Both the position numbers and the translations under genes were made by a program. Source: Candidatus Daviesbacteria bacterium (GTDB lineage Bacteria; Patescibacteriota; Microgenomatia; Daviesbacterales; UBA10151). From it: 64,000 nucleotides of DNA. The stretch's first letter is position 1. The number at the start of each line of letters is the position of its first letter. The notes beneath the pieces are model-generated. The model was not told the DNA's origin and searched no databases. It was given only the letters and a program-made list of their open reading frames with translations. The stretch is taken from the NCBI GenBank assembly GCA_016184225.1, contig JACPDA010000004.1, positions 409,671-473,670 of the forward strand. Reading direction: 5' to 3'. Positions 1 through 64,000 of this stretch are shown here, one piece after another.

Positions 1-935
1 GTATTACTGATGATCCGGGACTTATTCCCCGGATTAATGAAAACAGAGGTAACTCAAGACTGCCTGAACCTTTCCCAAGATTAATACATAATAAGGTGAC
101 TTATGTAACATTTTATTTCAGCAGGAATTACTTTTCTCATTTTACTCCTCAATTTTTATTCTTCTCGGGTGTTCCTCATAAACAACACCATGTCCAGAAT
201 ATGGGTGAGCTTTATCTTTTTCAGGCTCCTTTTCTTTTCTTAGGTCTTTATGCCCTTTTTCGTTTAAGAAGTAGGTTTAAGGGTTTGTTATTTGCCTGGG
301 TTTTGTTAGCCTTTATTCCGGTATCGGTCACAAATGATAGTATTCCTCACGGTTTGAGGACACTGATTGCAGCACCGTTTTATCAGTTAGTTTCCGCGTT
401 AGGCCTTGTATTTAGCTTAAAATGGTTTGGGAAATTGCCGATAGCTTCTAAAGTTTTCTTGGGTGGGATACTGACTTTAGCTGTTACTATGAGCATAGGT
501 TATTATTTATATAATTATTATCAAAAATATCCGATTGCTTACTCCAGAGATTGGCAATATGGTTATAAGCAAGTGGTAGATTATATTGGTAAACACCAGG
601 ATGAATACGATGAAATTATTTTTACCAGGCATTACGGCGAACCGCACATGTTTACGCTGTTTTATTTAAATTATGACCCGACAAAGTATCAAAATTCGCC
701 AAACCTAAATAGATTTGAAACACATGATTGGGTTTGGGTTTTAAGATTTGATAAATACTATTTCCCTGATTTAGGTGATGAGGGAACTCAGTTTGCCGAT
801 ATTGTTAAGGAAAATCCCGGTAAGAAATTATTATTTATCGGCAGAAAAGGGGATTTTCCCAAGGACATCCCTAGGCTCTTTTCAACTAATTTCCTAAATG
901 GTGAGAATGCTTTTGATATTGCGGAGGTTAAATAA
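1..935 (+). CDS. GT-C membrane glycosyltransferase of the PMT_2/GT39-like type (ArnT/PMT-like). The 5' end is truncated by the window edge.
   Basis: The frame stays open from nt 3 up to the listed ORF (96..935) with no stop codon. The C-terminal half (NYFSHF...GVPHKQ...IPHGLR...DWQYGYKQVVDYI...YGEPHMFTLFYLNYDP) aligns colinearly with the C-terminal halves of the two downstream paralogs. Confidence 0.65.
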   Translation, partial: ITDDPGLIPRINENRGNSRLPEPFPRLIHNKVTYVTFYFSRNYFSHFTPQFLFFSGVPHKQHHVQNMGELYLFQAPFLFLGLYALFRLRSRFKGLLFAWVLLAFIPVSVTNDSIPHGLRTLIAAPFYQLVSALGLVFSLKWFGKLPIASKVFLGGILTLAVTMSIGYYLYNYYQKYPIAYSRDWQYGYKQVVDYIGKHQDEYDEIIFTRHYGEPHMFTLFYLNYDPTKYQNSPNLNRFETHDWVWVLRFDKYYFPDLGDEGTQFADIVKENPGKKLLFIGRKGDFPKDIPRLFSTNFLNGENAFDIAEVK

Positions 936-941
936 TATCCG

Positions 942-2369
942 ATGATGTCAATGTCAAAATTGTTGCGGCCAAAAATTTTATTGGCTTTAATTTGTGCGCT
1001 ATTACTTTTCACGCGTTTTTACAAAATTACAGAAATCCCGCCTTCCGTTTATTGGGATGAAGCTTCTATTGGATATAATGCCTATTCTATAGCCCAAAAT
1101 GGTAAAGATGAATGGGGAGAAACTTTCCCGATTCATTTCCGGGCTTTTGGAGAATTTAAGCTGCCGGTTTACATCTATGCTACTGTTTTAAGTGTAAAGA
1201 TTTTCGGTCTCAATGAATTATCTGTCAGGCTGCCGGCTGTTCTATTTTCCTTAGGGGCGGTAGTTATAATTTATTTTCTGACAAAGAGATTGTCAGGAAG
1301 TGAAAGAACGGGAATATTGGCTAGCTTCATTTTTTCTGTTTCTCCATGGTATTTTATCTTTTCAAGAACAGGTTATGAGGCAACGGCAGGTTTGATGTTC
1401 TATCTATTGGCAATATATCTATTTCTCTTCAACAATAGAAATTCCCTGTATATCTTCTTTTCCGTATTAAGTTTTATTTTAAGTGCTTATAGTTACAATA
1501 GTTTCAGGATAGTTGCCCCTTTGACAATTATAATTTTGATTTTCTATGAATTGAAAAATCTTAAATATCTTCTAAGTAAAGCTATTCCACCAATTATATT
1601 ATCTCTGGTTATTCTGATTTTTAGTTTGGTTCCGATCTATAGATTGTATGTTTATGATGTAGGGGCTTCCCGTCTGCAAGTTGTAGGGACGACAAGTTCA
1701 AGCTTCATTAAAAATTATTTTTCTCATTTTAGCCTGGATTTTCTTCTATTGAATGGGGATAAAAACCCAAGAAGCCAGCAACCAGGCTTTGGACAGCTCT
1801 TTTTACCCGAAGCAGCACTCCTATTATTTGGACTTTTGTATTTAATAAGCGGTAAATCAAAATACAAGTGGTTACTTTTTGCATTGTTATTACTCGGACC
1901 GATCCCTGCCGCAATCACTAAAGAATCTCCTCATGCGCTACGTTCTATCGCTATGGTTCCATTCATATCGATTATCTCTGCAGTAGGAGTAGTCGCTTTT
2001 TCTAAAAGGATTAAAAAAGAAAATTATATCTTCTTGATGGTTTGTTTAGTTTTTCTTGCCTTCTTTATTAACTACTTTTGGAGTTTCTTAAATGTATACC
2101 CGACCAAATCTGCAGAAGAGTGGCAATCCGAATACAAAAAGATCTACACGGATAATGGCAATAGGTTTAACGGATACCAACGAATTCTAATTTCGGATCA
2201 GTATGCACAGCCCTATATCTTTACTCTTTTTTATCTGAAATATAATCCTGAAAGCTTTAGGCGGGAAGTTGTTAGAAATAGCATTGATCAGTGGGGGTTC
2301 TCTACAGTTAAAAAATTTGGTAAATTTGAGTTTGGTAAGTACCCGGAACTAATTACCTTTGAAAGATGA
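942..2369 (+). CDS. GT-C glycosyltransferase, PMT_2/GT39-like (ArnT/protein O-mannosyltransferase-like).
   Basis: Polytopic membrane protein. The first-loop motif YWDEASIGYNAYSIAQNG-DEWG-FP---AFGEFKLPVYIY is the DE-loop signature of the ArnT/PMT family. The C-terminal domain is shared with the neighbouring paralogs. Confidence 0.75.
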   Translation: MMSMSKLLRPKILLALICALLLFTRFYKITEIPPSVYWDEASIGYNAYSIAQNGKDEWGETFPIHFRAFGEFKLPVYIYATVLSVKIFGLNELSVRLPAVLFSLGAVVIIYFLTKRLSGSERTGILASFIFSVSPWYFIFSRTGYEATAGLMFYLLAIYLFLFNNRNSLYIFFSVLSFILSAYSYNSFRIVAPLTIIILIFYELKNLKYLLSKAIPPIILSLVILIFSLVPIYRLYVYDVGASRLQVVGTTSSSFIKNYFSHFSLDFLLLNGDKNPRSQQPGFGQLFLPEAALLLFGLLYLISGKSKYKWLLFALLLLGPIPAAITKESPHALRSIAMVPFISIISAVGVVAFSKRIKKENYIFLMVCLVFLAFFINYFWSFLNVYPTKSAEEWQSEYKKIYTDNGNRFNGYQRILISDQYAQPYIFTLFYLKYNPESFRREVVRNSIDQWGFSTVKKFGKFEFGKYPELITFER

Positions 2370-3958
2370 ACAAAGTAAAAATACTGTTGATCGCGATTAT
2401 GGTTTTATCCGGAATATTAAGACTATACAAGATTGATAGTGTTCCGCCTTCGCTGTCCTGGGATGAAGTGGCAGTAGGTTACAATGCCTGGACTATTGCC
2501 AGTTTTGGTAAAGACGAGTACGGAAAAACTTTCCCTGCTTTTTTTAAGTCATTCGGTGACGATAAGCACCCTGTTCATATTTATGCAACCGCCCTATCGG
2601 TAAAATTCTTAGATCTTTCAGAATTTAGTACCAGGTTGCCTTCAGCTGTTTTTGGGGTACTGAATGTGATATTAATATTTTTTCTGGTTAGGTTGATGTT
2701 TGCATCTTCAAATTTAGGTCTTATTGCCTCTTTTTTCTTAAGCGTTTCTCCGTATAATATCCATTTTTCCCGGTTTAACCACGAAGCTAATTTTGCACTA
2801 TTTTTTTTCCTGCTGGGACTTACTTTGTTCTACGGAGCAATTAACAGGAACCTGAAATTATTACCTTTGTCTGCTTTAAGTTTGGGAATTGCTTTTATTT
2901 CCTATCATCCCTCTAAAATAGTCGTTCCTTCGGTGGTAATTCTGCTTGTTTTTTTATATGGCAAGCAGTTACTGAAAGATAGGATCGGTTTTTTTGGGGT
3001 TTTGATAGTTGCCATAATTTTTTCTTTTTTAACTGTGTTCAATCTTCAACTATTAGGGATAGCTCGTGTTAACCAAACTTCATTAAATATGGATGAAGTT
3101 AGGAAAACAAGACTTTTTCAATTGACTAATAATGAGATTCTTGGCCGTTTAAACCTTACACTAACCCAATATAGTTGGCATTTCATGCCTGATTATTTAT
3201 TCATTTCCGGAGATAAAAATCCGCGTTTGTCCGATCAAGTCACAGGGCAGTTTTATATACTTGATGCACTTTTTTTGCTGGCGGGTGTTATCTTTTTATT
3301 ATATAAAAGATCTAAATCAGGGATTGTACTCCTAGTTTGGGCGCTTGTTGCACCGCTTCCTTCGGCTTTAGTATCAGAAGCCCCGCATGCGGCAAGAGCA
3401 ATGTTTACAATGGGAAGCTGGCATATGATTTCTGCTTTAGGCTTTTTCTCGCTTTTAAACATAGCATCAAAGCCGTTTCTTAAAAAGGGGATTTTAATAA
3501 CTACAATAATAATTATGCTGTTTTTACTATCCCGTTATTTAACTCACTATTATGGAGAATATGCCAAAAGAAATGCCATTGATTGGCAATACGGGATGAA
3601 GCAGATAGTTGAGTATGTTAAAGATAATACCCAATATTCCCAGGTTTTTATCACTGATGTCAGGTCCCAGCCCTACATATTTTTCCTGTATTATTTAAAA
3701 ATACCTTTGCCTGAATACTTAAGCTCCGTTGTCTATAACCGTTCGGAAGCTACTAAAAGCTTTAATTCCGTGTCTTATTTTGACAGGTATTATTTTGGCG
3801 GTTGGGATCCGATTGGAAGCTCGCCTGAAAAAGGATTTTTATATGTTTTAACTCCCAGCCAATATGATGGTCTGAGGTATAAGTTGGTTTTTCAAGTCAA
3901 AAAAGTTATATACTATCCCAACGGCACACTAGCTTACTATTTAGTGAGTGCAGATTAA
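2366..3958 (+). CDS. GT-C glycosyltransferase, PMT_2/GT39-like. This is the third tandem paralog.
   Basis: SWDEVAVGYNAW...FGDDKHPVHIYAT loop motif. ATGA overlap with the upstream gene. About 12 predicted TM helices. C-terminal DWQYGMKQIVEYV...SQPYIFFLYYLK domain. Confidence 0.75.
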   Translation: MNKVKILLIAIMVLSGILRLYKIDSVPPSLSWDEVAVGYNAWTIASFGKDEYGKTFPAFFKSFGDDKHPVHIYATALSVKFLDLSEFSTRLPSAVFGVLNVILIFFLVRLMFASSNLGLIASFFLSVSPYNIHFSRFNHEANFALFFFLLGLTLFYGAINRNLKLLPLSALSLGIAFISYHPSKIVVPSVVILLVFLYGKQLLKDRIGFFGVLIVAIIFSFLTVFNLQLLGIARVNQTSLNMDEVRKTRLFQLTNNEILGRLNLTLTQYSWHFMPDYLFISGDKNPRLSDQVTGQFYILDALFLLAGVIFLLYKRSKSGIVLLVWALVAPLPSALVSEAPHAARAMFTMGSWHMISALGFFSLLNIASKPFLKKGILITTIIIMLFLLSRYLTHYYGEYAKRNAIDWQYGMKQIVEYVKDNTQYSQVFITDVRSQPYIFFLYYLKIPLPEYLSSVVYNRSEATKSFNSVSYFDRYYFGGWDPIGSSPEKGFLYVLTPSQYDGLRYKLVFQVKKVIYYPNGTLAYYLVSAD

Positions 3959-4721
3959 AAACGTGAATAAAATTTCCGTAGTATTAGCCACATATAACGA
4001 AGAGGACACTTTAGAAAATTGTCTGGAATCAGTAGAGAAGCTGGCAGGTGAGATTGTAATAGTTGACGGTGGATCAACGGACAAAACTTTAGACATTGCC
4101 AGAAAGTTTAAAGCTAAAATTATTCAGACAGATAATCCGCCGATTTTTCATATAAATAAAAACAAGGCAATAGATGCCGCCACGAAGGAATGGATTTTAC
4201 AACTGGATGCTGATGAGGTGGTAACGAAAGATCTTGTAAAGGAAATAAAAAATGTAATTTCATTAGCATCGGATATTAATGGATATTGGATTCCCAGGAA
4301 GAATTTTTTCTTAGGTAAATTCTTAACAAAAGGCGGTCAGTATCCTGATTATACTTTAAGGTTATACCGACGAGGCAAAGGGAGACTGCCTGCAGAAGAT
4401 GTCCATGAGCAGGCAGTAGTGGAAGGTAAGATTAGTTTCTTAAAGTGCGACCTCTTACACTTACGAGATAAGAATTTCTCTAAGTATCTGGAAAGATTTA
4501 ACAGGTATACTGACTTACTGGCTTTACAAATAAAGGTCAGTAGCAACAGGAAGAATATTTTTTCTTCTCTGAATTTCATTTTCATTAAACCAACTATTTG
4601 GTTTTTAAAAGCTTACTTTCGACATAGAGGATATGTTGACGGTTTTCCGGGTTTCATCTTTGCGCTGTTTTCCTCGCTCAGATTTCCCATCTCGTACATA
4701 AAATTTATGATTAACGAATAA
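3948..4721 (+). CDS. GT2 glycosyltransferase (DPM1/GtrB-like polyprenol-phosphate sugar synthase type).
   Basis: ISVVLATYNEE...IVIVDGGSTDKT...LQLDADEV motifs (GT2 DxD). C-terminal hydrophobic tail. The listed start is a GTG at 3948. An alternative GTG at 3963 would avoid overlapping the upstream stop. Confidence 0.75.
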   Translation: MQIKNVNKISVVLATYNEEDTLENCLESVEKLAGEIVIVDGGSTDKTLDIARKFKAKIIQTDNPPIFHINKNKAIDAATKEWILQLDADEVVTKDLVKEIKNVISLASDINGYWIPRKNFFLGKFLTKGGQYPDYTLRLYRRGKGRLPAEDVHEQAVVEGKISFLKCDLLHLRDKNFSKYLERFNRYTDLLALQIKVSSNRKNIFSSLNFIFIKPTIWFLKAYFRHRGYVDGFPGFIFALFSSLRFPISYIKFMINE

Positions 4722-4724
4722 AAT

Positions 4725-5801
4725 ATGAAAGTTGCAATTAATACCCTGCCATTGAAAAGTGCACATAAGTATAGAGGGATAGGATATTACACTGTTAACC
4801 TGCTTGAATCTTTAAAACAGGAGACTTCTATGGACGTCTCTGAGTTTACCAAGCTGACTGATGTAAAAGATGTCGATATAATTCATTATCCTTGGTTTGA
4901 TCTATTTTTTCATACCTTACCAATAAGAAGGTATTTTCCAACAATTGTTACCATCCATGATCTAATCCCTCTCGTTTTTCCTAATCATTACCCGGTAGGA
5001 TTGAAAGGTAAGTTGAACTTCATACTTCAAAAAATAGCATTAAGTAGTTGTAAATATATTATCACCGATTCCAACACATCCAAACAAGATATAGTCAAAT
5101 TTCTAAAAATCAAAAACGAAAGGATTTCAGTAATATCTTTAGCGGCAGATCCGAAATTTAGGGTTTTAAACAATGATACAAAATTACTTCATATTAAAAG
5201 GCAATATCATCTGCCTGAACGTTTTTTGCTTTATGTTGGGGATGCCAACCGGGTTAAGAATCTCCCTTTCCTGATAGAAGGATACAGAGAGCTTTTGAAG
5301 ATTCCGGGTTATTTGGATCTTAAGTTGGTTTTAGTAGGCGGAGTATTTTTAAAACATGTAGAAAATATAGATCATCCGGAGCTTGAAAGCTTAAAGTTAG
5401 TTAATAAATTAATTAAACAATATGGTCTGGATGAAAACATAATTAGACCAGGACAGATTGAAGATGGTGAATTAGTAGCTTTTTATAATTTGGCAACCCT
5501 GTATGTTCAGCCCTCCATCTATGAGGGTTTTGGACTGCCAATTCTGCAGGCATTTGCCTCCGGAACACCGGTTATAGCATCTAATAAAGGGAGCTTGCCG
5601 GAAATTGGGGGACAAGCGGCTGTGTATTTTGATCCAGTTGACATTAGGCAATTTACAATTATAGCCAAAGAATTATTAGAGGATCCTTCATTGTTAAACA
5701 AGTTATCAAAGCTCGGTTTAAAGCGCTCTACTCAATTTTCCTGGAAGAGGGTGGCACGGGAAACAGAGTCAATTTACCTTAAAGCACTTAAGAATGAATA
5801 G
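4725..5801 (+). CDS. GT4 (GT-B fold) glycosyltransferase.
   Basis: C-terminal EGFGLPILQAFASGTPVIASNKGSLPEIGG, the EX7E-type motif of GT1/GT4 enzymes. Confidence 0.75.
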   Translation: MKVAINTLPLKSAHKYRGIGYYTVNLLESLKQETSMDVSEFTKLTDVKDVDIIHYPWFDLFFHTLPIRRYFPTIVTIHDLIPLVFPNHYPVGLKGKLNFILQKIALSSCKYIITDSNTSKQDIVKFLKIKNERISVISLAADPKFRVLNNDTKLLHIKRQYHLPERFLLYVGDANRVKNLPFLIEGYRELLKIPGYLDLKLVLVGGVFLKHVENIDHPELESLKLVNKLIKQYGLDENIIRPGQIEDGELVAFYNLATLYVQPSIYEGFGLPILQAFASGTPVIASNKGSLPEIGGQAAVYFDPVDIRQFTIIAKELLEDPSLLNKLSKLGLKRSTQFSWKRVARETESIYLKALKNE

Positions 5802-6957
5802 TCACATAAATCTTAATTCACCCGTTTTTAAAATCTTGTTGATTTTTCTTACATGGAGATTTTTACTGATACTAATTTTGCTTTTTGCGATCAATTTTGT
5901 TCCTTTGGGGAGTACAGATCGTTTTTTGGGTGGAGGTCCAGTTAACTATTCCATTTCACCGGAGCTTTTTGCTTGGGCAAACTTTGATGGGGAACATTAT
6001 TTATCGATTGCTATATTCGGATATAAAAATCTAGAGCAGGCTTTTTTCCCGGTTTATCCTGCTTTGATAGCATTTTTCGCTAGACCTGATTCTTATAATT
6101 TACTAACTTCTTTGGTTAATTCTACAATTTTAGGTCTTCTTATTTCGAATGTATCTTTCGTACTAGCCTTGATCTTTCTTTGGGAATTGATAAAAATTGA
6201 TTTTTCAAACAAAATTGCATATTGGGTAATAATACTGCTACTTATCTTTCCGACGTCTTTTTATTTTGGATCGGTCTATAACGAATCAGTGTTTCTGCTT
6301 TTGTCCGTGTTGTCATTCTATAATGCCAGAAAAGGCAAGTGGTTTGCAGCAGGATTGCTGGGAGCGGTTGCATCTGCAACCAGGGTTTTCGGCATTTTTC
6401 TTTTACCGGCACTGCTGATAGAAGCCTGGCAACAGAAGGCACCTTATTCCAGATTAATGTGGATTTTCCTAATTCCTTTTGGGCTGGGAGCTTATATGTG
6501 GTATCTGAATACGACCGTAGGCGATGCTCTTGCTTTCTATCACTTTCAGGGATTAGTCGGCGAGCAGCACCAGCCAGGTATAACATTATTGCCACAAGTA
6601 TACTTTCGTTATATAAAAATGTTTGCAACAACCAGTATGCAGAATCCGATCTTTCAAACATTAATACTGGAGTTTACCATAGGTTTACTTTTTTTCTTCC
6701 TTCCGATTTACGGATACTTTAAGAAAATTAGATTATCATATGTCCTATACGCCATGGTGGGATTCCTGGTGCCGGCGATACAGGGTAGCTTTTCATCGTC
6801 CCCGCGTTATGTGATAATTTTATTTCCTGCGTTTTTAGCCGCCGCTTTATTAGTTAATAGTTTGCCAAAAATAGTTAAAACTCTGATAATACTTTTGTCT
6901 TTTTCTGTTTTTCTGATAGAAGCAGCTCTATTTTTAAGGGGGTACTGGGTAGCATGA
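5794..6957 (+). CDS. Polytopic membrane protein, possibly a DUF2029/PIG-V-like GT-C mannosyltransferase.
   Basis: About 10 hydrophobic helices. ANFDGEHYLSIAIFGYKN...FFPVYPALIAF resembles the first-loop region of GT87/PIG-V-like membrane glycosyltransferases. The assignment is tentative. Confidence 0.4.
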   Translation: MNSHINLNSPVFKILLIFLTWRFLLILILLFAINFVPLGSTDRFLGGGPVNYSISPELFAWANFDGEHYLSIAIFGYKNLEQAFFPVYPALIAFFARPDSYNLLTSLVNSTILGLLISNVSFVLALIFLWELIKIDFSNKIAYWVIILLLIFPTSFYFGSVYNESVFLLLSVLSFYNARKGKWFAAGLLGAVASATRVFGIFLLPALLIEAWQQKAPYSRLMWIFLIPFGLGAYMWYLNTTVGDALAFYHFQGLVGEQHQPGITLLPQVYFRYIKMFATTSMQNPIFQTLILEFTIGLLFFFLPIYGYFKKIRLSYVLYAMVGFLVPAIQGSFSSSPRYVIILFPAFLAAALLVNSLPKIVKTLIILLSFSVFLIEAALFLRGYWVA

Positions 6958-8267
6958 AAAAAAGAGTATACGAATTAATCAAACACCCATTGTTTTCAGG
7001 CAGCATGGTTATGATAATCGGTTCCAATGTCATTAGTTTTTTAAATTATTTATACCATCTCATAATGGTTAGATTATTAGCTCCACCCAGCTATGGAGAA
7101 TTGGTAGCACTGTTTTCTCTAATTGGGTTTTTGGGGATATTGTCCTCTTCTTTAAATTTGGTAGTAACTAAATTTGTTTCAGCGGCAAAAAATAACTTGG
7201 AAATAAGTAGTATTGTAAGCTGGCTTAATTCTAAAATCTTCATCTTTTCTTTAGCAGTTTTTCTATTAATTACTTTTTTATCCCCCATTATTTCTTCTTT
7301 TTTAAAAATAGAAAATAATTTATTAATTATTTTAATTGCCTTGCCTTCTCTTTTAGGATTGGCATCTCTGCTTTACAAATCGGTTCTTCAGGGGCTCTTA
7401 AGGTTTCAGCAGATGATTTTAAGTGTCTTTGTCGAAAACGGATTAAAGCTGATATTAGGGGTTATCCTGGTATATGCAGGATTTTCAGTAGGCGGGGCTG
7501 TAGCGGGTTTAGTGATTGCCTCATTTATAGGCTTTTTTCTGTCAAGATTTTTTATCCGCAATTTCCTGAAAGCATCAGAGGAAAAACCTAACATTAAATC
7601 AATGTTTTTGTACTCTTTTCCTGTAACAGTTCAATACCTATCGATAACGTCTCTTTTCTCTTCCGATATACTTCTAATTAAACATTTTTTCTCTCCTCAT
7701 GATGCCGGCATCTACGCAATAATTTCAACACTGGGAAAGATTATTCTTTTCGGAACAGGGCCTATTGGAGCGGTAATGTTCCCGCTTGTATCCCAGAGAC
7801 AGGCAAGGGGTGATAATTATAAGCGCATTTTTTTCTTGAGCTTCATTTTGACTTTTACCTTGGCCGTTTTGATTCTTCTAATTTATTGGTTCATTCCGGA
7901 GCAGGTGATTAATCTTCTTAATCCTTCATATCTGGAAGCGGCACCTCTTTTAGTTTGGTACGGAATCTTTATAACATTTTTTACCCTTAGTTCGCTCTTT
8001 ATAAGTTATTATCTTTCTTTAAATAGAGTATCTGTTGTTATTTTACCGTTTATTGCGGCGGTAGCGCAAATTATCGGGATATGGTTTTTTCATCGTAGTT
8101 TATTCGAAGTAATTCTGGTTTCTTCTATAGTGGCTGGCATGCTGCTTGTACTTTTGTTAATATATTCAGCATATGGAAGCAAACTTGGTGTCGGTGATAG
8201 TGCCGGCATACAAACAAGAAAAAACAATAGCCAGAGATTTAAGGAGGATGAAGGAAGTTTTAGATAA
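6954..8267 (+). CDS. Wzx-like oligosaccharide flippase (MOP/polysaccharide biosynthesis protein family).
   Basis: 12-14 TM helices. The N-terminal region (SGSMVMIIGSNVISFLNYLYHLIMVRLLAPPSYGELVALFSLIGFL) is typical of Wzx/RfbX flippases. Confidence 0.65.
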   Translation: MKKRVYELIKHPLFSGSMVMIIGSNVISFLNYLYHLIMVRLLAPPSYGELVALFSLIGFLGILSSSLNLVVTKFVSAAKNNLEISSIVSWLNSKIFIFSLAVFLLITFLSPIISSFLKIENNLLIILIALPSLLGLASLLYKSVLQGLLRFQQMILSVFVENGLKLILGVILVYAGFSVGGAVAGLVIASFIGFFLSRFFIRNFLKASEEKPNIKSMFLYSFPVTVQYLSITSLFSSDILLIKHFFSPHDAGIYAIISTLGKIILFGTGPIGAVMFPLVSQRQARGDNYKRIFFLSFILTFTLAVLILLIYWFIPEQVINLLNPSYLEAAPLLVWYGIFITFFTLSSLFISYYLSLNRVSVVILPFIAAVAQIIGIWFFHRSLFEVILVSSIVAGMLLVLLLIYSAYGSKLGVGDSAGIQTRKNNSQRFKEDEGSFR

Positions 8268-8979
8268 ACTTCGTTATCCTACAGAGTTAATTTGTGTAGT
8301 TGACGGTAATGTTGATGCTACCTTCAGAAAAGCTTCCGTGTTTGCTAATAAGAACCCAAATGTAAGAGTAATTGGATATGATCATAATAAAGGTAAAGGA
8401 TATGCCATCAGATTCGGTATGGCAGCAAGTAAGGGAGATATTGTCGGGTTTATTGACGCGGGTATGGATTTGAATCCAAACGGACTATTTATGCTGCTGG
8501 AGCACTTTGAATGGTATAACGCAGATATAATAGTAGGATCTAAAAGGCATCCCGTATCTAAGGTGCATTATCCTTGGCAAAGGAAAGTGCTTTCCATGGG
8601 TTACCAGCTTTTGGTTTTGACCCTCTTTGGTTTAAAAGTACGTGATACCCAAGTCGGTATGAAATTTTTCAAAAGGGAGGTTTTAGAAAAGGTATTACCC
8701 AGACTTTTGGTAAAGGCTTTTGCTTTTGATGTAGAAATATTAGCTGTAGCAAATTACCTGAAATATAATAGAATTTATGAAGCGCCTGTAGAGATTAAGT
8801 TAAGATTTGGCGGGACATCAACAGTGACAAGCCAGAAATTTATCAGGACAGTTTTAGCAATGCTTACAGATACATTAGCAATATTCTATAGATTAAAAAT
8901 ATTAAATTATTATTCCGATAAAAATCACAGAAGATGGAAATTTGATCCGGAACTAAATTTTAGGGTAAACGTCGGATGA
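8173..8979 (+). CDS. GT2 glycosyltransferase, DPM1/GtrB-like.
   Basis: VSVIVPAYKQE...ICVVDGNVD...FIDAGMD plus C-terminal FAFDVEILAVA (GtrB/DPM1-like). The ORF overlaps the 3' end of the flippase gene by 95 nt. Confidence 0.7.
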   Translation: MEANLVSVIVPAYKQEKTIARDLRRMKEVLDKLRYPTELICVVDGNVDATFRKASVFANKNPNVRVIGYDHNKGKGYAIRFGMAASKGDIVGFIDAGMDLNPNGLFMLLEHFEWYNADIIVGSKRHPVSKVHYPWQRKVLSMGYQLLVLTLFGLKVRDTQVGMKFFKREVLEKVLPRLLVKAFAFDVEILAVANYLKYNRIYEAPVEIKLRFGGTSTVTSQKFIRTVLAMLTDTLAIFYRLKILNYYSDKNHRRWKFDPELNFRVNVG

Positions 8980-10103
8980 ATATATTAATTTTTTCCTGGA
9001 GAGGGCCCGGTCATCCAAATGCCGGGGGGGCAGAAATTTCTACCCATGAACATGCAAAAGGATGGGTTAAAGCAGGCCATCAGGTTACCTTATTTACCTC
9101 TTATTACCATGGGGCAAAAAGGGAAGAAAAAATAGACGGAGTAACCATCATAAGGGAAGGACGTCAATTTATAGAAGTTCAACTAAAAGCTTTTAAGTGG
9201 TTTTTATTTGCAAAGCACCCTGAATTTGATCTGGTTGTTGATGAATTCCATGGAATTCCCTTTTTTACGCCGCTCTATGTAAGAGATAAGAAACTTGCCT
9301 TTATTCACGAGGTAACCGGGGAGGTATGGGGATTAAATCCCTGGAGCCGCCCTTTTAACCTGATACCTAAAGTATTAGGTCCTATCTTTGAACCGCTAAT
9401 TTTTAAACTGTTTTATAAAAAGATTCCGTTTATGACGGTTTCAGAATCTACCAAAAAAGACCTGATTAATTTCGGGATACCTGGAAAATGCATCACCGTT
9501 ATCAATAACGGATTCGATAAGTATAATACAGAAAATAATTTGTCTAAAGAAAAGAAAAAAACAGTTATTTTTCTGGGAGCCTTAGCAAAAGATAAGGGTA
9601 TAGAAGAAGCCTTAAAAACTTTTTCTATTTTAAGCCGATCAGGAGGTAACTTTCAGTTTTGGATAGTTGGTAAATCTGATCCGAAATATTTACAATTTTT
9701 GAAAAGACAAAGTCATAGATTAAACATAAATACAAAAGTAAGGTTTTGGGGGTTTGTCTCGCAAAAGGAAAAGTTCAGACTCCTCAAAAGATCCCATGTT
9801 CTAATTCATCCTGCTATTCGGGAGGGGTGGGGGCTGGTAGTGATAGAAGCGGCAAGTGTAGGAACCCCGACTGTGGCATTTAATGTACCCGGTCTTCGCG
9901 ATTCCGTCATTCATGATAAAACCGGAATCATTTGTAAAGATCAATCCCCGGAGTCATTAGCGAAAGCGATAATTAACCTTTTGCAAGGCAGTGTAAAATA
10001 TAAGGAGATGAGTCGAAGTGCGATTTCCTGGAGCAAAAACTTCTCTTGGGAAAAAGCTACGAAATCAAGTTTGAAATTAATTGAAGAAGTGGTAAACTAC
10101 TGA
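8976..10103 (+). CDS. GT4 (GT-B) glycosyltransferase.
   Basis: N-terminal GGAEIST..WVKAGHQVTLFT and C-terminal REGWGLVVIEAASVGTPTVAFNVPGLRD (EX7E). ATGA overlap with the upstream gene. Confidence 0.75.
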   Translation: MNILIFSWRGPGHPNAGGAEISTHEHAKGWVKAGHQVTLFTSYYHGAKREEKIDGVTIIREGRQFIEVQLKAFKWFLFAKHPEFDLVVDEFHGIPFFTPLYVRDKKLAFIHEVTGEVWGLNPWSRPFNLIPKVLGPIFEPLIFKLFYKKIPFMTVSESTKKDLINFGIPGKCITVINNGFDKYNTENNLSKEKKKTVIFLGALAKDKGIEEALKTFSILSRSGGNFQFWIVGKSDPKYLQFLKRQSHRLNINTKVRFWGFVSQKEKFRLLKRSHVLIHPAIREGWGLVVIEAASVGTPTVAFNVPGLRDSVIHDKTGIICKDQSPESLAKAIINLLQGSVKYKEMSRSAISWSKNFSWEKATKSSLKLIEEVVNY

Positions 10104-10105
10104 TA

Positions 10106-11083
10106 ATGAAAAAAACGAAAAAGGTTGTCATTACCGGAGCGGGCGGGTTTGTTGGTCACCATTTGGTTTCTTTTTTGAAAAAGAAGGGTTACTGGGTGCG
10201 CGGAGTTGACATAAAACATCCTGAATATAAATCTACCGATGCAGATGAATTTTTGAAATTGGATTTAAGGGAGAAAAAAAATGCTTTAAAAGCAACAGAG
10301 GGAATGGATCATGTTTACGCCTTGGCAGCTGATATGGGCGGAATGGGTTTTATTTCCAAAAATCATGCAACTATTCTTTATAATAATGCAACTATTAACC
10401 TCAACACCATTGAGGCGGCAAGAATCAATAAAGTCGGTAGGTATTTTTATTCATCTTCAGCATGTATTTATCCGGAATACCGCCAGATCAAATCAAAACT
10501 GAAACCTTTGAAGGAAGAAGATGCTTTTCCGGCACAACCACAAGATGCTTACGGTTGGGAAAAATTAGTAACTGAAATTCTGGCCAAATACTATCATGAG
10601 GAGCATGGTTTAGAGACACGTATTGCCCGTTTCCATAATATCTTTGGCCCATATGGAACATGGGATGGAGGTAGGGAAAAAGCGCCTGCAGCGATCTGCA
10701 GAAAAGTTGCCATAGCAAAGCTAACAGGCAAAAAGGAGATAGAAATTTGGGGAGACGGAAAGCAAACAAGATCTTTTTGTTATATTGATGATTGTTTAAA
10801 CGGCATCTATAAATTGATGATGTCTGACTTTAGAGAGCCACTTAATATCGGTCAGGATAGAATGGTAACAATAGATCAATTAGTAGATATAGTCTCAAAG
10901 ACTGCAGGTGTAAACTTTAAGAAAAAGCATATTCCCGGACCTCAAGGGGTCAGGGGGAGAAATTCAGATAACACAAAGCTTCGCGAGACCCTGAAATGGG
11001 AACCTGAAATTTCTTTGGAAGAGGGGCTTGCAAGAACCTATCAGTGGATAGAAGAGCAGGTAAAAACTAAAAACAAAAATTAA
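10106..11083 (+). CDS. GDP-mannose 3,5-epimerase (GME)-like NAD-dependent epimerase.
   Basis: Extended SDR with the GAGGFVGHH Rossmann motif. Long colinear similarity to plant GME: SSSACIYPE, AQPQDAYGWEKLVTE, RIARFHNIFGPYGTWDGGREKAPAA, GDGKQTRSFCYIDDC, SDFREPLNIG and HIPGPQGVRGRNSDN all match GME signature blocks as I recall them. Confidence 0.75.
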   Translation: MKKTKKVVITGAGGFVGHHLVSFLKKKGYWVRGVDIKHPEYKSTDADEFLKLDLREKKNALKATEGMDHVYALAADMGGMGFISKNHATILYNNATINLNTIEAARINKVGRYFYSSSACIYPEYRQIKSKLKPLKEEDAFPAQPQDAYGWEKLVTEILAKYYHEEHGLETRIARFHNIFGPYGTWDGGREKAPAAICRKVAIAKLTGKKEIEIWGDGKQTRSFCYIDDCLNGIYKLMMSDFREPLNIGQDRMVTIDQLVDIVSKTAGVNFKKKHIPGPQGVRGRNSDNTKLRETLKWEPEISLEEGLARTYQWIEEQVKTKNKN

Positions 11084-13404
11084 TGCTTCTGTTTTTATTT
11101 TATCTTATTCCTATTTTACTCTCAGGAATAATTCTCCTTCGAAAGATCAGTACGATAAATAGATTTGAATTATTAATTCCGGCAGGAAGTATTTTGGGTT
11201 TTGCAATATTTACCTTTTCTTTAAACCTTGTCTCGTTTTTACTAAAAGGACCGATTGGGATCATAACTGCTTACCTTTTAGTAATTAGCCTAGGATTTAC
11301 GGCATTTAAGTCTGTCAGATCAGAAACTTGGCATGTTGATTTCCCCAGAGGCAAACAGTTAACCTTTTGGCTCCTCAGTATTTTAGTTTGGGGGCTTTTT
11401 ATATATTGGAAGTCAGCCTATGCGCTTATAGGAAGCGATACCAATCTTTATTACGGCATTGCCCATTCTTTTATAAAAGGGAATTTTCCCTTTCTAACAC
11501 CCTGGCAGCCGGATATTCCGTTAGCATACCATGCTGGAGCGCCGGAACTGCTGGGCGCATTTTATTATTTTTCTAATTTAGATTTTCAGTTTTTGCATTT
11601 ATTCTTTTCGGGTCTTTTTATTTTCTTTGCTGCGCAGATAATTATTTGGATCATTCAAAGGCATGAGACGGTAGCTAGTTTCTTATTGGCCAACCTTGCG
11701 GCTACAGTAACTTTCGTTAGCTTTGGTTTTATTTATATAACTTGGCCTGTTTTTCCAATACAATTATCTGAGTTAGGAAGCGTTAATCAGTTAGTTTTAT
11801 GGCTGAGGAATCTTCCGACTGTAGCTTCCGCAATTGAAGTATATGGTGCGCCTATTAATCTGGATGCTTTAATTTATTTTATCTTCCATGCTTATGGGCT
11901 GGTAATCTTTTTGTCTTTGTTGGTATTACTGTTGTACAACAGAAAAGATAAACCCTTAATGGGATGGGTTTTGATTTGTACTGGTTTAGCTTCCTTAGCA
12001 TTGGTTAATGAATCTATGTTTATGGCAGCTTTTCCTGCTTTAGTTGGGGGAATATTTTTAACCGAACTGAGAGAAAAAAGGGTGTTAAAAAGTTTAAGAG
12101 TTTTAACCCTGCTTTTAGTATTGACTATTCTTGTGGTCTTTTTCCAGGGAGGCATTATCTCTGCTTCGCTAAGCAATCCCCGAGGCATACAAAGATCTAC
12201 CGTAATATTCCCCAAAAAGGAAGATGTTAAAGAAGATTTTAGAAGCTATCATTTAGGTCAGATATCATCCAAGTTATTGCCTGATAAACTAGAGTGGTTG
12301 CCCTTAAGATGGTTTCATCCGGGAGCTTATTTTTTACTGGTATTTTCTGTGGTGGCAATTATTATAGCCAGAAGTAAGCCTTATTCAGTCTTGCTAAAAG
12401 CTTTATTTATAGCAGGTATTTTTTCCTTAATAGCATATAATGCTATAGTCCCCAAATTTTTAGTTGCCAACGGAAACAGGTTTTTATCTACCTCGTTTTT
12501 ATTTTTTTCTTTGATTTTGTGTATATCATTAATTCCGCTTTTTGAAAAAATTAAAAGTTTAGTTAAGAAGATACTATTTTTCTTGCTTTTAGGGTGGGTT
12601 TTTATCCCCACGATTTTGCCGCCTCTGGCACTTCTTACAAAACAAAGGTTTGGCGAGAATAAATTAATTCCTAAATACCAACAAAGTAGTGACGGGATAT
12701 CATGGCTTAAAAGGAATGTAAATTTAAGTGAAAGGGTACTAGTGTTGGATAAAAACTCTCCCCATCCCAGCGGCCAAGAGAGGGCTTTAGTAGAAGCAGG
12801 AGCATTTGCGCCCCTATTTTCCGGAAATTTCAGAGCTTTTACAATTGAAGCTTCTCCCGAATATGTTGATATTGCTTATAGCTTAAGTCCAAATAGTCTG
12901 AAAAAACTGAAAGTAAATATCCTGCTGGTGGATAATATCTTTTTTGAATCCTTGCCCGAAAGGAGAAAGCAGCAACTGCAAGATGAAACATATTTCGAAA
13001 AGGTTTTCGATAATTCAAAACCTAGCAATTGGGAAAAAATTTACAGAATTAAAGATAAATATCTAGAAAGTGGCGGTGAGTTGGATGGCACCCTTGAGCA
13101 ATTATTACGAGTTTTACCCACTCGAGGAAAAATATATATTGATAATGAGAAAAATTTCAACCCTTCCTTTTTAAGGAGGCCGCTTATTTTCAGTTTAAGA
13201 GATAGAGATATCTATTACTTACCTCAGTCAGGCGTTTATCTGAATGTCGAGGCGAATATAAATTCTCACCCTCCAAGAAAGGAAAGAGATTATGATTATT
13301 TAATTTTAGGGAAAAATACAAATCCGGAAGAAGAATGCAACTGCCAAACTAAACTTTTATGGCAGGGAATTAGGAATGAGATTTATGTTTGGAGAAAGAT
13401 TTAA
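11083..13404 (+). CDS. Large polytopic membrane protein (773 aa) with a C-terminal soluble domain. Function unknown, possibly a glycan-processing membrane enzyme.
   Basis: About 14 hydrophobic segments in the first 520 aa followed by a hydrophilic C-terminal domain of about 250 aa. No recognisable catalytic motif. Confidence 0.45.
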   Translation: MLLFLFYLIPILLSGIILLRKISTINRFELLIPAGSILGFAIFTFSLNLVSFLLKGPIGIITAYLLVISLGFTAFKSVRSETWHVDFPRGKQLTFWLLSILVWGLFIYWKSAYALIGSDTNLYYGIAHSFIKGNFPFLTPWQPDIPLAYHAGAPELLGAFYYFSNLDFQFLHLFFSGLFIFFAAQIIIWIIQRHETVASFLLANLAATVTFVSFGFIYITWPVFPIQLSELGSVNQLVLWLRNLPTVASAIEVYGAPINLDALIYFIFHAYGLVIFLSLLVLLLYNRKDKPLMGWVLICTGLASLALVNESMFMAAFPALVGGIFLTELREKRVLKSLRVLTLLLVLTILVVFFQGGIISASLSNPRGIQRSTVIFPKKEDVKEDFRSYHLGQISSKLLPDKLEWLPLRWFHPGAYFLLVFSVVAIIIARSKPYSVLLKALFIAGIFSLIAYNAIVPKFLVANGNRFLSTSFLFFSLILCISLIPLFEKIKSLVKKILFFLLLGWVFIPTILPPLALLTKQRFGENKLIPKYQQSSDGISWLKRNVNLSERVLVLDKNSPHPSGQERALVEAGAFAPLFSGNFRAFTIEASPEYVDIAYSLSPNSLKKLKVNILLVDNIFFESLPERRKQQLQDETYFEKVFDNSKPSNWEKIYRIKDKYLESGGELDGTLEQLLRVLPTRGKIYIDNEKNFNPSFLRRPLIFSLRDRDIYYLPQSGVYLNVEANINSHPPRKERDYDYLILGKNTNPEEECNCQTKLLWQGIRNEIYVWRKI

Positions 13405-14131
13405 GGCTTAAGGTATGGAATTTCGGTAAGTCACTAAAGTATACTTTTGTTACCGCCTTTAGAACATTAAACCCGTCCTGGAGGGCTCTTATACCCGATG
13501 CTCCACCCACTCTTTTTGTATAAGTAATAGGGATTTGTACAAGATTCATATCCATCTTGACAGCCTTTACAACAGTCTCGGCTTCATATTCAAAATGCCT
13601 TTCCCTTAAGTCCAAAGTCAAAAATGCCTCTTTCCTGAATCCCTTAAAGCCGGCCATTACATCAGTGATTTTTCTGCCGCAAGCAAGCGATGTGGCGAAA
13701 GACATTGCCCAGTTACCAAACAGGTTGCGAAAACTAACAGAACCTTTCTCTATTTTTCCTTCTCCTTGGAATCTGGTCCCGATTACCACATCCGCCCCTT
13801 TATCTAAGGCGTCAACAAAAAGAGGTATCTCATGCGGTTGAAATTGATGGTCAGTATCAATTTGAATGATATAATCACCTGTGGCTAGGAGTCCTCCCGC
13901 CCAAAAATCCGCTCCTTTACCCCGCTTGAAGGGAAACCGGATTATCTTGTCCACGCGCATTTTCTTGGCTATTTCTATAGTTTTATCTTTTGATGCGGCA
14001 TCAACAACGATAATCTCTATGGGAAAAAATTTCCTTAACTTCTGGCAATCCTTAATTGTTCTGCCAATATTTTTTTCCTCATTGTAAGAGGTAAGAATAA
14101 TACTGACTAACTTTTTGCTTTTCTTGTTCAT
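13370..14131 (-). CDS. GT2 glycosyltransferase, DPM1-like polyprenol-phosphate mannosyl/glucosyltransferase.
   Basis: LVSIILTSYNEEKNI...IIVVDAASKDKT...IQIDTDHQ...ITDVMAGFKGF motifs typical of Dpm1/PpmC-like GT2. Confidence 0.75.
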   Translation of the reverse strand: MNKKSKKLVSIILTSYNEEKNIGRTIKDCQKLRKFFPIEIIVVDAASKDKTIEIAKKMRVDKIIRFPFKRGKGADFWAGGLLATGDYIIQIDTDHQFQPHEIPLFVDALDKGADVVIGTRFQGEGKIEKGSVSFRNLFGNWAMSFATSLACGRKITDVMAGFKGFRKEAFLTLDLRERHFEYEAETVVKAVKMDMNLVQIPITYTKRVGGASGIRALQDGFNVLKAVTKVYFSDLPKFHTLSLKSFSKHKSHS

Positions 14132-14216
14132 CCGGAGGCCAGAATATCCTAATAAAAAATAAATGTCAACCTTGAATTAATAATCCAAGTGTAGTAGGAT
14201 CCAATAATAGAAAAAT
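14132..14216. promoter_or_regulatory. Divergent intergenic region with a sigma70-like element TTGAAT-17nt-TAGGAT upstream of the dehydrogenase gene.
   Basis: ttgaattaataatccaagtgtagtaggat precedes the ATG at 14217 by about 20 nt. AT-rich. This is the only non-coding gap between two divergent operons. Confidence 0.3.
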
Positions 14217-15554
14217 ATGGATAGCAGTAAGATTGCGATTTTTGGGGTAGGGAGAGTAGGACTACCTTTAGCGTTGGTGTTAGCGGATAAAGGTTTTCGG
14301 GTAACCGGAATAGACGTAGATCCTTATAGAGTTAATCTCCTGAAACATAAGATCATGCCATTTTTAGAAGAAGATGCAGAGCCTCTTTTGGATAAACACA
14401 GCGGTAAGAATTTCCAGGTTTTTTCTCAAGAACATATTGACAGAATAGTTTCAGAGAATGCTATTATTATTTTTACTTTGGGTACTCCGATAGACGATAC
14501 TTATAGTCCCAATTTTTCGGATATAGAAAAATTAATTAGGAGGATCTCGCCGGTTATTAAGTCCGGACATACGATAATATTACGGAGTACGGTTTCTCCC
14601 GGGGCCACAGAACAATTGGCCAGGCAACTGGAGGAACAAACAAAGCTGGTACTGGGTGAAAGCTTATTTTTAGCCTACTGTCCTGAGAGAATAGCAGAAG
14701 GTAAATCCGTTGCAGAATTGGTTCAAATCCCGCAAATAATAGGTACTTTAGAGGCAGGTAGCGCGAAAAAAGCAGCGGAGGTATTTGAGAAAATTGCCCC
14801 ATCGGTTTTATTTACTAATCCCAGATCGGCAGAACTGGCAAAACTATTTTGCAATATGTACAGGTATATTGATTTTGCAATCGGGAATGAATTTATGATG
14901 ATCGCTGAAAGCTACGGTGCGGATATTTATGAAGTTTTGAATCTGGTTAATAAAGACTATAAAAGGGGTAACTTAAAATCACCGGGATTTACTGCCGGGC
15001 CTTGTTTAGTGAAAGACGGATTTTTTCTGATTGATAAAAGCCCGTATATGGAATTGGTAACTGCGGCATGGAGACTGAATGAAAATATCCCGGGTTATCT
15101 TTTGTCACGAGTAAAAGCAGAAATTAAAAATTTGCATAAGAAAAATGTCGCCATTTTAGGATTGGCTTTCAAAAAAAACATAGATGATACACGTTATTCC
15201 CTTTCCCCAAAACTGCAAAGATATTTTTTGGCAGAAGGAGCTAAAGTTTCTGTCCATGACCCTTTAATCGACTCGGAGCCGCTTGAAGATGCCATAAAGG
15301 GAGCCGAAATTTTAATTGTAGGTATAAACCATGATGCATTCAGCAAAATCAGTCTGGAATATCTTGGTAATTCGGTATCGCCTGATTGCCTGATTGTAGA
15401 TATCTGGAATATGTTTGGAACCGGTAAAATTGTTTTTTATCTTAAAGATGTTTTGGCAGTTAAGGAGAAACTTAAAGCAAGAGGCAACGGAGAATTAAAA
15501 GTACTCGGCAAAAAGAGCCCGCCTCAGCGAAAGTTATCTTTCCCCCAAGCATGA
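14217..15554 (+). CDS. Nucleotide-sugar dehydrogenase (UDP-glucose/GDP-mannose dehydrogenase family).
   Basis: IAIFGVGRVGLPLALVLADKGFRVTGIDVD Rossmann N-terminus, a central catalytic region containing GPCL, and a C-terminal UDP-binding domain. Confidence 0.75.
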   Translation: MDSSKIAIFGVGRVGLPLALVLADKGFRVTGIDVDPYRVNLLKHKIMPFLEEDAEPLLDKHSGKNFQVFSQEHIDRIVSENAIIIFTLGTPIDDTYSPNFSDIEKLIRRISPVIKSGHTIILRSTVSPGATEQLARQLEEQTKLVLGESLFLAYCPERIAEGKSVAELVQIPQIIGTLEAGSAKKAAEVFEKIAPSVLFTNPRSAELAKLFCNMYRYIDFAIGNEFMMIAESYGADIYEVLNLVNKDYKRGNLKSPGFTAGPCLVKDGFFLIDKSPYMELVTAAWRLNENIPGYLLSRVKAEIKNLHKKNVAILGLAFKKNIDDTRYSLSPKLQRYFLAEGAKVSVHDPLIDSEPLEDAIKGAEILIVGINHDAFSKISLEYLGNSVSPDCLIVDIWNMFGTGKIVFYLKDVLAVKEKLKARGNGELKVLGKKSPPQRKLSFPQA

Positions 15555-16507
15555 AAAAAATTAAAGTATTAGTTACCGGCGGTGCCGGTTTCATTGGTAG
15601 TGAGGTTGTTAAACAGCTCCTGGAGAAAGGTTACAGCGTCAGGGTGGCGGATGACTTGTCTAAATTAGAAGCAAAGGTTCCCAGATCCTGCGAATTTCTA
15701 AAGGTGGATTTGACCGACAGAAAAGCAGCTCTTAGTGCCATGGAAGATATTGATTTTTGTATTCATTTGGCAGCTAAAATCGGGGGGATCGGGTACTTTC
15801 ATAAATATCCTGCTACCATACTTTCGGAAAATAATAAGATGTATTCTGCTGTTTTTGAGGCAGCAGTTTCGAAGAAAATAAAAAGGATCATCTATCTTTC
15901 TTCCTCTATGGTTTTTGAATCGACAAACTACTTTCCAAGCAAAGAAAAGGATCTTGTAATTATTCCACCTCCTGTAAGTGCTTATGGTTTCTCTAAACTG
16001 GTAGGCGAGTGGTACTGTCATGCTTTTAAGGATGAGTATGGTTTGAACTATACAATTATCAGGCCCTTTAATGCTTATGGAATAAATGAAGCACCCGGTG
16101 AAGAAGTGGGGTATGCGCATGTGATACCTGATTTAATCAAGAAGATTATTTCCGGACAATACCCGCTGGAACTTTTGGGTAATGGCAGGCAAACAAGATG
16201 TTTTACCCACGTTTCAGATATCGCTAACGGTATTATTCTAGCTATGGAGTCCGCAAAGGCGAAAAATGAAGATTTTAATATCGGATCTGAAAAGGAAATA
16301 AGAATGAGAGATTTGGCAAAGCTGCTTTGGAAAAAATGCTCAATAGATCATCCTTTTAAGGTAAAATATGTAACCGGGTTTAAATATGACATCAAAAGGC
16401 GGGTACCCTCTTCTAAGAAGGCTGCAAAAATTTTAGGTTGGAAACCCAAGAAGGATTTAAGCAAAGAATTGCCCGTGATTGTTGAATGGGTGAGGAATAT
16501 ATTGTAA
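15551..16507 (+). CDS. NAD-dependent nucleotide-sugar epimerase/dehydratase (extended SDR).
   Basis: KVLVTGGAGFIGSEVV glycine motif, SAYGFSK (YxxxK) catalytic motif, ATGA overlap with the dehydrogenase gene. Confidence 0.7.
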   Translation: MKKIKVLVTGGAGFIGSEVVKQLLEKGYSVRVADDLSKLEAKVPRSCEFLKVDLTDRKAALSAMEDIDFCIHLAAKIGGIGYFHKYPATILSENNKMYSAVFEAAVSKKIKRIIYLSSSMVFESTNYFPSKEKDLVIIPPPVSAYGFSKLVGEWYCHAFKDEYGLNYTIIRPFNAYGINEAPGEEVGYAHVIPDLIKKIISGQYPLELLGNGRQTRCFTHVSDIANGIILAMESAKAKNEDFNIGSEKEIRMRDLAKLLWKKCSIDHPFKVKYVTGFKYDIKRRVPSSKKAAKILGWKPKKDLSKELPVIVEWVRNIL

Positions 16508-16522
16508 GATAGATAATTAATC

Positions 16523-17023
16523 ATGAAACTTCTTTCTAAAATAGCAACACTACTTTTATTGCTGGCAACGTTTTTTTTGGCAGGAACAGAATTAATTTAC
16601 GCTCAAAATACTCAAGATTTAAAACTGCCAAATACTATTATCAATCCCGGCTCGTTTTATTATCCTTTTAAACGGCTGATAGAGAAGGGAAGAGAAAGAG
16701 TAATTTTTTCAGCAGAAGGAAAGATTTCTTTTGCTGCCTCTTTGCTGAAAACACGGCTTTCAGAATTGGATTATGTAACTGAGAAAAAAGTATTGTCAGA
16801 GATACAAGGCAGCAGTGAAAGGTTTGCTTATCAGGCGGGAATCTTAACGGAAGAACTTATACAAAGCAAGTCGGAAAAGAAGAAGGCTATTGTTAAGGAA
16901 TTTGAAAAGTATAGTAAGTTTTTGGAACCCTTAAGAGATAGATATCCGGCAAATTCCAGTTTTTGGATGCTGGTCCAACATGATATTAATACTTTAAGTA
17001 TATTAGGTGAGCGTCTTAGGTAG
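16523..17023 (+). CDS. Hypothetical secreted protein.
   Basis: N-terminal signal-peptide-like hydrophobic segment (LLLLATFFLAGTELIYAQN) followed by a hydrophilic charged region. No recognisable domain. Confidence 0.4.
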   Translation: MKLLSKIATLLLLLATFFLAGTELIYAQNTQDLKLPNTIINPGSFYYPFKRLIEKGRERVIFSAEGKISFAASLLKTRLSELDYVTEKKVLSEIQGSSERFAYQAGILTEELIQSKSEKKKAIVKEFEKYSKFLEPLRDRYPANSSFWMLVQHDINTLSILGERLR

Positions 17024-17026
17024 AAT

Positions 17027-18274
17027 ATGTCAGCCAGTCAAAAGGAAGTTTTTCAGCTAGAGGTTTGCAGGGCGTGTGACAGCGATAATCTTTTATTATT
17101 TCTTCAGTTAGGACCAACACCTGTACCTAATGGTTTTTTAAAGGCTCACCACCGCCATCGTGCAGAAAAATTTTATCCTTTGGATGTTTGTTTTTGTAAA
17201 GACTGCGGATTAGTCCAGCTGGCTCATGTTGTATCTCCAAAAGTTATGTTTAAAAATTATGTGTATATTCCTTCAACATCTGAAACTATGAGAACACACT
17301 TTGCTGATTTAGCAAAACAAGCTGTTAAGAAAACAGGTGCAAAAGAAGGGGATTTAGTTTTAGATATCGGCAGTAACGACGGAACCCTTCTTAAGTCGTT
17401 TAGCTCGTTTAAGATGAAAATACTGGGTGTTGATCCTGCAGAAAATCTTGCCAAGAAGGCAAATCAGGAGGGAGTAAAAACAGTATGCGGTTTATTTACT
17501 CTTGATCTGGCTAAGAAAATCAGAAAAGATGAGGGAGAAGCCAGGATTATTACCGGTACTAATGTGGTAGCCCACGTACATGACTTGAATGATTTCCTTG
17601 AGGGTATCAAAGTATTACTTTCAGATGAAGGGTTATTTATCTGCGAATTCCCATACTTAATCGATCTGATTGAGAAGATTGAATTTGATACTATTTATCA
17701 GGAACATCTGTCATATTTTTCAATTACTCCCCTTGAGAAACTCCTGAAAAAACACAAGTTATTCTTGCTGGATGTTCAAAGAATTCCGGTTCATGGGGGT
17801 TCTGTCCGGGTATTTGTTGGCAGAAAGCCCTTAAAGTCAAGCAAACAGGTTAAAAAATTATTGCAACTCGAGAGAAAGAAAGGGATATTAAAGCCCGAGA
17901 CATATCTCAAGTTCAGAAGAAAGGTTGATAAAGTAAGACATGAATTGGTTCAACTTCTCTGGAGTTTGCGGCTGAAAAAGAAACAGATAGTCGGGTATGG
18001 CGCATCTGCAAAAGGAAATATTATTTTAAATTATTGCAGGATTGGGCCAGAAACACTGGATTGTATTGTCGACTCCATTCCTTATAAACAAGGTAAATTT
18101 ACTCCGGGAATGCATATTCCGATTTTTCCCGAAGAGAAGTTATTAAAAGATCAACCTGATTATACTTTGCTTTTGGCTTGGAATTTTGCGGATGAGATAA
18201 TAAAGAAACAATCAGAATACCGTAAACGGGGAGGTAAATTTATACTTGCCCTGCCTAAGCTGACAATTGTGTAG
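17027..18274 (+). CDS. NDP-hexose C-methyltransferase (TylCIII-like): N-terminal zinc-ribbon, class I SAM methyltransferase core, C-terminal C-methyltransferase domain.
   Basis: CxxC...CxxC (CRACDSD...CFCKDCG), LVLDIGSNDGTLL SAM-binding motif, FDTIYQEHLSYFS. Paralogous to the gene at 47753..49033. Confidence 0.65.
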   Translation: MSASQKEVFQLEVCRACDSDNLLLFLQLGPTPVPNGFLKAHHRHRAEKFYPLDVCFCKDCGLVQLAHVVSPKVMFKNYVYIPSTSETMRTHFADLAKQAVKKTGAKEGDLVLDIGSNDGTLLKSFSSFKMKILGVDPAENLAKKANQEGVKTVCGLFTLDLAKKIRKDEGEARIITGTNVVAHVHDLNDFLEGIKVLLSDEGLFICEFPYLIDLIEKIEFDTIYQEHLSYFSITPLEKLLKKHKLFLLDVQRIPVHGGSVRVFVGRKPLKSSKQVKKLLQLERKKGILKPETYLKFRRKVDKVRHELVQLLWSLRLKKKQIVGYGASAKGNIILNYCRIGPETLDCIVDSIPYKQGKFTPGMHIPIFPEEKLLKDQPDYTLLLAWNFADEIIKKQSEYRKRGGKFILALPKLTIV

Positions 18275-19148
18275 CCAAATCTTCTATTATTTCCTCCCAG
18301 CTTCTGAATTTCATCCCTAACTTTTTTTCAGTTTGTTCAACTTTTAATCCGCCGAATTGAGGATATCTTGACTGGTTATCTTTCAGAAACGGTTCGATAC
18401 TGACAGGTTTGACGACATCCTTTTTGCCCCTGGCTCTTTCTATCAGTAGATTTGCTAATTTATGTGGTGTAAAGAGATTAGAACTGGAAGCATGAAAAAT
18501 TCCGATTGGTCTTTTATGCAACATAACTTCTAAAGTTTCTGTTACTTCATTAATATAAGTCAATGTTAAATATTGGTCGTTAAACATTGGATAGAGTTTG
18601 CCACTGTCATATAAGGTTAGGATCTTTCTCACATAATCAGATTTTAATTCATAATTGCTTCTTACCGGATTAGAAATTCGTAAGATGGCAAAGTTTTTGA
18701 TATTATTTATAATCTGTCTTTCAGCTTCCCTTTTTGTCCATCCATACCACGATAACAGATCAGGATTTTCTTCCGGAGTTTCATCTTCTGAGTAAGGTCC
18801 CGGATTTTCTTTACTGCCGGAGAAAATGACATCCGTAGAGATTGCAATGAAAAAAGTATCAGGATTTAGGGATCGGATCAAATTAGTTGTTCCTTCTACA
18901 TTTACTATCCAGCACGGTGCATTTTTATTATTTCGCTGTTCCTCAGCTTTAGATACGTCAGTAAAAGCTGCAAAATGAATAACAGTATCCGGATCATGCA
19001 TTTTAAAGAAATCCTTTACGGATTTTAGGTTTGTAATATCCAGTTCGTCTTGGGAAGGAGATAAAATAACAATGTTCTTGCTTGATTGATAATTTTCAAC
19101 AAAGTGTGATCCTACTAATCCATTGCTACCGGTAACAAGTATCTTCAT
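18255..19148 (-). CDS. RmlD-like NAD(P)-dependent sugar reductase/epimerase (dTDP-4-dehydrorhamnose reductase family).
   Basis: MKILVTGSNGLVGSH, DPDTVIHFAAFTDV, ISTDVIFSG and YGWTK (YxxxK) follow the RmlD substrate-binding-domain pattern. Confidence 0.6.
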   Translation of the reverse strand: MKILVTGSNGLVGSHFVENYQSSKNIVILSPSQDELDITNLKSVKDFFKMHDPDTVIHFAAFTDVSKAEEQRNNKNAPCWIVNVEGTTNLIRSLNPDTFFIAISTDVIFSGSKENPGPYSEDETPEENPDLLSWYGWTKREAERQIINNIKNFAILRISNPVRSNYELKSDYVRKILTLYDSGKLYPMFNDQYLTLTYINEVTETLEVMLHKRPIGIFHASSSNLFTPHKLANLLIERARGKKDVVKPVSIEPFLKDNQSRYPQFGGLKVEQTEKKLGMKFRSWEEIIEDLATQLSA

Positions 19149-19894
19149 ATATTTTGTAATGGCTTTTTAAAGAGTTCTGTTACAAATCCCATTCTAGCCA
19201 GAATGTAAAACAGCAATATCTTGAATGTGCCCAATGAGTATTTTATACTATTTTTTAAACTGGCCCCCCTTTTGTTACCGGTGTAACTAGTTTCTACAGG
19301 AACTTGGGATACCTTAATTCCGTGATAAACGGCTTGTGCAATTAATTCAAAACTAAATAAATAGTTATTGGAATTTACTTCATAATTGATTTTTTTCAGC
19401 ATTTTCTTAGTATATACTCGGAAGCCCTGATGGAAATCATCTAAATCAACTCTTAGTATTATTTTATCAATAAAGTTTAAGGTTCTGATAGGAATCCATT
19501 TCCAAAAATACATCCCGCTTCGGAGGGGATTATCTAAGGAGGTGAAACGGTTACCCAGAACAAACTCTGATCCAGCTTTAATTTCTTTTAGCGCCTGTGG
19601 GATAGCCGATGTTTTATATTCTCCATCAGGATGAATGTCAATGATTATTTCTGCCCCACTTTCAATAGCCAAATTCAAGGCTCTTTTCATATTTCCTCCA
19701 TAACCTAAGTTAAGAGGGTTTTTATACGAAGTAATCTTTATTTTTTTTGCAAGCTCAAATGTATTATCTTTTGATGCATCATCAACCAAAATGATCTCAT
19801 CTACAAGTTTTTTGGGAAAATTTTTGTAAAATTTTTCCAGAGTTTTAGCTGCATTATAAGCTATAAATACGGCGACTATCTTTCTCTTTTTCAT
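19145..19894 (-). CDS. GT2 glycosyltransferase (DPM1-like).
   Basis: IVAVFIAYNAAKTLE...IILVDDASKDNT...IIDIHPDGE. The listed ORF runs to 20008, but the internal ATG (MKKRKIVAVF) at 19894 removes the head-to-head overlap with the divergent gene at 19917. Confidence 0.7.
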   Translation of the reverse strand: MKKRKIVAVFIAYNAAKTLEKFYKNFPKKLVDEIILVDDASKDNTFELAKKIKITSYKNPLNLGYGGNMKRALNLAIESGAEIIIDIHPDGEYKTSAIPQALKEIKAGSEFVLGNRFTSLDNPLRSGMYFWKWIPIRTLNFIDKIILRVDLDDFHQGFRVYTKKMLKKINYEVNSNNYLFSFELIAQAVYHGIKVSQVPVETSYTGNKRGASLKNSIKYSLGTFKILLFYILARMGFVTELFKKPLQNI

Positions 19895-19916
19895 CTGATA
19901 TATTATATTAGCTTCT

Positions 19917-21737
19917 ATGACTAACTTAAAGACTCTTTTGATCTTTTTATTGACCGCTGTCCTGATTATATTTTTGGGATTCGATTTTCTGAAACCGGCA
20001 TTTGACATAGGTCTTACACCGGAAGATCGGGAATTTATTTTGCGTTACAAATTAATTGGTCAAAACCCTCTTACTAAGATATTGCAGTTTTGGTCAGAAC
20101 GCGGCGCTTATACCACTATTCCGATCTATTATATTGGAATAGTGCAAAGCATAGCAGGTTTTAACTATCAACTTATTCAGTTTATTGGTATGGTGCTTAG
20201 AGTTCTTGCTGCTTTATCAATTTTTCCTTTAACAAACCTTCTTTTTAAAAATATGCCACTCGCCTTTCTTGCAACAATCATATTCGCCTTTAGCTACACA
20301 ACTACAGGGGCGCTGGAAACAGGCGTTGAACCCAGTGAATATTTGGGTCTCTTTGTAATGAATATATTTTTAATTGCTTATTATTTTCTCAATACCAAAT
20401 ATTTTTTAAATATTTGGTGGTTACTTTTAACATCTCTTCTACTATTTGTTGCCGTAATGGCATCAATAATGAGGGTATATCCCATTTTATTTTTTATACC
20501 TATGGTTGAGATTTTTTTACTATTTTCAAACCGCAAGAAATACAAATTTAAGTACCTATTTTACAAACTTTTTATTTTCTATTTGCCTTTTTTTCTTCTT
20601 GTTCGTTTTTCACCTTCTGCAACCTCAGGTCATTTTTCGCTTCCCACAATTTTATTAAAAATCGCTCAGGGTAATTGGCATTTGTTACTAATCCCTTTTC
20701 AGGGATTAGGTTTTATGATACCGGTATATATGGCGTTTTTATTGGGAGGTCCATTGATTATATTTGGTTTAATGAGTTTAATGTTGTCTCTTGTTTGTAC
20801 TACACAGAAACTGCCCTTTTTTCTTAGGGTATTACTTTTGAATTTTGGCCTTGAAACATTAGCATACTGGATAATACAACGAAGATTATTGTCGCCTGTG
20901 GAGCTAAGGATGAATTTTGATGCCGCACATCTCTACCCGATTTTATTCGGCTTATTCATTTTTTCTCTTATGATAAATTCTTTGATTGATTGGTATAGAA
21001 GTGGTAAAAAGAATAATCTACTTTTTATACTGTGGATGGGACCTTTCATAGGATTATTTTTTATAACTATGACCTACATCTTCGCTGGTATAAATCTTTC
21101 TTTCGGAGGTGCACAAGATCATTATCTTCTGATACCAACAATAGGGATAAGTCTTTTTATAAGCGGGATATTGCTGGCAATGTATGAAAGATTGTCGGTT
21201 ACGCGATTTAAATCTATCGGGGGTTTTGCAGTTGTGGTAATTATACTTGCGTTCCTTTATGGGCTCAATAGAGAAAAGACTCACAGCTACTTCACGGGTG
21301 CAAATTATAACGGAAGAGCAGCAGCGGGTCAGGAATTTCTTCAGGGTAAGATAAGAGAAATATTTAGGAATTTGGATTATTCTAAACCAGTATTAGTTTA
21401 TTTTGATACTTCTGATATACCTGATGGAAAGGGCCCTTTTTATTCCGAAGGACTACTAACACCATTTCCAGTTTTGATGTATTTTAGAGGAGAGAATATA
21501 GTTAATGGTTGCATTGGAGTTATTTATGAGAATAGAAAAATGAAGAAGTTGAAAAAAGCTATTAAAATAATTGGTAATCAGCAGGCCATAGTTTATCAGA
21601 CTACATGTGTTGAAAATGGGAAAATAAATATTCAGGATGTTATTTATAAGGCCGATAATTTCTATGCATTGAAAATTAAAGATGAAAATCTTATTAATAT
21701 TAAGGATCAGGTAATTAAGGAATTAAAATTTAGATGA
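19917..21737 (+). CDS. Member 1 of a six-gene paralogous family of polytopic membrane proteins. Putative novel GT-C-like glycosyltransferase.
   Basis: TM1, then DIGLTPEDREF...ERGAYTT loop, about 12 TM helices, then a soluble C-terminal domain with VYFDTSD...GC(I/V)GVIYE...FYALKIKD..LINIKD. See the family finding. Confidence 0.55.
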   Translation: MTNLKTLLIFLLTAVLIIFLGFDFLKPAFDIGLTPEDREFILRYKLIGQNPLTKILQFWSERGAYTTIPIYYIGIVQSIAGFNYQLIQFIGMVLRVLAALSIFPLTNLLFKNMPLAFLATIIFAFSYTTTGALETGVEPSEYLGLFVMNIFLIAYYFLNTKYFLNIWWLLLTSLLLFVAVMASIMRVYPILFFIPMVEIFLLFSNRKKYKFKYLFYKLFIFYLPFFLLVRFSPSATSGHFSLPTILLKIAQGNWHLLLIPFQGLGFMIPVYMAFLLGGPLIIFGLMSLMLSLVCTTQKLPFFLRVLLLNFGLETLAYWIIQRRLLSPVELRMNFDAAHLYPILFGLFIFSLMINSLIDWYRSGKKNNLLFILWMGPFIGLFFITMTYIFAGINLSFGGAQDHYLLIPTIGISLFISGILLAMYERLSVTRFKSIGGFAVVVIILAFLYGLNREKTHSYFTGANYNGRAAAGQEFLQGKIREIFRNLDYSKPVLVYFDTSDIPDGKGPFYSEGLLTPFPVLMYFRGENIVNGCIGVIYENRKMKKLKKAIKIIGNQQAIVYQTTCVENGKINIQDVIYKADNFYALKIKDENLINIKDQVIKELKFR

Positions 21738-23623
21738 ACATGTTAATTAAGATTATTTCTGGACCATTCTCGATTATGATAATGATATTATTAGTTGCGT
21801 CACTCCAATATTTCCTGCTTTATGATTCGCTAACTTTGGGTTTTAAACCCGATGATTGGATATTATATTTCAATTATAAATTACTGGGAAGTGACCCATT
21901 GTCTAAAATTTCGTATGTCTGGTCCCAAAGGGGTTTGTATACTACATACCAGGTTTATTATATGGGATTACTAGATAGTTTATTTGGCCTGAATTATTAT
22001 ATCTTTCATTTAAGCAGTTTGATCTTAAAGATTATTGCAATTCTAGGGTTATATCCTTTAATCAGAATATTTTTTAAGAGTAGATTATTGGCTTATTTGG
22101 TAGTTTTCTTGTTTTCTATTAGTCATTCTGCAGTGGGTCCGTTAGAGTTTGTAGTCAAAGGCAGCGATTATCTTGCAATAATTTGGATGGAGGCATTTTT
22201 ATTAGCATATTATTGGATACAAAACAATAAATTCTTGAGTTGGAGGTATTACTTCATATTGCCGATATTTTTTATTCTTGCATTTTCTTTTTCACCGATT
22301 AGAATGTTTCCTCTCCTTGCGATACCGTTTCTAACAGAAGTTTTTTTGATTCTGAGAAATTTTCATCCGATTACCATTAGAAAATCACTGGTTAAACTCT
22401 CAATCATCTATTCGCCATTTATTATCGCCTTTATACTAATGAAACCTGCTTCTTTGTTAGCTGATGCGTATGGACCAAATGGAATATTGAAAAAGGTTTT
22501 AGATGGTAATTGGTATTTATTGCTAGCACCGTTCTCAGGAATGGGTTACTCATTTATTACAAATGATTATTGGAGAGAAATATTCGGTTTGATCATGGCG
22601 GACAATCTCAAAAATTACCTGAATTTTCTTTTAGGTGGACCGACGGTTATCTGTGGTATGCTAACCACTTTTGTTGTATGGTCGCAAATTCAAAGGCACA
22701 AAATCCTTTTTATTGTTTCCACAATGTTATTGAATTTCTTATTTCAAATCCTGATTTATTTCGTAGCATTTCATCACCGCAAACTGCCTTTTCTACAAGT
22801 AAATTATGATCCAGTCAATTTATACTCTATCATCTTTGGCGGATATATAATCATAATTGGATTCATGATTTTTTTAAACTGGTTAAAGAGTAAGGAAAAA
22901 GATAGGCTTTCAATGGCGTTCTGGATGGGTTCAGCTTTTCTTTTTGTCTTTACTTATTTAACATGGGCTTTTGCGCCTTTAGGCACAGGCTTTAGAGATA
23001 CGAGTTATTACTTAGTCGTGGGATCAATGGGATCATCGCTTATGATAGGAGCCTTTTTGGTTTCGTTCTACAATAAATTAAAGTCCATGACTGGCAGACT
23101 GGGATTTTTAGCATTTGTTGTTTTTTTGATTCTCATTCCGATTTTCAAGATGAGTGGTCAGGAAATCCTTCAAAGTTATTCTTCGTTAAATAGAGACGGA
23201 CGTGGTGCAAATGGGCAAATTGTGATGCAAAAAGAAGCCAGAAGAATGTTGGCTGATTTTAAAGCAGGAGATTATATTCTAGTTTATTTTGATACGTCTG
23301 ACATTACTGGTTTAGGACCATTTTATTCTGAAGGTTTTCTGACGAGTTTTCCTTTTTTTATGCTCCTCCAGAATGGAAAGGTGATTGATGGTTGCATTGG
23401 AGTTATCTACGAAGATAATAGAATGGTGCAACTTATTAAATCGATTCAAATTCAAAATGGAATAACAGGATTCAGTTTTCCTGCTTCATGTGTAGATAAT
23501 GGGAGAATTCGTTCAAAGGATTTATTCTTTACTTTTGATCATTTCTATGCCTTTAGAATTAAGGATAAGAAATTAATTAATATTAAAGAGGAAGTACTTA
23601 AAGACCTGAGGTTTTATAATTAA
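21734..23623 (+). CDS. Member 2 of the family, tandem paralog of the preceding gene. Putative novel GT-C-like glycosyltransferase.
   Basis: GFKPDDW loop motif after TM1. C-terminal VYFDTSDITGLGPFYSEGFLTSFP...GCIGVIYED...FYAFRIKDKKLINIKEE nearly identical in pattern to member 1. ATGA overlap with the upstream gene. Confidence 0.55.
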   Translation: MNMLIKIISGPFSIMIMILLVASLQYFLLYDSLTLGFKPDDWILYFNYKLLGSDPLSKISYVWSQRGLYTTYQVYYMGLLDSLFGLNYYIFHLSSLILKIIAILGLYPLIRIFFKSRLLAYLVVFLFSISHSAVGPLEFVVKGSDYLAIIWMEAFLLAYYWIQNNKFLSWRYYFILPIFFILAFSFSPIRMFPLLAIPFLTEVFLILRNFHPITIRKSLVKLSIIYSPFIIAFILMKPASLLADAYGPNGILKKVLDGNWYLLLAPFSGMGYSFITNDYWREIFGLIMADNLKNYLNFLLGGPTVICGMLTTFVVWSQIQRHKILFIVSTMLLNFLFQILIYFVAFHHRKLPFLQVNYDPVNLYSIIFGGYIIIIGFMIFLNWLKSKEKDRLSMAFWMGSAFLFVFTYLTWAFAPLGTGFRDTSYYLVVGSMGSSLMIGAFLVSFYNKLKSMTGRLGFLAFVVFLILIPIFKMSGQEILQSYSSLNRDGRGANGQIVMQKEARRMLADFKAGDYILVYFDTSDITGLGPFYSEGFLTSFPFFMLLQNGKVIDGCIGVIYEDNRMVQLIKSIQIQNGITGFSFPASCVDNGRIRSKDLFFTFDHFYAFRIKDKKLINIKEEVLKDLRFYN

Positions 23624-25337
23624 TCCTTATTTGTTCAAGCTGCTTTCTTGCCTCATTGGTGACGTTTACCATATTATCTTTCCCCTGCAAATAAAAGGCA
23701 TAAACTCTATCAGTGGGTACTGGTTTTACCGGGTAGCCATAGGCTGGTAAAGCTTTTCCATCTGTGACTGCAGAAATAACCTGATTAAAATTATCCATTG
23801 GAACAGGAATACCCCCATCTTCCTCCCTTATATTATAAAGTATTGCCATACGGGGTGGAAATCCAAAGGTAATAACATCGTGTAAAATCCCTCCGTTGGT
23901 GCCGTCCCCTTCAAAGTAGAAAATAATCGGCTCTTTACTTTTGCCAATCTCCGGGATATGCGGAATTTTATCCCAAACTTTACTGAAAGTTTCCTGGCTG
24001 TGAGAATTTAGCAAAGTATTTATATAAAGACGGCTAGAGGCGATATGAATAATTAGAAAAAGACAAAAGAAGACGAAGAGGGTTACCTGGTGTTTTTTTT
24101 CTTTGCCTAAGCTAATTAAGGCTGCAAAAAGTATGGTAACCCCTATGGCTGAGACTATTAAATAACGGTAAGTGGTGGGGAAGATTGATGTTGGTGCCCA
24201 CCACCAGGCAAAAAAGAAGGAGAGGATAGCCCAGAAGGCTCCTAAAAATAGAGCTTGAGAGCGCAGGAAGCTTATCAGAATAAGGGTGTATCCTCCAATC
24301 AAAAGTGAAAAAATCTGATTTGTGTTATTGAAAGAGTTTTGGTTACCTCTATAGATTAAAATAACCGAAACTCCCCACAACCCTAAAGCAATTAATAGGT
24401 TAATAAAAAATTTAGAGTTGAACTTACCTGCATTTTTGATGATAAAAAAGGCAATAACGGAAAAGATGAGCGTTGTCAATATAAGCATAGGAAGCAGTTG
24501 TCTGATTGCATTAATTTGTCCCTGCGGCCCTATTAAATCAGGAATCAACATACTTCCAAACATCACAACAGGGTAAAAGATAAAATCAAATCTGCCCTGT
24601 GCAAGCATTTGCATATCTTGTGTTAATCCGATCAGGAATCTCTCCATAGGTTCTTGGGGCGGGCCTTGGGATTGTCCGGTAAACCTGATAACTAAAAAGA
24701 TAAATACAATGATTGAAAATCTTAACGCAGCCACTTTTACAACTTTTAGACTTCTTTTTTGAAAAACCCAAAAAAGTTCCAGAAGGAAAATGAAAGGCAA
24801 AGAACCATGCATTCTGATGGGAGTTGTAATATAAGCAAGATAATAAAGCACACCGGCCACTATCAAAATAGGAAGCCTTTTATCCTCTCTTGCTTTAAGA
24901 AAGAAGAAAAGAAACAGATTAAACAGGGCAATGGTAATATAGGTAGGCATATTAAAGACCCAGTTTGTTGCATCAAATCCTATTACTGTAATTGAGAAAA
25001 AAATTACTGCGAAAAAAGAGGCAATCTTGCTTTTGGTGAGATAAAAAACCAAAGGATAAAATGAGAAAGCAGCAACGATTCTGAATGTATAAGAAGTTAA
25101 ATAATACCACGTTGATTCAAAACCAACAGTTTTTTGCATAACTCCCATTAAAATATCCTGGGCGCCATATGGTGTTAAATAGTAAGTTAGATGATTCCAT
25201 GCACCCGGAGATTTTGGTCCCAAATGTTGAAAGTATCTAAAAAAAGCCAGCCAATCGTCTCCAAACAGATTTAAAGAAAAAGTTTGGTAAATGGTAAATA
25301 AGCTAATCGAGATGACAGCAATAAAGAAAATCAGCAT
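23598..25337 (-). CDS. Family member 3 (subfamily Y). Putative novel GT-C-like glycosyltransferase.
   Basis: NLFGDDWLAFFRYFQHLGP after TM1, about 13 TM helices, C-terminal IIFYFEGDGTN...VTFGFPP.MAILY...VYAFYLQGKDNMVNVT. Confidence 0.55.
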   Translation of the reverse strand: MLIFFIAVISISLFTIYQTFSLNLFGDDWLAFFRYFQHLGPKSPGAWNHLTYYLTPYGAQDILMGVMQKTVGFESTWYYLTSYTFRIVAAFSFYPLVFYLTKSKIASFFAVIFFSITVIGFDATNWVFNMPTYITIALFNLFLFFFLKAREDKRLPILIVAGVLYYLAYITTPIRMHGSLPFIFLLELFWVFQKRSLKVVKVAALRFSIIVFIFLVIRFTGQSQGPPQEPMERFLIGLTQDMQMLAQGRFDFIFYPVVMFGSMLIPDLIGPQGQINAIRQLLPMLILTTLIFSVIAFFIIKNAGKFNSKFFINLLIALGLWGVSVILIYRGNQNSFNNTNQIFSLLIGGYTLILISFLRSQALFLGAFWAILSFFFAWWWAPTSIFPTTYRYLIVSAIGVTILFAALISLGKEKKHQVTLFVFFCLFLIIHIASSRLYINTLLNSHSQETFSKVWDKIPHIPEIGKSKEPIIFYFEGDGTNGGILHDVITFGFPPRMAILYNIREEDGGIPVPMDNFNQVISAVTDGKALPAYGYPVKPVPTDRVYAFYLQGKDNMVNVTNEARKQLEQIRINYKTSGL

Positions 25338-25357
25338 GTTTAGATAATACTTGAGAT

Positions 25358-27145
25358 TTAAGGGTTAGACAATAGCTCTTGCAATTTTTGCCGGGTCTGC
25401 CCAGTAATATTAACTAAGTTATCTTTTCCTAAAAGCTGGAAAGCGTACACGCTTTCAATGCTAATTGGTTTGTCTTTGCCAATGGATTTTCCGTCTGAAA
25501 CTGCGGAGACAACTTCTTTCCAGTCGCTCATTGGTTGAGGAATCCTTTCCTCCTCAGAAATTTTATAAAGTATGGCCATATGGGGTGGAAAGCCGAAAGT
25601 TACAGAGTTGCGTAAGATGGGTTCATTAGTGTCATCCTCCTGGAAATAAAAAATAAGAGGTTCAGAGGTTTTACCTACTTGGGGAATATACGGCATTTGG
25701 GACCAGATTTTCTTTGTGGTCTCTTTGTTACGGGTAGTATATTCGACCGCCAAAAAAAGTTTTATATAGGAAGCATGACTTATTTGCAAAATTACCGCAA
25801 TGAACAATAAGATCAGCATACTTTGACGGTTTTTACCAAGACTGATAATTTTTGCCAGCAGCAGCGAGATGCCGACTCCGGAAATTATCAGATAACGGTG
25901 AGAAGTTGGGAATATTGCTGATGTGTTAGCTTGCCACCAGGGGTAAAGATTTGAAATTATTGTCCAGCCTAAAGCGATTAACAAACCGCCTTTTAGAGGG
26001 GTTTCTGCTTTAAGGTAAAGAAACAGATTTAAAACTAATATTAAAAGATAACCACCGATTAAAAGCGCCGATGCATTATTAGCATTAGCAAGAACAAGAG
26101 GGTTAATTTTTAACAGGATTAAGGATAAAATAGCCCAAATAGTCCCAAGTAAGATACCGGTGTAAAAGGACTTAGTTTTTAAATTGCTGATGGTGTGTTT
26201 TGCAACAAACAATATAACTATATAGAAAAAAAAGATCGGCAAAAATATTCTAAAAAGATATTGGCCGGCATTTTCTATCCGCCACCCCTGCGGTTGAAAA
26301 GCATCGGGAACAACAATATTTCCTAAAGTTGCAATGGGATAAAACAAGAAGTCAAAATTACCCGAGGATATAAGTTGGAAACTATGTTTAAGGCCTATTA
26401 AAAGACCGCTAGCAGGGCTTCCGCTAATAGTTTCTTTGAAACCAAGCAAATAGATCAAAAAATAGACAACAAAAAAACCTGAAATCTTTAGTCCAGAATC
26501 AATGAAGTTCCATCTTTTTGTAAAAAGGGCCATTAGTATTTCAAAAAAGATTAGGAAGGGGATAAGACCATGGGCCCTGATAGGAGTTGCCAAAAAAGTT
26601 AATGCAAAGAAAAGATAAATTAACAAAAGAGTCTTTATTTTCTTTCCAAAATTCAGAAATTGTTCGCTGTTTTGGAAATATTTTAAAGAAAAAAACAGCA
26701 TGAAACTAAAGAAGATAATGGAGATATAAGAGGGCATGTTAAATACCCAGCTTGAGGCGCTTATCCCGACTGAGGAAAATAAGAAAAAGAAAACGGCAAA
26801 CCATGCTGCCCGCTTACTTTTTGTTAGAAGGGAAGCCGGAAAGTATAAGGAGAGGGCAGCGATTACTCTTAGCGTATAAGATAATAGAAAATAAATATTG
26901 GAATCACTGCCAAAGGCTTTATAAAGAAAGGCCATAATAGTATCTTGGGATCCATAAGCATTAAGGAGGTATTTAAAGATATTAAAATATTCCGTTGAGT
27001 AAGGCCCCAAATGTTTGGGCGCATCTAAATAATATGAATATCTGAATATGGCAAGCCAATCATCTCCAAAAAGTCCCAAGTTAAAAAAAGGCATAAAGAC
27101 CCAGAGGTTAAGCAGTAATAGTAGAATAGAAATTAGCAGAAACAT
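25358..27145 (-). CDS. Family member 4 (subfamily Y). Putative novel GT-C-like glycosyltransferase.
   Basis: LGLFGDDWLAIFRY after TM1. C-terminal LIFYFQEDDTNE...VTFGFPPHMAILY...VYAFQLLGKDNLVNIT. Closest paralog of 23598..25337. Confidence 0.55.
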   Translation of the reverse strand: MFLLISILLLLLNLWVFMPFFNLGLFGDDWLAIFRYSYYLDAPKHLGPYSTEYFNIFKYLLNAYGSQDTIMAFLYKAFGSDSNIYFLLSYTLRVIAALSLYFPASLLTKSKRAAWFAVFFFLFSSVGISASSWVFNMPSYISIIFFSFMLFFSLKYFQNSEQFLNFGKKIKTLLLIYLFFALTFLATPIRAHGLIPFLIFFEILMALFTKRWNFIDSGLKISGFFVVYFLIYLLGFKETISGSPASGLLIGLKHSFQLISSGNFDFLFYPIATLGNIVVPDAFQPQGWRIENAGQYLFRIFLPIFFFYIVILFVAKHTISNLKTKSFYTGILLGTIWAILSLILLKINPLVLANANNASALLIGGYLLILVLNLFLYLKAETPLKGGLLIALGWTIISNLYPWWQANTSAIFPTSHRYLIISGVGISLLLAKIISLGKNRQSMLILLFIAVILQISHASYIKLFLAVEYTTRNKETTKKIWSQMPYIPQVGKTSEPLIFYFQEDDTNEPILRNSVTFGFPPHMAILYKISEEERIPQPMSDWKEVVSAVSDGKSIGKDKPISIESVYAFQLLGKDNLVNITGQTRQKLQELLSNP

Positions 27146-27154
27146 TTTTAATTT

Positions 27155-28303
27155 TTATACACCGCTAAGTGTCTTAACAGTTTTTACCCATATTCGCATC
27201 GAGTATGCAAGGTGGTGAAAATACCCGCGCGTTGCGGCATTCCAAATAAAACTGTCAAATTTTTGAACAGCATCCTCCATCTGTGATGCCAGACTTAAGT
27301 AGCTTTCCGCGTATGATGATCCCTCCAGTTTAACTTCTGTGAGCCAGTTTAGAATATCTTCCAGGACAATTACACACATAAATTCGTAATTTAAATCCTT
27401 TATCGCGTTATGAGTATTTCTTATGTGGTTTATAATAGGGGATCCGACACGAATATTAAACCCTAAGTGCTTTACGCATGCCTGAGCAAAAAAACCGCTG
27501 AAAATATCGCCGTACCTATCAATAGATAAACCTGATATCGGATACCCCATTTTTACAAACCAGTATGAAGGAATTACTGCTCGGTTTAAGCTGGTATTTT
27601 GGGTATTTATCGGCGTCCAAGTTTTGTTTGCAAGTACTAACGATTTCTTTTTGAAAGAAATAGCATTAGGTTTAACACCAAGCCAGGTAATAGCATCTAC
27701 ATCAGGAGCTTTTAACCACAGACCGGCATTCATATGGATTTCAACATCAGAGTTTTTTTGAGTGTACTTCTCTTGTTTAAATCTGGCAAAGTATGGAAAA
27801 CCTCTCGCGTAAACAACTCCGGGATTTGAAAAATTCAGCAAGCTGCATATATTAAACCAACCATTGCTATCTTGAATAGTGACACTTTTATGCTTCCCTC
27901 TTCCAACCACCTCATGTTCTTTAAAAAAGTCTTTGCCTTTAATGGGAAAGTTATCATCATCTATTGAAATGATTACCTCATCTCCAAGCTCGTATGCCAT
28001 TAGATAACCAACGTTTCTTCTGCTGTCTGAATTATAAGGGACAGTGTTGAATATAGGACCCAGTTTTCTTAGGTATTCATCCTGATCATCTAAAGTGGGA
28101 CAAAGTATATTAAATCCCCTTCTTTTAATGTCTTTGCATTTTTGATAAAGCTCTTTAGGAGTTTTTCTGTCAGGAATAATAATAAGCCTTGTTTGGTCCT
28201 CCACTTTTTCCTCGGTCATTTTTTGGACGTAAGTTTCTAGAAAATTACCTTCGTAGATAGAAGTTGCAACGACTGAGAATTTAGTTTTTCTATCTTTTTT
28301 CAT
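27155..28303 (-). CDS. RGP/GT75-family protein (reversibly glycosylated polypeptide / UDP-L-arabinopyranose mutase homolog).
   Basis: Colinear blocks match plant RGP/UAM as I recall it: LGP.........[22 protein letters not shown] against [47 protein letters not shown] against [29 protein letters not shown] against [35 protein letters not shown] against RYDDMWAGWCVKVICDHLG. Confidence 0.6.
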   Translation of the reverse strand: [382 protein letters not shown]

Positions 28304-28983
28304 GCTATTAATTCCTGGTAAAACAACTTTAACTGGTCCAGGCCTGTTTTAAGTGAGGGAAATGTGCTTTTCCCATAGACCCTTTTTCCTTCTTTAGTCG
28401 GGAATTCCGTTATTTTAACACCGGTCTTTAATGCCCTGATTATCTGTTGATAGTCTGATGCATTCGGGGGCGGGATTTTTATCCTTAATTTTTCATAAGC
28501 CTTCCGTGCGAAAGCGCGGTAACCCTGCGTAGGATCTGTGCATTTGTTGCCTCCTCTTCCCCATACAATAGTTGCGATAAGTCCCATTCCCTGACAAAAC
28601 CACTTACGCGGCTTCAAGAGCTGGTCATCCTCTTCATTATATCCATCTTTTCCCATTCTTCCGGCAATGATGAATTCAAACCCCTCTTTAAGCAGCTTAA
28701 CAAATTTTTTAAGATCATAAGGTTCCATATTTCCGTCCGGGTGAAAAAATATTAAGGTATCTTCTTTTGTGTTTCTCCAGGCAGATTCGTATGCTCCGCC
28801 CACCCCTTTATATTTTTGCGGGAAGACCTCTATACCTTTACTTTTCCAAAATTCCTGAGTTCCGTCTGAAGAATTTGCATCAATGACATATATCTTATCC
28901 ACTAAATTTTTAGGGATCCTGCCGAATATTTTTTCCGAATTTCTCCGCTCGTTCTTGGTAAAGATTATCAGTGCAATTTTCAT
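28300..28983 (-). CDS. GT2 glycosyltransferase (DPM1-like, short form).
   Basis: MKIALIIFTKNE...VIDANSSDGT...FFHPDGN GT2 motifs. ATGA overlap with the RGP-like gene. Confidence 0.75.
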   Translation of the reverse strand: MKIALIIFTKNERRNSEKIFGRIPKNLVDKIYVIDANSSDGTQEFWKSKGIEVFPQKYKGVGGAYESAWRNTKEDTLIFFHPDGNMEPYDLKKFVKLLKEGFEFIIAGRMGKDGYNEEDDQLLKPRKWFCQGMGLIATIVWGRGGNKCTDPTQGYRAFARKAYEKLRIKIPPPNASDYQQIIRALKTGVKITEFPTKEGKRVYGKSTFPSLKTGLDQLKLFYQELIA

Positions 28984-28991
28984 TCCATGAT

Positions 28992-29675
28992 TTATTGTTT
29001 TTTACTAAGAACCGCAAGACCATTATAGACAAGAAAAATTGAAAGAGAGTACTCCGGATGTGCATGTACAAAATCATTGCAAGCTTTCTGGATATGAGGA
29101 ATCCATTTAAGATCATCAACAATTATATGACTGGCATCCAATTTTGCCATTCCAATAAGGTCATTCATACATGCTTCGTATGAGTGATCTCCGTCAACAA
29201 CTCCTAATATGGTTTTACCATAGTATTTTTTCTTAATTGCATTACTGCGGTCTTCAAAAAACTTATCGCTTTTTTCCACTACAAACTCGAATCTGTTTTT
29301 GCCGTACAGTTTTTCTAAATATGCTATGCCTTGTTTCCAGTTGCCATAAGGAAAGGCGTCCACGGAAATTAATTTTCCGCTTTTCACTTTTGGCCACTCT
29401 GATTTAACGTAGGATAGAAACTTCGTGTCTCCACTCAAAATCCCTTCTTCAACTCTTTCTCCATCCATCAAAAAACCGTCTGTGAGAGCTTCGAGCAAAA
29501 ACAGCGCTGATTTTCCCCAAAGATGTCCTATCTGGATTATTAAACCTGGTTTATAGAACTTGACTAAAGAGTAAATCAGAAAAGCCACTTCATCAATTAC
29601 CCATCCGGTCCTGTCAGAAGCTTTTGTAATACTTTTAAGTTTTGCTAGATGCTTTTTGAATTGTAATATATTCAT
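28992..29675 (-). CDS. Putative class I SAM-dependent methyltransferase (TylF/CmcI-like, Methyltransf_24 type).
   Basis: GLIIQIGHLWGKSALFLLEAL (Rossmann-like) and ILGVVDGDHSYEA, reminiscent of the VDGDHSYE motif of macrocin/cephalosporin O-methyltransferase-like proteins. Confidence 0.45.
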   Translation of the reverse strand: MNILQFKKHLAKLKSITKASDRTGWVIDEVAFLIYSLVKFYKPGLIIQIGHLWGKSALFLLEALTDGFLMDGERVEEGILSGDTKFLSYVKSEWPKVKSGKLISVDAFPYGNWKQGIAYLEKLYGKNRFEFVVEKSDKFFEDRSNAIKKKYYGKTILGVVDGDHSYEACMNDLIGMAKLDASHIIVDDLKWIPHIQKACNDFVHAHPEYSLSIFLVYNGLAVLSKKQ

Positions 29676-29693
29676 TCGTGGTATTTTCCAATT

Positions 29694-29711
29694 CTCCGGC
29701 TAAAGCCGGAG
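29694..29711. promoter_or_regulatory. Perfect 7-bp inverted repeat CTCCGGC-TAAA-GCCGGAG in the divergent promoter region between 28992..29675 (-) and 29806..31695 (+).
   Basis: Read directly. It is GC-rich against an AT-rich background and lies 19 nt upstream of the minus-strand start codon. Confidence 0.35.
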
Positions 29712-29805
29712 TCACTATAAAGATTATCATACAAACCCTTAGAGTCAAGCTTTAATATTGATATCATTCTCGCATCCATGTTATTCTTTTTAAGAGAGAG
29801 CCGAC

Positions 29806-31695
29806 ATGAATAAAGTAGTTAACAAAAGATCTTTGTGGATATTTTTATTGTGTGCCGTAGTTGTGGTTTTGACCCAATTTTCAATTTTACGGCCGATTAT
29901 AGATTTTTCGCTATTTACAGAAGATGATTGGAATTGGCTTTTTTATTTTAGATCTTTGCCGGATCTCAATTTTTTGCAAAAATTATTTTTAACATGGACA
30001 AAAATTGGCATACATGAAGGCGGATATGCAATTTATATAGGCATATTGGGGATACTTTTCGGAAATCATTATTCCCTATATCAATATGTAAATATAGCTT
30101 TCAAAATAATCGCGACCCTCACCCTTTTCCCTTTAATTTTAATCCTTTTTAGAAACAGACTGCTGGCGTTGCTGACTACTGTAATCTACGGGATAAATTC
30201 AGCATCAACAGGTTCCTTTTATTGGTTTATGAAAGGTGGTATTTTCCCAGCGATAGCACTTATGAATTTATTTTTCATTACCTATTACTATACCATGATA
30301 AAAAAAACAAAAATTTTGTTAATGGTATCTTCAGTTTTGATAATTCTGTCTTATTTAAATTCCCCCACCAGAATATTTCCACTCTTTTTTATAATTTTCG
30401 GCGTTGAAACTTATTGGATAATTAAATATAAATCACCAACTACGGTTAAAAATTCTATCATCAGGCTTGTGTGTTTTTTACTGCCTTCAATATTAATTGC
30501 TATGATAGCGCCTGTATCCCCCAATGGAAGGGTTGTTGAAACGCCGGGCGTTTTGCTAAGTCAAATTCTGGCAGGAAATTGGTTTAATCTTCTTTCTCCG
30601 TTTGCAGGTATTGGATATTCTCTTTTGACTGTTGAGAATATGAGAATTTTTGGATTTATGGATTTTTCTACTTTTGCCAGTCTAAATAATTATTTATCCT
30701 ATCTTGCGAAAGGAAGCGTTTGGATTTTTCTATTATCTTTATTTTTTCTTTCACTCTTAATACCGAGAAAGCCTTTACGGTTTATTATCACAGCTTTTTG
30801 TATAAACTTTGTTTTGGATATCCTGATGTATTTTATAGCAAGCCACCACTTGACTATTGCCCCGGGGTTAGTTCAACAAATGGACCCATCCTTATTTTTT
30901 CTAACTAAGTATCCAACCCTGGTGGCGATTTTTATTCTGGTGGTGGCTTTGATGGCATTTTGGGAATGGTTAAAAGGAAAAAAAGATTACTTGTTGGTGG
31001 CGATAACCATTGGGCCGGTATTTTCATTAATATTTCTTTCTTTAATGTGGGTAACCATAGCTTATTTGCTGGACGGATATAACAGTATCCATTATTATTT
31101 TCAGATACCGGCAATTGGTATTTCACTTTTCTTTGCTGCTGTTTTGGTTTTATTTTATAAAAAGTTTAAGAAAAAGTATGCACGGATGTTAGTAGCAGTA
31201 ATGATTACCGGGATTATTATTGGTTTTTATCGATCGAGCAGTTTTGCAATTAACCGCGAGTTTTTAGGAATTTATCCCGAGAACGTAAGGATAAAAGACC
31301 AACAAATTTTACATGGTAAATTAATAAAGAAAATGGGGGAATTTAATAGAGCAGGTAATATTTTGGTATATTTTGAGCTTCCAAAAGATAATTTAAGCTT
31401 TAAATATTATAAGCGTGCGCTACTTTTGGATTCTATATCATTTGCCACGATGATAAAATGGCAGGTTAAAGGGGATGGATCGGGGTGTATAGGGAGCGTT
31501 AACGATATCAATATTTTAATTTCATCCTATCAACTTAAGGATGGTAAAGAGGGTTTTATAACCAGCGGTAGATGCAGGCAAGTAACAGAAAAGAATGTTT
31601 TTTACAACTTAGACGATCTTTATGCATATAAAGTGGAAAAAGGTGAATTTATAGATATTAAAGATAATTTATTAAAGGAATTAAAACTTCCGTGA
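29806..31695 (+). CDS. Family member 5 (subfamily X). Putative novel GT-C-like glycosyltransferase.
   Basis: IDFSLFTEDDWNWLFYF after TM1, about 13 TM helices, C-terminal ILVYFELPKDN...GSGCIGSVNDI...LYAYKVEKGEFIDIKDNLLKELK. Confidence 0.55.
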   Translation: MNKVVNKRSLWIFLLCAVVVVLTQFSILRPIIDFSLFTEDDWNWLFYFRSLPDLNFLQKLFLTWTKIGIHEGGYAIYIGILGILFGNHYSLYQYVNIAFKIIATLTLFPLILILFRNRLLALLTTVIYGINSASTGSFYWFMKGGIFPAIALMNLFFITYYYTMIKKTKILLMVSSVLIILSYLNSPTRIFPLFFIIFGVETYWIIKYKSPTTVKNSIIRLVCFLLPSILIAMIAPVSPNGRVVETPGVLLSQILAGNWFNLLSPFAGIGYSLLTVENMRIFGFMDFSTFASLNNYLSYLAKGSVWIFLLSLFFLSLLIPRKPLRFIITAFCINFVLDILMYFIASHHLTIAPGLVQQMDPSLFFLTKYPTLVAIFILVVALMAFWEWLKGKKDYLLVAITIGPVFSLIFLSLMWVTIAYLLDGYNSIHYYFQIPAIGISLFFAAVLVLFYKKFKKKYARMLVAVMITGIIIGFYRSSSFAINREFLGIYPENVRIKDQQILHGKLIKKMGEFNRAGNILVYFELPKDNLSFKYYKRALLLDSISFATMIKWQVKGDGSGCIGSVNDINILISSYQLKDGKEGFITSGRCRQVTEKNVFYNLDDLYAYKVEKGEFIDIKDNLLKELKLP

Positions 31696-32525
31696 ATGAA
31701 TCCAAGCTTGTATCTGTAATTATAACCACAAAGAATGAAGAGGCAGCCATTGGGCGGCTTATTGAATCAATAAAGAAACAAACCTACAAGAATTTGGAAG
31801 TTATTATGGTGGATAATTTTTCCGAAGATAAAACTGCAGAGATCGGAAAAAAATCAGGGATAAAGGTTTATTCCTTCGGTCCGGAAAGAAGCAGCCAGCG
31901 GAATTTTGGAGCAAAACATGCAACAGGTGATTACCTGCTTTTTGTAGATGCCGATATGGAACTTTGCCCGGCGGTATTACAGGAGTGTGTTGAAGTTTGT
32001 AAAAAGGGGAGGCAAGTTGGAGCAGTAATTATTCCAGAAAGGTCAATAGGTAACACATTTTGGGAAAAAGTTAAGGCATTTGAGCGGTCTTTTTATAATC
32101 TGGAAGGGGATAGCTTTACGGATGCAGCCAGATTTTTTACAAAAGAGGCATTTAATGCGACCGGGGGATATGATGAAAGGATTACGGGTCCTGAGGACTG
32201 GGATTTGCCTGAAAGCGTTAAAAACTTGGGGTTTAAAATCGGCAGGATAGTTTCAGTCATTTATCATTATGAAAGAATTAGTTCACCTTTAGCTTTGGCA
32301 CGTAAAAAATTTTATTACGCGCTTAAATCACACCGGTATTTAAATAAACAAAAAATTTCCGTATTCAGTCCGAAAACGATATATTTTTTAAGACCGGTGT
32401 TCTATAAACATTACGATAAAATCCTTTCCCATCCGGTTTTATCTTTAGGGATGATTATTATGTTGTTTCTGGAACTGGCCGGTGGCGGACTAGGTTATAT
32501 AACAGGAAGGATTAAGAAGTTTTGA
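31692..32525 (+). CDS. GT2 glycosyltransferase.
   Basis: LVSVIITTKNEE...VIMVDNFSEDKT...LLFVDADME. ATGA overlap with the upstream family member. Confidence 0.75.
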   Translation: MNESKLVSVIITTKNEEAAIGRLIESIKKQTYKNLEVIMVDNFSEDKTAEIGKKSGIKVYSFGPERSSQRNFGAKHATGDYLLFVDADMELCPAVLQECVEVCKKGRQVGAVIIPERSIGNTFWEKVKAFERSFYNLEGDSFTDAARFFTKEAFNATGGYDERITGPEDWDLPESVKNLGFKIGRIVSVIYHYERISSPLALARKKFYYALKSHRYLNKQKISVFSPKTIYFLRPVFYKHYDKILSHPVLSLGMIIMLFLELAGGGLGYITGRIKKF

Positions 32526-33652
32526 AAATTTTACAACTGACTGCACATTTTAGACCCAATATCGGAGGAGTGGAAACTCATCTTGATGATTTATGTAAAG
32601 CTTTAGCCGAAAAAGGTTTTAAAGTAACGGTACTGACATATCGGCCTTTGCAAACAAAAACTGGTTGGAAAATAATAGAGAGGGAGAAAAATATTGAGAT
32701 AATCAGGCTCCCTTGGATATCAAATTTGTTTTATAAACTGGTCAAATCCCCCTTTTTAGAGTTTCTTTACCTTCTCCCAGGCCTTTTTTTCTGGTCCCCA
32801 TTTGTCATACTGTTGAAAAAAATTGATGTGATTCATTCGCATGGTTTAGTAGCTGGGTTTGTTGGAGTATTTTGGGGAAAGATCTTTAATAAAAGAACTG
32901 TTGTATCTATACACAGTATTTATCATTTTCCTAAAAAAGGGCTGTACAGGGATTTTGTCGGTTGGATATTTAAAAATGCTGATTATTGTTTGGGATTATC
33001 GAAACAATCAGCAGAGGAAATTAGATCCCTAGGAATACCGGCAAAAAAGGTTGACAATTTTACTTACTGGATAGACTTACATAAGTTTAAAGTTCAAAAT
33101 TCAAAGTTAAAAATTAAAAAACAGTTAGGATGGGAATATAAATTTACAGTTTTGTTTGTTGGGAGATTGGTTGAAGGAAAGGGTGTAGAAGAACTTTTAG
33201 AGTCTGTTCGAAAATGGCATAGAGCAATAGATTTAAAAATTATTGGTGCAGGTCCTTTGGAAGACATGGTTAAAAAAGCTGCAGAAAAAAATAAAAATTT
33301 AGAATTTATCGGCACTATTGATCAGAATAGATTACCCCTGTATTACAGCGTAGCTGATTTATTGATTGTGCCTTCAACCTCTGAGGAGGGATTTGGCAGG
33401 GTTATCCTTGAAAGCCTTGCCTGTGGAACTCCCATACTGGGAGCAAAAAAAGGAGCTATACCTGAAGCAATGAATGAAACAGTCGGTAGGTTTCTAGAAG
33501 TCAGTCCTCTTAATATCAAAAATAAGGTAGAATATTTTTTTAACAATAAAAATATATTAAAAAAATTGTCACAAAATGCCAGAAAATTTGCTGAGAGGAG
33601 ATATTCGGAAAACAATGCAGAAAAAATTATTAATACATACAAAGCTGGATAA
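32522..33652 (+). CDS. GT4 (GT-B) glycosyltransferase.
   Basis: MKILQLTAHFRPNIGGVETH N-terminus and EEGFGRVILESLACGTPILGAKKGAIPE (EX7E). Confidence 0.75.
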   Translation: MKILQLTAHFRPNIGGVETHLDDLCKALAEKGFKVTVLTYRPLQTKTGWKIIEREKNIEIIRLPWISNLFYKLVKSPFLEFLYLLPGLFFWSPFVILLKKIDVIHSHGLVAGFVGVFWGKIFNKRTVVSIHSIYHFPKKGLYRDFVGWIFKNADYCLGLSKQSAEEIRSLGIPAKKVDNFTYWIDLHKFKVQNSKLKIKKQLGWEYKFTVLFVGRLVEGKGVEELLESVRKWHRAIDLKIIGAGPLEDMVKKAAEKNKNLEFIGTIDQNRLPLYYSVADLLIVPSTSEEGFGRVILESLACGTPILGAKKGAIPEAMNETVGRFLEVSPLNIKNKVEYFFNNKNILKKLSQNARKFAERRYSENNAEKIINTYKAG

Positions 33653-34457
33653 ATTACTCGCAAATGTCGGAGATATGGCTCTTAAGGCAAGAGCACTTAA
33701 TATTGTACATGGTTTTGATCTTTCGGAAGGAGACAGGATACTGGATGTCGGCTGCGGCAATGGATATTACTTGTATCTTCTTAATAATCTTGGAGTCAAA
33801 TTAACCTTGACAGGTATAGATCAGGATAAAAATGCATTGCAATCTGCAGAAGGTTTGATAGATAGGAAAAAAATCAAAATATTTAAAGGTGGTGCTACAA
33901 GACTCCCTTTTAAGAATTCTTCTTTTGATAAAGTTTTAATTTCTGAAGTGATTGAACACATTGAAGATGAAGAAAAAGCTTTATCAGAAATAAGAAGAGT
34001 TTTGAAACCAAACGGCCTTTTGATTTTGACTACGTGCAACATAGATTATCCTTTTTTTTGGGATCCTGTTAACTGGCTGTTACAGCGATTATTTAAAACC
34101 CATATTAAATCAGGCTTTTGGGCAGGAATCTGGAATCAGCATATCAGGTTATATAAACAGGACCGGCTGAAAAATCTTCTTATTAAGTGCAATTTTAAAG
34201 TTGAAGAAATAGAGCCGTTAACATTTTGGTGTATTCCTTTTAATCATTATTTTGTTAATTTTATGGCAAGGCTTTTTTATTCAAAGAAACTTCCTAAAAA
34301 TATATCTGCAGGGATAAATAAGTTTGGAACAGGACGGCAAACAACATTAACGAAAATTATTTTTTGTGTAGTTAATAAAATAGATTCACTTAATAATTTA
34401 TTCCCTCAAAAAACAGGTGTATCAATTTTTGTCAAGGCGATAAAAGTTTCAGCATAG
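33576..34457 (+). CDS. Class I SAM-dependent methyltransferase (Methyltransf_11 type).
   Basis: ILDVGCGNGYY (motif I), KVLISEVIEHIED, LKPNGLLILT. The true start is possibly an internal ATG at 33615 or 33675, since the listed ORF overlaps the upstream GT4 by 77 nt. Confidence 0.65.
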   Translation: MPENLLRGDIRKTMQKKLLIHTKLDKLLANVGDMALKARALNIVHGFDLSEGDRILDVGCGNGYYLYLLNNLGVKLTLTGIDQDKNALQSAEGLIDRKKIKIFKGGATRLPFKNSSFDKVLISEVIEHIEDEEKALSEIRRVLKPNGLLILTTCNIDYPFFWDPVNWLLQRLFKTHIKSGFWAGIWNQHIRLYKQDRLKNLLIKCNFKVEEIEPLTFWCIPFNHYFVNFMARLFYSKKLPKNISAGINKFGTGRQTTLTKIIFCVVNKIDSLNNLFPQKTGVSIFVKAIKVSA

Positions 34458-34466
34458 AGTGATTTT

Positions 34467-35948
34467 TTATATCAGTTTGGCTCTTTTTAACTCTTCGTCT
34501 AATCTGGCTGGATCATTTTCCCTAAAATGTATGGATCGGAGGCCATATCTGGCGCGGGCAGTAGTTGTATAGACAGGGTTATCATCTATAAACAAAACTG
34601 ATTGAGGATTAGGGTTACTGAGCCGTTTAAGCAGGATCTGAAAAGCAGGACTATTAGTTTCTATTTTTGCAGTATTTATTCTACTAGAGATAAGGATGTG
34701 ATCCGGGGGAATTTGGGGATATTCCTTTGCAATCCAGTTAAAGACTGTGGTAGCTACCGGGTGTATGCAATCTGACAGGACATAAAGTTGGATATTGGGG
34801 TTTTGGGCGAGTGATCGAACCAAATCCTGCATTCCATTTATCGGATTATAAATTTCAGGTTGTCTAAAAGGTGCCCTGGCCTGGTCAAGATTTTCCGGAT
34901 AAGGCTGCCCCATTTTGTCCCAAAACCTCCTTAAATATTCCTCCTCACTTATTTTGTTACCAAAAGCTTCTGGGTTTAAATCATTCATAGCCAAAATAAC
35001 ATCTTCATAAGCTTGGCTAAAAAAACTTGCCAAACCCTTGAATAAAGCAGAATCGGCGTCTTGGAAAAGAACACCTCCTGCATCAAATACAACAGTTTCA
35101 ACAGGAGGTCTTTTGAGAGTCTCATCGACTTTTGGATCCAAAGTTTCTTGAGCCTCATTAAGATTCCTTAAATACCTTTGATTGTTCTGGAGAGAAAATT
35201 CTTCAAATGCGTCTTTACATATCTCTTCTATTGTAATCCCGTATCTCATCCTTAAAAATTCTATTTCATCAAAAACTAAATCGATTGCCAGTTTTTGTTT
35301 GCCTTTTTCGGCTAATGCCCGAAGTCCAAATCTTTCCGAAGCAAAAATCCCCCCTGCGTATCTACGGAGTTGTGTTTCATTGTATCTTTTCTTTTGAGCA
35401 ATGGAAAAAGGAGCTCCATCGGGATTTAACTTACCTAGATTATCAGCAAGATCTAAAATGATTTGCGGCAAAGTTAGATCGTTAATACTTATTACTACTT
35501 TTCCTCTGCCTAAAATTTGGGGTATTGGAGGATGTTTAGCTTCCAGATTTTGTCTTACTCCGATATTTCTGTCAAAAAGTCGATTGACAACGTTTTTTCT
35601 AAAATACCGGTGCGGTATTACAAGAGAGCCAACATCGTCAAAAAACTGCAGGACTTCCGCTTCATAAGGATACAACTGATCCGATCCGACATTTTGGGCT
35701 ATGTGTCTTGCTATTATTGAACTGTAAACAATGTGTTCCCAATAACTTGGGAAGACTCTAAGGTGGGCATAAGGTGCTACTAATAATATTGCAAGTCTTG
35801 TCTTTACAACATCCTCGTCTGTAAAAGGTTTATCCTGAACCAATGCTGTAGCAGCCAAACTATCCTTTAAGATTTCTGTTATAACCGGCCCTCTGATTTT
35901 AACATCAGCTCTTTCGGTTTGCAGTATCGCGTTAGCAGTTCTTTCCAT
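34467..35948 (-). CDS. Two-domain hydrolase: N-terminal HD-like domain plus C-terminal HAD-superfamily hydrolase.
   Basis: C-terminal VVFDAGGVLF (HAD motif I) ... VLFIDDNP (motif IV-like). N-terminal H..H and FFDDVG are suggestive of an HD phosphohydrolase fold. The N-terminal assignment is weak. Confidence 0.45.
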   Translation of the reverse strand: MERTANAILQTERADVKIRGPVITEILKDSLAATALVQDKPFTDEDVVKTRLAILLVAPYAHLRVFPSYWEHIVYSSIIARHIAQNVGSDQLYPYEAEVLQFFDDVGSLVIPHRYFRKNVVNRLFDRNIGVRQNLEAKHPPIPQILGRGKVVISINDLTLPQIILDLADNLGKLNPDGAPFSIAQKKRYNETQLRRYAGGIFASERFGLRALAEKGKQKLAIDLVFDEIEFLRMRYGITIEEICKDAFEEFSLQNNQRYLRNLNEAQETLDPKVDETLKRPPVETVVFDAGGVLFQDADSALFKGLASFFSQAYEDVILAMNDLNPEAFGNKISEEEYLRRFWDKMGQPYPENLDQARAPFRQPEIYNPINGMQDLVRSLAQNPNIQLYVLSDCIHPVATTVFNWIAKEYPQIPPDHILISSRINTAKIETNSPAFQILLKRLSNPNPQSVLFIDDNPVYTTTARARYGLRSIHFRENDPARLDEELKRAKLI

Positions 35949-36010
35949 GTTATGGGATTTTAGCAGATTTATTTGACGAAAGCCAAACTTTAAGCTAAAC
36001 TCTTTGGCAA

Positions 36011-37021
36011 ATGATAAATTGTGGATTAATCGGTTATGGATACTGGGGACCGAATATTGCTAAATCTTTAAACAGGATTAAGGGTATTAATTTGGCGGTT
36101 ATTTGCGATAAGGATTTAGGTAGACGTAAAGAAGCTAAACTATTATATCCTCGCGCTGAAATTACCAACGGTGTTGATTTTTTATTTAATCACGCGAATT
36201 TGGATGTAATTATAATTGCAAGTCCTGCCAGCACTCATTATGAACTGGCTGTTAAAGGTTTAAAAGCAGGCAAACATCTTTTAGTAGAAAAACCACTAAC
36301 TTTAACTGTTAAGGAGGCTGAAGATTTAATTCGGATTAATGATAAAGCAAAAAGGGTAGTGATGGTGGGTCATACTTTTGAATATAACCCTGTAGTTTTG
36401 AAGATAAAAAAAATAACTAAGGAGGAAAATTTTGGCAAAATTTATTATATTTATTCAACCAGAGTGAATTTAGGACAGATCAGAGGGGATGTAAATGCGC
36501 TGTGGAATCTGGCACCTCATGATATTTCTATATTAAATTTTCTTTTGGACAAAAACCCCGAGCAAGTGATGGCAGCAGGCGCATCTTTTTTACAGAAAGA
36601 TATTGAAGATGTGGTTTTTATAATACTCCGCTATCCTAATAATGTTTTAGCAGAAATACATCTTAGTTGGTTGGATCCTGCTAAGGAAAGAAAGGTTACT
36701 GTGGTGGGTTCAAAAAAAATGCTGGTTTTTGATGACTTAGATAATGAGATGCCTCTTAAGATTTATGATAAAAGAGCGGATACAAACGAGATTGCAAAAG
36801 GTCTAGCTACAGAGTATAAGATTAAATTGCATTCTGGTGATATTTATGCTCCTCAGATTGAAAATAAGGAGCCTCTTTTAGAAGAACTAGATCACTTTTT
36901 TGATTGTATAAAATACAATAAAAAACCATTAACGGATTTAGAAAATGGTTTAAGAGTAGTTAAGGTTTTAGAAGCGTGTCAAAATTCTCTACAAAATAAT
37001 GGAAAATGGGTAAAAATCTAA
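36011..37021 (+). CDS. Gfo/Idh/MocA-family NAD-dependent sugar oxidoreductase (WbpB-like nucleotide-sugar 3-dehydrogenase).
   Basis: GLIGYGYWGPNIAKS Rossmann N-terminus, EKPLTLTVKEAEDL, characteristic C-terminal alpha/beta domain. Followed immediately by acetyltransferase and aminotransferase genes. Confidence 0.7.
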   Translation: MINCGLIGYGYWGPNIAKSLNRIKGINLAVICDKDLGRRKEAKLLYPRAEITNGVDFLFNHANLDVIIIASPASTHYELAVKGLKAGKHLLVEKPLTLTVKEAEDLIRINDKAKRVVMVGHTFEYNPVVLKIKKITKEENFGKIYYIYSTRVNLGQIRGDVNALWNLAPHDISILNFLLDKNPEQVMAAGASFLQKDIEDVVFIILRYPNNVLAEIHLSWLDPAKERKVTVVGSKKMLVFDDLDNEMPLKIYDKRADTNEIAKGLATEYKIKLHSGDIYAPQIENKEPLLEELDHFFDCIKYNKKPLTDLENGLRVVKVLEACQNSLQNNGKWVKI

Positions 37022-37572
37022 AAAATATAAAAACTGAAGAGTTTGTGGTTATAGAATCAGGTTCAACTTTTGGAGACGGTTGTTTAATCCGATCGCATAC
37101 AATTATTTACGGCGGAAATAAGATAGGCAATAATTTCCAAACCGGCCATGGAGTTCTGATAAGAGAGAATAATAAAATCGGGAATAATGTAAGCATAGGA
37201 AGTCATAGTGTTGTTGAGCATGATGTCGTAATAGAAGATCATTGCCGGATACATTCCAATGTCTTTATTCCTGAATCTTCAGTTTTAAAAAAAAATTGTT
37301 GGATTGGCCCTTGTGTAGTTTTGACAAATGCCAAATACCCAAGATCTAAAAACGTCAAGCAAAATTTAAAAGGGGTTATAGTATCTGAGAATGCTAAAAT
37401 AGGAGCAGGAGCTGTAATTTTACCCGGAGTTAAAATCGGCCAAAATGCTTTAGTCGGAGCAGGCAGTGTAGTTACAGAAGATGTTTTAGAAAATGTAGTT
37501 GTTGCGGGAAACCCGGCAAAAGTGATAAAAAATATTTCGGAAATAAAAGCTTATGAAGAAACAAATCTTTAA
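37006..37572 (+). CDS. Left-handed beta-helix (hexapeptide-repeat) N-acetyltransferase, WbpD/PglD-like.
   Basis: Repeated [LIV]G..xx[LIV] hexapeptide pattern (IGNNFQTGHGVLI, IGNNVSIGSHSVV, IGAGAVILPGVKIGQNALVGAGSVV). Confidence 0.7.
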   Translation: MGKNLKNIKTEEFVVIESGSTFGDGCLIRSHTIIYGGNKIGNNFQTGHGVLIRENNKIGNNVSIGSHSVVEHDVVIEDHCRIHSNVFIPESSVLKKNCWIGPCVVLTNAKYPRSKNVKQNLKGVIVSENAKIGAGAVILPGVKIGQNALVGAGSVVTEDVLENVVVAGNPAKVIKNISEIKAYEETNL

Positions 37573-38671
37573 AAAAATATCATTAATGGATTTGCCGGGG
37601 CAATATAAAGAAGTGGAGAAAGAAGTATTGCCGGTTGTAAAGCGGGTCCTAAAATCCGGTCGTTATGTAATGGGTCCGGAAGTGGCAGAATTTGAGAAAA
37701 ATTTCGCCAAATTCTGTCATGCCAAATATTGTATTGGTACAAGCTCTGGTACAGAATCGTTGCTACTGACTCTAATGGCTTTAAATATTGGGTTGGGTGA
37801 TGAAGTGATTACAGTTCCTAATACCTTTACTGCAACTGCAGAGGTGATAGTACTTGTTGGCGCAACTCCGGTTTTTTGCGACATCGATCCGAAAACAAAA
37901 AATATGGATCCTAAATCCTTAAAAACAAAGATTACCAAAAGAACTAAGGCTGTAATTCCTGTTCACTTGCATGGTAATCCGGTGGATCTGGACGGAATAT
38001 ATAAATTAACAAAATCTAAAAAGATTGCCGTAATAGAAGATGCCGCTCAGGCTCACGGTGCACGATATAAAGGTAAGGTAATTGGTTCCCACAGTAGTGA
38101 ATTTGTCTGCTTTAGTTTTCACCCTGTTAAAAATTTAGGAGCTTTTGGAGATGCCGGAGCAGTTGTAACAAAGAATCCTAAACTGGCGGAAGTGGTGAGA
38201 AAACTTTCTAATCATGGCAGGGAAGACCACTACTTCCATAGCCTAGTGGGTACAACCGGCAGGTTGGATGCAATACAGGGAGCAATTCTGGATGTTAAAC
38301 TTAAAAGACTTAATAAATGGATAAAAGCAAAAAGCCGATGGGCAGGTTATTACAAAAAGAAATTGTCCGGTATCTGTAGATTTATTGAAACAACAAAAAG
38401 TGGGGAAAGCGCTCATCATGTAGTGGCAGTTTTGACCAGCCGTAGAGACGAGCTGTCAGTATATCTTAAAAGTTTTGGTATTGAAACAGGGGTGCATTAT
38501 CCGACTCCCCTGCATATTCAGCCGGCGTACAAATTTTTAGGTTATAAAGAAGGTGATTTTCCAATTGCTGAAAAATATGCTAAAGAAACTCTTTCCCTGC
38601 CCCTATATGCGCATATGAAACAAAAAGATATTGATTTGATAATAGAAAAAATCCGCGACTTTTATTTATGA
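37553..38671 (+). CDS. DegT/DnrJ/EryC1/StrS-family PLP-dependent sugar aminotransferase (WbpE-like).
   Basis: YVMGPEVAEFEKNFAKFCHAKYCIGTSSGTESLLL, VIPVHLHGNPVD, and FSFHPVKNLGAFGDAGAV, which carries the PLP-lysine region. Confidence 0.8.
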   Translation: MKKQIFKKISLMDLPGQYKEVEKEVLPVVKRVLKSGRYVMGPEVAEFEKNFAKFCHAKYCIGTSSGTESLLLTLMALNIGLGDEVITVPNTFTATAEVIVLVGATPVFCDIDPKTKNMDPKSLKTKITKRTKAVIPVHLHGNPVDLDGIYKLTKSKKIAVIEDAAQAHGARYKGKVIGSHSSEFVCFSFHPVKNLGAFGDAGAVVTKNPKLAEVVRKLSNHGREDHYFHSLVGTTGRLDAIQGAILDVKLKRLNKWIKAKSRWAGYYKKKLSGICRFIETTKSGESAHHVVAVLTSRRDELSVYLKSFGIETGVHYPTPLHIQPAYKFLGYKEGDFPIAEKYAKETLSLPLYAHMKQKDIDLIIEKIRDFYL

Positions 38672-39636
38672 AAAAATCAGTAAAAATCTCCGGTAAGAAG
38701 ATACTTATCACTGGCGGCGGGGGTTTTATCGGCAGTTTTCTGACAGAGCGTTTTTATAAAGATAATAAGGTAACTCTTTTTGATAACGGACGTAGGAATT
38801 CTTTCCGTTTTCTCGATCAATCAATACAAAGAAAAGTAAGTTTGATAAACGGGGATATCCGGGACGAAGAAATCGTTAAGAAGATTGTTAAGGGTCAGAA
38901 TATCGTTATTCATCTGGCAGCAATTGCCGGGGCATCTTTTTATGAAACAGATCCTTTGCTGACTTTGGAGGTAAATCTTTTTGGGACTACAAATTTGCTA
39001 AAAGTTTTGGCAGGCAAAAAGATTGAAAGAGTAATTACTTTTTCCACCTCCGAAGTTTACGGATCTTTGGCGAGTGATGTTTCAGAAGATGACTCAACCT
39101 GTATTGGTCCCGTATCCGAAGGTCGGTGGTCGTATGCGGTCTCGAAAGTAGCTTCCGATCATTTGGCCAAAGCATATTTTAAAAAATATGGTCTGCCAGT
39201 TAATATGATAAGGCCTTTTAATATCTATGGACCAAGACAAGTAGGGGAGGGGGCTGTCAGTAATATGTTAACATCGGTCATAAAAACCGGAAAGATTTAT
39301 GTTACGGGTGATGGATCGCAAAAAAGAGCCTGGTGCTACATATCGGATATGGTTAGGGCGGTAGAGCTGATGCTGCAAAAAAATACTTTTGGAGAGTGTT
39401 TCAATATTGGTAATCCTAATGCGTATGTAACTATATTGGAGCTGGCCAAAAAAATTCAGTCTTTATATAAAGGTTCAAAGATAGTTCTTACCAAAGGACG
39501 GGTGGTAGAGGTGTTGGATAGAAAACCCAGTATAGACAAGGCAAAAAATTTATTGGGTTACTATCCTCAAGTTGGACTGGATGATGGTTTGAGAGAAACC
39601 TTTGACTGGTGGAGAAAAAATATCTCTAAATTTTGA
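38668..39636 (+). CDS. NAD-dependent nucleotide-sugar epimerase/dehydratase (extended SDR).
   Basis: KKILITGGGGFIGSFL and YAVSK (YxxxK). ATGA overlap with the aminotransferase gene. Confidence 0.7.
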   Translation: MKKSVKISGKKILITGGGGFIGSFLTERFYKDNKVTLFDNGRRNSFRFLDQSIQRKVSLINGDIRDEEIVKKIVKGQNIVIHLAAIAGASFYETDPLLTLEVNLFGTTNLLKVLAGKKIERVITFSTSEVYGSLASDVSEDDSTCIGPVSEGRWSYAVSKVASDHLAKAYFKKYGLPVNMIRPFNIYGPRQVGEGAVSNMLTSVIKTGKIYVTGDGSQKRAWCYISDMVRAVELMLQKNTFGECFNIGNPNAYVTILELAKKIQSLYKGSKIVLTKGRVVEVLDRKPSIDKAKNLLGYYPQVGLDDGLRETFDWWRKNISKF

Positions 39637-39640
39637 ATAT

Positions 39641-39823
39641 TTAGATTGTTTCTGTCTCAAAAAGTAGAGACTTCATATTCAAATTTAACTCTGCCGCTTT
39701 GACATAATCTGCTTCAATCGTTCTGGACCAAACATCAACTCCAAAATATTTGTTGAAAATTCTAGGATAGATTTGAAAAATATAACTTAATGCTGATATG
39801 ATTAGTCCGATTATAAAAGCCAT
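39641..39823 (-). pseudogene. Truncated remnant, about 60 codons, of a paralog of the membrane-protein gene at 41711..43246.
   Basis: IFQIYPRIFNKYFGVDVWSRTIEADYVK aligns with LLQIYPRLLNKYYGLDVWVKMIEADIFRK at the N-terminus of 41711..43246, about 60% identity over 29 aa. The ORF ends after 60 codons with no continuation. Confidence 0.4.
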
Positions 39824-39910
39824 AAGTTTTAAAAGATTTTTAAATTATATATGAAAACAAGAAAGTAATCAGCTATTTTTTTTGTCTAATAAAAAAGCTA
39901 TAATTTATAA

Positions 39911-41620
39911 ATGTTAATTTTAGGTGTCTGCAATGCTATTGATAGCGGTGCTTGTTTACTAAAGGATGGAAAAATTTTGGCAGCTGTTAGCGAAGAACGG
40001 TTTGTTCGTAAAAAAAATATTGCGACATTTCCTAAGCAGTCAATTAAATATATTCTTCAGAGTCAGAAATTAAAGCCAACTGATATTGATTGGATAGGTT
40101 GTGGTGCCTGGAATGGGGTAGATCAATTAGAAACACTACCACGCTTGATTGAAGATGTGATTGATCAATTAGAGAATAGTCCTAAAGATACTAAAGATAT
40201 TATACTTCAGCGAATTAAAATAACCGGTGAGCGAGATACTGCTTTTAAAAAGGAATTATTTGAGGGTTTAGAGGATTTAGGTTTTCCAAGAGAAAAAGTG
40301 ATTCTTTGTGATCATCATTACTCCCATGCTTTAACTGCTTTTTATTGTTCACCATATAAGGAAGCTTATATTTTTACAGCTGATGGCCGCGGTGATTTTC
40401 GTTCTGTGTCGCTTTGGTCGGCCACACGTATAGAGGGTCTTAAGTTTATTGATATGGCAACAGAGTTAACCAGCTTAGGTGCAATGTATGGGTTTATAAC
40501 AAAGCTATTAGGTTTTACCCCGGATAAACATGAAGGGAAGGTAACAGGCTTAGCAGCTAGAGGTAAGCAGACAAAAGCCTTTGAGATTTTAAAATCCGGA
40601 TTGTGGTTTGATGAGGAAAAGGGAAAGATCCGAAGCAGAATTGGAGATACATACAGACCTTTTATATCTGCCGATTGGCCAGAGATTCATAAAAAATTGG
40701 CAGGTTTCTCAAGGGACGATATAGCCTACGCTGCACAGAAACTTTTGGAGGAAACTTTAATGGGTTTTTTAATAAAGCATATAGGATCTAAGTCAAAGGG
40801 CAGTATAAATCTTTGTTTAGCTGGTGGTTGTATGAGTAATGTGAAGTTAAACTATGAATTATCTAATCTTCCACAGGTAAAGAGTATTTATATTTTTCCT
40901 CAAATGGGAGATGGAGGAAATTCATTAGGTGGAGCTATCAATATAGCATTAACTAAAGGTAATAATATACGCCATTTTGGTCTACCTACTGTTTATCTTG
41001 GACCAGCATATTCAAATGAGGAAATTAAACGGGTTTTGGAAAGTCAAAAGGTTTCATATATTCAAGTTCAATCTCAAGATAAAATAAAAAAGGCAGTTCA
41101 GTTTCTTATTGAAGGAAAGTTAGTGGGTTGGTATCAAGGTCGTATGGAGTATGGGCCTAGAGCATTAGGTGCCAGATCTATATTAGCAGAAGCCACAGAT
41201 AAAGAGATTACCCAAATTCTAAACCAAAGGTTAGAACGGAGTGACTTTATGCCTTTTGCACCAGTCACTATTCCTGAGTATGCAGATAAATGCTTTGTTG
41301 GGTGGCGGCAAGATCATATCTCTTCACGATTCATGACCATTTGTTACCAATGTACGCCCTATCTTAAAAGTAAGTGTCCAGCTATAGTTCATGTTGATGG
41401 AAGCGCTAGACCTCAAGTCGTATTTCGTGAGCAAAATCCAGAATATTATGAAGTAGTTAAATCTTATATAGAACAAACCGGAAATCCAGTTTTAATTAAT
41501 ACCAGCTTTAATAATCACGAGGAACCAATAGTAAATACACCAACAGATGCTATAAACAGTCTGATCAAAAGAAATGTTGATGTACTTATAGCAGGTGACC
41601 TGATTGTCTCATTAAAATAA
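39911..41620 (+). CDS. Carbamoyltransferase (NodU/CmcH/TobZ family O-carbamoyltransferase).
   Basis: N-terminal ILGVCNAIDSGACLLKDGKILAAVSEERF (ASKHA-like carbamoyltransferase N-domain), HHYSHA motif, C-terminal YrdC-like domain, and a length of about 570 aa typical for the family. Confidence 0.75.
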   Translation: MLILGVCNAIDSGACLLKDGKILAAVSEERFVRKKNIATFPKQSIKYILQSQKLKPTDIDWIGCGAWNGVDQLETLPRLIEDVIDQLENSPKDTKDIILQRIKITGERDTAFKKELFEGLEDLGFPREKVILCDHHYSHALTAFYCSPYKEAYIFTADGRGDFRSVSLWSATRIEGLKFIDMATELTSLGAMYGFITKLLGFTPDKHEGKVTGLAARGKQTKAFEILKSGLWFDEEKGKIRSRIGDTYRPFISADWPEIHKKLAGFSRDDIAYAAQKLLEETLMGFLIKHIGSKSKGSINLCLAGGCMSNVKLNYELSNLPQVKSIYIFPQMGDGGNSLGGAINIALTKGNNIRHFGLPTVYLGPAYSNEEIKRVLESQKVSYIQVQSQDKIKKAVQFLIEGKLVGWYQGRMEYGPRALGARSILAEATDKEITQILNQRLERSDFMPFAPVTIPEYADKCFVGWRQDHISSRFMTICYQCTPYLKSKCPAIVHVDGSARPQVVFREQNPEYYEVVKSYIEQTGNPVLINTSFNNHEEPIVNTPTDAINSLIKRNVDVLIAGDLIVSLK

Positions 41621-41710
41621 TCTATGTAGGGATTCTTTCAAACGCTTCAATTAAGATACTATCGATATCGTATTTTTTAGAAAGTTTGATAGCAGATCCT
41701 TATATAATTT

Positions 41711-43246
41711 CTATATTTTGATAACTTCCATATCTTCAGTTTCATATAAAACTGAATTCTTTTTTAATCCTAAATCTTTTAATGAACTGTAATCCTTTTT
41801 TAAGACTAAAAGATTAAGATTATATTTTCTGGCAATTTCTTTTATGGATTTTGTTAGGACAGGATAGACATCTGCAATCTTTGCAGCTGTTCTGGGCTGA
41901 AAATCAACTAGCACTTCGCTTTTGGTGTTATATAAAACCATATAAGCAATTTTCTGTGGAAGACAAATTATTCTGGGTCTAAATTTTAAAGTATTAATAT
42001 ATTTAAATCCCTCTTGCATCCCTTTAGTCATTGTTCTGTCCTTATCTTTAATGACAACCTTCCACTGCAGGAAAATTGATATGGCTAGATTAATAAATGT
42101 AATTGCGGCCAAAATTATAATAGCTAATAATTTAAAATCTGTTCTTATTAAATGAGAAAAAATAACCGCTGTAACAATAACTGTGGGAGCCAATGCCATT
42201 TCCATATACCTTTGTCCTTCTCCGATGGGAGTTAAGTATTTTATAGAAAGCACCAGAATCGAAAGAATATAGAAAAAGAACGCCCAAAGGCTTAATTTGA
42301 AAAGCAAAAAGTTACTAATGGGTAAAAAGTCTATATTTATTATTTTAAATACTAGGAATGCCAAAGGTCCCAGTGTCCAGAGGTTTACTCCAAGCAGAGA
42401 AAACGGAGTGAATTTACTGAGTACGAGATAAATATAACTTACTAAATCTGTTTTTATCTTACTGTTGTTTTGTCTAACTTGATGAGAAAATCGGTGTCTA
42501 AAATTAATTGACCAAAGATAAATGTTTGCAATATGCTCTTCTAGAATTTTATAGTAATATCCTTTACTAATAACTAATGCGGTTCCCATAGCCGTAAAGA
42601 ACATTAAAATATACAAAGGGTTTCTTTCAATAATTAAGAAAAATATTGATATGAATAAAAACGACTGGATAGGAAATTTATGAGAGAAGAAACAAACCAC
42701 TAAGCCAATAAAACTTACAGTCAAAAAAAGAATATTTGGATTAATAGAATATGCTATGAGCGGATAGAATGCCAAAGTAAAAAGCATATAGCCTAATGAT
42801 CGGGGAGTTAGATAGCTATTCTCTAAAATTATTAAAGGGATAGTTGCGTAAATAAATTGTGCCACCAAAGCAATTTCGAATTTGCCTGTAATTTGGTAGG
42901 TTATGAAAAATATCAAAATATTATGAACTGCATCAAAGATAGGAGAAATAAATCCTTGCACCCGAAGTAAAGTTTTTTTACTAAGGAACGACAGTAACCA
43001 AGGGAGGGCAGGAGGGTATACGAAATAGCCCTCGAGCATAAATCCCTCCTTAACTTTTTCCATGGGTATATGGTGACCATTTTTTCTGAAAATATCTGCT
43101 TCAATCATCTTCACCCAAACGTCTAATCCGTAGTATTTATTCAACAGCCTTGGGTATATTTGCAGTAGAAAACCCAAAATAGGAATAAAGAGTGCGGAAA
43201 GATAGATCATAAATAGCATCATACACAATGGATATACATTTTTCAA
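41711..43246 (-). CDS. Polytopic membrane protein (511 aa), possibly a Wzy-like polymerase or ligase. Function unknown.
   Basis: About 12 hydrophobic helices with a periplasmic-like loop near the N-terminus. First gene of a minus-strand operon with a UDP-GlcNAc 2-epimerase and a GT4 gene. Confidence 0.4.
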   Translation of the reverse strand: MKNVYPLCMMLFMIYLSALFIPILGFLLQIYPRLLNKYYGLDVWVKMIEADIFRKNGHHIPMEKVKEGFMLEGYFVYPPALPWLLSFLSKKTLLRVQGFISPIFDAVHNILIFFITYQITGKFEIALVAQFIYATIPLIILENSYLTPRSLGYMLFTLAFYPLIAYSINPNILFLTVSFIGLVVCFFSHKFPIQSFLFISIFFLIIERNPLYILMFFTAMGTALVISKGYYYKILEEHIANIYLWSINFRHRFSHQVRQNNSKIKTDLVSYIYLVLSKFTPFSLLGVNLWTLGPLAFLVFKIINIDFLPISNFLLFKLSLWAFFFYILSILVLSIKYLTPIGEGQRYMEMALAPTVIVTAVIFSHLIRTDFKLLAIIILAAITFINLAISIFLQWKVVIKDKDRTMTKGMQEGFKYINTLKFRPRIICLPQKIAYMVLYNTKSEVLVDFQPRTAAKIADVYPVLTKSIKEIARKYNLNLLVLKKDYSSLKDLGLKKNSVLYETEDMEVIKI

Positions 43247-43259
43247 AACAGCAGTGTTT

Positions 43260-44408
43260 TTAGTTAAGTTTTAGTAAATAATCAACGATAATTTTTGAGG
43301 GGGGGATCGTATAAGATATAGATCTTCTTTGATATTTTTTGTAATTTTTTACAAAATCCCTGATTATCTGTTCATTAGCATGACTTAAAAGCGCATTTTC
43401 TCCTAATCCTTCTATTCTTTCAGTTACATTTCTTAAAATTAGGCAGGGTTTACCTAAATAGTAAGCTTCCTCCTGATTACTGCCTCCATCTGTAGCTATA
43501 AACTCCGCTTTTGCCATTAGTGTGATGAATTGGGAATAAGGCAACCTTGGTACAAAAACAAAGTTTCTATTCTTTCTGATTTCTTTCCACAGACCTTCTT
43601 TTTTCATAAAATCAGATGTCAATTTATGAAGCACTAAAACGCAGACTAGATTTGAACTGGTATATTCAGAGAATATTTTAATAATTCTTTTTGTAAAATT
43701 CTTTCTGAATAAAATATGTTCCTGTCTATGCAAAACTAATATAAAATACTTAGTCTTAGGAATAATTCTAATTATTGAATCCTTGGTATTTCTTAAAGTG
43801 GTCTGTAAGGTTTCGATCAGAGTATTATTTAGAGTGTTTATTTTTACTCTGCCAATTTTTTTTAGATTTTTAACCGACCAGGAATTTGGGCAAAAATGGA
43901 TGCTTGCGAGACGCGAGATGATAAATCTACATAGTTCCTCGGGAAAAGGTTCTAAAAAATTAAAAGATCTAAGACCTGATTCTATATGTACCAGCCTAAG
44001 GCCCTGTATTTTTGCAGCGATCGCCCCTATCAGAGAGGAAACCGTATCTCCGTGTACAATAAAGAATGAATTTCTTTTATCAATATTTCTAAATTCATTA
44101 TTAAAGTAAAGATGAAAGTTACCAAGAGTTTTTATGGCCCAAACTACAAAACGGAGATATAAATTGTTAGGCATTCTGGTATGTTTTAATACATTTTTGT
44201 AGTAGATCTCTTGTTTGCCCAGTATATATCGCAGTTCTTCAAAGTGAAGAATATTTTGATTAGATGAGATTATTTTAAACGTCTTCTTTCTTTTTTTAAG
44301 CTCCTGGAGGACAGGCGCAAGTTTTATAAGTTCCGCCGTTGTCCCGATAAAAAAGTAGATATTTTCGTCTCGCATAAAAGGTATTGGAAACTCAGCATAT
44401 TTTAACAC
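43260..44408 (-). CDS. UDP-N-acetylglucosamine 2-epimerase (WecB/NeuC family).
   Basis: HGDTVSSLIGAIAAKIQGLRLVHIESGLRS against WecB HGDTTTTLAASLAA....VGHVEAGLRT. TDGGSNQEEAYYLGKPCLILRNVTER against [26 protein letters not shown]. Confidence 0.75.
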   Translation of the reverse strand: MLKYAEFPIPFMRDENIYFFIGTTAELIKLAPVLQELKKRKKTFKIISSNQNILHFEELRYILGKQEIYYKNVLKHTRMPNNLYLRFVVWAIKTLGNFHLYFNNEFRNIDKRNSFFIVHGDTVSSLIGAIAAKIQGLRLVHIESGLRSFNFLEPFPEELCRFIISRLASIHFCPNSWSVKNLKKIGRVKINTLNNTLIETLQTTLRNTKDSIIRIIPKTKYFILVLHRQEHILFRKNFTKRIIKIFSEYTSSNLVCVLVLHKLTSDFMKKEGLWKEIRKNRNFVFVPRLPYSQFITLMAKAEFIATDGGSNQEEAYYLGKPCLILRNVTERIEGLGENALLSHANEQIIRDFVKNYKKYQRRSISYTIPPSKIIVDYLLKLN

Positions 44409-44430
44409 TATTTAATTAAATTTACTTTAA

Positions 44431-45642
44431 CTAATTGGAGATTTTTGCGATAGCGGATCTTAAGATATTATTAATATCAAATTTTTTGGAAAGCTTGATG
44501 GCAGCATCTTTGTATGATTTATATTTGTCTTCGCTGCTTAACAATTTGGCGACAGCATCTGCTAAAGATTTTTCGGAATAATTAATTACTACTCCGCTTT
44601 TTGTCTTTGAGATCAGATTTGACATTGTGGCAACATCAGTTGTTATCACTGGAAGGCCGCAGCACATATAAAGTTTTATTTTACTGGGGTCTGAATAGTA
44701 GCTAAGGCTGTTTGGCTTGGGTATGTAAGGAGCCAGCCCGATACTTTTTTGAACCATTAAATCGGTCATATCGGCAAACTTTTCAATGTAACCGGTGAAA
44801 TCAACATAGCGGTTAAGCTTTAATTTGAAAACTAAATCTTTTAAATAATCAAGATATTTTCCCGAACCGATTATAGTGAGGCGGATTTTGGGAAACTTTT
44901 TAATTAAATAAGGCATAGCTTGTATGGTTAGTTGTGGACCCGTTGATTCTCTGATTGCCCCCATGTATAGGATATTGTAGAAATTGATTTTATCAAAAGG
45001 CAGAACATTAATTCTTTTATTGTTATAACAAATAGGCACTATATTAAACGGGGCGCTATTTAAACGTGTAATGCCATATTGTTTTCTTTCTTTGATTTGC
45101 TCCTTCACCATTACCCAATTAGTGTCTGAAAATCTGCAGGCAGTTTTATCCATAAAACGGTAAAGGGAGTTCAAGAAGGAATTGTTAAAACGCTGAGGGA
45201 CAAAATCGAGGGAATAATAAACCAGCCGCTTCATTAGGCTAAGAAAACGAAGCGGCAGGATAGTGATAAACGATAAATTTTCCATTGCGATGCAAAGATG
45301 GAAGGAGAAGTCTGTTTTAGATAGGAAATAATAGGTGATTATAATATGGTGCAGGTATTTTAAAAATTCCGGGCCATTATAGACAGACGCTTTTAACTCT
45401 CTAACCTTTTGGCCGTTAATATAGATTAAGCAGTAAGAGGTATGGTGGCCAAATTCAGGCAAAGGATGAGTGATTAGGATAATTTTCTGGACTTTATCTT
45501 TTAAGTACCGAAGTATCCGCATGTCCGTATCCTCGCCGTATTCCGACCTGTTTGTATAATGAGTCAGCATTAATATTTTGGTTTTATCTTTTTTCAGAAT
45601 CATAAGTTTAGATTTTTGTTGTATTTTCGGATTATACATCAT
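44431..45642 (-). CDS. GT4 (GT-B) glycosyltransferase.
   Basis: C-terminal GLAPYIPKPN...CCGLPVITTDVATMSNLISKTKSGVV (GT4 C-domain pattern). N-domain weakly conserved. Confidence 0.65.
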   Translation of the reverse strand: MMYNPKIQQKSKLMILKKDKTKILMLTHYTNRSEYGEDTDMRILRYLKDKVQKIILITHPLPEFGHHTSYCLIYINGQKVRELKASVYNGPEFLKYLHHIIITYYFLSKTDFSFHLCIAMENLSFITILPLRFLSLMKRLVYYSLDFVPQRFNNSFLNSLYRFMDKTACRFSDTNWVMVKEQIKERKQYGITRLNSAPFNIVPICYNNKRINVLPFDKINFYNILYMGAIRESTGPQLTIQAMPYLIKKFPKIRLTIIGSGKYLDYLKDLVFKLKLNRYVDFTGYIEKFADMTDLMVQKSIGLAPYIPKPNSLSYYSDPSKIKLYMCCGLPVITTDVATMSNLISKTKSGVVINYSEKSLADAVAKLLSSEDKYKSYKDAAIKLSKKFDINNILRSAIAKISN

Positions 45643-45730
45643 AATATTCTTAATTGGATGAAATATATATTAAAAAGTAATTAAGTAAATTTTCTACCCT
45701 TGACCCTTATGCTATACTTTCAAAAATTAT

Positions 45731-46759
45731 ATGTCTCTAGATCCTAAAGATTTTTCTGTTATCATACCAACATATAATAGAAGCCAGTTTTTAAAAAAAG
45801 CAATCCATTCAGTTTTGAGACAGGATTGTATTTCTTTTGAGGTTATAGTTGGGGACAACTGTTCAACTGATGACACAAGTAAGGTGGTGAAAAGCTTTAA
45901 GGACAGGAGAATTAAATATTTCAAAAACAGGGAAAATCTGGGGTTTGCCGGGAACATCAGGAGATGCTTCAAAAGGGCGCAGGGAGATTTTATTTTTACT
46001 TTAGGTGATGATGATTTAATTTTGGAAGAGCGTACTCTATTTGAAATCCTAAACGCTATGAAGAAGTATAAAACCGGTATGGGCTCAATCGGTACAATTT
46101 ACTATTCTCATTCTCCCAAACACCCAAGTAAAATTTTTCGCTTAAGTGATAAAGTTATTTTTGTCAAACCGGGAAAAGTAAAAAAGTTGCCACTTAAAGC
46201 GTTGGATTTCAATATCTCTTTTTTTACCGGGCTTGTTTTTGACAGATCCTTAATAAATATTGCTAAAATTACAGACAGTTTTACTTATGCATATTTCCCT
46301 TTTTGTTATGATGTTATTTCCAAACAGGGGATAGTTTATCTACCAAGTCTTTTTACTGTCGCTTATATTAGCCAGAGGTTTGTCCCCTATTACTTTAATT
46401 TAGAAAAGCTAGGTAGTTTTTATATGGAAGATTATTTAAAGATGATAAAGGAATTTGTTGATGGAAAAGATTATTTGCAGCATAAAAAAGAATTCTTAAG
46501 AGGAGGGGCAATTTTGCTTCCGAGTATTAAACTTTTTACGGATAATAAAAATTACCTAAAAGTTTTAAAGAAGTTAATTAATTTGGACAACAGCCTTTTA
46601 ACAGACCCGAAGTTTCTTTTACTGGCATTGACCGGCTTTTTGCCAAAAATTATTTTAAAAACGCTGCGCGGATTGATAATTTTTATCTGGGAGAGAAAAA
46701 CCGTTATGCAAGTTAAAAAGTATGGTTACTTTGAAAAGCTTGCAAAGTTAGAGGTTTGA
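45731..46759 (+). CDS. GT2 glycosyltransferase.
   Basis: FSVIIPTYNRSQFLKKAIHSVLRQ...VIVGDNCSTDDT...FTLGDDDL (DxD). Confidence 0.7.
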   Translation: MSLDPKDFSVIIPTYNRSQFLKKAIHSVLRQDCISFEVIVGDNCSTDDTSKVVKSFKDRRIKYFKNRENLGFAGNIRRCFKRAQGDFIFTLGDDDLILEERTLFEILNAMKKYKTGMGSIGTIYYSHSPKHPSKIFRLSDKVIFVKPGKVKKLPLKALDFNISFFTGLVFDRSLINIAKITDSFTYAYFPFCYDVISKQGIVYLPSLFTVAYISQRFVPYYFNLEKLGSFYMEDYLKMIKEFVDGKDYLQHKKEFLRGGAILLPSIKLFTDNKNYLKVLKKLINLDNSLLTDPKFLLLALTGFLPKIILKTLRGLIIFIWERKTVMQVKKYGYFEKLAKLEV

Positions 46760-47749
46760 CCTTATTTTACCAATCAACTCCTGTACCCGTACCCCTTCTT
46801 TGAATGATGGGATCATCTGCTCTTTGTGGGCGCAACAATATATAAAACGGGCAGCTATCTTTTTTACAATCCTGACCCGTTCATCCTCGTCAATTTTTTT
46901 TGGTTTTTCTTTGAGTTTAATTTTTGTCTCTTTTTTTTCTGAATAAATCTTTATTACAAAATCAGTTACAGACCCGCTTTCATTTTTCAGTATAATTGCC
47001 CCTTTTTCGCACTGAAATATTAATTGATGCTTGTTATAGACTTTGGTACTTATGGAGATATGGGCATAACCTTTGATTCCCGTTTTAAAGCTTAATAGCA
47101 AATCAAGGCCGACTTCCCCGCTGTTTATACTTTCTTTGGAATAGAAAAATTGGCTTTTGATTCCGGTAATTTCCCCGGCTAAATATTCGAGGTAATAAAG
47201 AGAATGGGAAAAGTAATATGATAAGGCGCCTCCGCCTTCACGGGTATTTGTTTTCCAGGATGAGATTTTATTTTTAATATCATAGCTTAAGAAGTCCCAG
47301 TTTAAGGAAATATGCCTTAATTTGCCGTATACTTTTTTATCTATCATCTCCTTAACTTTTTGCCACGCTTCAATTTCCGGAAAAATAAAATCAACCGCGT
47401 TAGTTATTTTTTTTTTGGTAGCAATTCTGAGTAGCTCTTTAGCCTGTTGGTAATTTAGCGCTAAGGGCTTTTCCGCAAAAATATGTAGATTTTTCCTAAG
47501 AGCCGCTCTAATTATATTATGTTGAGCATTAGGGGGTACTGCTATGGCAACGGCATTTATTTTCTCTGTAGCCAACATTTCTTGCCAGCTGGTGTATATT
47601 TTCCCGAGTCCTATGCTCTGACAATATTTAACAAGACGTTCTGTTTTTTTGCCGCAAATAGCGATAACTTTACAGCCAACAGTAGAATTAAAAGCAGGGA
47701 GTAAACCATAAAGGCCAAATCCAGACCCGATTATGCCAACTTTTATCAT
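46748..47749 (-). CDS. Gfo/Idh/MocA-family NAD(P)-dependent oxidoreductase.
   Basis: MIKVGIIGSGFGLYGLLPAF Rossmann N-terminus, EKPLALNYQQAKEL. The coding strand contains an A11 homopolymer (KKK). Confidence 0.65.
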   Translation of the reverse strand: MIKVGIIGSGFGLYGLLPAFNSTVGCKVIAICGKKTERLVKYCQSIGLGKIYTSWQEMLATEKINAVAIAVPPNAQHNIIRAALRKNLHIFAEKPLALNYQQAKELLRIATKKKITNAVDFIFPEIEAWQKVKEMIDKKVYGKLRHISLNWDFLSYDIKNKISSWKTNTREGGGALSYYFSHSLYYLEYLAGEITGIKSQFFYSKESINSGEVGLDLLLSFKTGIKGYAHISISTKVYNKHQLIFQCEKGAIILKNESGSVTDFVIKIYSEKKETKIKLKEKPKKIDEDERVRIVKKIAARFIYCCAHKEQMIPSFKEGVRVQELIGKIRSNL

Positions 47750-47752
47750 TTT

Positions 47753-49033
47753 TTAGATGCTTGAGTTTTTAACAACTTTAAAATCAGGCAAAGGGATTAC
47801 GAAATCAGATTTAAGTCCCCTGGCTTTAAGTTGCTGCATTATTGGTTTGGCATAATGCCAGGCTAACAGAACTACAAAATTAGGTTGCTCTTTTATTAAC
47901 CGTTTATTGTCTACTACCGGGATATGTTTACCGGGTAAATACATGTTTAATTTTAACGAGGTTGGTTGTTCAGCCAAATAGGGCAACAGCTCTTTATCAA
48001 CACCATAATAGTTTAAAAGTGTGGAGCATCGGCCGGGACAGGAATTTCCCACAATAGATTTACCTTTCTTCTTAAGTTTAATGATAAAATCCATAAATTT
48101 CAGCCGGGCTTTTTGTACCCGCTCTGCGAAGCGCCGGTACGTTTCAATTTTACCCAGACCGAAGTCTTCTTCTGTTTTCAATAACTTTATCACTTGGGGG
48201 CTGACTTTTTTTCCTTTGCCTTTTGCCGCATGTATACGCAGATTGCCTCCATACCTGCTGCCCCTTTCAACATCTATGAGTGTAAAATCATAATAGTTAA
48301 ATAGTTTAACCAGGGATTTTAGTGAATAAGTCCTGAGATGTTCATGGTAGATGGTATCGAACTGGCCTTTGGCAATAACGTCCAGAAGATAATGTGTTTC
48401 TGAAATGAATACGCCATCTTCAGTTAGTAAATTATAAATTCCCATAATGACTTCACCTAAAGTTTGCATATGCGCGAACATATTGGTCGCCGTAATTACG
48501 GAAGCCGGCCCGTATTTTGCCCTGATTTTTTTTGAAAGCTCAATATCAAAAAAAGCCTGGATTGTCCTGATGCCGTTTTTCCGCGCGATTTTGGCAATAT
48601 TGGTGGGTTCTACGCCCAGCACCTTGATCCTGTTTTTTATAAAGCCGCTGAGTAATGTTCCGTCATTGGAGCCAATATCGATTACCAGGTTATTTGGTTT
48701 TATATTATATTTATTGATTAAAGAATGACAGATATTTTCCTGATATTCTGCCAACTCTTTTGTAATACCGCTTCTGTAAGGGTAACCAGGATAGTAAACC
48801 TTGCTGCTGTCCACACAATAATCAATTTGGGCACAAGTGCAAATCTCGCACCACATCATTCGTAAAGGATAAGTTGTCTCGGGATCACTTAGCATCTTAT
48901 CTGTCAGCATGAAAGCACAAAGTGGTTGATGCCCAAGGTCTAGGATTTTATGTAACTTTTTATTGTTACAAATTTGGCAAGCCGAGATGTGTCCTTCTTT
49001 GATATAATGATGTTTTGGGTAATTTGACTGCAT
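47753..49033 (-). CDS. NDP-hexose C-methyltransferase (TylCIII-like), second paralog.
   Basis: CQICNNKK...CEICTC zinc ribbon, LVIDIGSNDGTLL, FDTIYHEHLRTYS. Clearly paralogous to 17027..18274. Confidence 0.65.
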   Translation of the reverse strand: MQSNYPKHHYIKEGHISACQICNNKKLHKILDLGHQPLCAFMLTDKMLSDPETTYPLRMMWCEICTCAQIDYCVDSSKVYYPGYPYRSGITKELAEYQENICHSLINKYNIKPNNLVIDIGSNDGTLLSGFIKNRIKVLGVEPTNIAKIARKNGIRTIQAFFDIELSKKIRAKYGPASVITATNMFAHMQTLGEVIMGIYNLLTEDGVFISETHYLLDVIAKGQFDTIYHEHLRTYSLKSLVKLFNYYDFTLIDVERGSRYGGNLRIHAAKGKGKKVSPQVIKLLKTEEDFGLGKIETYRRFAERVQKARLKFMDFIIKLKKKGKSIVGNSCPGRCSTLLNYYGVDKELLPYLAEQPTSLKLNMYLPGKHIPVVDNKRLIKEQPNFVVLLAWHYAKPIMQQLKARGLKSDFVIPLPDFKVVKNSSI

Positions 49034-49054
49034 GATTTTTGCCAGTATAACATA

Positions 49055-50113
49055 TCAATTTTGCCACTGTAAATTCTTATTAAGCCTTTTTCGGGATATT
49101 AGCGATTGAAGCCTGCTTAAGCGTATAAATTTGCCCTGTTCAAAATCCTTGCTGCTGAACTTATGCTTTTTCAGCATTTTTATAAGATGCAGGACGGATT
49201 TTCTTATTGGCCACTTTGGTGTGGTATCAGCAAATAAATTACTTATTTTACTAAAATCTACTTTATAACTTCTTGTATCTTTCCCGTGTTCTCCTGTAAA
49301 AACAATTTCACATTTTGGCAGAGACTCTTTTATAACACCCAGAATATCTTTTATCTGATAATTACTGTTGTTAAATCCCACATTGTAAATCTCTCCATTT
49401 ATCTTTTTTGCATCAACTTCAATAAATTTGCATATGATATTGCATAAATCTCTTACGTCAATAAGCGGTCTCCATGGTGTCCCGTCGCTCAATACTTTTA
49501 TCTGACCGAGCGCCAGGCCGCAAGTTACCAAATTATTAACAACCAAATCATTTCTAAATCTGGGAGAAAAACCATATACAGTAGCATTTCTCAGCAGACA
49601 AACGCAAAAGCTGTCGTTTTTTAATTTATATAACTCTTTTTCTGCTAAAGCTTTGGATTTGGCATAAGCAGTCAAGGGGTTAATAATCGATTCTTCGTTT
49701 ACAATACCTTTTTTGGCAATTCCATATATGGAACAAGAAGAGAAGAAGATGAATCTTTTTACACCCCTCTCCCTGGCAATTCTTGCCAATCTGATTGTAG
49801 CTTTATAGTTTATATCAAAGGTGAGTTTTTCATCCAAAGCCCCCATCGGATCATTCGATAGGGCAGCCAAGTGAACTATACAATCAATTTGATTAAGATC
49901 AAGTTTGTTTTGACGCACGTCATTTTTTTTTGAATGGTAGGAATTTTTGTAAGTACCCAAAGTGATGTTTTTAAAATAATTTAAATCCCATCCCATTACC
50001 TGATAGCCCTTTTTTTGTAATTTTTCCGCTAAAACAGTTCCGATATAACCATTTACACCGGTAATTAAAATTCTTTTTACCATATTTTCCAAGGGATTTT
50101 CCCAGAATTCCAA
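49055..50113 (-). CDS. NAD-dependent sugar epimerase/dehydratase (extended SDR), probably acting on a CDP-hexose.
   Basis: RILITGVNGYIGTVL glycine motif and YAKSK (YxxxK). Sits between the rfbF-like gene and the C-methyltransferase on the same strand. Confidence 0.65.
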   Translation of the reverse strand: MEFWENPLENMVKRILITGVNGYIGTVLAEKLQKKGYQVMGWDLNYFKNITLGTYKNSYHSKKNDVRQNKLDLNQIDCIVHLAALSNDPMGALDEKLTFDINYKATIRLARIARERGVKRFIFFSSCSIYGIAKKGIVNEESIINPLTAYAKSKALAEKELYKLKNDSFCVCLLRNATVYGFSPRFRNDLVVNNLVTCGLALGQIKVLSDGTPWRPLIDVRDLCNIICKFIEVDAKKINGEIYNVGFNNSNYQIKDILGVIKESLPKCEIVFTGEHGKDTRSYKVDFSKISNLFADTTPKWPIRKSVLHLIKMLKKHKFSSKDFEQGKFIRLSRLQSLISRKRLNKNLQWQN

Positions 50114-50853
50114 ATCTTGTTAAGATCGTCAAGTTCTTTATAAGTATCTATGGCAAACCAAAACCCTTCATGTTTATATACGGAAAGCTGTCTTTCTTTG
50201 ACAAGCCGTTTCATCCCGTCGTGTTCATATTCTCCCGGCCGCAGGTATTTAAAAAAAATTCTGTCAAAAACCATATACCCGCCATTAACCCAGTCTGATA
50301 AAACCGGTTTTTCCGTAAAACCTTTGACAAAAGTTCCATTGGTAATCTTTACTAAACCGTATTTAGACCTGGGATGAACTGCGCTGATGGTCCCGATTGT
50401 TTGTTGTTTTTTATGAAACTTAATCAGCTTCCTGATATTAATATTCGATACTCCGTCTCCGTACGTTACCATAAAATATTGGTCTGTTTGGGGAATATAT
50501 TTCCTGCATAAAAGAATCCTCTCGCCGGGCAAGGTTTCCAAACCGGTATCGACAAAAGTGATTTTAAATTGATCGACTTCTGCTGTGTCTTTCAAGTAAA
50601 ATTTAGTGTTATCGCTTCCAGTATCTAAAGTAAAATCAGTAGTAAAAGCCTTCTGGTTTAGGAAGTAGTCTTTAATATAATCAGCTTTGTATCCAAGTGC
50701 TAATATAAATTCATTGAAACCATAATGGGCGTAGATTTTCATTATGTGCCAAAGAAGCGGTTTGTTGCCTACTAAAACCATCGGTTTTGGCTTAAATTCT
50801 GTCTCTTCTTTTAATCTGGTTCCTATCCCGCCGCAGAGAATAATAACTTTCAT
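50077..50853 (-). CDS. rfbF: Glucose-1-phosphate cytidylyltransferase (CDP-glucose pyrophosphorylase, RfbF/DdhA-like).
   Basis: MKVIILCGGIGTRLKEETEFKPKPMVLVGNKPLLWHIMKIYAHYGFNEFILALGYK is the canonical RfbF N-terminus. The start is taken at the internal ATG at 50853, although the ORF extends to 50880. Confidence 0.75.
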   Translation of the reverse strand: MKVIILCGGIGTRLKEETEFKPKPMVLVGNKPLLWHIMKIYAHYGFNEFILALGYKADYIKDYFLNQKAFTTDFTLDTGSDNTKFYLKDTAEVDQFKITFVDTGLETLPGERILLCRKYIPQTDQYFMVTYGDGVSNINIRKLIKFHKKQQTIGTISAVHPRSKYGLVKITNGTFVKGFTEKPVLSDWVNGGYMVFDRIFFKYLRPGEYEHDGMKRLVKERQLSVYKHEGFWFAIDTYKELDDLNKIWNSGKIPWKIW

Positions 50854-50931
50854 ATTTAAACACTTCAATTCTAGTTGCAATCCTTAGTAGAAGTCAATGT
50901 CTGTGAAGTGATACAATTTGTTAACGAATTG

Positions 50932-53631
50932 ATGAAATTTATTTTTTCCTTATTTGCTTTATGCTTAATAATAGTTTCCGTATGGTTTTACCGCGGTAAT
51001 ATTTTAGGCGGTGGCGATGAAGGCTTACAGTTTTATAAACCAAGCATCAGTTTTAACAATTCCAAAACTGCCTGGGTTGAATATGGTACAGGAATGGGAA
51101 CAATAACCTGGTTGCCCAGAGCAAACTTACTCTATTTTTATTCTATTCCGGAAAAATTAGGCATAGCAACTTTTATGCTGCAAGCAAGCTTGATCTTTAT
51201 TATTATGTTTGTCGCGGCAATCTCAATTTACAAATTATGCCTAATCGTTTTAGGTGATATTAAAGAAAGCAAGTTGATATCAGCCGTAACAGCCGTTTTT
51301 TACTTACTCAATCCCTATGCCGTAAGTCAAGTATGGGCAAGGGGGCAATCGGCCCAATACCTTGCTTTCGGCCTGCTTCCTCTATCTGTTTTATTATTCT
51401 TATTGGGTGTCAAAAAGAAAAACTTCCTTTATGCTATTTTAACTGTTTTCGTGTCATTTATATTTGCAGCAGCATATAGTTTTTTTTCTTTTATAATAGT
51501 TTACTGGTTAATTTTAGGATTCGTTCTTTTATTTAATTTTTTAACTACAGGCAGCAAGTTAAAAGAAGCCCTGTTTAGTATCTTCTTTTTTCTAATAGCA
51601 TTTTTGCTATGGATTTTTATCCATTCCTGGTGGCTAGTGCCGCTGCTTTTGTCTTCCGGCAGTATATACTCAGCAGGCATTTCCGGGGCAAATGAAAATC
51701 TGGGGACGCTGATGGGGGTCAGCAAAAATTTCCCTCCTGATATCCTGATCCGTCTTTTACAGCGGACCTACTTTTTTGACCCGTCAGCCTTCAGCCCGGT
51801 CTATTCCTTATTTATATTCCAGTTAATCAGTTGGATACCGGTATTGTTTCTATTAATCGGTTTATATAAGACTATTAAAAATAAATTACCAGGTTTTAAA
51901 TTTTTTATAATAGTTTTTACCCTGGGATTAATTGTATCTTTAGGCGCGAACCCTCCGTTTGGCTGGCTTTTTGTAGAAGTTTTTAGACGGGTAACAATAT
52001 TGCAGGCTTTTAGAAATCCTTTTGAGAAATTTGGTTTAGTTTTTATATTAGGCTATTCCCCGCTTTTTGCTTATGGCCTGGTTTCATTGTTTAATAATAT
52101 TAAATACAGGAGTTTCACAATCTTTCTGATTCTTATTTTAACCTGCGGAGTGTTTGCCTGGCCGATATGGACCGGCAGAGCGGTAGCTGGTCCGGATAAA
52201 AAAGTTGGTTTATCTGTGCCGCCTTATTACAAAGATTTGCAGACGTGGGCAGGAGAAAACAATGAAGATTATAGATTATTTATGACCCCAATTTGGAAAG
52301 GGGATGGCGCATCTTACTTGTGGGGTGATGCCGGTAGGTTTCAGGGTACAGATCCGATGATTTATTTATTGGATCAGCCGACTATTTCCAACAGTTTCTA
52401 CGCCCCGATTTCTTACGAGTTTATCCCCAATATTAGAAAGTACATAGGCAGAGTAAACATTGCTCCCGCTTTGACTTTATTGAGAGCAAAATATTTGGTT
52501 GACCGGCAAGATGCAATATTTACCACTAAGTTAGAGAAGGACCATAAAAGATATTTGACAGAAGCGGTATACATCCCCCAAAAGGAGGCAGTAAATATAA
52601 CCAAGTTATGTAAAAACCTAAGCTCGGTTGCGAATGAGATAAACCCGGCCTGGATAGCCTGCCCGGTAGCGGATACAGAAAGTAATTGGGATAAAATAAG
52701 GTATTTGCATGTTAAGATCAGAACCGATGTCGCTTCCCTTCTAGATATCACTATAATGGATAAGAATGGGATTAGGGTAAGATGGGACGGCAGGTTTGAC
52801 AGCGAGTATTCAACAGAAGGGAGTTTTACTACAGTTACAATTCCTCTTGGTAATCCGACCGAATATAACGCCGCGATAGATTATTCTAAAGTTATGATGC
52901 TGGAAATACAGGCTCGCCCTAAAGACAGACCCGAATTTAGCGTTAATGAAATAAATTTAGAAGAGATAAGTTTAGATCCGGGTAAGGAAGAAAAGGTTGA
53001 TAATTTCCGCTTAATAAAGACATTCGGTAATTTAGAAGTATATGAGCCAATTTCTTTTAAATCGCCTCCGCAATTTGGAAGTTTAGCAAAAATTTCTTTT
53101 GTGCCAAATTTTATAGAGTTGTTTGAGCAAGTTAACAGACAAAAGGATTTAGTGAAGGATTTAGGCTTTTTAGTAACTGCGCAGAATCAGGGTAAAGATT
53201 TGCGGCAGTTGGAGACAGATGGGATGTTGCAAGTAGTAGATAAAGAAGAGATTTCCGGTACACGGTTTTGGCTGATGACTAACGGAAGTCAGGGATTCAT
53301 CTTACTTAGTAAAACCTTTGATCCGCAGTGGATACTGATACCCCGTATCAGCCGTGACAAACTTTCAGGTAACTTATTTGAAGATTTAGACCTTTTGAGC
53401 CAGGCAACTGTCGGGGAAGAAAATCATTTTGCTATTAATGGATACGCAAATTTATGGAAGGTTGATGGACAAGACCAGGAATATGTAATAATCTATAAGC
53501 CGCAAATAATAGCTGATATAGGAGCTGAGATTTCAAGATATTCCTTATTTGTTTTGTCAGCGATAATGATTTTTTGGTGGTTGAAGAAAAGATATGTAGG
53601 GAGCATTAAAAATGCAAAAAAAGACAATTAA
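50932..53631 (+). CDS. Very large polytopic membrane protein (about 900 aa) with an extracytoplasmic C-terminal domain. Possible GT-C-like or YfhO/AftD-like glycan-processing enzyme.
   Basis: TM1 then GGGDEGLQFYKPS acidic loop motif, more than 12 TM helices in the first 430 aa, then about 470 aa of hydrophilic domain and a final C-terminal TM helix. The listed ORF begins at a TTG at 50875. The first ATG, MKFIFSLF at 50932, starts TM1. Confidence 0.45.
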   Translation: MKFIFSLFALCLIIVSVWFYRGNILGGGDEGLQFYKPSISFNNSKTAWVEYGTGMGTITWLPRANLLYFYSIPEKLGIATFMLQASLIFIIMFVAAISIYKLCLIVLGDIKESKLISAVTAVFYLLNPYAVSQVWARGQSAQYLAFGLLPLSVLLFLLGVKKKNFLYAILTVFVSFIFAAAYSFFSFIIVYWLILGFVLLFNFLTTGSKLKEALFSIFFFLIAFLLWIFIHSWWLVPLLLSSGSIYSAGISGANENLGTLMGVSKNFPPDILIRLLQRTYFFDPSAFSPVYSLFIFQLISWIPVLFLLIGLYKTIKNKLPGFKFFIIVFTLGLIVSLGANPPFGWLFVEVFRRVTILQAFRNPFEKFGLVFILGYSPLFAYGLVSLFNNIKYRSFTIFLILILTCGVFAWPIWTGRAVAGPDKKVGLSVPPYYKDLQTWAGENNEDYRLFMTPIWKGDGASYLWGDAGRFQGTDPMIYLLDQPTISNSFYAPISYEFIPNIRKYIGRVNIAPALTLLRAKYLVDRQDAIFTTKLEKDHKRYLTEAVYIPQKEAVNITKLCKNLSSVANEINPAWIACPVADTESNWDKIRYLHVKIRTDVASLLDITIMDKNGIRVRWDGRFDSEYSTEGSFTTVTIPLGNPTEYNAAIDYSKVMMLEIQARPKDRPEFSVNEINLEEISLDPGKEEKVDNFRLIKTFGNLEVYEPISFKSPPQFGSLAKISFVPNFIELFEQVNRQKDLVKDLGFLVTAQNQGKDLRQLETDGMLQVVDKEEISGTRFWLMTNGSQGFILLSKTFDPQWILIPRISRDKLSGNLFEDLDLLSQATVGEENHFAINGYANLWKVDGQDQEYVIIYKPQIIADIGAEISRYSLFVLSAIMIFWWLKKRYVGSIKNAKKDN

Positions 53632-53740
53632 ATTGACTATAGCCCAAATATCAACTGATCCGGGGCAAATAGCAGCTAATACAGATCCAGGTTGGATGTT
53701 TTAAATTAAAGAATAGATTATGAAAGGAGGTGTTAGAAAT

Positions 53741-54496
53741 ATGATTAAACAAAATAAACAAAAAGAAATAGTTAAATTTTTAGGAGAAACTTTTGATAAA
53801 ACAGGGAAAACAAGGGCAGTGATTGGTTTATCAGGCGGAATTGATTCTGCAACTTCATTTTTTCTGCTTAGAAAAGTATTACCAATTGAGAATATTATTA
53901 CAGTATATATGCCCTACTCAGATGGGGAGCCTACTGAAGTGGAACAAAGAGTCTCCAGAATGTGCCGTAAATCAGGCCTTCCAGCTCAGAATTTCTTGTC
54001 CATTCCTATAAAAGGGATGGTAGATCAGTTGGCAAGGGGACTGAAGGCAGATGATAAAGCTAGAAAAGGAAATATTATGGCCAGAATCAGAATGATAATC
54101 CTGTTTGATCTAGCTAAAAAGTTTGATGCTCTGGTTTGTGGTACGGAAAATAAATCTGAGCATCACTTAGGGTACTTTACCAGGTTTGGAGACGAGGCTT
54201 CTGATATTGAACCTGTTAGGCATCTCTATAAATCTCAGGTTAGAGAGCTGGCAAAGGAATTAGGAGTGCCTCAAGAAGTGTTAGATGCTGTTCCAACTGC
54301 TGGTTTGTGGGATGGACAAACCGATGAAGGTCAATTTGGCTTTACATATAAAGAGGCAGATCAGATTCTGAAGGCATTTTTTGATGGAGAGACTCTGGAA
54401 AGCTTGCAAGCTAGATTTCCTAATGCTGAAAAGGTATTGGATTTAATGAAAGCTAATGAATTCAAACATTTAGTGCCTTATGCACTGGAAGGATAA
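53741..54496 (+). CDS. nadE: NH3-dependent NAD+ synthetase.
   Basis: AVIGLSGGIDSATS (PP-loop SGGxDS), GTENKSEHHLGYFTRFGDEASD, and a strong AGGAGG RBS 9 nt upstream of the ATG at 53741. Confidence 0.8.
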   Translation: MIKQNKQKEIVKFLGETFDKTGKTRAVIGLSGGIDSATSFFLLRKVLPIENIITVYMPYSDGEPTEVEQRVSRMCRKSGLPAQNFLSIPIKGMVDQLARGLKADDKARKGNIMARIRMIILFDLAKKFDALVCGTENKSEHHLGYFTRFGDEASDIEPVRHLYKSQVRELAKELGVPQEVLDAVPTAGLWDGQTDEGQFGFTYKEADQILKAFFDGETLESLQARFPNAEKVLDLMKANEFKHLVPYALEG

Positions 54497-54632
54497 AAGA
54501 AGACAAGCAGCACCTGAAATTAAGGTGACAAAAAAAGCCTTTGGTTTGGGCAGGAGAATCCCGATTGCCCACCAATTTAAAACTGACACTATTGAATTTG
54601 GATAAATAACAGATTAAACTTAAAAAAATCTT

Positions 54633-55943
54633 ATGAAAATTTCAGTCATCGGGTTAGGCAAATTAGGATTACCGTTGGCTGCCACGATTGCCTCAAGAAA
54701 CTTTTTGGTTTACGGGGTAGATATAAATAAGGAAGTTGTTAATAATTTAAAAAAAGGTAAAACTTTTTTAAACGAACCGGGACTTAAAAATTTAATAAAA
54801 AAATTCAAAAATAATTTAGCGCCTACTGATAAAACAGAAGAAGCAGTGATTAATTCGGAGATGACTTTTGTGATTACCCCCACCCCTTCAAAGAAAAACG
54901 GTTATTTTTCAACGCAATATGTGCAAGCAGCGGTAAGGGATATTGCGAAAGCTTTGAAAAGTAAGAAAAACTATCATTTGGTGGTGATAGTCAGCACTGT
55001 AATGCCCGGTTCAACAGATAAAATAAAAAAACTTCTGGAGAAAGAAAGCGGCAAAGTTTGCGGTCGGGATTTTGGTTTATGTTACAACCCGGAATTTATT
55101 GCCTTGGGCAGCGTAATTTATAACTTATTAAACCCCGACTTTATTTTAATCGGCGAGTCTGACCAAACAGCCGGAGATATGTTGCAAAAGTTTTACCAAA
55201 AATATTGCGATAATAAACCCAAATTTGCCAGGATGAATTTTGTGAACGCGGAACTGACAAAAATTTCCGTTAATACCTATATTACTACCAAAATTTCTTA
55301 TGCAAACATGCTTTGTGAAATATGTGAGCAACTGCCAGGGGGAGACGTGGATGCGGTGACTGCTGCCTTAGGTTTGGATTCAAGAATAGGACAAAAATAT
55401 TTAAAAGGCGGGCCGGCATTCGGAGGTCCCTGTTTCCCCCGTGATAATATAGCCTTTATTTCCTTGGCGAAAAAAACAAAAACCAATTTTCATATCCCTT
55501 TGGCAACACATAAGACAAATGTCAGGCAGACAGAGCGTTTAGTCAAGAAAGTATTGGAATTTACTAAAAATGGCTTATCAGTTGGCATATTGGGATTGTC
55601 GTACAAGCCTTTTACTGATGTGGTTGAGGAATCTTTTGGCATGGTTTTGGCAAAGGAATTAATAAGCAAAAAAGTGAACATATATTTGCATGACCCGCTT
55701 GCTCTGGAGAACGTTAAGAAAGTTTTCAATAACAGTATGAATTACGAGAGTAATATTAAGTCTTGTATAAAAAAATCACAGATTTTGGTTATTGCCACAG
55801 ACTGGCCGGAGTATAAGGGTATCAAGAAAGGTTGGTTTGGAGTTGAACCTAAGATATTGATTGATCCCTGGAGAATAATAGACGTCAGGCTACTCCCTAA
55901 GAATGTTTCTTATCAGCCTTTCGGGATAAGTGTTTTGGAGTGA
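54633..55943 (+). CDS. Nucleotide-sugar dehydrogenase (UDP-glucose/UDP-ManNAc/GDP-mannose dehydrogenase family).
   Basis: MKISVIGLGKLGLPLAATIA Rossmann N-terminus, FGGPCFPRD catalytic Cys region, C-terminal domain. Confidence 0.75.
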   Translation: MKISVIGLGKLGLPLAATIASRNFLVYGVDINKEVVNNLKKGKTFLNEPGLKNLIKKFKNNLAPTDKTEEAVINSEMTFVITPTPSKKNGYFSTQYVQAAVRDIAKALKSKKNYHLVVIVSTVMPGSTDKIKKLLEKESGKVCGRDFGLCYNPEFIALGSVIYNLLNPDFILIGESDQTAGDMLQKFYQKYCDNKPKFARMNFVNAELTKISVNTYITTKISYANMLCEICEQLPGGDVDAVTAALGLDSRIGQKYLKGGPAFGGPCFPRDNIAFISLAKKTKTNFHIPLATHKTNVRQTERLVKKVLEFTKNGLSVGILGLSYKPFTDVVEESFGMVLAKELISKKVNIYLHDPLALENVKKVFNNSMNYESNIKSCIKKSQILVIATDWPEYKGIKKGWFGVEPKILIDPWRIIDVRLLPKNVSYQPFGISVLE

Positions 55944-56574
55944 TTCTGATAATATTATCCTTTACCTTAAAAAAAAGGTTAGGATAGTTTTTAGATATAA
56001 GGCTTCTTAAAAATTTTAATGGCGGGTAATCGTTTTTTCCATTAAATACATCCGCATCATCGATTAAGATAACATGATTTGTTATTTTGTGGTTAAGGAT
56101 AAAAGTAAGCTCCGCTGCTATCGGAGTATTCTTAGACCCCTTGGCTGTTATCCCTTTTGAATAGTGGGCATCCAGCCAAAACAAAGCAGGTTGGTTAATT
56201 TTTTTTAAAAGCCTGGGCAAAATTTTTGAACTATCCCCATTAATAACTTTAACCTGCTTTAAATGGGCAAATTTTCGCTTGGCGTTTTTAAATAATTTTT
56301 TATCTAATTCGATAGTATAAATTTTTGAAAAATTGTTTTTAACAGCTTTTACCATCATTCCTAAATAGGTGCCGGTTTCTATACAGATGGGCGTTTTGTA
56401 CGTTTTTTGATAACTTTTAATGGTATGTTGTTTAATTAGGTGGGGGGTATTCGGACGTTCCTTCTTTAAATGCCAATCTATTGTCCGGATAATTTGAAAT
56501 ACCGGAAAGGCCAAGTCGTATATAAAAGTAAATTTTAAATATCCGATTATATTACCAGTTGTTATTTGATGCAT
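55897..56574 (-). CDS. Putative SAM-dependent methyltransferase (FkbM/TylF-like).
   Basis: ICIETGTYLGMM...IYTIELD...INGDSS...LFWLDAHYS...ILIDDAD is loosely consistent with a small class I methyltransferase fold. The assignment is weak. Confidence 0.35.
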   Translation of the reverse strand: MHQITTGNIIGYLKFTFIYDLAFPVFQIIRTIDWHLKKERPNTPHLIKQHTIKSYQKTYKTPICIETGTYLGMMVKAVKNNFSKIYTIELDKKLFKNAKRKFAHLKQVKVINGDSSKILPRLLKKINQPALFWLDAHYSKGITAKGSKNTPIAAELTFILNHKITNHVILIDDADVFNGKNDYPPLKFLRSLISKNYPNLFFKVKDNIIRITPKHLSRKADKKHS

Positions 56575-56611
56575 TACAGAAACTATATTATACTGTTATC
56601 TCAAAATAAAT

Positions 56612-58175
56612 ATGGAGAGATTTAAGTATATACCTATTCATCCAATTCTATTTGCCTTTTTTCCCACATTGTTCCTTCTTTCAAAAAATATCGGTGAGAT
56701 AACTCTTAATCAAATTGGACAGCCTCTGATGCTTTCTCTTATATTGACCATTTTGGTTTGGGTTTTGGTTAACTTTATAATTCAAAGTAGGAAAATTTCT
56801 GCCATTAGCACTTCTGTATTAATGTTAATGTTTTTTTCTTATTCTTATGTTGACAGATTCTTTTTCTGGTTCCATTATCCCGTCTCTGTATTATCTTTTA
56901 GTAATGGTGGTTTTAGCTTCTTTCATCACCATAAAGTTTGCAAAAACACAAAGGAAGATTATAAAAGCCACCTTAATTTTAAATATCATATCTTTTGCTA
57001 TATTAATTTATCCTTCAGTCAATATAACTTACCATGAACTGGCAAGAAAAAAAGAAATAAAAAGTTCGGAGTTATCATTTTCACAACCTCTCCAAACCTT
57101 AAATCCTATAAGACCGGATATTTACTACATTGTTCCTGACAGCTATGCCAGTAACAGCACCCTGAAAAATTATTTCGATTTTGATAACTCCGAGTTTACC
57201 GATTATCTGAAAAGCAAAGGATTCTATGTAGCTGAAAATAGCAAGGCCAACTATCCTTTTACAACTCCGTCCCTGACATCATCTTTAAATATGGGTTATT
57301 TGGATGTTGTAGCCGAGCAGATGGGCGTAAATTCACAAGATCAAACTCCTCTATTTAGACTTACAGAAGACAACCAGGTAGTTTTATATCTTAAATCACT
57401 GGGATATAAATATTATCATTTTGGCCCCCGGCAGTTGCCGACCTCATTAAATAAGAATGCCGATTTTAATTATACTTACGCAAATAATCAGCTGGCTTTT
57501 TCCCCTCTGGCCGGATTACTGCTTGAGCAGACATTATTTTCCTATATGGTTTCATCTGTTGACTGTGCATATGTTAATTCTGTTTTATGTATAGGAAGTT
57601 TAAATAACAGAAGGAGTCACTATAATTATATTCTTGACCAAATAGTTAAGGTAGAAGATACAGCCGGGATGGATGGACCAAAGTTTATTTTTTATCATAA
57701 CCTTTTAACCCATGTGCCGTATGTATTTACAGTCAATGGTAAATATGTTTCCAGAGCAGTAGAAGCATCGAGAGATTGGAAGGAAAATTATATCAATCAA
57801 CTGAAGTTTACCAATAAAATACTGAAACAGCTCATTGAAACAATCCTCAGAGATTCAAAAAATCCGCCAATTATTGTCCTGCAATCCGATGAAGGGCCGT
57901 ATCCTGAAAGATTTAGATCCGGGAGGGATAATTTTGAGTGGAAGGAGGCTACAAAAGATGAATTAAAAGAGAAGTTCGGAATATTAAATGCTTATTACCT
58001 GCCGGGAGTTGAAACAAAAGATCTTAATGCCGGAATTTCACCGGTAAACACTTTTAGGATAATTCTCGATAAATACTTTGGGGGGCAATTACCATTGCTT
58101 GAAGATATGAGTTTTGCTCAAACAAGATATGCTAACTCTTATGATATTTTTAATGTGACAAATTCACTAAGGTAA
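56612..58175 (+). CDS. Membrane-anchored alkaline-phosphatase-superfamily protein (LtaS/sulfatase-like) split by an apparent +1/-1 frameshift near 56850-56880.
   Basis: ORF 56612..57037 encodes 3 TM helices and then degenerates. ORF 56847..58175, in another frame, begins with 2 more TM helices followed by IYYIVPDSYASNS...FIFYHNLLTHVPY sulfatase-like motifs. Joined, they give the 5-TM plus extracellular sulfatase domain architecture of the LtaS/EptA class. Confidence 0.45.
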
Positions 58176-58204
58176 TTGATCTGCAGTTTTATTATAATAT
58201 TTAG

Positions 58205-58402
58205 ATGAACAGAATAATTAGGTTTTTCTTTCTGATATTTATTGTCTTAGTTTTTCCGCCAAAAGCTTATGCCTATTTGGACCCGGGGACCGGCAGTTAT
58301 TTTTTTCAGATATTGATCGGGATAGTTATCGGAGGGCTCGTCAGTATCAAAATATTTTGGAAAAAAATTAAAGACTTCTTCAATGGTAAAAAAGAAAATT
58401 AA
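58205..58402 (+). CDS. Small hydrophobic protein (65 aa). Hypothetical.
   Basis: Two hydrophobic segments. No similarity recognised. Confidence 0.25.
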   Translation: MNRIIRFFFLIFIVLVFPPKAYAYLDPGTGSYFFQILIGIVIGGLVSIKIFWKKIKDFFNGKKEN

Positions 58403-59600
58403 CAATCAGCACAACAGGATTAACATCTTCGCATTAGCTGCCACAGGTTTAGGTATCTCTGGTGGGGATAGAATCTTTATTGAATTTGCTAGAAGGTGGA
58501 ACAAAGAAATGCCTGTGGAAATCTATGTTTCGGAGGAAGGATACCAAATGTGCCTCAGGCAGAATTTGAAAGAAAGCAAAGATTTACGATTTACGATTTA
58601 CGATTTACGAACATGGAATAAATTAGGATTTATAGCGAATTATGTCGTTAGAATTTTAACAGGGATAAAAATTGGTCTGACTCTCAAATTAGAAAATTCA
58701 CAAAATTCAATTATTTATTCTGCTTCCGAATTTTGGATGGATTCGCTACCGGCTTTTTTGCTGAAATTACGCTTTCCAAAAATCAAATGGGCAGCTGCCT
58801 GGTACCAGACTGCGCCCAATCCGTTTAAGGGTTTCTCAGAAGGTGAAGCAGGGACAAGGGATAGACTGAGAGCGCTTATTTACTGGCTTATCCAGCTTCC
58901 CATTAAACCCCTGATTTCCGGATTTGCTGATTATGTTCTGGTTAATAACGACGGGGAGAAAAAACAATTCCCCAATCTTGATAAAAGGGGTAGGGCTCTA
59001 GTGGTTTTAGGGGCGGTAGATTTGGAGGGAATAAAAAGTTGGAAATTGAAGTTTAGAAACTTACCAAAAATTTATGAGGCAGTTTTTCAGGGCAGGTTTC
59101 ATCCGCAAAAAGGAGTAATGGAACTGATTGATATCTGGAAACATGTGGCAGCTAAGAAACCGGATGCCAAACTGGTGATGATTGGAGACGGACCATTAAT
59201 GGAAAATGTAAAATTACAAATTACAAATTACAAATTAAATAAAAATATAATCCTTAAAGGCTATATGTTTGATGGGGAAGAGAAATTTAAAATTTTTGCC
59301 CAAAGCAGAATTGTAGTGCATCCGGCATTTTTTGATTCCGGAGGCATGGCTTCTGCTGAAGCAATGGCTTTCGGACTTCCTTGTGTAGGTTTTAATCTAG
59401 GGGCCTATAAATACTATTACCCGAAAGGGATGGAGAAAGTTAGAGAAGGGGATATTAAAGCCTTTGCAGATAAAGTCGCAGAGTTCTTACAGGATAATAA
59501 TTTATACAGAAAGGTAGCTAACAAGGCATTACACCTTATAGGTGATAAATGGTCTTGGGAATACCGGGCTCGTCAAATCCTCAACGCAGTGTTAGAATAA
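58383..59600 (+). CDS. GT4 (GT-B) glycosyltransferase containing two internal heptanucleotide repeat tracts.
   Basis: C-terminal FDSGGMASAEAMAFGLPCVGFNLG (EX7E region). See the repeat features at 58581..58608 and 59211..59238. Confidence 0.75.
   Translation: MVKKKINNQHNRINIFALAATGLGISGGDRIFIEFARRWNKEMPVEIYVSEEGYQMCLRQNLKESKDLRFTIYDLRTWNKLGFIANYVVRILTGIKIGLTLKLENSQNSIIYSASEFWMDSLPAFLLKLRFPKIKWAAAWYQTAPNPFKGFSEGEAGTRDRLRALIYWLIQLPIKPLISGFADYVLVNNDGEKKQFPNLDKRGRALVVLGAVDLEGIKSWKLKFRNLPKIYEAVFQGRFHPQKGVMELIDIWKHVAAKKPDAKLVMIGDGPLMENVKLQITNYKLNKNIILKGYMFDGEEKFKIFAQSRIVVHPAFFDSGGMASAEAMAFGLPCVGFNLGAYKYYYPKGMEKVREGDIKAFADKVAEFLQDNNLYRKVANKALHLIGDKWSWEYRARQILNAVLE
58581..58608. repeat. Perfect heptanucleotide tandem repeat (GATTTAC)x4, plus a partial GA, inside the GT4 coding sequence.
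   Basis: Read directly: gatttacgatttacgatttacgatttacga. Encodes DLRFTIYDLRT. Confidence 0.9.
59211..59238. repeat. Heptanucleotide tandem repeat (AAATTAC)x3 plus one imperfect unit, inside the same GT4 coding sequence.
   Basis: Read directly: aaattacaaattacaaattacaaattaa. Encodes KLQITNYKLN. Confidence 0.85.
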
Positions 59601-59609
59601 CTTCCTAAT

Positions 59610-60548
59610 ATGAAAAGATCCTTACCAGGTGTTTCAGCGGTTATCCCGAGTTTTAATGACAAGAAAAAGGTGTTCAGGCTATTGGATTCTTTGAAAAAAT
59701 CAACTTATCCTAACATGGAAGTTATTGTGGTAGTAAACGGACCGGATGAGACTTTAACGGACGGAAAAAAGAAATATAAGACAAGCTTGTTGCTTCGCAA
59801 TAAGCGGGTGAAGTGGGTTGATGCCGGGAGGGAAAATATCGGACAGACAGGTTGTTATAACTTAGGCCTTGCCCATGCCAATAAAAAAAACCACATTCTC
59901 TATATTGATTCTGATGTGGTAGTTGATAAGGAGATGATTGGTAAACTGGTTAAAAGGGTGGAATCAGATAAAAAAATTGGCATTGTGACACCGATGATTT
60001 TATATCTCTCGGATAAAAATTGGGTCAATCAGGCAGGCTCTGATGTGAATCTGACCACCGGCAGGGTGAGGGTTGGCTGGGGCCCCAAGCGGGATTTTCT
60101 GTTTCCAAAAGAGGTTCAAAATTCCGGTACAGCCATGCTAATTAGAAGAAAAGTTATTGATAAAATCGGCGGGTTTGATAATTGGTTTTTATGTTATTTT
60201 GACCCGGATTATTGTCTGCGGGCAAAAAAGGCAGGTTTTTCTACCTGGTATGAACCAAAAGCAATTTGCTATCATGATCAATCTACAGATCCTAACGTAT
60301 GGCGGCCAAGAGTATTGGGCAGGGCATATCTCTTGGGTAGGAATCGGATTTTATTTATGAGAAGGCATGGCAATATGCTGACTTTTTCTTTATCTCTGCC
60401 TTTACTTTTGGGGTACTATCTTTTTGAGACGATGCGATTTGGGCAGATAAATAAATTTTTTGAATTGGCTTGGGGAAGTATAGTCGGTTATTTTTATCCC
60501 CTAAGTTCGGATAATTTTATTCCACTACCAAAGATAAAAAATGGGTAA
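59610..60548 (+). CDS. GT2 glycosyltransferase.
   Basis: VSAVIPSFNDKKKVFRLLDSL...VIVVVNGPDE...YIDSDVV (DxD). Confidence 0.75.
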   Translation: MKRSLPGVSAVIPSFNDKKKVFRLLDSLKKSTYPNMEVIVVVNGPDETLTDGKKKYKTSLLLRNKRVKWVDAGRENIGQTGCYNLGLAHANKKNHILYIDSDVVVDKEMIGKLVKRVESDKKIGIVTPMILYLSDKNWVNQAGSDVNLTTGRVRVGWGPKRDFLFPKEVQNSGTAMLIRRKVIDKIGGFDNWFLCYFDPDYCLRAKKAGFSTWYEPKAICYHDQSTDPNVWRPRVLGRAYLLGRNRILFMRRHGNMLTFSLSLPLLLGYYLFETMRFGQINKFFELAWGSIVGYFYPLSSDNFIPLPKIKNG

Positions 60549-60586
60549 AAAGGCATGATAGAATGAATTGATTCTAATTCTAAAAT

Positions 60587-62485
60587 ATGTATAAAATATT
60601 ACAAAACCGGTTTTTCTATCTTTCCTGTTTCCTGATAATACTTGTAGTGATAAGTCAATACACTCAATTGCAGTTGGCTATCGAAAGAGGTTATCCGGGA
60701 GATGATTGGGGGAATTGGTTGACGTTCAAATTTATCAGCGGTTCTTTCATTGATAAGATTATCCAAAATTGGCTAATTGCCGGGCCTCAGTTTCAAAGCT
60801 TCGGACTTTATCCGGGAATAATGGAGGCAATATTTAGGGAGAAGCATTACCTGATTAATATTGCGAGCATTGTCCTTAAAACTCTGGCCACTATTTCCAT
60901 ATTTCCGACCATTTATATAATTTCTAAAAATAAATTACTGGCTTTTTTAACAACTATTCTCTATGCCATCAGTCATTCTTCGGCCGGCGGGTTAGCCATT
61001 ATGGTAAATGGAGGTGAATACCTGGGGATTTTTTTGATGAATTTATCTTTAATTTTTTACTACCTTTCCGTTAAAAAATTTCATTTTTTTAATTTTCTTC
61101 CTGCCGTCCTGGCTTTATTTCTGGCTTTTGTGATAGCCCCAAACAGAGTTTATCCGATTTCATTTATTCTGGTTCTGGTGGAGATATTCTTAATTTTCAG
61201 AAGAAAAACCAGGTTAATGTTTTCATTGCTCAGAATATTTACAGTGATTAGTCCGGTAGTATTAATAGTTTTATTTTCCCCAAAACATATTAATTATGGT
61301 CTTCAAGTAAAAGGCGACACTTTGCAACTTATCCTGAACGGAAACTGGCATCTTCTTTTAACCAACACTTTATCAGGAATAGGTTATATGATGGTTAATT
61401 CGGAATTTATTAAACAGGCAAATATAAGTTTATCGGTTTTTGAAAGCCTCGGTTCGTATATGAGTTTTCTTGTAAGTAAGATATTTTGGTTTCTTATGTT
61501 AACATCCGCTGTCTTGTCCGTTTTTCTGTCCAAGAAACCTGTCAGATTCTTTATCACGGTTTTAGGTATAAACTTAATATTTGATGTTTTAAATTATTTC
61601 ATTTCCTCACATTTTTTATTTCTTCCCTCAAATTTAAGGTTGGAGCCGGATCAATACTTTTTCACAGCTCAAGTTGTCTTACCAATTGCTTTTTTTGCAA
61701 TTTCGCTGGCAATAGGTCTGTTGTTGGAATATATTCTGGAAAAAGAAAAGAAAACTATTTTATTATTACCCTTTTTTTCTTTGGCATTTTCAATAATATT
61801 TCTTTATTCGCCTTGGGTAATAGCCGGAAGATACTATACTCTTTGGCCGGTGCACCGTTATTTGACTGTGCCTCAACTTGGGGTTAGTTTATTCTTAGCC
61901 TCGCTGCTTGTAATTGCTTTTGGCAGAATATCCAGGCAACTTAGATTGTACTTTATTTTATTTATTATTCCCGCTCTTCTATTTTTTAATTATTTCCAGA
62001 GTAAACAGGAGATAGATAGTTTCTTTTATCAATACATAATTTCAGGTGGGAATATCACGGCTGAGGCAGTGGTGCAAAGGAAATTGCTAGACAAAATTCC
62101 CAAGTCAAAACTGAGAGAGAATGTAGCAATTTATATCTCCCCAGAGGCTAATTCCCCCCAGTCGCAATATTGGCTGACAGCCTTGAGTCTAGTTAATGTA
62201 GAACACTGGCTATCATTAAGAAAATCCTATCTTTATGACACAAAACAGCTGGATGGCTGTATAGTGGCCGTTTATGATATAAAGTTTCTGGAAGAAAAAG
62301 CCTTACTTAAAGATAAAACAGGTTTTGTAATGAGGGGGAAGTGTTTTGATCAGAAAGAAAAGCCGATCTTAATTGATAAAGAGGAGGTTTTCTTTCCGGT
62401 AGATAATTTTTATGCATTTAAAATGAAGGAAACAGAGCTTACTGATATTAGAGATGATATTTTACGGCAACTGCGGATGAACTGA
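60587..62485 (+). CDS. Family member 6 (subfamily X). Putative novel GT-C-like glycosyltransferase.
   Basis: ERGYPGDDWGNWLTFKF after TM1, about 13 TM helices, C-terminal IYISPEANS...DGCIVAVYD...FYAFKMKETELTDIRDDILRQLRM. Confidence 0.55.
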   Translation: MYKILQNRFFYLSCFLIILVVISQYTQLQLAIERGYPGDDWGNWLTFKFISGSFIDKIIQNWLIAGPQFQSFGLYPGIMEAIFREKHYLINIASIVLKTLATISIFPTIYIISKNKLLAFLTTILYAISHSSAGGLAIMVNGGEYLGIFLMNLSLIFYYLSVKKFHFFNFLPAVLALFLAFVIAPNRVYPISFILVLVEIFLIFRRKTRLMFSLLRIFTVISPVVLIVLFSPKHINYGLQVKGDTLQLILNGNWHLLLTNTLSGIGYMMVNSEFIKQANISLSVFESLGSYMSFLVSKIFWFLMLTSAVLSVFLSKKPVRFFITVLGINLIFDVLNYFISSHFLFLPSNLRLEPDQYFFTAQVVLPIAFFAISLAIGLLLEYILEKEKKTILLLPFFSLAFSIIFLYSPWVIAGRYYTLWPVHRYLTVPQLGVSLFLASLLVIAFGRISRQLRLYFILFIIPALLFFNYFQSKQEIDSFFYQYIISGGNITAEAVVQRKLLDKIPKSKLRENVAIYISPEANSPQSQYWLTALSLVNVEHWLSLRKSYLYDTKQLDGCIVAVYDIKFLEEKALLKDKTGFVMRGKCFDQKEKPILIDKEEVFFPVDNFYAFKMKETELTDIRDDILRQLRMN

Positions 62486-62495
62486 AACTACAAAA

Positions 62496-63773
62496 TTAAG
62501 GTTGCTCCATAACATCAACTATTTTTTCCCCTAGTTCTACTGCGTAATTTGTACCTCTATCCCAAGGATATACCATATCAAGATTAGAGATGTAAATCCC
62601 CTTTAAGGGTGTCTGAAAAATAGGAATTTTTTTAGGGTAATCAGTTGTAAAAACAGGTTGCGCATAAGGGTCAATAAAAAGTTTGTAGCTGAGAATATTT
62701 TGTCTGTAGTCTGGATTTATCTTTTTAAGATATGGATCAAATTTTTTAAGGAGACTGCCGGCATTTAAGCTTAAGTTCGGATGATCCGGATGCAAGTAAT
62801 TACCCACATATAATATATGTTTGTCAGAGTAAAATTTCTTGTTTATAAAATTAGTATGCTCAACAAGAACTAAAAATGGAAATTTTTTGTCTGTAATATT
62901 TAACCAATAGGTTTTTTTCATAAACTGTTTCTTAAGAATCAACACTAATACTTGAGCATGTAAATGTTTTACAGAATTTATCCGCTTAATATAATTCTTC
63001 GGTAATCCCTGTGCTATTTTACTAAAGACAGGGGAAGGGAGGGTTACAATTGCCTCATCAAATTTAAAACTTTTGCCGCTAGTTATTATGAGGATACCGC
63101 TTTTTAGGCTTTTCAAGCCGGTTACCTGAGAATTTAGTTTAACTTCCCCGCCTAACTTTTTGATCCTTTGGTTTAAATGGTCTGCAAATGCTTTGAAACC
63201 CCCTTCAGGGTAGGCCAAGGAAAAGGTTCTCTTTTTTATCCGTGCCCAAAACCATACCAGAGAAATTCTGTTTTTATAACTCCCGAATTTAGCTGAGAAA
63301 AGAGGATCCCAAATTAGCTTAGTCGCTTTATGTCCCATGAACTGTTTTATCCAAGTCAGAGCTGTTTTCCTTTCAAAAATTGACGGATTTGATATTAACT
63401 TTAAGTAAAGGGAAAAAAAGCCTACCCTTAAGCGTTCAATAAATGATAACGAGCGGAAAAATAAAAGCGAGAAAACAGAATCAAAAGGATATAATTTTCC
63501 ATTAATATAAACATCTGTACGTGGTCTTATAATATGTACTTTATGATCTATTTCTTTTGCTAGATGTAATATCGTACTGTCATTGGTAAACCAGTGATGA
63601 TAAGATTTTTCCAGTGCCCACTCCCAATCAAATAACTTAAAACCTTTCGCCAATCCGCCAATATCATTTTCTTTTTCAAAAATTGTAACTTGGTAACCCT
63701 TCTTTAAAAGTTTAAAAGCTGCTGTTAGTCCTGTAAAACCTCCACCAAGTATAGCTACTTTTCGGTTAATCAT
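62496..63773 (-). CDS. FAD/NAD(P)-binding oxidoreductase (amine-oxidase/protoporphyrinogen-oxidase-like fold, possibly UDP-galactopyranose-mutase-related).
   Basis: KVAILGGGFTGLTAAFKLLKKGYQVTIFEKENDIGG dinucleotide-binding motif and VELGEKI C-terminal FAD motif region. Confidence 0.6.
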   Translation of the reverse strand: MINRKVAILGGGFTGLTAAFKLLKKGYQVTIFEKENDIGGLAKGFKLFDWEWALEKSYHHWFTNDSTILHLAKEIDHKVHIIRPRTDVYINGKLYPFDSVFSLLFFRSLSFIERLRVGFFSLYLKLISNPSIFERKTALTWIKQFMGHKATKLIWDPLFSAKFGSYKNRISLVWFWARIKKRTFSLAYPEGGFKAFADHLNQRIKKLGGEVKLNSQVTGLKSLKSGILIITSGKSFKFDEAIVTLPSPVFSKIAQGLPKNYIKRINSVKHLHAQVLVLILKKQFMKKTYWLNITDKKFPFLVLVEHTNFINKKFYSDKHILYVGNYLHPDHPNLSLNAGSLLKKFDPYLKKINPDYRQNILSYKLFIDPYAQPVFTTDYPKKIPIFQTPLKGIYISNLDMVYPWDRGTNYAVELGEKIVDVMEQP

Positions 63774-63813
63774 TTGGCTATTATATGTTATACTCTTTGG
63801 GATTAAAACCCTT

Positions 63814-64000
63814 ATGAATGCTTTGGTTTCTGTAGTTATCGTGACACATAATAGAACTAAAGATTTAACAGAGTGTATTAGATCTTACATTAACTCAAGT
63901 TATAAAAATTTAGAAATCATAGTAGTTGATAACGGTTCTAAACCGCCGCTTGCCACCTGGCTGACAAAAAAATATCCCCGGGTGAAACTGGTTACTTCAG
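63814..64000 (+). CDS. GT2 glycosyltransferase, 3' end truncated by the window edge.
   Basis: ATG at 63814, translation MNALVSVVIVTHNRTKDLTECIRSYINSSYKNLEIIVVDNGSKPP is the standard GT2 N-terminus. Frame open to the window end. Confidence 0.55.
   Translation, partial: MNALVSVVIVTHNRTKDLTECIRSYINSSYKNLEIIVVDNGSKPPLATWLTKKYPRVKLVTS

Follow-up and report, generated by a model that had tools for sequence, protein, structure and literature searches.

At the start of a 64-kb window (the whole stretch analysed, 64,000 nucleotides) from Candidatus Daviesbacteria, a tiny-genome groundwater bacterium, PMT_2-type GT-C genes stand in a row within an operon of further glycosyltransferase genes and a flippase gene. 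The products of this operon probably form a transmembrane glycosylation line of several components, which would build an envelope glycan for the most part at the outside of the cytoplasmic membrane. We infer the acceptor, like the donors (sugar and lipid carrier) and the direction of flow, and favour a non-protein one, namely a lipid-anchored or wall-linked glycan. The array and its conserved order appear to have no earlier description.

The PMT_2-type array and its conservation

The first-pass annotation had described an array of three PMT_2-type genes, but the array is cut by the window edge. Contig L007, 100% identical to window positions 1–3395, reveals three further PMT_2 genes upstream, and the trio in the window closes a run of six paralogs (p1–p6; 497, 528, 544, 550, 475 and 530 aa on L007) and forms the conserved core (p4–p6). 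A GT2-GT2-GT4 gene set was also found just upstream of the window. The three reading frames, all on the forward strand, lie where they had been placed: the translated 3′ part of p4 (1..935; 310 codons, its start outside the window), p5 (942..2369, 475 aa) and p6 (2366..3958, 530 aa), the last with an ATGA overlap with p5. The full p4 gene (L007 8342–9994) encodes 550 aa, with its start some 718 nt before the window begins, and carries the WDE-motif sequence NWDEISIGYNAYSILKTGRDEWGKLFP. Pfam assigned p4 (PMT_2 3.8e-11, PMT 2.4e-8), p5 (PMT_2 1.2e-10, PMT 9.8e-6) and p6 (PMT_2 2e-17, together with PMT) to the same families. The trio are paralogs, as proposed, with 32–35% identity (BLASTP E 1e-23 to 1e-71; p5 against p4 and p6, 33–35%). 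All six copies are mutually 22–36% identical, whereas same-order orthologs in a related genome reach 70–87%, which indicates that the duplications are old and that each copy has been kept.

Both genes complete in the window (p5 and p6) contain the motif WDE..GYNA..GKDE.G.TFP. The claim that all three share the WDE motif holds for p5, p6 and the full p4 on L007, and was overstated for the window, since the latter contains only the C-terminal 310 residues of p4. Alignment confirmed the conserved catalytic acidic pair: D33/E34, located in the first outer loop of the PMT_2-type paralogs, shows no variation among orthologs. The first-loop W-D-E, D50, P57, K67, R90, E140 and R344 are invariant in all orthologs compared (54 for p4, 55 for p5 and 68 for p6). 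The p4 orthologs, from 54 genomes, show 52–86% identity (W-D-E, D50, K67, R90 and E140 invariant), and every checked catalytic or phosphate-site residue of p5 is invariant across its 55 orthologs.

The AlphaFold model exhibits a GT-C(A) fold with high confidence (pLDDT 91.6), and the C-terminal domain that had been noted corresponds to an alpha/beta domain after the last TM helix (residues ~404–530). The Pfam family names point to protein O-mannosyltransferases and count against a non-protein acceptor. A rival reading is protein O-glycosylation, in which the PMT_2 paralogs would transfer sugars from polyprenyl-phosphate carriers to Ser/Thr of secreted or surface proteins, with S-layer proteins, pilins and disordered Ser/Thr-rich tails as candidate targets. 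As in actinobacterial Ppm1/Pmt or streptococcal GtrB/PgtC2, the paralogs would then differ in substrate or extend the O-glycan. We consider this reading unlikely, though it deserves some weight. A specific assignment as protein O-mannosyltransferases was rejected because the model is equally close to STT3, ALG12, ArnT and Pmt4. Another reading is an oligosaccharyltransferase-like role, in which at least one paralog would hand over a pre-assembled oligosaccharide in one piece from a polyprenyl (pyro)phosphate to protein or wall after flipping by Wzx, comparable to AglB/PglB. This is improbable: the paralogs carry a motif other than WWDYG, OSTs have a far larger C-terminal domain, and the sequence profile fits the EL1/TM2 motifs of ArnT type, not OST motifs.

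The ArnT resemblance extends further, as the profile retrieved ArnT (E 0.004) and no other GT-C enzyme from the PDB sequences below E 0.01, profile comparison aligned the DKHP motif with ArnT EKPP (a shared KxP motif), and an ArnC-like GT2 is present. Lipid remodelling, with each GT-C adding sugar to a lipid head group and altering surface charge or permeability without making a polymer, nevertheless seems very improbable. ArnT systems have one GT-C, whereas here six to eight conserved paralogs accompany soluble GT4 and GT2 enzymes, and the window codes for many nucleotide-sugar pathways, which are typical of complex glycans.

Among 79 species-level genomes (Daviesbacteria, Woesebacteria and other Microgenomates), the order p4-p5-p6-GT2-GT4-PIGV was observed in approximately 47, which points to a core envelope structure, as judged from gene order, rather than a strain-variable antigen. 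The first GT2 gene directly follows p6 in 46 of the 79 loci, and the p6-GT2-GT4-PIGV block is kept in 48. The distal order Wzx, GT2, GT4 is found in 29/79 loci, with a DPM1-like GT2 directly after Wzx in 34 of the 39 that contain Wzx. Wzx is missing within 10 kb in the other 40 loci, which counts against the proposed assembly line.

The downstream operon and its proposed steps

The genes following the array lie on the same strand. The first (3948..4721) encodes a soluble GT2 of GT-A type whose Pfam match (2e-22) covers the N-terminal half only. It had been called DPM1-like, a label we do not retain: its best PDB matches are GmaR (2e-16) and SunS (5e-9), with no DPMS or GtrB match among PDB sequences. 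It is followed by a retaining GT4 of GT-B type (4725..5801; Glycos_transf_1 1e-26; best PDB matches MshA, BshA and sucrose synthase) and by a short polytopic, GT-C-like protein of 387 aa (5794..6957) with seven hydrophobic segments and a PIG-V match (Mannosyl_trans2, PF04188, 1.1e-7; 32 bits against a cut-off of 22.4; PMT_2 0.002). A Wzx-type (MOP/PST) flippase of 437 aa and about 11 hydrophobic segments (6954..8267; Polysacc_synt, PF01943, 5e-17; Polysacc_synt_3 1e-15) and a second GT4 (8976..10103; Glycos_transf_1 6e-40; NCBIfam Agl16 4e-25, below cut-off) flank the operon's other GT2 in the window. Pfam thus bore out both GT4 genes, the membrane GT-like gene and the Wzx-like gene. ATGA overlaps were found at three junctions (2366, 6954 and 8976); the remaining junctions are overlaps of 1–95 nt or gaps of 2–6 nt.

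Of the operon's two GT2 enzymes in the window, only the second (8173..8979, 268 aa) is DPM1-like as annotated. This predicted polyprenyl-phosphate sugar synthase resembles DPMS, GtrB and ArnC across its entire catalytic domain (best PDB matches Pyrococcus DPMS 5mlz, 5e-14, residues 5–221; GtrB 5ekp, 1.6e-10; and ArnC), with NCBIfam matches to PpgS, ArnC and AglJ. Its gene overlaps wzx by 95 nt; the start at 8173 retains beta-strand 1 (VSVIVPAYKQE), which the gene callers' start at 8248 would remove. The enzyme has no C-terminal TM anchor, a GacJ/DPM2-like partner was not found and no GtrA-type flippase is present, all of which weigh against the assembly line.

The same operon continues, after a 2-nt gap, with an NAD-dependent sugar-nucleotide epimerase/dehydratase (10106..11083; Pfam Epimerase 3.5e-44). 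The last gene of the co-directional block encodes a 773-aa polytopic membrane protein (11083..13404) with about 13 hydrophobic segments and a large C-terminal domain. It has no Pfam or NCBIfam match, 92 homologs in Daviesbacteria that are all annotated as hypothetical, and no significant hhalign match to the PMT_2 family or to family B, described below.

In the proposed assembly line, the soluble GT2 and GT4 enzymes (3948–4721, 4725–5801, 8976–10103 and the upstream GT2-GT2-GT4 set) would initiate or prime a lipid-bound glycan at the cytoplasmic side of the membrane, although these enzymes are generic and could use soluble or protein acceptors, a point against this arrangement. The DPM1/GtrB-like GT2 would use a nucleotide sugar to charge polyprenyl phosphate with a monosaccharide, and the Wzx-type flippase would bring the sugar or glycan, in lipid-linked form, to the other side of the membrane. 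Proteins p1–p6 and the PIG-V-like protein, perhaps joined by the 773-aa protein, would each transfer the sugar of a polyprenyl-phosphate-sugar to the growing acceptor, each with its own linkage or position specificity.

Priming and further glycosyltransferases in the window

The window encodes four DPM1-class GT2 synthases, all adjoining genes for polytopic membrane proteins. The second (13370..14131, reverse strand; AglJ 1.7e-34, DPhHxTase 7e-22, PpgS 1e-12 in NCBIfam) is AglJ/Dol-P-hexose-transferase-like and convergent with the operon. The third (19145..20008, reverse strand; NCBIfam PpgS 2.6e-19, AglJ 1.4e-15) is PpgS-like and divergent from two tandem genes (19917..23623, forward; 19917–21737 and 21734–23623; 606 and 629 aa, 34% mutual identity) with no Pfam match at E<=1. 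These belong to family B, a second, unannotated GT-C family with six genes in the 64 kb. Its AF2 model (pLDDT 91) has a GT-C(A) fold, nearly all best Foldseek matches are GT-C(A) enzymes (PglB first, 2.7e-4), GDDW/PDDW is conserved after TM1, and hhalign relates it to the PMT_2 family with a probability of 80%. A reverse-strand operon (23598..28983) combines an AglJ-like GT2 (28300–28983), an RGP/GT75-like protein (27155–28303) and two family-B members (25358–27145 and 23598–25337). Further members lie at 29806..31695 (forward, 629 aa, 27–31% identity to the tandem pair) and 60587..62485 (forward, 632 aa, 26–30% to other members), and P0197 is a natural fusion of a DPM1-like GT2 with a family-B GT-C, a point in favour of the proposed assembly line.

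As the first-pass annotation had stated, no priming phosphoglycosyltransferase (PGT) was found in the window. Pfam detected none on any ORF of at least 150 aa, phmmer with E. coli MraY and WcaJ found none in any six-frame segment even at E<=10, and signature motifs were seen in E. coli controls only. None was found just outside it either, whether in the organism's own 9 kb upstream of the window or less than 10 kb from any of the 79 homologous loci. Wzy/WaaL and LCP families are likewise absent from the window. The gene content fits the suggested lipid-linked monosaccharide pathway, in the form of polyprenyl-phosphate-monosaccharides and GT-Cs; the suggested exclusion of a classic Und-PP route does not follow, because priming enzymes are often encoded away from the locus, as with GacO and with WecA for O-antigens and arabinogalactan. 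The primer could quite plausibly be a PGT elsewhere in the genome. By analogy with haloarchaea, a DPM1/AglJ-like GT2 might instead start a polyprenyl-monophosphate-linked oligosaccharide, a tentative option. A GT4-made glycolipid, as in PIM/LM/LAM or GPI synthesis, is an equally tentative candidate; the LM/LAM route begins on a phospholipid and therefore dispenses with a PGT.

Comparison with known systems

The GT39 PMTs (Pmt1/2/4 and actinobacterial Pmt, with Ppm1/DPM1) resemble this locus in their Pfam families (PMT/PMT_2), in having a DE motif and a GT-C(A) fold, and in the DPM1-like GT2 linked to them. However, the paralogs are as close to other GT-C(A) families as they are to PMTs, their multiplicity is far higher and, unlike in PMTs, Pfam detects no MIR domain in the locus proteins. 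Likeness to the eukaryotic ALG/GPI lumenal mannosyltransferases (ALG3/9/12, PIG-M/V/B), with DPM1 and cytosolic GT4 enzymes, lies in fold and pathway logic only.

In haloarchaeal Agl (AglJ/G/I/E, AglD-AglR-AglS, AglB), a PGT is unnecessary because glycan synthesis begins on dolichol monophosphate with the DPM1-like GT2 AglJ; Dol-P-Man is the source of a sugar added through the Wzx-like AglR and the GT-C AglS (PMC3871713). Among NCBIfam families, AglJ, Agl16 and Agl23 match best here, all far below family cut-offs, but the host is bacterial and an AglB/STT3-type OST with WWDYG was not identified. Mycobacterial PIM/LM/LAM and arabinogalactan assembly (PimA/PimB' GT4, Ppm1 GT2, PimE/Mpt/Emb/Aft GT-C; for PimE, PMC12041525) similarly proceeds from cytoplasmic GT4 steps to serial GT-Cs outside the membrane, which draw on polyprenyl-phosphate sugars made by a DPM1-like GT2; the window contains PpgS-like and weak GT87/PIG-U-like matches.

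The three-component systems GtrA/B/C, CsbB-GtcA-YfhO, GacI/J/K/L and ArnC-ArnE/F-ArnT likewise combine a flippase with a GT2 that makes polyprenyl-phosphate-sugar and a GT-C with an acidic first-outer-loop motif. GacI/K/L shares with this locus a GT2 without a TM anchor and a Wzx-type flippase (PMC8035078); MOP-superfamily (Wzx-type/MATE) flippases for Und-P-sugars have also been described (PMC11127046). Each synthase in these systems works with a single GT-C, and what is attached is a single side-chain residue. In contrast, this locus, where neither a GacJ-like partner nor a GtrA-type flippase was found, unites six to eight PMT_2 paralogs, a PIG-V-like GT-C and soluble GT2/GT4 enzymes in one operon, in a block conserved class-wide (~47/79 genomes).

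Extent and conservation of the GT-C array

The ORF map reproduced the gene positions of the first-pass annotation and depicts a plus-strand block that opens with PMT_2-type GT-C paralogs. The partial ORF ending at 935 (p4) is followed by p5 (942–2369, 475 aa) and p6 (2366–3958, 530 aa), both matching the Pfam PMT_2 and PMT models, and then by ORFs at 3948–4721, 4725–5801, 5794–6957, 6954–8267, 8173–8979 and 8976–10103. An epimerase (10106–11083) and a 773-aa membrane protein (11083–13404), also on the plus strand, continue the same block. ATGA overlaps, initially described as a general feature of these junctions, were observed at 2366, 6954 and 8976; elsewhere the genes overlap by 1–95 nt or are separated by gaps of 2–6 nt. 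Judged from its ORF junctions, the block fits one translationally coupled operon.

In the protein comparison of the window ORFs, p4 (partial), p5 and p6 were mutually 32–35% identical (E 1e-23 to 1e-71). The motif WDE..GYNA..GKDE.G.TFP is common to p5 and p6, the two complete ORFs. This DE loop had been assigned to all three window ORFs, which holds for p5 and p6; in p4 it lies outside the window, because the partial ORF comprises only the C-terminal 310 residues. Furthermore, the array, first described as three genes, contains six. A contig retrieved by exact-protein look-up (L007), 100% identical to window 1–3395, adds 9,059 nt upstream, including three whole PMT_2 genes and the rest of p4. 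Its gene order is a GT2 (cut by the contig end), a second GT2, a GT4, a 385-aa membrane protein, PMT_2 genes of 497, 528, 544 and 550 aa, the last being the window's partial ORF, and finally the 475-aa and 530-aa genes. Pfam assigned each of the four upstream genes to PMT_2. Within the genome, the six paralogs (p1–p6) are 22–36% identical, whereas same-order orthologs share 70–87% identity in the related MAG L002 and 40–71% in the relative L005, so the duplications are old.

A synteny survey, in which one genome per species was scanned, yielded 79 loci from Daviesbacteria, Woesebacteria, Levybacteria and other Microgenomates/Patescibacteria, whose ORFs were sorted by HMM and phmmer searches based on the families of the window. 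PMT_2-family genes were present in all 79 (2–8 per locus, mode 6). The order p4-p5-p6 was observed in 47 of the 79 loci and was followed by a GmaR-like GT2 in 46, and the order p6-GT2-GT4-PIGV was found in 48; all six paralogs appeared in order in 5. A Wzx gene was present in 39 loci, followed directly by a DPM1-like GT2 in 34, with 29 showing Wzx, GT2 and the second GT4 in order. A DPM1-class GT2 occurred in 65. These gene-order counts identify p4-p5-p6, the window's three, as the conserved core of the array; p1–p3 are lineage-variable additions.

The name Candidatus Daviesbacteria is attached to homologs of p6 and the 773-aa protein, and one 100% match, with locus tag HYU45_02480, lies on an NCBI contig of 769,731 bp. 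Many related MAGs (L012–L090, from 'binchicken' and SRP co-assemblies) bear the title 'uncultured Gammaproteobacteria bacterium' though their genes are Microgenomates-like; these titles look like placeholder mislabels. In a comparison with L002/L012 (CAZKCV010000002.1), a tract of ~2.9 kb at window ~7200–10100 was 100% nucleotide-identical, with flanks at 74–91%, and covered the 3' half of wzx, the DPM1-like GT2 and the second GT4. A chimeric window was ruled out because an independent single-run assembly is 100% identical over window 890–13958, spanning the tract. Its origin is either a recent recombination event involving two populations of Daviesbacteria or chimerism in the L002 co-assembly.

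Catalytic residues, fold and family of the PMT_2 enzymes

Alignment of 177 orthologs (54 p4, 55 p5 and 68 p6) revealed that W32, D33, E34, D50, P57, K67, R90 and E140 (p6 numbering) are invariant. R344 is likewise invariant in every aligned sequence, and W407 differs in just one. The Asp/Glu pair, whose loss would have spoken against the initial reading, is present in all 177, and D-E is also retained in p1–p3. The acidic motif of the first extracytoplasmic loop that characterizes GT-C(A) enzymes is present in p4–p6 (W-D-E at 32–34 and D50), and the polytopic membrane core superposes on several solved GT-C(A) enzymes, in agreement with this fold.

Structure comparison of the p6 model with solved GT-C(A) enzymes gave 22.7 for STT3B, 22.3 for ALG12, 22.2 for ArnT, 22.1 for Pmt4, 21.0 for Pmt2, 19.2 for AglB and 18.9 for PglB; greater closeness to PMTs than to other GT-C families was not found in this comparison. 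The Pfam PMT model (PF02366) matched p5, p6 and p4 at 25.7–34.3 bits against a cut-off of 22.7, more weakly than the broader PMT_2 model. Protein O-glycosylation (PMC12041528), in which the acceptor would be a protein, is a real rival to the best-supported reading given below. A specific placement with the protein O-mannosyltransferases is supported by nothing in these sequence and model comparisons.

A single-sequence PDB search with p6 returned nothing relevant. With a sequence profile, ArnT was the only GT-C enzyme found at E < 0.01, weakly (5ezm, E 0.004, 19 bits). The p6 segment DKHPVHIY aligned with ArnT EKPPFHMW, the E/D-K-x-P phosphate-binding motif before TM2, in a match too weak for ArnT/GT83 membership; an ArnT-like role, which this alignment would favor, is less likely. 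The structure comparison and the ArnT profile match indicate that p4–p6 are genuine GT-C(A) enzymes, members of the PMT_2/ArnT/PMT clan, with predicted catalysis. NCBI labels these genes GT39 already, and the component parts are of known kinds.

The WWDYG motif of STT3, AglB and PglB (GT66) is absent from the start of the C-terminal domain. A conserved (D/E)WQYG(M/Y)K follows the last TM helix at the corresponding place, where OSTs carry WWDYG. This sequence correspondence is a lead only, and the OST-like role that rests on it, with the canonical motif missing, has a low probability.

Partner enzymes, family B and the glycan island

Among the operon enzymes, the GT2 at 8173–8979 matched Pyrococcus DPMS (5mlz, 5e-14 over residues 5–221), GtrB (1.6e-10) and ArnC (2.8e-6) in the PDB, and is predicted to be a polyprenyl-phosphate-sugar synthase of the DPM1 class that lacks a TM anchor. 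It shows no C-terminal TM helices, its sole hydrophobic segment lying at residues 174–192, and a small membrane partner gene was not found. GacI and human DPM1 need partners, and by analogy this enzyme may behave like either. Its reading frame overlaps the end of wzx by 95 nt (8173–8267). Gene callers in three assemblies start it at 8248, a choice that would cost the GT-A fold its first beta-strand (VSVIVPAYKQE); a start at 8173 keeps this strand and is probably the true one. The GT2 at 3948–4721 had also been described as DPM1-like; its best PDB matches are GmaR (2e-16) and SunS, with no DPMS, GtrB or ArnC match at E ≤ 1e-3.

The protein at 5794–6957 scored above the Pfam PIG-V threshold, and the Wzx/MOP (PST) flippase at 6954–8267 matched PF01943 (62.6 bits) and PF13440 (58.1 bits), with ~11 hydrophobic segments against 10–14 expected TM helices. 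For the two GT4 enzymes (4725–5801 and 8976–10103), a PimA-like or glycolipid-synthase specificity was considered and set aside, as comparison with solved structures gave only generic MshA, GlgA and BshA matches.

Three more polytopic membrane proteins have no Pfam match: those of 773 aa, 511 aa (41711–43246, −) and 918 aa (50875–53631, +). The 773-aa family comprises 92 homologs, only in Daviesbacteria-like genomes, with an invariant G117-x-D119 and many invariant Trp and Pro residues. No significant relation was detected by hhalign between the PMT_2 profile and the 773-aa, 511-aa, 918-aa and PIG-V-like proteins as single sequences, or between a 27-sequence profile of the 773-aa family and either the PMT_2 family or family B. 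A PDB profile search with the 773-aa family found nothing.

All 64 kb of the window form a glycan island, with DPM1-class GT2s, many nucleotide-sugar genes and a second set of membrane proteins, here called family B. The four DPM1-class GT2 genes (8173–8979, +; 13370–14131, −; 19145–20008, −; 28300–28983, −; the last three assigned by family matches) each adjoin polytopic membrane proteins. Family B consists of six paralogs at 19917–21737, 21734–23623, 29806–31695 and 60587–62485 on the plus strand and 23598–25337 and 25358–27145 on the minus strand. They are ~600 aa long with 11–13 TM segments, share 20–36% identity, are annotated as 'hypothetical' in Daviesbacteria and have no Pfam or NCBIfam model. 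An AF2 model (pLDDT 91) displays a GT-C(A) fold, with almost all of the best Foldseek matches being GT-C(A) enzymes; GDDW/PDDW is conserved after TM1, and hhalign gave a probability of 80% for a relation of family B to the PMT_2 family. When 1.84 billion representatives were searched with a profile, only 270 clusters were retrieved at E ≤ 1e-30. On its modeled fold, family B is put forward as a new GT-C family. The homolog P0197 (870 aa) is a natural fusion with a DPM1-like GT2, which ties this synthase class to GT-C partners.

Various sugar-modifying genes were observed around these enzymes. A minus-strand operon (23598–29675) contains a methyltransferase, an AglJ-like GT2, two family B genes and an RGP protein (reversibly glycosylated polypeptide/UDP-arabinopyranose mutase family; full-length Pfam match, 2e-20), of a family unusual in bacteria. 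This operon could represent a polyprenyl-phosphate-pentofuranose (or similar) branch. Wbp-like genes at 36011–39636, 43260–44408 (−) and 39911–41620, accompanied by a carbamoyltransferase, form a set with a GFO/IDH/MocA oxidoreductase, a hexapeptide acetyltransferase, a DegT aminotransferase, an epimerase/dehydratase, a UDP-GlcNAc 2-epimerase-family protein and UDP-sugar dehydrogenases (14217 and 54633), which suggests sugars of the 2,3-diacetamido-uronic-acid type. Two paralogous sugar C-methyltransferases (17027–18274, +; 47753–49033, −; 35% identical, Methyltransf_13/14 domains) would imply branched or C-methylated sugars in the product. Additionally, a 442-aa protein (56847–58175, +) with two N-terminal TM segments and a weak Sulfatase-family match (2e-6) may act on the envelope as an LtaS/EptA-like phospho-transferase. 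Also among the glycan genes are a 493-aa soluble protein without a family match (34467–35948, −) and a DUF5667 protein of 166 aa that has a single TM segment at its N-terminus (16523–17023, +).

Priming and the proposed assembly line

No window ORF of at least 150 aa matched PF00953 or PF02397. E. coli MraY and WcaJ, used as phosphoglycosyltransferase (PGT) queries and doubling as positive controls, found nothing by phmmer at E ≤ 10 in six-frame segments of at least 60 aa from the window, L007 and the 79 loci, and in the same set PGT signature motifs were matched in the E. coli controls only. The first-pass claim that the 64 kb contains no PGT is thus borne out by Pfam, phmmer and motifs, and the 9,059 nt upstream in L007 contain none in the operon just outside the window. 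The absence of a PGT from the locus and its relatives is solid. Priming enzymes are frequently encoded away from their locus, so this result, from a search of the locus and its relatives, fits PGT-dependent as well as PGT-independent routes. Possible explanations are a PGT elsewhere, a glycolipid primer, or a polyprenyl-monophosphate-linked oligosaccharide by analogy with haloarchaeal Agl pathways, where such an oligosaccharide is described (PMC3871713). Of the further components of a classical Wzx/Wzy Und-PP-linked polysaccharide locus, no Wzy polymerase or WaaL ligase (PF04932) exceeded the cut-off in window ORFs, the sole trace of Wzy being a sub-threshold Wzy_C match within p6 (E 0.0098, 16 bits against a cut-off of 31.7), and Pfam showed no LCP ligase family in any window ORF.

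The best-supported reading of the operon is a multi-component transmembrane glycosylation line. The DPM1-like GT2 would make a polyprenyl-phosphate sugar, soluble GT2/GT4 enzymes would prime or start an acceptor inside the cell, Wzx would flip lipid-linked material across the membrane, and outside it each GT-C paralog would add one sugar. Described systems provide precedents both for Und-P-sugar flippases of the Wzx or MATE type and for GT-A enzymes that lack TM segments (GacI/J/K/L, PMC8035078; PMC11127046). The many conserved GT-C enzymes recall mycobacterial LM/LAM and arabinogalactan assembly (PMC12041525) and the ALG/GPI pathways of the ER.

The glycan synthesis region covers at least 73 kb of a ~770 kb contig and encodes at least 14 enzymes of GT-C fold, together with four polyprenyl-phosphate-sugar synthases; its core gene order is shared by Daviesbacteria, Woesebacteria and related groups. 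These features suggest that the surface glycan of this lineage is conserved and elaborate. CPR/Patescibacteria, with genomes of ~1 Mb, probably live attached to other cells, and their surface chemistry is, to our knowledge, barely characterized. Envelope integrity, attachment to a host or recognition by phages could depend on this glycan in a major uncultured lineage, and the genes offered for testing are those of the invariant trio, the flippase and the DPM1-like GT2. Family B is a candidate for CAZy and Pfam. In the literature on GT-C, PMT_2, GT39 and ArnT in CPR/Patescibacteria/Microgenomates, we found no account of such arrays, the conserved trio or family B.

A broader reading, which we consider rather unlikely, is that Microgenomates (Daviesbacteria, Woesebacteria and relatives) build, by a PGT-independent route, an envelope lipoglycan or glycoconjugate that is conserved throughout the class; the interest of the locus rises if this is true. 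In such a route, priming would fall to a DPM1/AglJ-like GT2 acting on polyprenyl monophosphate or to a GT4 acting on a scavenged membrane lipid, and a Wzx-type protein would flip the intermediate. The fixed trio p4-p5-p6, possibly a complex, would extend the glycan outside the cell, helped by lineage-variable GT-C enzymes, family B among them. The logic of a PGT-independent route would be nearer to archaeal Agl, eukaryotic ALG/GPI and mycobacterial LM/LAM than to bacterial Wzx/Wzy.

Follow-up and report, generated by a model that had tools for sequence, protein, structure and literature searches.

The analyzed window, a stretch of 64 kb, comprises 53 ORFs of at least 100 amino acids and one cut gene (Table 1). 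They form 16 same-strand blocks, or 17 including the cut gene, with a coding share of 97.6% and a median intergenic gap of 0.5 nt, in line with the at least 15 short operons on alternating strands with almost no gaps described in an initial annotation. Nine GT2 genes (g04, g08, g12, g18, g24, g27, g39, g51 and the cut ORF) and five GT4 genes (g05, g09, g28, g38, g50) were identified by Pfam, and all-vs-all BLASTP defined six paralogous proteins of 579–632 amino acids (g19, g20, g21, g22, g26, g52), called the DDW family; these counts equal the earlier ones. The three GT39-like genes correspond to g02, g03 and g06, which are PMT_2/PMT or PIG-V-like, with g01 as the C-terminal half of a fourth, and the at least three other large membrane proteins to g11, g36 and g44, which lack a Pfam match. 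The count of about 20 nucleotide-sugar enzymes also holds: 17 are clear, to which methyltransferases or oxidoreductases add three to four. If glycosyltransferases are assumed to make up about 2% of genes, the probability of at least 23 among 54 genes is approximately 5e-25.

Table 1. Genes of the analyzed window with position, strand, assignment and supporting evidence.
Gene	Position	Strand	Assignment	Evidence
g01	96..935	+	PMT_2-type GT-C, C-terminal 279 of 550 aa	BLASTP to g02, g03
g02	942..2369	+	PMT_2/PMT GT-C (GT39/GT83-like)	PF13231 1.2e-10; PF02366 above cut-off; 7 TM
g03	2366..3958	+	PMT_2/PMT GT-C	PF13231 1.9e-17
g04	3948..4721	+	GT2	PF00535 2e-22
g05	4725..5801	+	GT4	PF00534 1e-26
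g06	5794..6957	+	PIG-V/PMT_2-like membrane mannosyltransferase (GT-C)	PF04188 1e-7, above cut-off; 7 TM
g07	6954..8267	+	Wzx-like MOP flippase	PF01943 5e-17, PF13440
g08	8173..8979	+	GT2; weak PpgS/ArnC-like NCBIfam matches	PF00535 7e-23
g09	8976..10103	+	GT4	PF00534 6e-40
g10	10106..11083	+	GDP-mannose 3,5-epimerase (makes GDP-L-galactose)	55.6% identity, E 7e-117, Arabidopsis GME 2c59
g11	11083..13404	+	773-aa protein, predicted GT-C fold, second family without Pfam match	
g12	13370..14131	-	GT2 like AglJ/dolichyl-phosphate hexose synthases	PF00535 1e-27; AglJ 1.7e-34, below cut-off
g13	14217..15554	+	Nucleotide-sugar 6-dehydrogenase	TIGR03026 306 bits, above cut-off
g14	15551..16507	+	SDR nucleotide-sugar epimerase/dehydratase	PF01370 3.5e-57; top PDB UDP-glucose 4-epimerase 2e-39
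g15	16523..17023	+	Small signal-anchored DUF5667 protein	PF18915 1.7e-7
g16	17027..18274	+	Sugar C-methyltransferase	PF08484 1.6e-58, PF08421
g17	18255..19148	-	RmlD-like 4-ketoreductase	PF04321 5e-46
g18	19145..20008	-	GT2 like DPM1/PpgS polyprenyl-phosphate sugar synthases	5mlz 4e-7; PpgS 2.6e-19
g19	19917..21737	+	DDW family, predicted GT-C; motif EDR	34% identity to g20
g20	21734..23623	+	DDW family, predicted GT-C; chosen for structure model	
g21	23598..25337	-	DDW family, predicted GT-C, second subgroup; FGDDW	BLASTP g20 7e-14; 36% identity to g22
g22	25358..27145	-	DDW family, predicted GT-C, second subgroup	BLASTP, motif alignment
g23	27155..28303	-	GT75 NDP-pyranose mutase (GDP-L-Gal or GDP-L-Fuc, pyranose to furanose)	PF03214 2e-20
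g24	28300..28983	-	GT2 like DPM1/AglJ polyprenyl-phosphate sugar synthases	5mlz 4.5e-8; AglJ 2.5e-15
g25	28992..29675	-	Methyltransferase, Methyltransf_24-like	Below Pfam cut-off
g26	29806..31695	+	DDW family, predicted GT-C; divergent from g25-g23	BLASTP
g27	31692..32525	+	GT2	PF00535 5e-28
g28	32522..33652	+	GT4	PF00534 3e-29
g29	33576..34457	+	SAM methyltransferase	PF08241 1e-24
g30	34467..35948	-	493-aa soluble protein, no assigned family	Weak HAD-like C-terminus
g31	36011..37021	+	GFO/MocA oxidoreductase, like UDP-GlcNAc 3-dehydrogenase/WbpB	Pfam, NCBIfam
g32	37006..37572	+	Hexapeptide sugar N-acetyltransferase (WbpD/NeuD-like)	Pfam, NCBIfam
g33	37553..38671	+	DegT-family sugar aminotransferase	PF01041 2e-114
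g34	38668..39636	+	SDR 4,6-dehydratase/decarboxylase-type enzyme	Pfam, NCBIfam
g35	39911..41620	+	NodU/CmcH-type carbamoyltransferase	PF16861 3.5e-57, PF02543
g36	41711..43246	-	511-aa membrane protein, ~12 TM; invariant G-x-D-x-W after TM1	No Pfam match
g37	43260..44408	-	UDP-GlcNAc 2-epimerase-like	PF02350 5e-47; WecB model 164 bits, below cut-off
g38	44431..45642	-	GT4	Pfam
g39	45731..46759	+	GT2	Pfam
g40	46748..47749	-	GFO/MocA sugar oxidoreductase	Pfam, NCBIfam
g41	47753..49033	-	Sugar C-methyltransferase, paralog of g16	Pfam, BLASTP
g42	49055..50113	-	SDR dehydratase/epimerase	Pfam
g43	50077..50880	-	Glucose-1-phosphate cytidylyltransferase-like	TIGR02623 2e-78, 263 bits vs. cut-off 300
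g44	50875..53631	+	918-aa membrane protein	Similarity to two right-flank proteins
g45	53720..54496	+	NAD+ synthase NadE	PF02540 2e-60; NCBI name NAD(+) synthase
g46	54633..55943	+	Nucleotide-sugar 6-dehydrogenase	Pfam
g47	55897..56574	-	225-aa protein	Weak methyltransferase-like matches
g48/g49	56612..58175	+	Sulfatase-superfamily membrane protein, LtaS/EptA-like architecture	PF00884 27.8 bits
g50	58383..59600	+	GT4	Pfam
g51	59610..60548	+	GT2	Pfam
g52	60587..62485	+	DDW family, predicted GT-C	BLASTP, motif alignment
g53	62496..63773	-	FAD oxidoreductase, function unassigned	NF005560
Cut ORF	63814..64000	+	Start of 532-aa GT2 + methyltransferase fusion, running past window	

Three of the GT2 proteins, g12, g18 and g24, are nearest to AglJ/PpgS, with all such NCBIfam matches below the curated cut-offs, and the sole PDB sequence match of both g18 and g24 is the Dol-P-Man synthase 5mlz. 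Each is encoded beside a GT-C gene (g12 next to g11, g18 next to g19–g20, g24 next to g21–g22 and g26), and this pairing, which the initial annotation had pointed out, recurs in related genomes.

The epimerase g10 keeps the Ser/Cys/Tyr/Lys/Lys catalytic residues of GME. The mutase g23 is 41% identical to MtdL (7xpr, E 1.5e-97) and retains 12 of 13 functional residues; the MtdL residues binding Mn2+, nucleotide and sugar are kept (PMC9937993). MtdL and Hyg20, which serve the supply of GDP-L-galactofuranose/GDP-L-fucofuranose in the A201A and hygromycin A antibiotic pathways, are named in PMC9937993 as the only characterized bacterial GT75 enzymes. In contrast to these, g23 lies in a primary envelope-glycan locus near a DPM1-like GT2 and GT-C genes and not in a secondary-metabolite cluster. 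The gene g48/g49 is read as two overlapping ORFs, and the same sequence is present in seven assemblies.

The GT-C genes fall into several groups. Six tandem PMT_2 genes lie within 83 kb, three of them in the window; g01 starts 717 nt left of the window and is present in full in an identical contig. All six carry a 'DE' pair about 30–40 residues in, just past the N-terminal hydrophobic segment, and g02 has a 'WDE' motif after TM1. The DDW proteins, which form a real family in line with the initial annotation, and g11 match no Pfam or NCBIfam family. Of 33 aligned DDW family members, 30 have an acidic (D/E)(D/E)W motif after TM1, and a GT-C fold is predicted for the family from the model of g20. 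The best structural neighbors of g20 include STT3B, Pmt2, Pmt4, PglB, AglB and DPY19, and the lipid- and glycan-directed ALG12, ALG9, ArnT, AftA, AftB and PimE score as well as these protein glycosyltransferases; identity to solved GT-C enzymes is just 7–13% and Foldseek TM-scores are 0.3–0.4. A GT-C fold is likewise predicted for g11, whose C-terminal domain is similar to that of AglB. The g44 protein shows 25–27% identity over approximately 500 amino acids to two right-flank proteins (E 1e-38 to 1e-44), and as these paralogs have weak or faint PF11847 (GT-C_AftD) matches, g44 is probably an AftD-like GT-C. No significant link of the DDW family to g11, g36 or g44 was found with hhalign. Counting the six tandem PMT_2 genes, g06, the six DDW genes, g11, and g44 with its two paralogs, there are at least 17 GT-C genes in 83 kb.

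The whole window had been described as one 64-kb glycan island. The gene content is consistent with this except for nadE (g45), an embedded housekeeping gene outside glycan synthesis. The glycan gene region is larger than 64 kb, however, and spans at least 83 kb with the window as its middle part: in identical metagenome contigs the region continues for at least 9 kb beyond each end with further GT-C genes, and no boundary was seen across the window and these flanks of about 9 kb. It is split into about 16 transcription blocks with several distinct sugar pathways and so need not serve a single glycan.

The proteins g11, g23 and NadE are identical to, or share a 90% cluster with, NCBI proteins of Candidatus Daviesbacteria bacterium encoded on a 769,731-bp contig, which makes the source a MAG of this taxon; NCBI taxonomy places it in the Microgenomates group of the Patescibacteria group, and the suspected likeness to CPR/Microgenomates was thus correct. 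The GC content of the window is about 0.36 (range 0.32–0.38), and low GC is common to all related loci. Over 82.8 kb, nadE included, the tetranucleotide use of each 5-kb piece correlates with that of the remainder at r 0.945–0.98. Consistent with the reported lack of mobile element boundaries, no tRNA, Rfam family match or IS-like repeat was found in the window, and integrase and transposase domains are absent from every window ORF (Pfam).

Among 13 related loci, 12 show synteny of the core g13–g18 with DDW genes at 60–85% protein identity, and the remaining one is a 2.5-kb fragment with a DDW gene only; the loci with a stated source are all from Daviesbacteria or Patescibacteria. Orthologs of g15 occur in 11 of the 13. 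Orthologs share 60–75% identity, compared with 16–39% for paralogs within the genome. Three further metagenome loci have the g24–g23 pair beside a DDW gene (67–88% identity), and in one of them a g10 ortholog lies about 6 kb away. Genes like g26 flank the g24–g23 module in loci L034, L035 and L036, and g25 is kept beside g24 in L034 and L035. Due to the uniform composition over 82.8 kb with nadE inside and the core synteny in 12 of 13 loci, the region seems to be no acquired island and appears to be inherited vertically within Daviesbacteria; the term island is therefore adequate as a description, but not for an acquired unit.

In Corynebacteriales, polyprenyl-phosphate sugars derived from Ppm1 or DprE feed Emb, AftA-D and PimE in the synthesis of arabinogalactan and lipoarabinomannan, and a PpgS-Rv3779 pair is present. 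The region resembles this system in having many different GT-C enzymes, predicted to act outside the membrane and to be fed by polyprenyl-phosphate monosaccharides from DPM1-like GT2 enzymes, and in a predicted furanose donor. Furthermore, the structural neighbors include AftA, AftB, AftD and PimE, g18 is nearest to PpgS, and the g44 paralogs show the AftD matches. However, the host is a CPR bacterium of another phylum with a largest contig of 0.77 Mb, its genes are gathered in one region, and seven window GT-C proteins belong to families absent from Pfam and NCBIfam. Moreover, instead of D-Araf, which is made by DprE1/2 in Corynebacteriales, the furanose would be L-Galf or L-Fucf, which a GT75 mutase is predicted to form from a GDP-sugar. 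Two-component lipid-carrier systems (GtrA/GtrB/GtrC, CsbB/YfhO, ArnC/ArnT, Ppm1/Pmt and the archaeal AglJ/AglB type) likewise have a GT2 synthase gene beside a GT-C gene, but here the modules are multi-copy and the GT-C partners lie outside the YfhO, GtrC, ArnT and STT3 families by sequence. Neither a GtrA-type flippase nor an initiating phosphoglycosyltransferase (WecA/WbaP type) nor a recognizable polymerase was detected among the window ORFs or among the precomputed Pfam domains of the flanks, so parts of any pathway must lie elsewhere or in unassigned proteins.

Three other explanations were considered. It is rather unlikely that the locus serves mainly protein glycosylation, with the PMT_2 and DDW proteins and g11 as protein O- (or N-/C-) glycosyltransferases for S-layer, pilin or other surface proteins instead of polysaccharide or lipoglycan builders. 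The matches of g02 and g03 to the protein O-mannosyltransferase family PF02366, which pass the Pfam threshold, the protein glycosyltransferases among the neighbors of g20, the AglB-like domain of g11 and the lack of a polymerase or chain-length regulator (Wzz) among the window ORFs by Pfam point to this. However, the lipid- and glycan-directed enzymes score equally and the acceptor cannot be read from a GT-C fold, whereas the Wzx-like flippase and the many GT2/GT4 genes point to oligosaccharide assembly, and the analysis turned up no candidate for an acceptor protein. Still less probable is that the DDW family, g11, g36 and g44 are transporters, polymerases, ligases or scaffolds which are GT-C-like only in their helical-bundle architecture, as the low identities and TM-scores and the hhalign result could suggest.

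That the region is a common O-antigen or capsule island of the Wzx/Wzy type, gained by horizontal transfer, is disfavored and very improbable, even though the Wzx-like g07, the density of sugar-nucleotide genes including deoxy- and amino-sugar pathways, the GT2/GT4 genes, the low GC and a weak Wzy_C match of g03 (E 0.0098, below the cut-off) would fit. Neither a priming phosphoglycosyltransferase nor Wzz nor a convincing Wzy was found among the window ORFs, the GT-C genes dominate, tRNA, integrase and IS element are absent from the window, the composition is even also across nadE, and the synteny extends to Daviesbacteria and Patescibacteria genomes. Typical Wzx/Wzy clusters are about three to four times smaller.

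The best reading is therefore one of inherited envelope-glycosylation modules with polyprenyl-phosphate sugars and GT-C enzymes; with a probability of roughly 65%, the window forms the central part of an envelope-glycosylation supercluster on the chromosome of an uncultivated Daviesbacteria host with a small genome, and this supercluster spans at least 83 kb and is apparently vertically inherited. Cytoplasmic enzymes would provide unusual activated sugars: GDP-L-galactose and its furanose form by g10 and g23, C-methylated deoxyhexoses, probably from CDP-glucose, by g43–g40 and g16–g17, amino/acetamido uronic-acid-type sugars by g31–g34, g37 and g13/g46, and carbamoylated or methylated variants by g35, g25 and g29. 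Lipid-linked intermediates would be built by GT2 and GT4 enzymes on the inner membrane face and flipped by g07. Single sugars may be loaded onto polyprenyl phosphate by g12, g18, g24 and perhaps g08, with L-Galf-phosphopolyprenol as a putative intermediate, and GT-C enzymes would pass them on, at the outer face, to acceptors that may be glycans, lipids or proteins, each old GT-C paralog presumably having its own linkage or acceptor. How these modules are combined is likewise part of the proposal. What makes the locus unusual is the number of at least 12 membrane GT-C genes in the window, seven of which come from two families without a Pfam or NCBIfam match.

The window was scanned with Pfam over all of its ORFs, i.e., 53 non-nested ORFs that are 100 aa or longer and one gene cut by the right edge. 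Nine genes belong to glycosyltransferase family GT2 (g04, g08, g12, g18, g24, g27, g39, g51, and the cut ORF) and five to GT4 (g05, g09, g28, g38, and g50), while g02 and g03 are PMT_2/PMT genes, g06 codes for a PIG-V-like membrane mannosyltransferase and g07 for a Wzx-like flippase. In addition, another PMT_2 gene is represented by its C-terminal half (g01), and 17 clear sugar-nucleotide enzymes as well as several methyltransferases were found. The counts of the initial annotation (9 GT2, 5 GT4, 3 GT39-like, 6 DDW-family proteins, and about 20 nucleotide-sugar enzymes) proved accurate, and its at least 15 short operons with almost no intergenic space correspond to 16 same-strand blocks, a coding share of 97.6% and a median intergenic gap of 0.5 nt. 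The GC content is 0.32–0.38 throughout. If glycosyltransferases are assumed to make up about 2% of genes, the probability of finding at least 23 of them among 54 genes is approximately 5e-25. The features with known coordinates are listed in the table.

Coordinates of the genes and sites discussed (window numbering unless stated otherwise)
Feature	Position	Strand	Description
g10	10106-11083	+	GDP-mannose 3,5-epimerase homolog
g15	16523-17023	+	small signal-anchored DUF5667 protein
g23	27155-28303	-	predicted GT75 mutase
g30	34467-35948	-	493-aa soluble protein
g36	41711-43246	-	membrane protein, about 12 TM segments
g45 (nadE)	53720-54496	+	housekeeping NAD+ synthase
g48	56612-57037	+	possible part of a sulfatase-superfamily enzyme
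T-run	56831-56839		near the g48/g49 split
g49	56847-58175	+	442 aa, possible part of the same enzyme
g53	62496-63773	-	FAD oxidoreductase, NF005560
Cut ORF	63814		GT2, cut by the right edge
110-aa membrane ORF	68783-69115	+	right flank, from contig L009
113-aa membrane ORF	72366-72707	+	right flank, from contig L009
ORF pair in related locus L021	13805-15171 (L021 numbering)		probably a decayed DDW paralog

Metagenome contigs overlapping the window by 3.4 and 4.3 kb with 0 mismatches extend it to 82.8 kb. They carry glycan genes past both window ends, so that the region is not confined to 64 kb as initially annotated, and no region boundary was found within the 82.8 kb. On the left flank, three additional PMT_2 genes in tandem and the beginning of g01 bring the row to six, and beyond these lie a 385-aa membrane protein, one GT4 and two GT2. 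In all six PMT_2 genes, direct reading of the sequence places a DE pair approximately 30–40 residues in, just past the N-terminal hydrophobic segment. The g02 and g03 products match PF13231/PF02366 above the gathering score and carry this motif after TM1, which classifies them as GT39/GT83-type PMT_2 proteins (g01 in part); the role of the motif is presumably the one generally known for PMTs. The right flank starts with a 532-aa GT2-methyltransferase fusion, followed by proteins of 1123 and 1094 aa and the first part of an approximately 866-aa protein. Both large proteins show weak or faint matches to PF11847 (GT-C_AftD) and are homologous to g44 (918 aa) with E-values of 1e-38 to 1e-44. They alternate with a pair of membrane ORFs (110 and 113 aa) that are paralogs of each other and might serve as small flippase-like or accessory subunits. 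The former has no Pfam match in the precomputed annotation; the latter is absent from that annotation, and a gene caller placed a 102-aa ORF at its position. Altogether, at least 12 proteins of the membrane glycosyltransferase fold class GT-C are encoded in the window and at least 17 in the 82.8 kb, and the region of at least 83 kb covers at least 11% of the largest contig (0.77 Mb) of the metagenome-assembled genome (MAG).

The source lineage is supported by several proteins. The g11 product is 100% identical to MBI2196458.1 (HYU45_02480, “hypothetical protein”, Candidatus Daviesbacteria bacterium), g23 is identical to MBI2196470.1 (HYU45_02540), and NadE clusters with MBI2196493.1; the latter two lie on the same contig (769,731 bp) as the first. 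NCBI taxonomy places the organism in the Patescibacteria group, Microgenomates group, Candidatus Daviesiibacteriota, and the initial assumption of a CPR/Microgenomates origin was therefore correct.

A horizontally acquired island would be expected to show a boundary and a patchy presence among close relatives. The window contains no tRNA, Rfam family, IS-like repeat, integrase or transposase domain, and no boundary formed by a tRNA, integrase, IS element or direct repeat is annotated in the window or its 9-kb flanks, as had been noted for the window from its sequence. The tetranucleotide usage of each 5-kb piece correlates with that of the remainder of the 82.8 kb with r of 0.945–0.98, including the piece with nadE, so that in this region-internal comparison no break in composition occurs. 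The nadE gene is embedded centrally in the glycan region, and its piece has the same composition as the neighboring genes. Species-representative genomes were scanned with the DDW family, using an alignment narrower than the 33-sequence one, and 13 loci were obtained. All of those with an informative record label belong to Daviesbacteria or Patescibacteria. In 12 of the 13, part or all of the block g13-g14-g15-g16-g17-g18, followed by two to six DDW genes, recurs at 60–85% protein identity, so that the core is syntenic rather than patchy; genes like g11, g21, g27, g28, and g29 are often found near the block. The remaining locus (L025), a 2.5-kb fragment, contains nothing but a DDW gene. A low GC content was rejected as a mark of foreign DNA, because all 13 related loci share values of 0.32–0.37. 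Furthermore, the six DDW paralogs of the window are 16–39% identical to each other, whereas orthologs in other genomes reach 60–75%, which indicates that the duplications are ancient and that the copies were kept. Such a pattern points to a vertically inherited, lineage-typical trait rather than an O-antigen island imported in recent times. The overall interpretation of the initial annotation is supported, with the corrections that the region is larger, that it appears to be no island in the sense of horizontal transfer but a native feature conserved in Daviesbacteria loci, and that it comprises a set of modules, which do not demonstrably form one pathway.

Seven of the related loci (L016, L017, L021, L023, L025, L026, and L027) come from ENA “binchicken” MAGs, are syntenic with the Daviesbacteria cluster at 60–85% identity and have a GC content of 0.32–0.36. 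Because of this synteny, identity and GC content, their label “uncultured Gammaproteobacteria bacterium” is doubted and is probably a placeholder or mislabel.

The six DDW proteins (579–632 aa), named after a (D/E)(D/E)W motif, form one paralog family without Pfam match and with two subgroups, g19, g20, g26, and g52 on the one hand and g21 and g22 on the other. Their 11–13 hydrophobic segments followed by an extracytoplasmic domain agree with the GT-C architecture of about 10–13 TM helices. A confident AlphaFold2 model of g20 (pLDDT 90.2, pTM 0.90), based on 33 aligned sequences, shows a helical bundle (residues 1–505) and a beta-rich domain (residues 514–629). Among solved structures, its similarity to GT-C enzymes is clearly above that to other folds, the next of which scores below 7, and Foldseek returned the same set. 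The motif (g20 residues 40–42) follows directly after TM1 in 30 of the 33 aligned members; g19 and P0042 carry R for W, and P0065 reads T-E-W. Its acidic residues fall into the first extracytoplasmic loop, a placement deduced from secondary structure and not from coordinates. Acidic residues after TM1 are tied to catalysis in GT-C enzymes. R190 and E202 (g20 numbering) are invariant in the alignment. A search of 1.84 billion representative proteins with the DDW profile yielded 273 clusters (50% identity) at E ≤ 1e-30 and 498 at E ≤ 1e-10, i.e., the family is real but small. In locus L021, two short ORFs lying side by side resemble the N-terminal and middle portions of DDW proteins (g52-like and g26-like). 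They probably represent a decayed paralog, which suggests turnover in the tandem DDW arrays.

The DDW proteins, g11, g36, and g44 have no match in Pfam (E ≤ 0.01) or NCBIfam (E ≤ 1), the DDW and g36 family profiles match no PDB sequence, and DDW and g11 match no profile HMM of the curated GT-C families (PMT/PMT_2, STT3, ArnT, YfhO, AftD etc.). Alignments of the DDW profile with g11, g36, g44 or their family profiles by hhalign were not significant, so the four cannot be joined as one family by sequence. For g11, the predicted structure is similar to solved GT-C enzymes, which places it in this superfamily at the level of fold. DDW and g11 thus seem to be two GT-C families, supported by predicted fold and absent from curated databases. 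The g36 family, with 215 matches in Daviesbacteria, Levybacteria and other Patescibacteria, carries a G-x-D-x-W that is invariant, follows TM1 and is reminiscent of the DDW motif.

On the donor side, g10 is a full-length match to the Arabidopsis GDP-mannose 3,5-epimerase (GME; 55.6% identity across 313 aa) and keeps all five of Ser143, Cys145, Tyr174, Lys178, and Lys217, which we take to be the GME catalytic residues. The g23 product matches PF03214 with 73.7 bits (cut-off 23.8) and MtdL with 41% identity (E 1.5e-97); of the 13 MtdL residues that bind metal, nucleotide or sugar, it shares 12 and has Thr in place of Ser228. MtdL is a Mn2+-dependent GT75 mutase, which interconverts GDP-L-galactopyranose or GDP-L-fucopyranose and the furanose forms (PMC9937993). 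Judging from PF03214, the DXD and His for Mn2+, the conserved Arg and the sugar-binding residues, g23 is predicted to be a well-conserved GT75 NDP-pyranose mutase, though its NCBI label is “hypothetical protein”. Taken together, g10 and g23 lead to the prediction that an envelope glycan of a CPR bacterium contains L-galactofuranose (or L-fucofuranose).

Three GT2 proteins, g12, g18, and g24, resemble polyprenyl-phosphate sugar synthases of the DPM1/AglJ/PpgS/GtrB type, a likeness which seems to hold at family level only. The sole PDB sequence match of g18 and g24 is the dolichyl-phosphate mannose synthase of Pyrococcus, and the nearest NCBIfam models of the three are AglJ, Dol-P-hexose transferase, and PpgS, where their best scores against equivalog models (119.6, 69.6, and 56.7 bits) are below the cut-offs of 325–370. 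The previously noted pairing of DPM1-like and GT-C genes is borne out, since g12 adjoins g11, g18 adjoins g19-g20, and g24 adjoins g21-g22 and g26, and the g18-DDW pair recurs in related genomes. This adjacency is the contextual basis for predicting a polyprenyl-phosphate- or -diphosphate-linked sugar donor for the DDW family. Moreover, the g24-g23 pair is located next to a g26-like DDW gene in three further metagenome loci (L034, L035, and L036) with 67–88% identity, accompanied by g25 in two of them and by a g10 ortholog about 6 kb away in one. GT75 mutase, DPM1-like GT2 and GT-C form a conserved triad, which predicts a new lipid-linked furanose donor. By strong homology, g10 would convert GDP-mannose to GDP-L-Galp and g23 would convert this to GDP-L-Galf; as gene context suggests, g24 may then form polyprenyl-phosphate-L-Galf, from which a DDW GT-C may transfer L-Galf. 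To our knowledge, a polyprenyl-phosphate L-galactofuranose (or L-fucofuranose) donor is not known from any organism.

Further sugar modules can be proposed at family level only. The genes g43-g40 may encode a CDP-glucose-derived C-methyl deoxyhexose pathway, g16-g17 a second C-methyltransferase/RmlD-like set, and g35 a carbamoylation, whereas g31-g33, g37, and g13/g46 resemble WbpA/B/D/E/I, an analogy which we assume and which would point to acetamido uronic-acid-type sugars. A priming phosphoglycosyltransferase, Wzy, Wzz, an ABC exporter or a GtrA-type flippase was not recognized in the annotation of window and flanks; Pfam returned no PF00953, PF02397 or Wzz in the window, and Wzy_C only at E 0.0098 in g03. 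Some steps are therefore encoded elsewhere or by g30, g36, g47 or small ORFs, and an unrecognized polymerase may be among g36 or g30. With the Wzx-like g07 alone, the region is not a Wzx/Wzy cluster as defined.

Several minor genes were also observed. The g30 gene is transcribed alone between two glycan operons, and its product has no family match except a sub-threshold HAD-like C-terminus. Among the 13 related loci, 11 keep the g15 gene within the cluster, and a weak DUF5667 match also occurs in the 1094-aa AftD-like protein. The genes g48 and g49 overlap by 191 nt in different frames. Joined, they resemble a single membrane-anchored enzyme of the sulfatase superfamily (LtaS/EptA type) that is interrupted close to a T-run. 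Since g49 is identical in seven independent assemblies, the split is not an assembly error; the gene could be a pseudogene or undergo programmed frameshifting, or both ORFs could be genuine genes. Finally, g53 was rejected as a flavin UDP-galactopyranose mutase, as it matches amine-oxidase-type models and NF005560 (PRK07233, “hypothetical protein”; 394 bits) and not GLF; a 60% identical ortholog is present in the cluster of L021.

The nearest known logic, polyprenyl-phosphate sugars combined with GT-C chemistry, is that of mycobacterial arabinogalactan/LAM assembly and of the two-component PMT, Gtr, and Arn systems. In contrast to these, seven GT-C proteins of the region belong to families outside the curated libraries, the GT-C density is extreme for a small CPR genome, and the predicted furanose route uses a GT75 mutase. 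This is a familiar type of system in an unusual configuration and no change of paradigm. The literature on glycosyltransferases of Daviesbacteria, Microgenomates, Patescibacteria or CPR and on L-galactofuranose yielded nothing relevant but the GT75 structure paper; its coverage was partial, and this is weak evidence of novelty. Material for experimental tests is provided by the DDW and g11 families, the GT75 mutase labeled “hypothetical protein” and the triad of mutase, GT2 and GT-C.

The genomes of CPR bacteria are tiny, and many biosynthetic pathways are missing from them. That at least 83 kb is given to surface glycans suggests that the envelope glycan is a major investment, plausibly for host attachment or phage defense. 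With a probability of about one in four, a complex heteroglycan or lipoglycan like mycobacterial arabinogalactan/LAM is assembled outside the cytoplasm by Daviesbacteria, and perhaps by other Microgenomates as well, using about 17 or more GT-C enzymes, mostly of uncurated families, and as one donor polyprenyl-phosphate L-Galf/L-Fucf made by GME, GT75 mutase and DPM1-like GT2. If so, this would be a new kind of CPR cell envelope, which might matter for phage evasion and, provided that Daviesbacteria live as episymbionts in the way other CPR lineages do, for attachment to the host.

Follow-up and report, generated by a model that had tools for sequence, protein, structure and literature searches.

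L-hexoses are rare and valued as targets of biocatalysis, and GDP-mannose 3,5-epimerase (GME, GM35E) is among the few enzymes that give direct access to them. To our knowledge a single bacterial GM35E has been characterised so far, and the combination of a GME with an MtdL-type mutase of family GT75 is known to us from two actinomycete antibiotic pathways only. In the A201A pathway of Marinactinospora thermotolerans GM35E activity occurs together with MtdL; the hygromycin A pathway has Hyg20. MfGM35E of Methylacidiphilum fumariolicum was the first bacterial GM35E to be characterised [Gevaert et al. 2019, PMC6678494]; this biochemically validated enzyme shares 50.5% identity with the Arabidopsis protein (AtGME) [PMC6678494]. 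As given in the text of the GM35E review [PMC8787198], GM35E is distinguished by a Cys145/Lys217 pair, in which Lys replaces the His of GMER and which is absent in GalE, while the residue that acidifies the Cys is Arg306 in GME and Lys in GMER.

The DNA analysed here is a 64-kb stretch, referred to below as the window, from Candidatus Daviesbacteria, an ultra-small bacterium of the CPR. We estimate a probability of about 0.8 that the gene at 10106–11083 (forward strand) encodes a GME making GDP-L-galactose for a cell-surface glycan, activity and substrate being predicted from the sequence. The protein lies within the known GM35E family, of which a bacterial member had already been described.

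Identity of the epimerase

The ORF runs from ATG to TAA and specifies 325 amino acids. When compared by phmmer with all PDB sequences its top match was AtGME [2c59, E=6.9e-117, 394 bits] over query residues 5–321, in agreement with the original prediction that nearly the whole protein resembles GME. The next classes, UDP-glucose 4-epimerase and GDP-fucose synthase, followed at about 1e-27 to 5e-27 (~98 bits), and enzymes of the GalE, Fcl, UXS and RmlB types reached at most 98 bits. As a measure of the superfamily background, a generic SDR of the same window (15551–16507) scores ~99 bits to GME. Pairwise alignment with AtGME gave 56% identity over 311 aligned residues, which exceeds the 50.5% of MfGM35E, and PF01370 [E=3.5e-44] spans the full length of the protein.

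The NAD+ motif GxxGxxG is present as G11/G14/G17 (in TGAGGFVGHH), and the SDR triad S118, Y149 and K153 corresponds to Arabidopsis S143, Y174 and K178. The acid/base pair consists of C120 (in SSACIYPE) and K192 (in GGREKAPAA), equivalent to C145 and K217, while R285, R222 and N178 occupy the positions of the Cys-acidifying R306, the diphosphate-binding R243 and the conserved N203. All eight published diagnostic residues, that is, those named in the text of the GM35E review [PMC8787198], are retained, and these eight together with the glycine motif are invariant across 12 diverse homologues. Public annotation goes no further than the generic name "NAD-dependent epimerase/dehydratase" for this protein, and it lists the mutase described below as a "hypothetical protein."

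A genome scan confirmed at least 583 relatives among the 600 pattern matches listed. The best 80 of these, with 66–82% identity to the 325-residue protein, span the Acidobacteriota, Chloroflexota, Gemmatimonadota, Proteobacteria, NC10, Planctomycetota and Omnitrophota, and also include other CPR and one archaeon. Among the same best 80 the recurrent neighbours of GME are Wzz/BY-kinase, Wza, Wzx, GT2, GT4, Bac_transf and WecG, that is, genes of polysaccharide synthesis. With a bacterial GM35E characterised [PMC6678494] and homologues in many bacterial phyla, the label "plant-type" originally given to the gene is misleading.

Operon structure and neighbouring genes

Upstream of GME and on its strand lie two PMT_2/PMT membrane glycosyltransferases (GT39/GT83-like, GT-C; 942–3958) bearing PF13231 and PF02366 matches and 7–8 hydrophobic segments. 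They are followed by a GT2, a GT4 and a PIG-V-like membrane protein of the mannosyltransferase family (3948–6957, from Pfam), and by a Wzx-type flippase [Polysacc_synt, PF01943/PF13440] at 6954–8267; the former are syntenic, and the latter is found at an equal position, in two other Daviesbacteria loci (L005 and L007), where the GME operon as a whole is also syntenic. The GT2 of a conserved module (8173–8979, from Pfam) has orthologues of 73–81% identity in L005, L007 and L012, and a GT4 [8976–10103, Pfam Glycos_transf_1/Glyco_transf_4] stands immediately upstream of GME. The GT39-like, GT2, GT4 and Wzx genes which had been named as neighbours are thus all present.

These upstream genes either overlap by 1–11 nt or are separated by gaps of 2–3 nt, the exception being a 95-nt overlap at the GT2 (8173–8979) that probably reflects a mis-set start. 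A scan of positions 1–15000 for promoter and terminator consensus sequences gave counts at the level of shuffled sequence (45 vs 45.8; 16 vs 12.8), so the operon structure is read from gene spacing. Of the proposed co-transcription, therefore, the tight same-strand packing is borne out, while transcription as a single unit is suggested by the spacing. There is no compositional island around GME, the GC content being 0.33–0.38 across the window.

Orthologues of the GT4 at 8976–10103 (55–59% identity) occur directly upstream of GME in L005, L007, L010 and L012, whose other GT4s are only 20–27% identical to it. Comparison with solved structures gave no donor sugar for this enzyme, the matches being generic for GT4 (GlgA, MshA-like, WaaG). 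We might suggest that it is a candidate user of the GME product.

Downstream, a 773-residue polytopic glycosyltransferase of GT-C fold (11083–13404, forward strand) overlaps the end of GME in the sequence TAATG. It belongs to a CPR-restricted family and possesses an N-terminal polytopic GT-C membrane domain and an extracytoplasmic C-terminal domain; we regard it as translationally coupled to GME and lineage-specific. Convergent on the end of the operon is a GT2 [Pfam] resembling polyprenyl-phosphate-hexose synthases of the AglJ or Dol-P-hexose transferase type (13370–14131, reverse strand). Its best NCBIfam matches do not reach the cut-off (AglJ, with 119.6 bits, and Dol-P-hexose transferase), and orthologues of 81% identity are found at an equal position in L007 and L012.

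The 64-kb window holds no ManA, ManB or ManC, no GDP-mannose 4,6-dehydratase and no GDP-fucose genes, and its sole nucleotidyltransferase resembles glucose-1-phosphate cytidylyltransferase. Among the GME loci of the best 80 of at least 583 relatives, six have any nucleotidyltransferase nearby, and three of these six match Man-1-P guanylyltransferase best, below threshold. Since supply genes are so rarely linked to GME (6/80) their absence from the window is uninformative. CPR genomes are metabolically reduced, however, and the supply of GDP-mannose on which GME would depend is putative, a point that counts against the proposed function.

Alternative assignments

No NCBIfam model matched the 325-residue protein above its cut-off and none bearing the GM35E name was returned. 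The best model is that of a GDP-L-fucose synthase, and Pfam and NCBI describe the protein only as an "NAD-dependent epimerase/dehydratase," from which one might suppose it to be a GMER/Fcl or a mislabelled generic UDP-hexose 4-epimerase. The Fcl match is, however, misleading: it scores 130.8 bits where the model, NF047922, demands 500. Furthermore, the catalytic base is Lys rather than His, the Cys-acidifying residue is Arg rather than Lys, GalE is without the Cys/Lys pair, the PDB score of 394 bits to GME stands against 98 to Fcl or GalE, and the dehydratase which would feed an Fcl is lacking in the window. The best matches are GMEs and not generic 4-epimerases, as the original prediction had it, and every GME-specific residue checked is in place. 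By these residue and score tests both assignments are effectively refuted, and we consider them very improbable. Fainter still is the prospect that the gene serves an ascorbate pathway of the Smirnoff-Wheeler type, in which GME is the committed epimerase in plants. GDP-L-galactose phosphorylase, L-Gal-1-P phosphatase and L-galactose dehydrogenase were not found in the window, and this absence of downstream genes led us to reject the pathway; moreover, both here and in most other genomes GME is found among glycosyltransferases and a flippase.

A more serious alternative is a GME-family enzyme with a different substrate or product, acting either on GDP-D-glycero-D-manno-heptose or as a 5-epimerase for GDP-L-gulose, as proposed for BlmG of the bleomycin pathway. 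A 60%-identical orthologue in L094 directly follows genes for an HddA-like kinase, a GmhB-like phosphatase, an HddC-like nucleotidyltransferase, a transaldolase and a SIS protein, a hint that GDP-heptose may be the substrate of some members of the family; the window contains no heptose-pathway genes. BlmG, which is 42% identical to AtGME, has been linked to L-gulose, and GM35E itself releases L-Gul and D-Alt side products. Against this, the sugar-facing catalytic residues are all identical to those of the GDP-mannose enzyme, and the 56% identity to AtGME is higher than that of either MfGM35E or BlmG. We judge a different substrate or product to be unlikely, and in what follows the gene is treated as a GME forming GDP-L-galactose.

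The GT75 mutase

The original prediction had placed an RGP-like mutase with GME in one island and had taken the two to point to an unusual sugar composition, possibly with L-Gal and Araf. A gene of this family does exist at 27155–28303 [PF03214, E=2e-20], but it lies on the reverse strand 16 kb from GME and so is not co-transcribed with it. Nor does the product appear to be a plant-like enzyme. Its best PDB match is MtdL [7xpr/7yua, E=1.6e-97], over the full length and with 41% identity, against merely E=3.4e-06 for the plant mutase UAM [8cid]. Eighteen of the 20 functional residues of MtdL are identical; the two that differ are N42, replaced by a Lys which is invariant in the clade of this protein, and S228, replaced by Thr (conservative). 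The Mn2+ ligands (D109–D111 and H287 in MtdL) are D114–D116 and H292, with the DDD motif kept, and the sugar/phosphate-binding and catalytic residues of MtdL, R159, D195, Q229, R257, D260, R289 and H292, are all identical. The guanine-selectivity set of MtdL (Thr13, Ser86, Asp40, Ile15) appears as T13, S91, D44 and I15, whereas the UDP-using plant RGPs have Pro/Asp where this protein has Thr/Ser. The two E-values and the Thr/Ser residues set the protein apart from the plant UDP-L-arabinopyranose mutases. Judging from these residues the protein most likely turns GDP-L-galactopyranose into GDP-L-galactofuranose; the arabinofuranose proposal is not supported, and GME and the mutase most likely belong to one pathway to L-Galf instead of providing L-Gal plus Araf.

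A GT2 [28300–28983, reverse strand, Pfam Glycos_transf_2] directly upstream overlaps the mutase gene. The order GT2-then-GT75 is kept, at 70–90% identity, in L097 and L098, and conservation of the adjoining GT2 does not extend beyond close CPR relatives. It is a candidate furanosyltransferase.

MtdL-like genes were found near a GME orthologue in three of the four loci looked up. The same holds for four of the 15 metagenome loci that extend at least 9 kb to either side; in L124 and L132, among these 15, the two genes are directly adjacent. Both modules also occur within 10 kb of each other in L098, a related CPR contig. MtdL-like loci without GME often hold an Fcl-like GDP-L-fucose synthase. 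The linkage to GME or Fcl lends indirect support to the activity predicted for the mutase. Seen from the GME side, no GT75 occurred within 10 kb in any of 92 GME-centred loci, which implies that GME usually functions with no such partner, and the linkage is visible from the mutase side only. Where a GT4 stands beside the GME/mutase pair, in L124 and L099, it is not orthologous to any GT4 in the window.

Proposed pathway

Homology to the enzymes of Arabidopsis and Methylacidiphilum suggests that the Daviesbacteria GME is self-sufficient, with tightly bound NAD+. Tyr149, Lys153 and Ser118 would oxidise C4 of GDP-alpha-D-mannose, Cys120, acidified by Arg285, would act with Lys192 to remove and return protons at C5 and C3, after which the 4-keto group would be reduced again. 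The expected equilibrium mixture would be mostly GDP-mannose, with GDP-beta-L-galactose and some GDP-L-gulose. This unfavourable equilibrium may be pulled forward by glycosyltransferases, the best candidate being the GT4 at 8976–10103. The lipid-linked product would presumably be flipped by the Wzx of the operon and elaborated outside the membrane by GT-C enzymes, including the 773-residue protein coupled to GME. The Mn2+-dependent MtdL-type mutase probably turns some of the GDP-L-galactopyranose into GDP-L-galactofuranose, which a second set of transferases would use. The sugar predicted for the glycan is L-galactose, partly as L-galactofuranose, and not arabinofuranose.

CPR surface glycans probably mediate attachment to the host, and the corrected assignment predicts a testable sugar (L-Gal, partly L-Galf) in the poorly understood CPR envelope. 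That MtdL-like mutases are recurrently linked to GME or Fcl suggests that L-furanoside synthesis is much commoner than the two antibiotic cases imply. At somewhat less than even odds, we might propose that the Daviesbacteria envelope bears L-galactofuranose made via GME and an MtdL-type GT75, that this route or its Fcl variant (to L-fucofuranose) has gone unrecognised as a widespread source of L-furanosides for surface glycans in uncultured bacteria and archaea, and that the donor of the GT-C enzyme coupled to GME may be an L-sugar linked to polyprenyl phosphate.

Comparison with known systems

Arabidopsis GME [2C59/2C54/2C5A/2C5E] has the same motifs SSACIYPE, GGREKAPAA and GVRGRNSDN as the window protein, together with the triad, the acid/base pair and the equivalents of Arg306, Arg243 and Asn203. 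It differs in its plant extensions of ~25 N-terminal and ~30 C-terminal residues (377 vs 325 aa), in having GxxGxxA for GxxGxxG, and in its ascorbate and cell-wall context, in contrast to the bacterial glycan operon found here. GMER/Fcl is, like GME, an extended SDR with a Cys acid which 3,5-epimerises a GDP-4-keto sugar, but its base is a His, its helper is a Lys, and it depends on an upstream GMD, whereas in the window GME Lys and Arg take these places and no GMD gene lies nearby.

MfGM35E is, like the window GME, of the short bacterial type, encoded beside a glycosyltransferase and with a proposed role in an envelope glycan [PMC6678494]; going by the description in that paper, its conserved residues are those of the window GME. 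Its host is a thermoacidophile of the Verrucomicrobia, while the present gene comes from the CPR, and the window adds the link to a GT75 mutase. That mutase has PF03214, the DXD motif and the catalytic Arg in common with plant RGP/UAM (GT75). As in A201A, the GME and GT75 GDP-sugar pyranose mutase families are present in one genomic region. Unlike the A201A and hygromycin A genes, which belong to actinomycete secondary-metabolite clusters, those described here are 16 kb apart in different operons, within a Wzx- and GT-C-rich envelope glycan region of a CPR bacterium.

Identity of the GME gene

The ORF at 10106–11083 (+) starts with ATG and specifies a 325-aa product for which Pfam offers no more than a generic domain, NAD-dependent epimerase/dehydratase (PF01370, E=3.5e-44). 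No NCBIfam model passes its cut-off, the top one being GDP-L-fucose synthase (131 bits versus a cut-off of 500), and it is for these reasons that the identical NCBI protein bears a generic name. When all PDB sequences were searched the top matches were four Arabidopsis GDP-mannose 3,5-epimerase (GME) entries and a second plant GME (E=6.9e-117 to 1.7e-115, approximately 390 bits, query residues 5–321). The next classes, of the UDP-glucose 4-epimerase (GalE), GDP-fucose synthase and UDP-xylose synthase types, follow at E~5e-27 and ~98 bits, a gap of 90 orders of magnitude in E. As a control, the generic SDR at 15551–16507 matches GME at ~99 bits, that is, at superfamily background. This confirms that the match to the GME family far exceeds chance and, as originally predicted, it covers nearly the whole protein; generic 4-epimerases are not its closest relatives.

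In a review of the family (PMC8787198, Arabidopsis numbering) Ser143, Tyr174 and Lys178 form the triad, and Cys145 and Lys217 the acid-base pair, the whole of which is absent in GalE. Lys217 sets GME apart from GDP-fucose synthase, which has His, while Arg306 acidifies the Cys where fucose synthase has Lys; Arg243 binds the diphosphate, and Asn203 is also named. Pairwise alignment with the Arabidopsis enzyme (AtGME; 56% identity, 311 residues) showed all eight residues to be kept, as S118, Y149 and K153 (triad), C120 and K192 (acid-base pair), and R285, R222 and N178 (AtGME R306, R243 and N203). Nor do they vary across 12 aligned homologues (72–82% identity). The local motifs SSACIYPE, GGREKAPAA and GVRGRNSDN are the same in both proteins, and the window protein carries a canonical NAD motif, G11xxG14xxG17. 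We consider the identification as a GME to be correct and robust, with the enzymatic activity predicted.

Organization of the GME operon

The window forms a very large region for glycan biosynthesis in this Daviesbacteria (CPR) genome. Between 942 and 13404 eleven genes lie on one strand (+), packed by overlaps of 1–11 nt or gaps of 2–3 nt, with, in order, two PMT_2/PMT GT-C genes, GT2, GT4, a PIG-V-like gene, Wzx, GT2, GT4, GME and a gene for a 773-aa membrane protein. The GME stop and the following start overlap (TAATG). Since a promoter and terminator scan of the region remained at chance level, we infer co-transcription from gene spacing only. The sole exception to the packing is the GT2 gene at 8173–8979 (+), whose listed start gives a 95-nt overlap with the Wzx gene. 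The gene call on an identical Logan contig specifies 243 aa in place of 268. The true start is thus likely to lie ~75 nt downstream, the overlap probably being due to a mis-set start. This GT2 is conserved, its orthologues being 73–81% identical.

Two further Daviesbacteria assemblies, in which GME is 82% identical, share this gene order. The GT4 directly upstream of GME has true orthologues (55–59% identity) in four loci, two of which otherwise differ in their surroundings; the other GT4s of these loci are just 20–27% identical to it. Because of this conserved pairing the upstream GT4 is the best candidate for the user of the GME product, though its donor is not readable from sequence. One or more of the GT-C enzymes may use a lipid-linked L-sugar. 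An AglJ/Dol-P-hexose-synthase-like GT2 (13370–14131), convergent on the operon, is also conserved (81% identical). The 773-aa protein has no Pfam or NCBIfam matches. Its family comprises just 92 proteins, none annotated; just four bear a name, in each case "hypothetical protein", and three of these four are from Ca. Daviesbacteria. For at least 24 members of the family the longest contig is of the same length as for a GME homologue, so that the two probably share contigs.

Other glycan genes

Eight further large proteins (511–918 aa, 8–12 hydrophobic segments, no Pfam matches) are encoded at 19917–21737, 21734–23623, 23598–25337 (−), 25358–27145 (−), 29806–31695, 41711–43246 (−), 50875–53631 and 60587–62485. 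At least three of them (starts at 19917, 21734 and 29806) are paralogous. For a single 64-kb region in a small CPR genome, probable GT-C-like enzymes seem markedly expanded.

The stretches 36011–38671, 43260–44408 (−) and 54633–55943 encode a GFO/IDH/MocA oxidoreductase, a hexapeptide acetyltransferase, a DegT aminotransferase, a UDP-GlcNAc 2-epimerase and an NDP-sugar dehydrogenase, a set resembling the WbpA/B/D/E/I route to UDP-2,3-diacetamido-2,3-dideoxy-(mannos/glucos)uronic acid. A NodU/CmcH-type carbamoyltransferase (39911–41620 (+), PF02543 and PF16861) inside the glycan region suggests an O-carbamoylated sugar; in bleomycin, GME-derived L-gulose is joined with carbamoyl-mannose. Two sugar C-methyltransferases (PF08421/PF08484), a glucose-1-phosphate cytidylyltransferase-like gene and an SDR, located at 17027–18274 (+), 47753–49033 (−), 49055–50113 (−) and 50077–50880 (−), suggest a CDP-linked C-branched deoxysugar pathway.

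The mutase gene and its pairing with GME

The ORF at 27155–28303 (−), in a minus-strand operon 16 kb from GME, has a real Pfam match to RGP. In the PDB it matches by far best the entries 7XPR, 7XPS, 7XPT, 7XPU, 7XPV and 8HL8 (E=1.6e-97, full length, 41% identity), whereas a plant UDP-arabinopyranose mutase gives just 3.4e-06. These structures are of MtdL, the GT75 mutase converting GDP-L-galactopyranose (GDP-L-Galp) to GDP-L-galactofuranose (GDP-L-Galf) in the A201A pathway (PMC9937993). The window protein is identical to MtdL at 18 of the 20 residues assigned in that paper to Mn2+, nucleotide and sugar binding, differing at N42 (Lys) and S228 (Thr). Among those kept are Thr13 and Ser86, which govern guanine selectivity in MtdL and for which plant RGPs carry Pro and Asp (PMC9937993). 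The suggestion that this "RGP-like mutase" yields Araf is accordingly not supported. Unlike GME, neither GDP-mannose 4,6-dehydratase nor fucose synthase is encoded in the window and, given an MtdL-like mutase together with GME, the simplest reading is a single putative pathway in which GME would turn GDP-Man into GDP-L-Galp and the mutase would convert GDP-L-Galp to GDP-L-Galf.

No GT75 gene lies within 10 kb of GME in any of 92 GME-centred loci. The linkage is seen only from the mutase side, an understandable asymmetry given that L-Galp is used by many organisms that do not make the furanose. Of four long contigs with MtdL-like genes, three have a same-strand GME orthologue (signature motifs present, 53–60% identity) at a distance of 1–9 kb. 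Among 80 MtdL-like loci from metagenomes, where GME orthologues (at least 349 bits) separate cleanly from other SDRs (at most 129 bits), GME occurs in eight, including 5 of the 18 that have 6 kb or more of flank to either side and 4 of the 15 that have 9 kb or more. At loci L124 and L132 GME ends 25–32 bp upstream of the mutase gene, the order in L124 being GME, mutase, GT4, Wzx. Several MtdL-like loci lacking GME carry an SDR with GDP-L-fucose synthase (Fcl) as clear top match (L136, 7492–8409; L137, 7496–8416; L174, 5739–6656), at ~300 bits and thus under the 500-bit cut-off, which suggests a putative Hyg20-type GDP-L-fucofuranose route in environmental bacteria. With GME or an Fcl-like SDR beside it, the mutase therefore tends to adjoin a GDP-beta-L-hexose producer. 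In L098, a related contig of low GC, orthologues of the window's GT2–mutase pair (70%, 67%) and GME (69%) all fall within 7 kb, and ~2 kb past GME comes a partial orthologue (43%) of its GT4 partner.

The chief reservation on the role of GME within the window is GDP-mannose supply in a metabolically reduced CPR organism. Among all annotated ORFs of at least 100 aa in the 64-kb window none is a GDP-mannose-making gene, and the sole nucleotidyltransferase resembles glucose-1-phosphate cytidylyltransferase. Such linkage is rare (a nucleotidyltransferase lies near GME in 6 of the best 80 of at least 583 relatives), so this absence is weak evidence. Some GME-family members, and some GME/GT75 pairs, may instead act on GDP-heptose. 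At locus L094 (GCA_964401295.1, 14078–20782) a GME orthologue (60% identity) comes directly after genes for an HddA-like kinase, a GmhB-like phosphatase, a nucleotidyltransferase, a transaldolase and an SIS protein, its flanking genes being HddA-, GmhB- and HddC-like, and an MtdL-like mutase is 9 kb distant; the window has no HddA-, GmhB- or HddC-like genes. The route from GDP-Man through GDP-L-Galp to GDP-L-Galf would predict L-galactofuranose in a CPR surface glycan; the term "L-galactofuranose" appeared in the searchable literature only in the MtdL structure paper and one unrelated L-arabinofuranose transporter paper. The re-assigned "RGP", an MtdL-type GDP-L-galactose mutase recurrently paired with GME or Fcl, is the more interesting result.

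Distribution and comparison with known GMEs

A large protein search gave at least 8,000 candidate GME homologues, many at 72–94% identity, and a 50%-identity representative library 1,155 clusters at E<=1e-30. At least 583 relatives were confirmed among 600 pattern matches listed (one genome per species). The best 80 of these (66–82% identity to the window GME) include Acidobacteriota, Chloroflexota, Gemmatimonadota, Proteobacteria, NC10, Verrucomicrobiota, Planctomycetota, Omnitrophota, Saccharibacteria, Paceibacterota and a Methanoregula archaeon. The closest genome-collection relative among the matches listed (L013, CAYQAW010000003.1, 82% identity) is titled "uncultured Gammaproteobacteria bacterium", yet its GME otherwise groups with Daviesbacteria, and the label looks doubtful.

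When every ORF up to 10 kb to either side of GME in the best 80 of the at least 583 loci was clustered, the commonest neighbours proved to be Wzz/BY-kinase (23) and a Wza-type exporter (22), followed by NDP-sugar dehydrogenase (17), GT2 (17), GT4 (15 and 14), Wzx (15), the initiating transferase Bac_transf (14) and WecG (12). The usual prokaryotic role of GME is therefore polysaccharide synthesis. The dehydrogenase association extends to other phyla; in the window (14217–17023 (+)) this gene forms, with a GalE-like SDR and DUF5667, a block which recurs downstream of GME in loci L007 and L012.

The description "plant-type" does not suit a family spanning many bacterial phyla and an archaeon. 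L-Gal and L-Gul may, as proposed, be rare in characterised glycans; the GME gene itself is common. A bacterial enzyme, from Methylacidiphilum fumariolicum, was characterised in 2019 (PMC6678494). Homologues have been linked to the biosynthesis of bleomycin (BlmG) and of A201A. The window GME is a further member of this known, widespread prokaryotic family rather than a plant-like oddity, and at 56% its identity to AtGME exceeds that of the biochemically validated M. fumariolicum enzyme (50.5%; PMC6678494).
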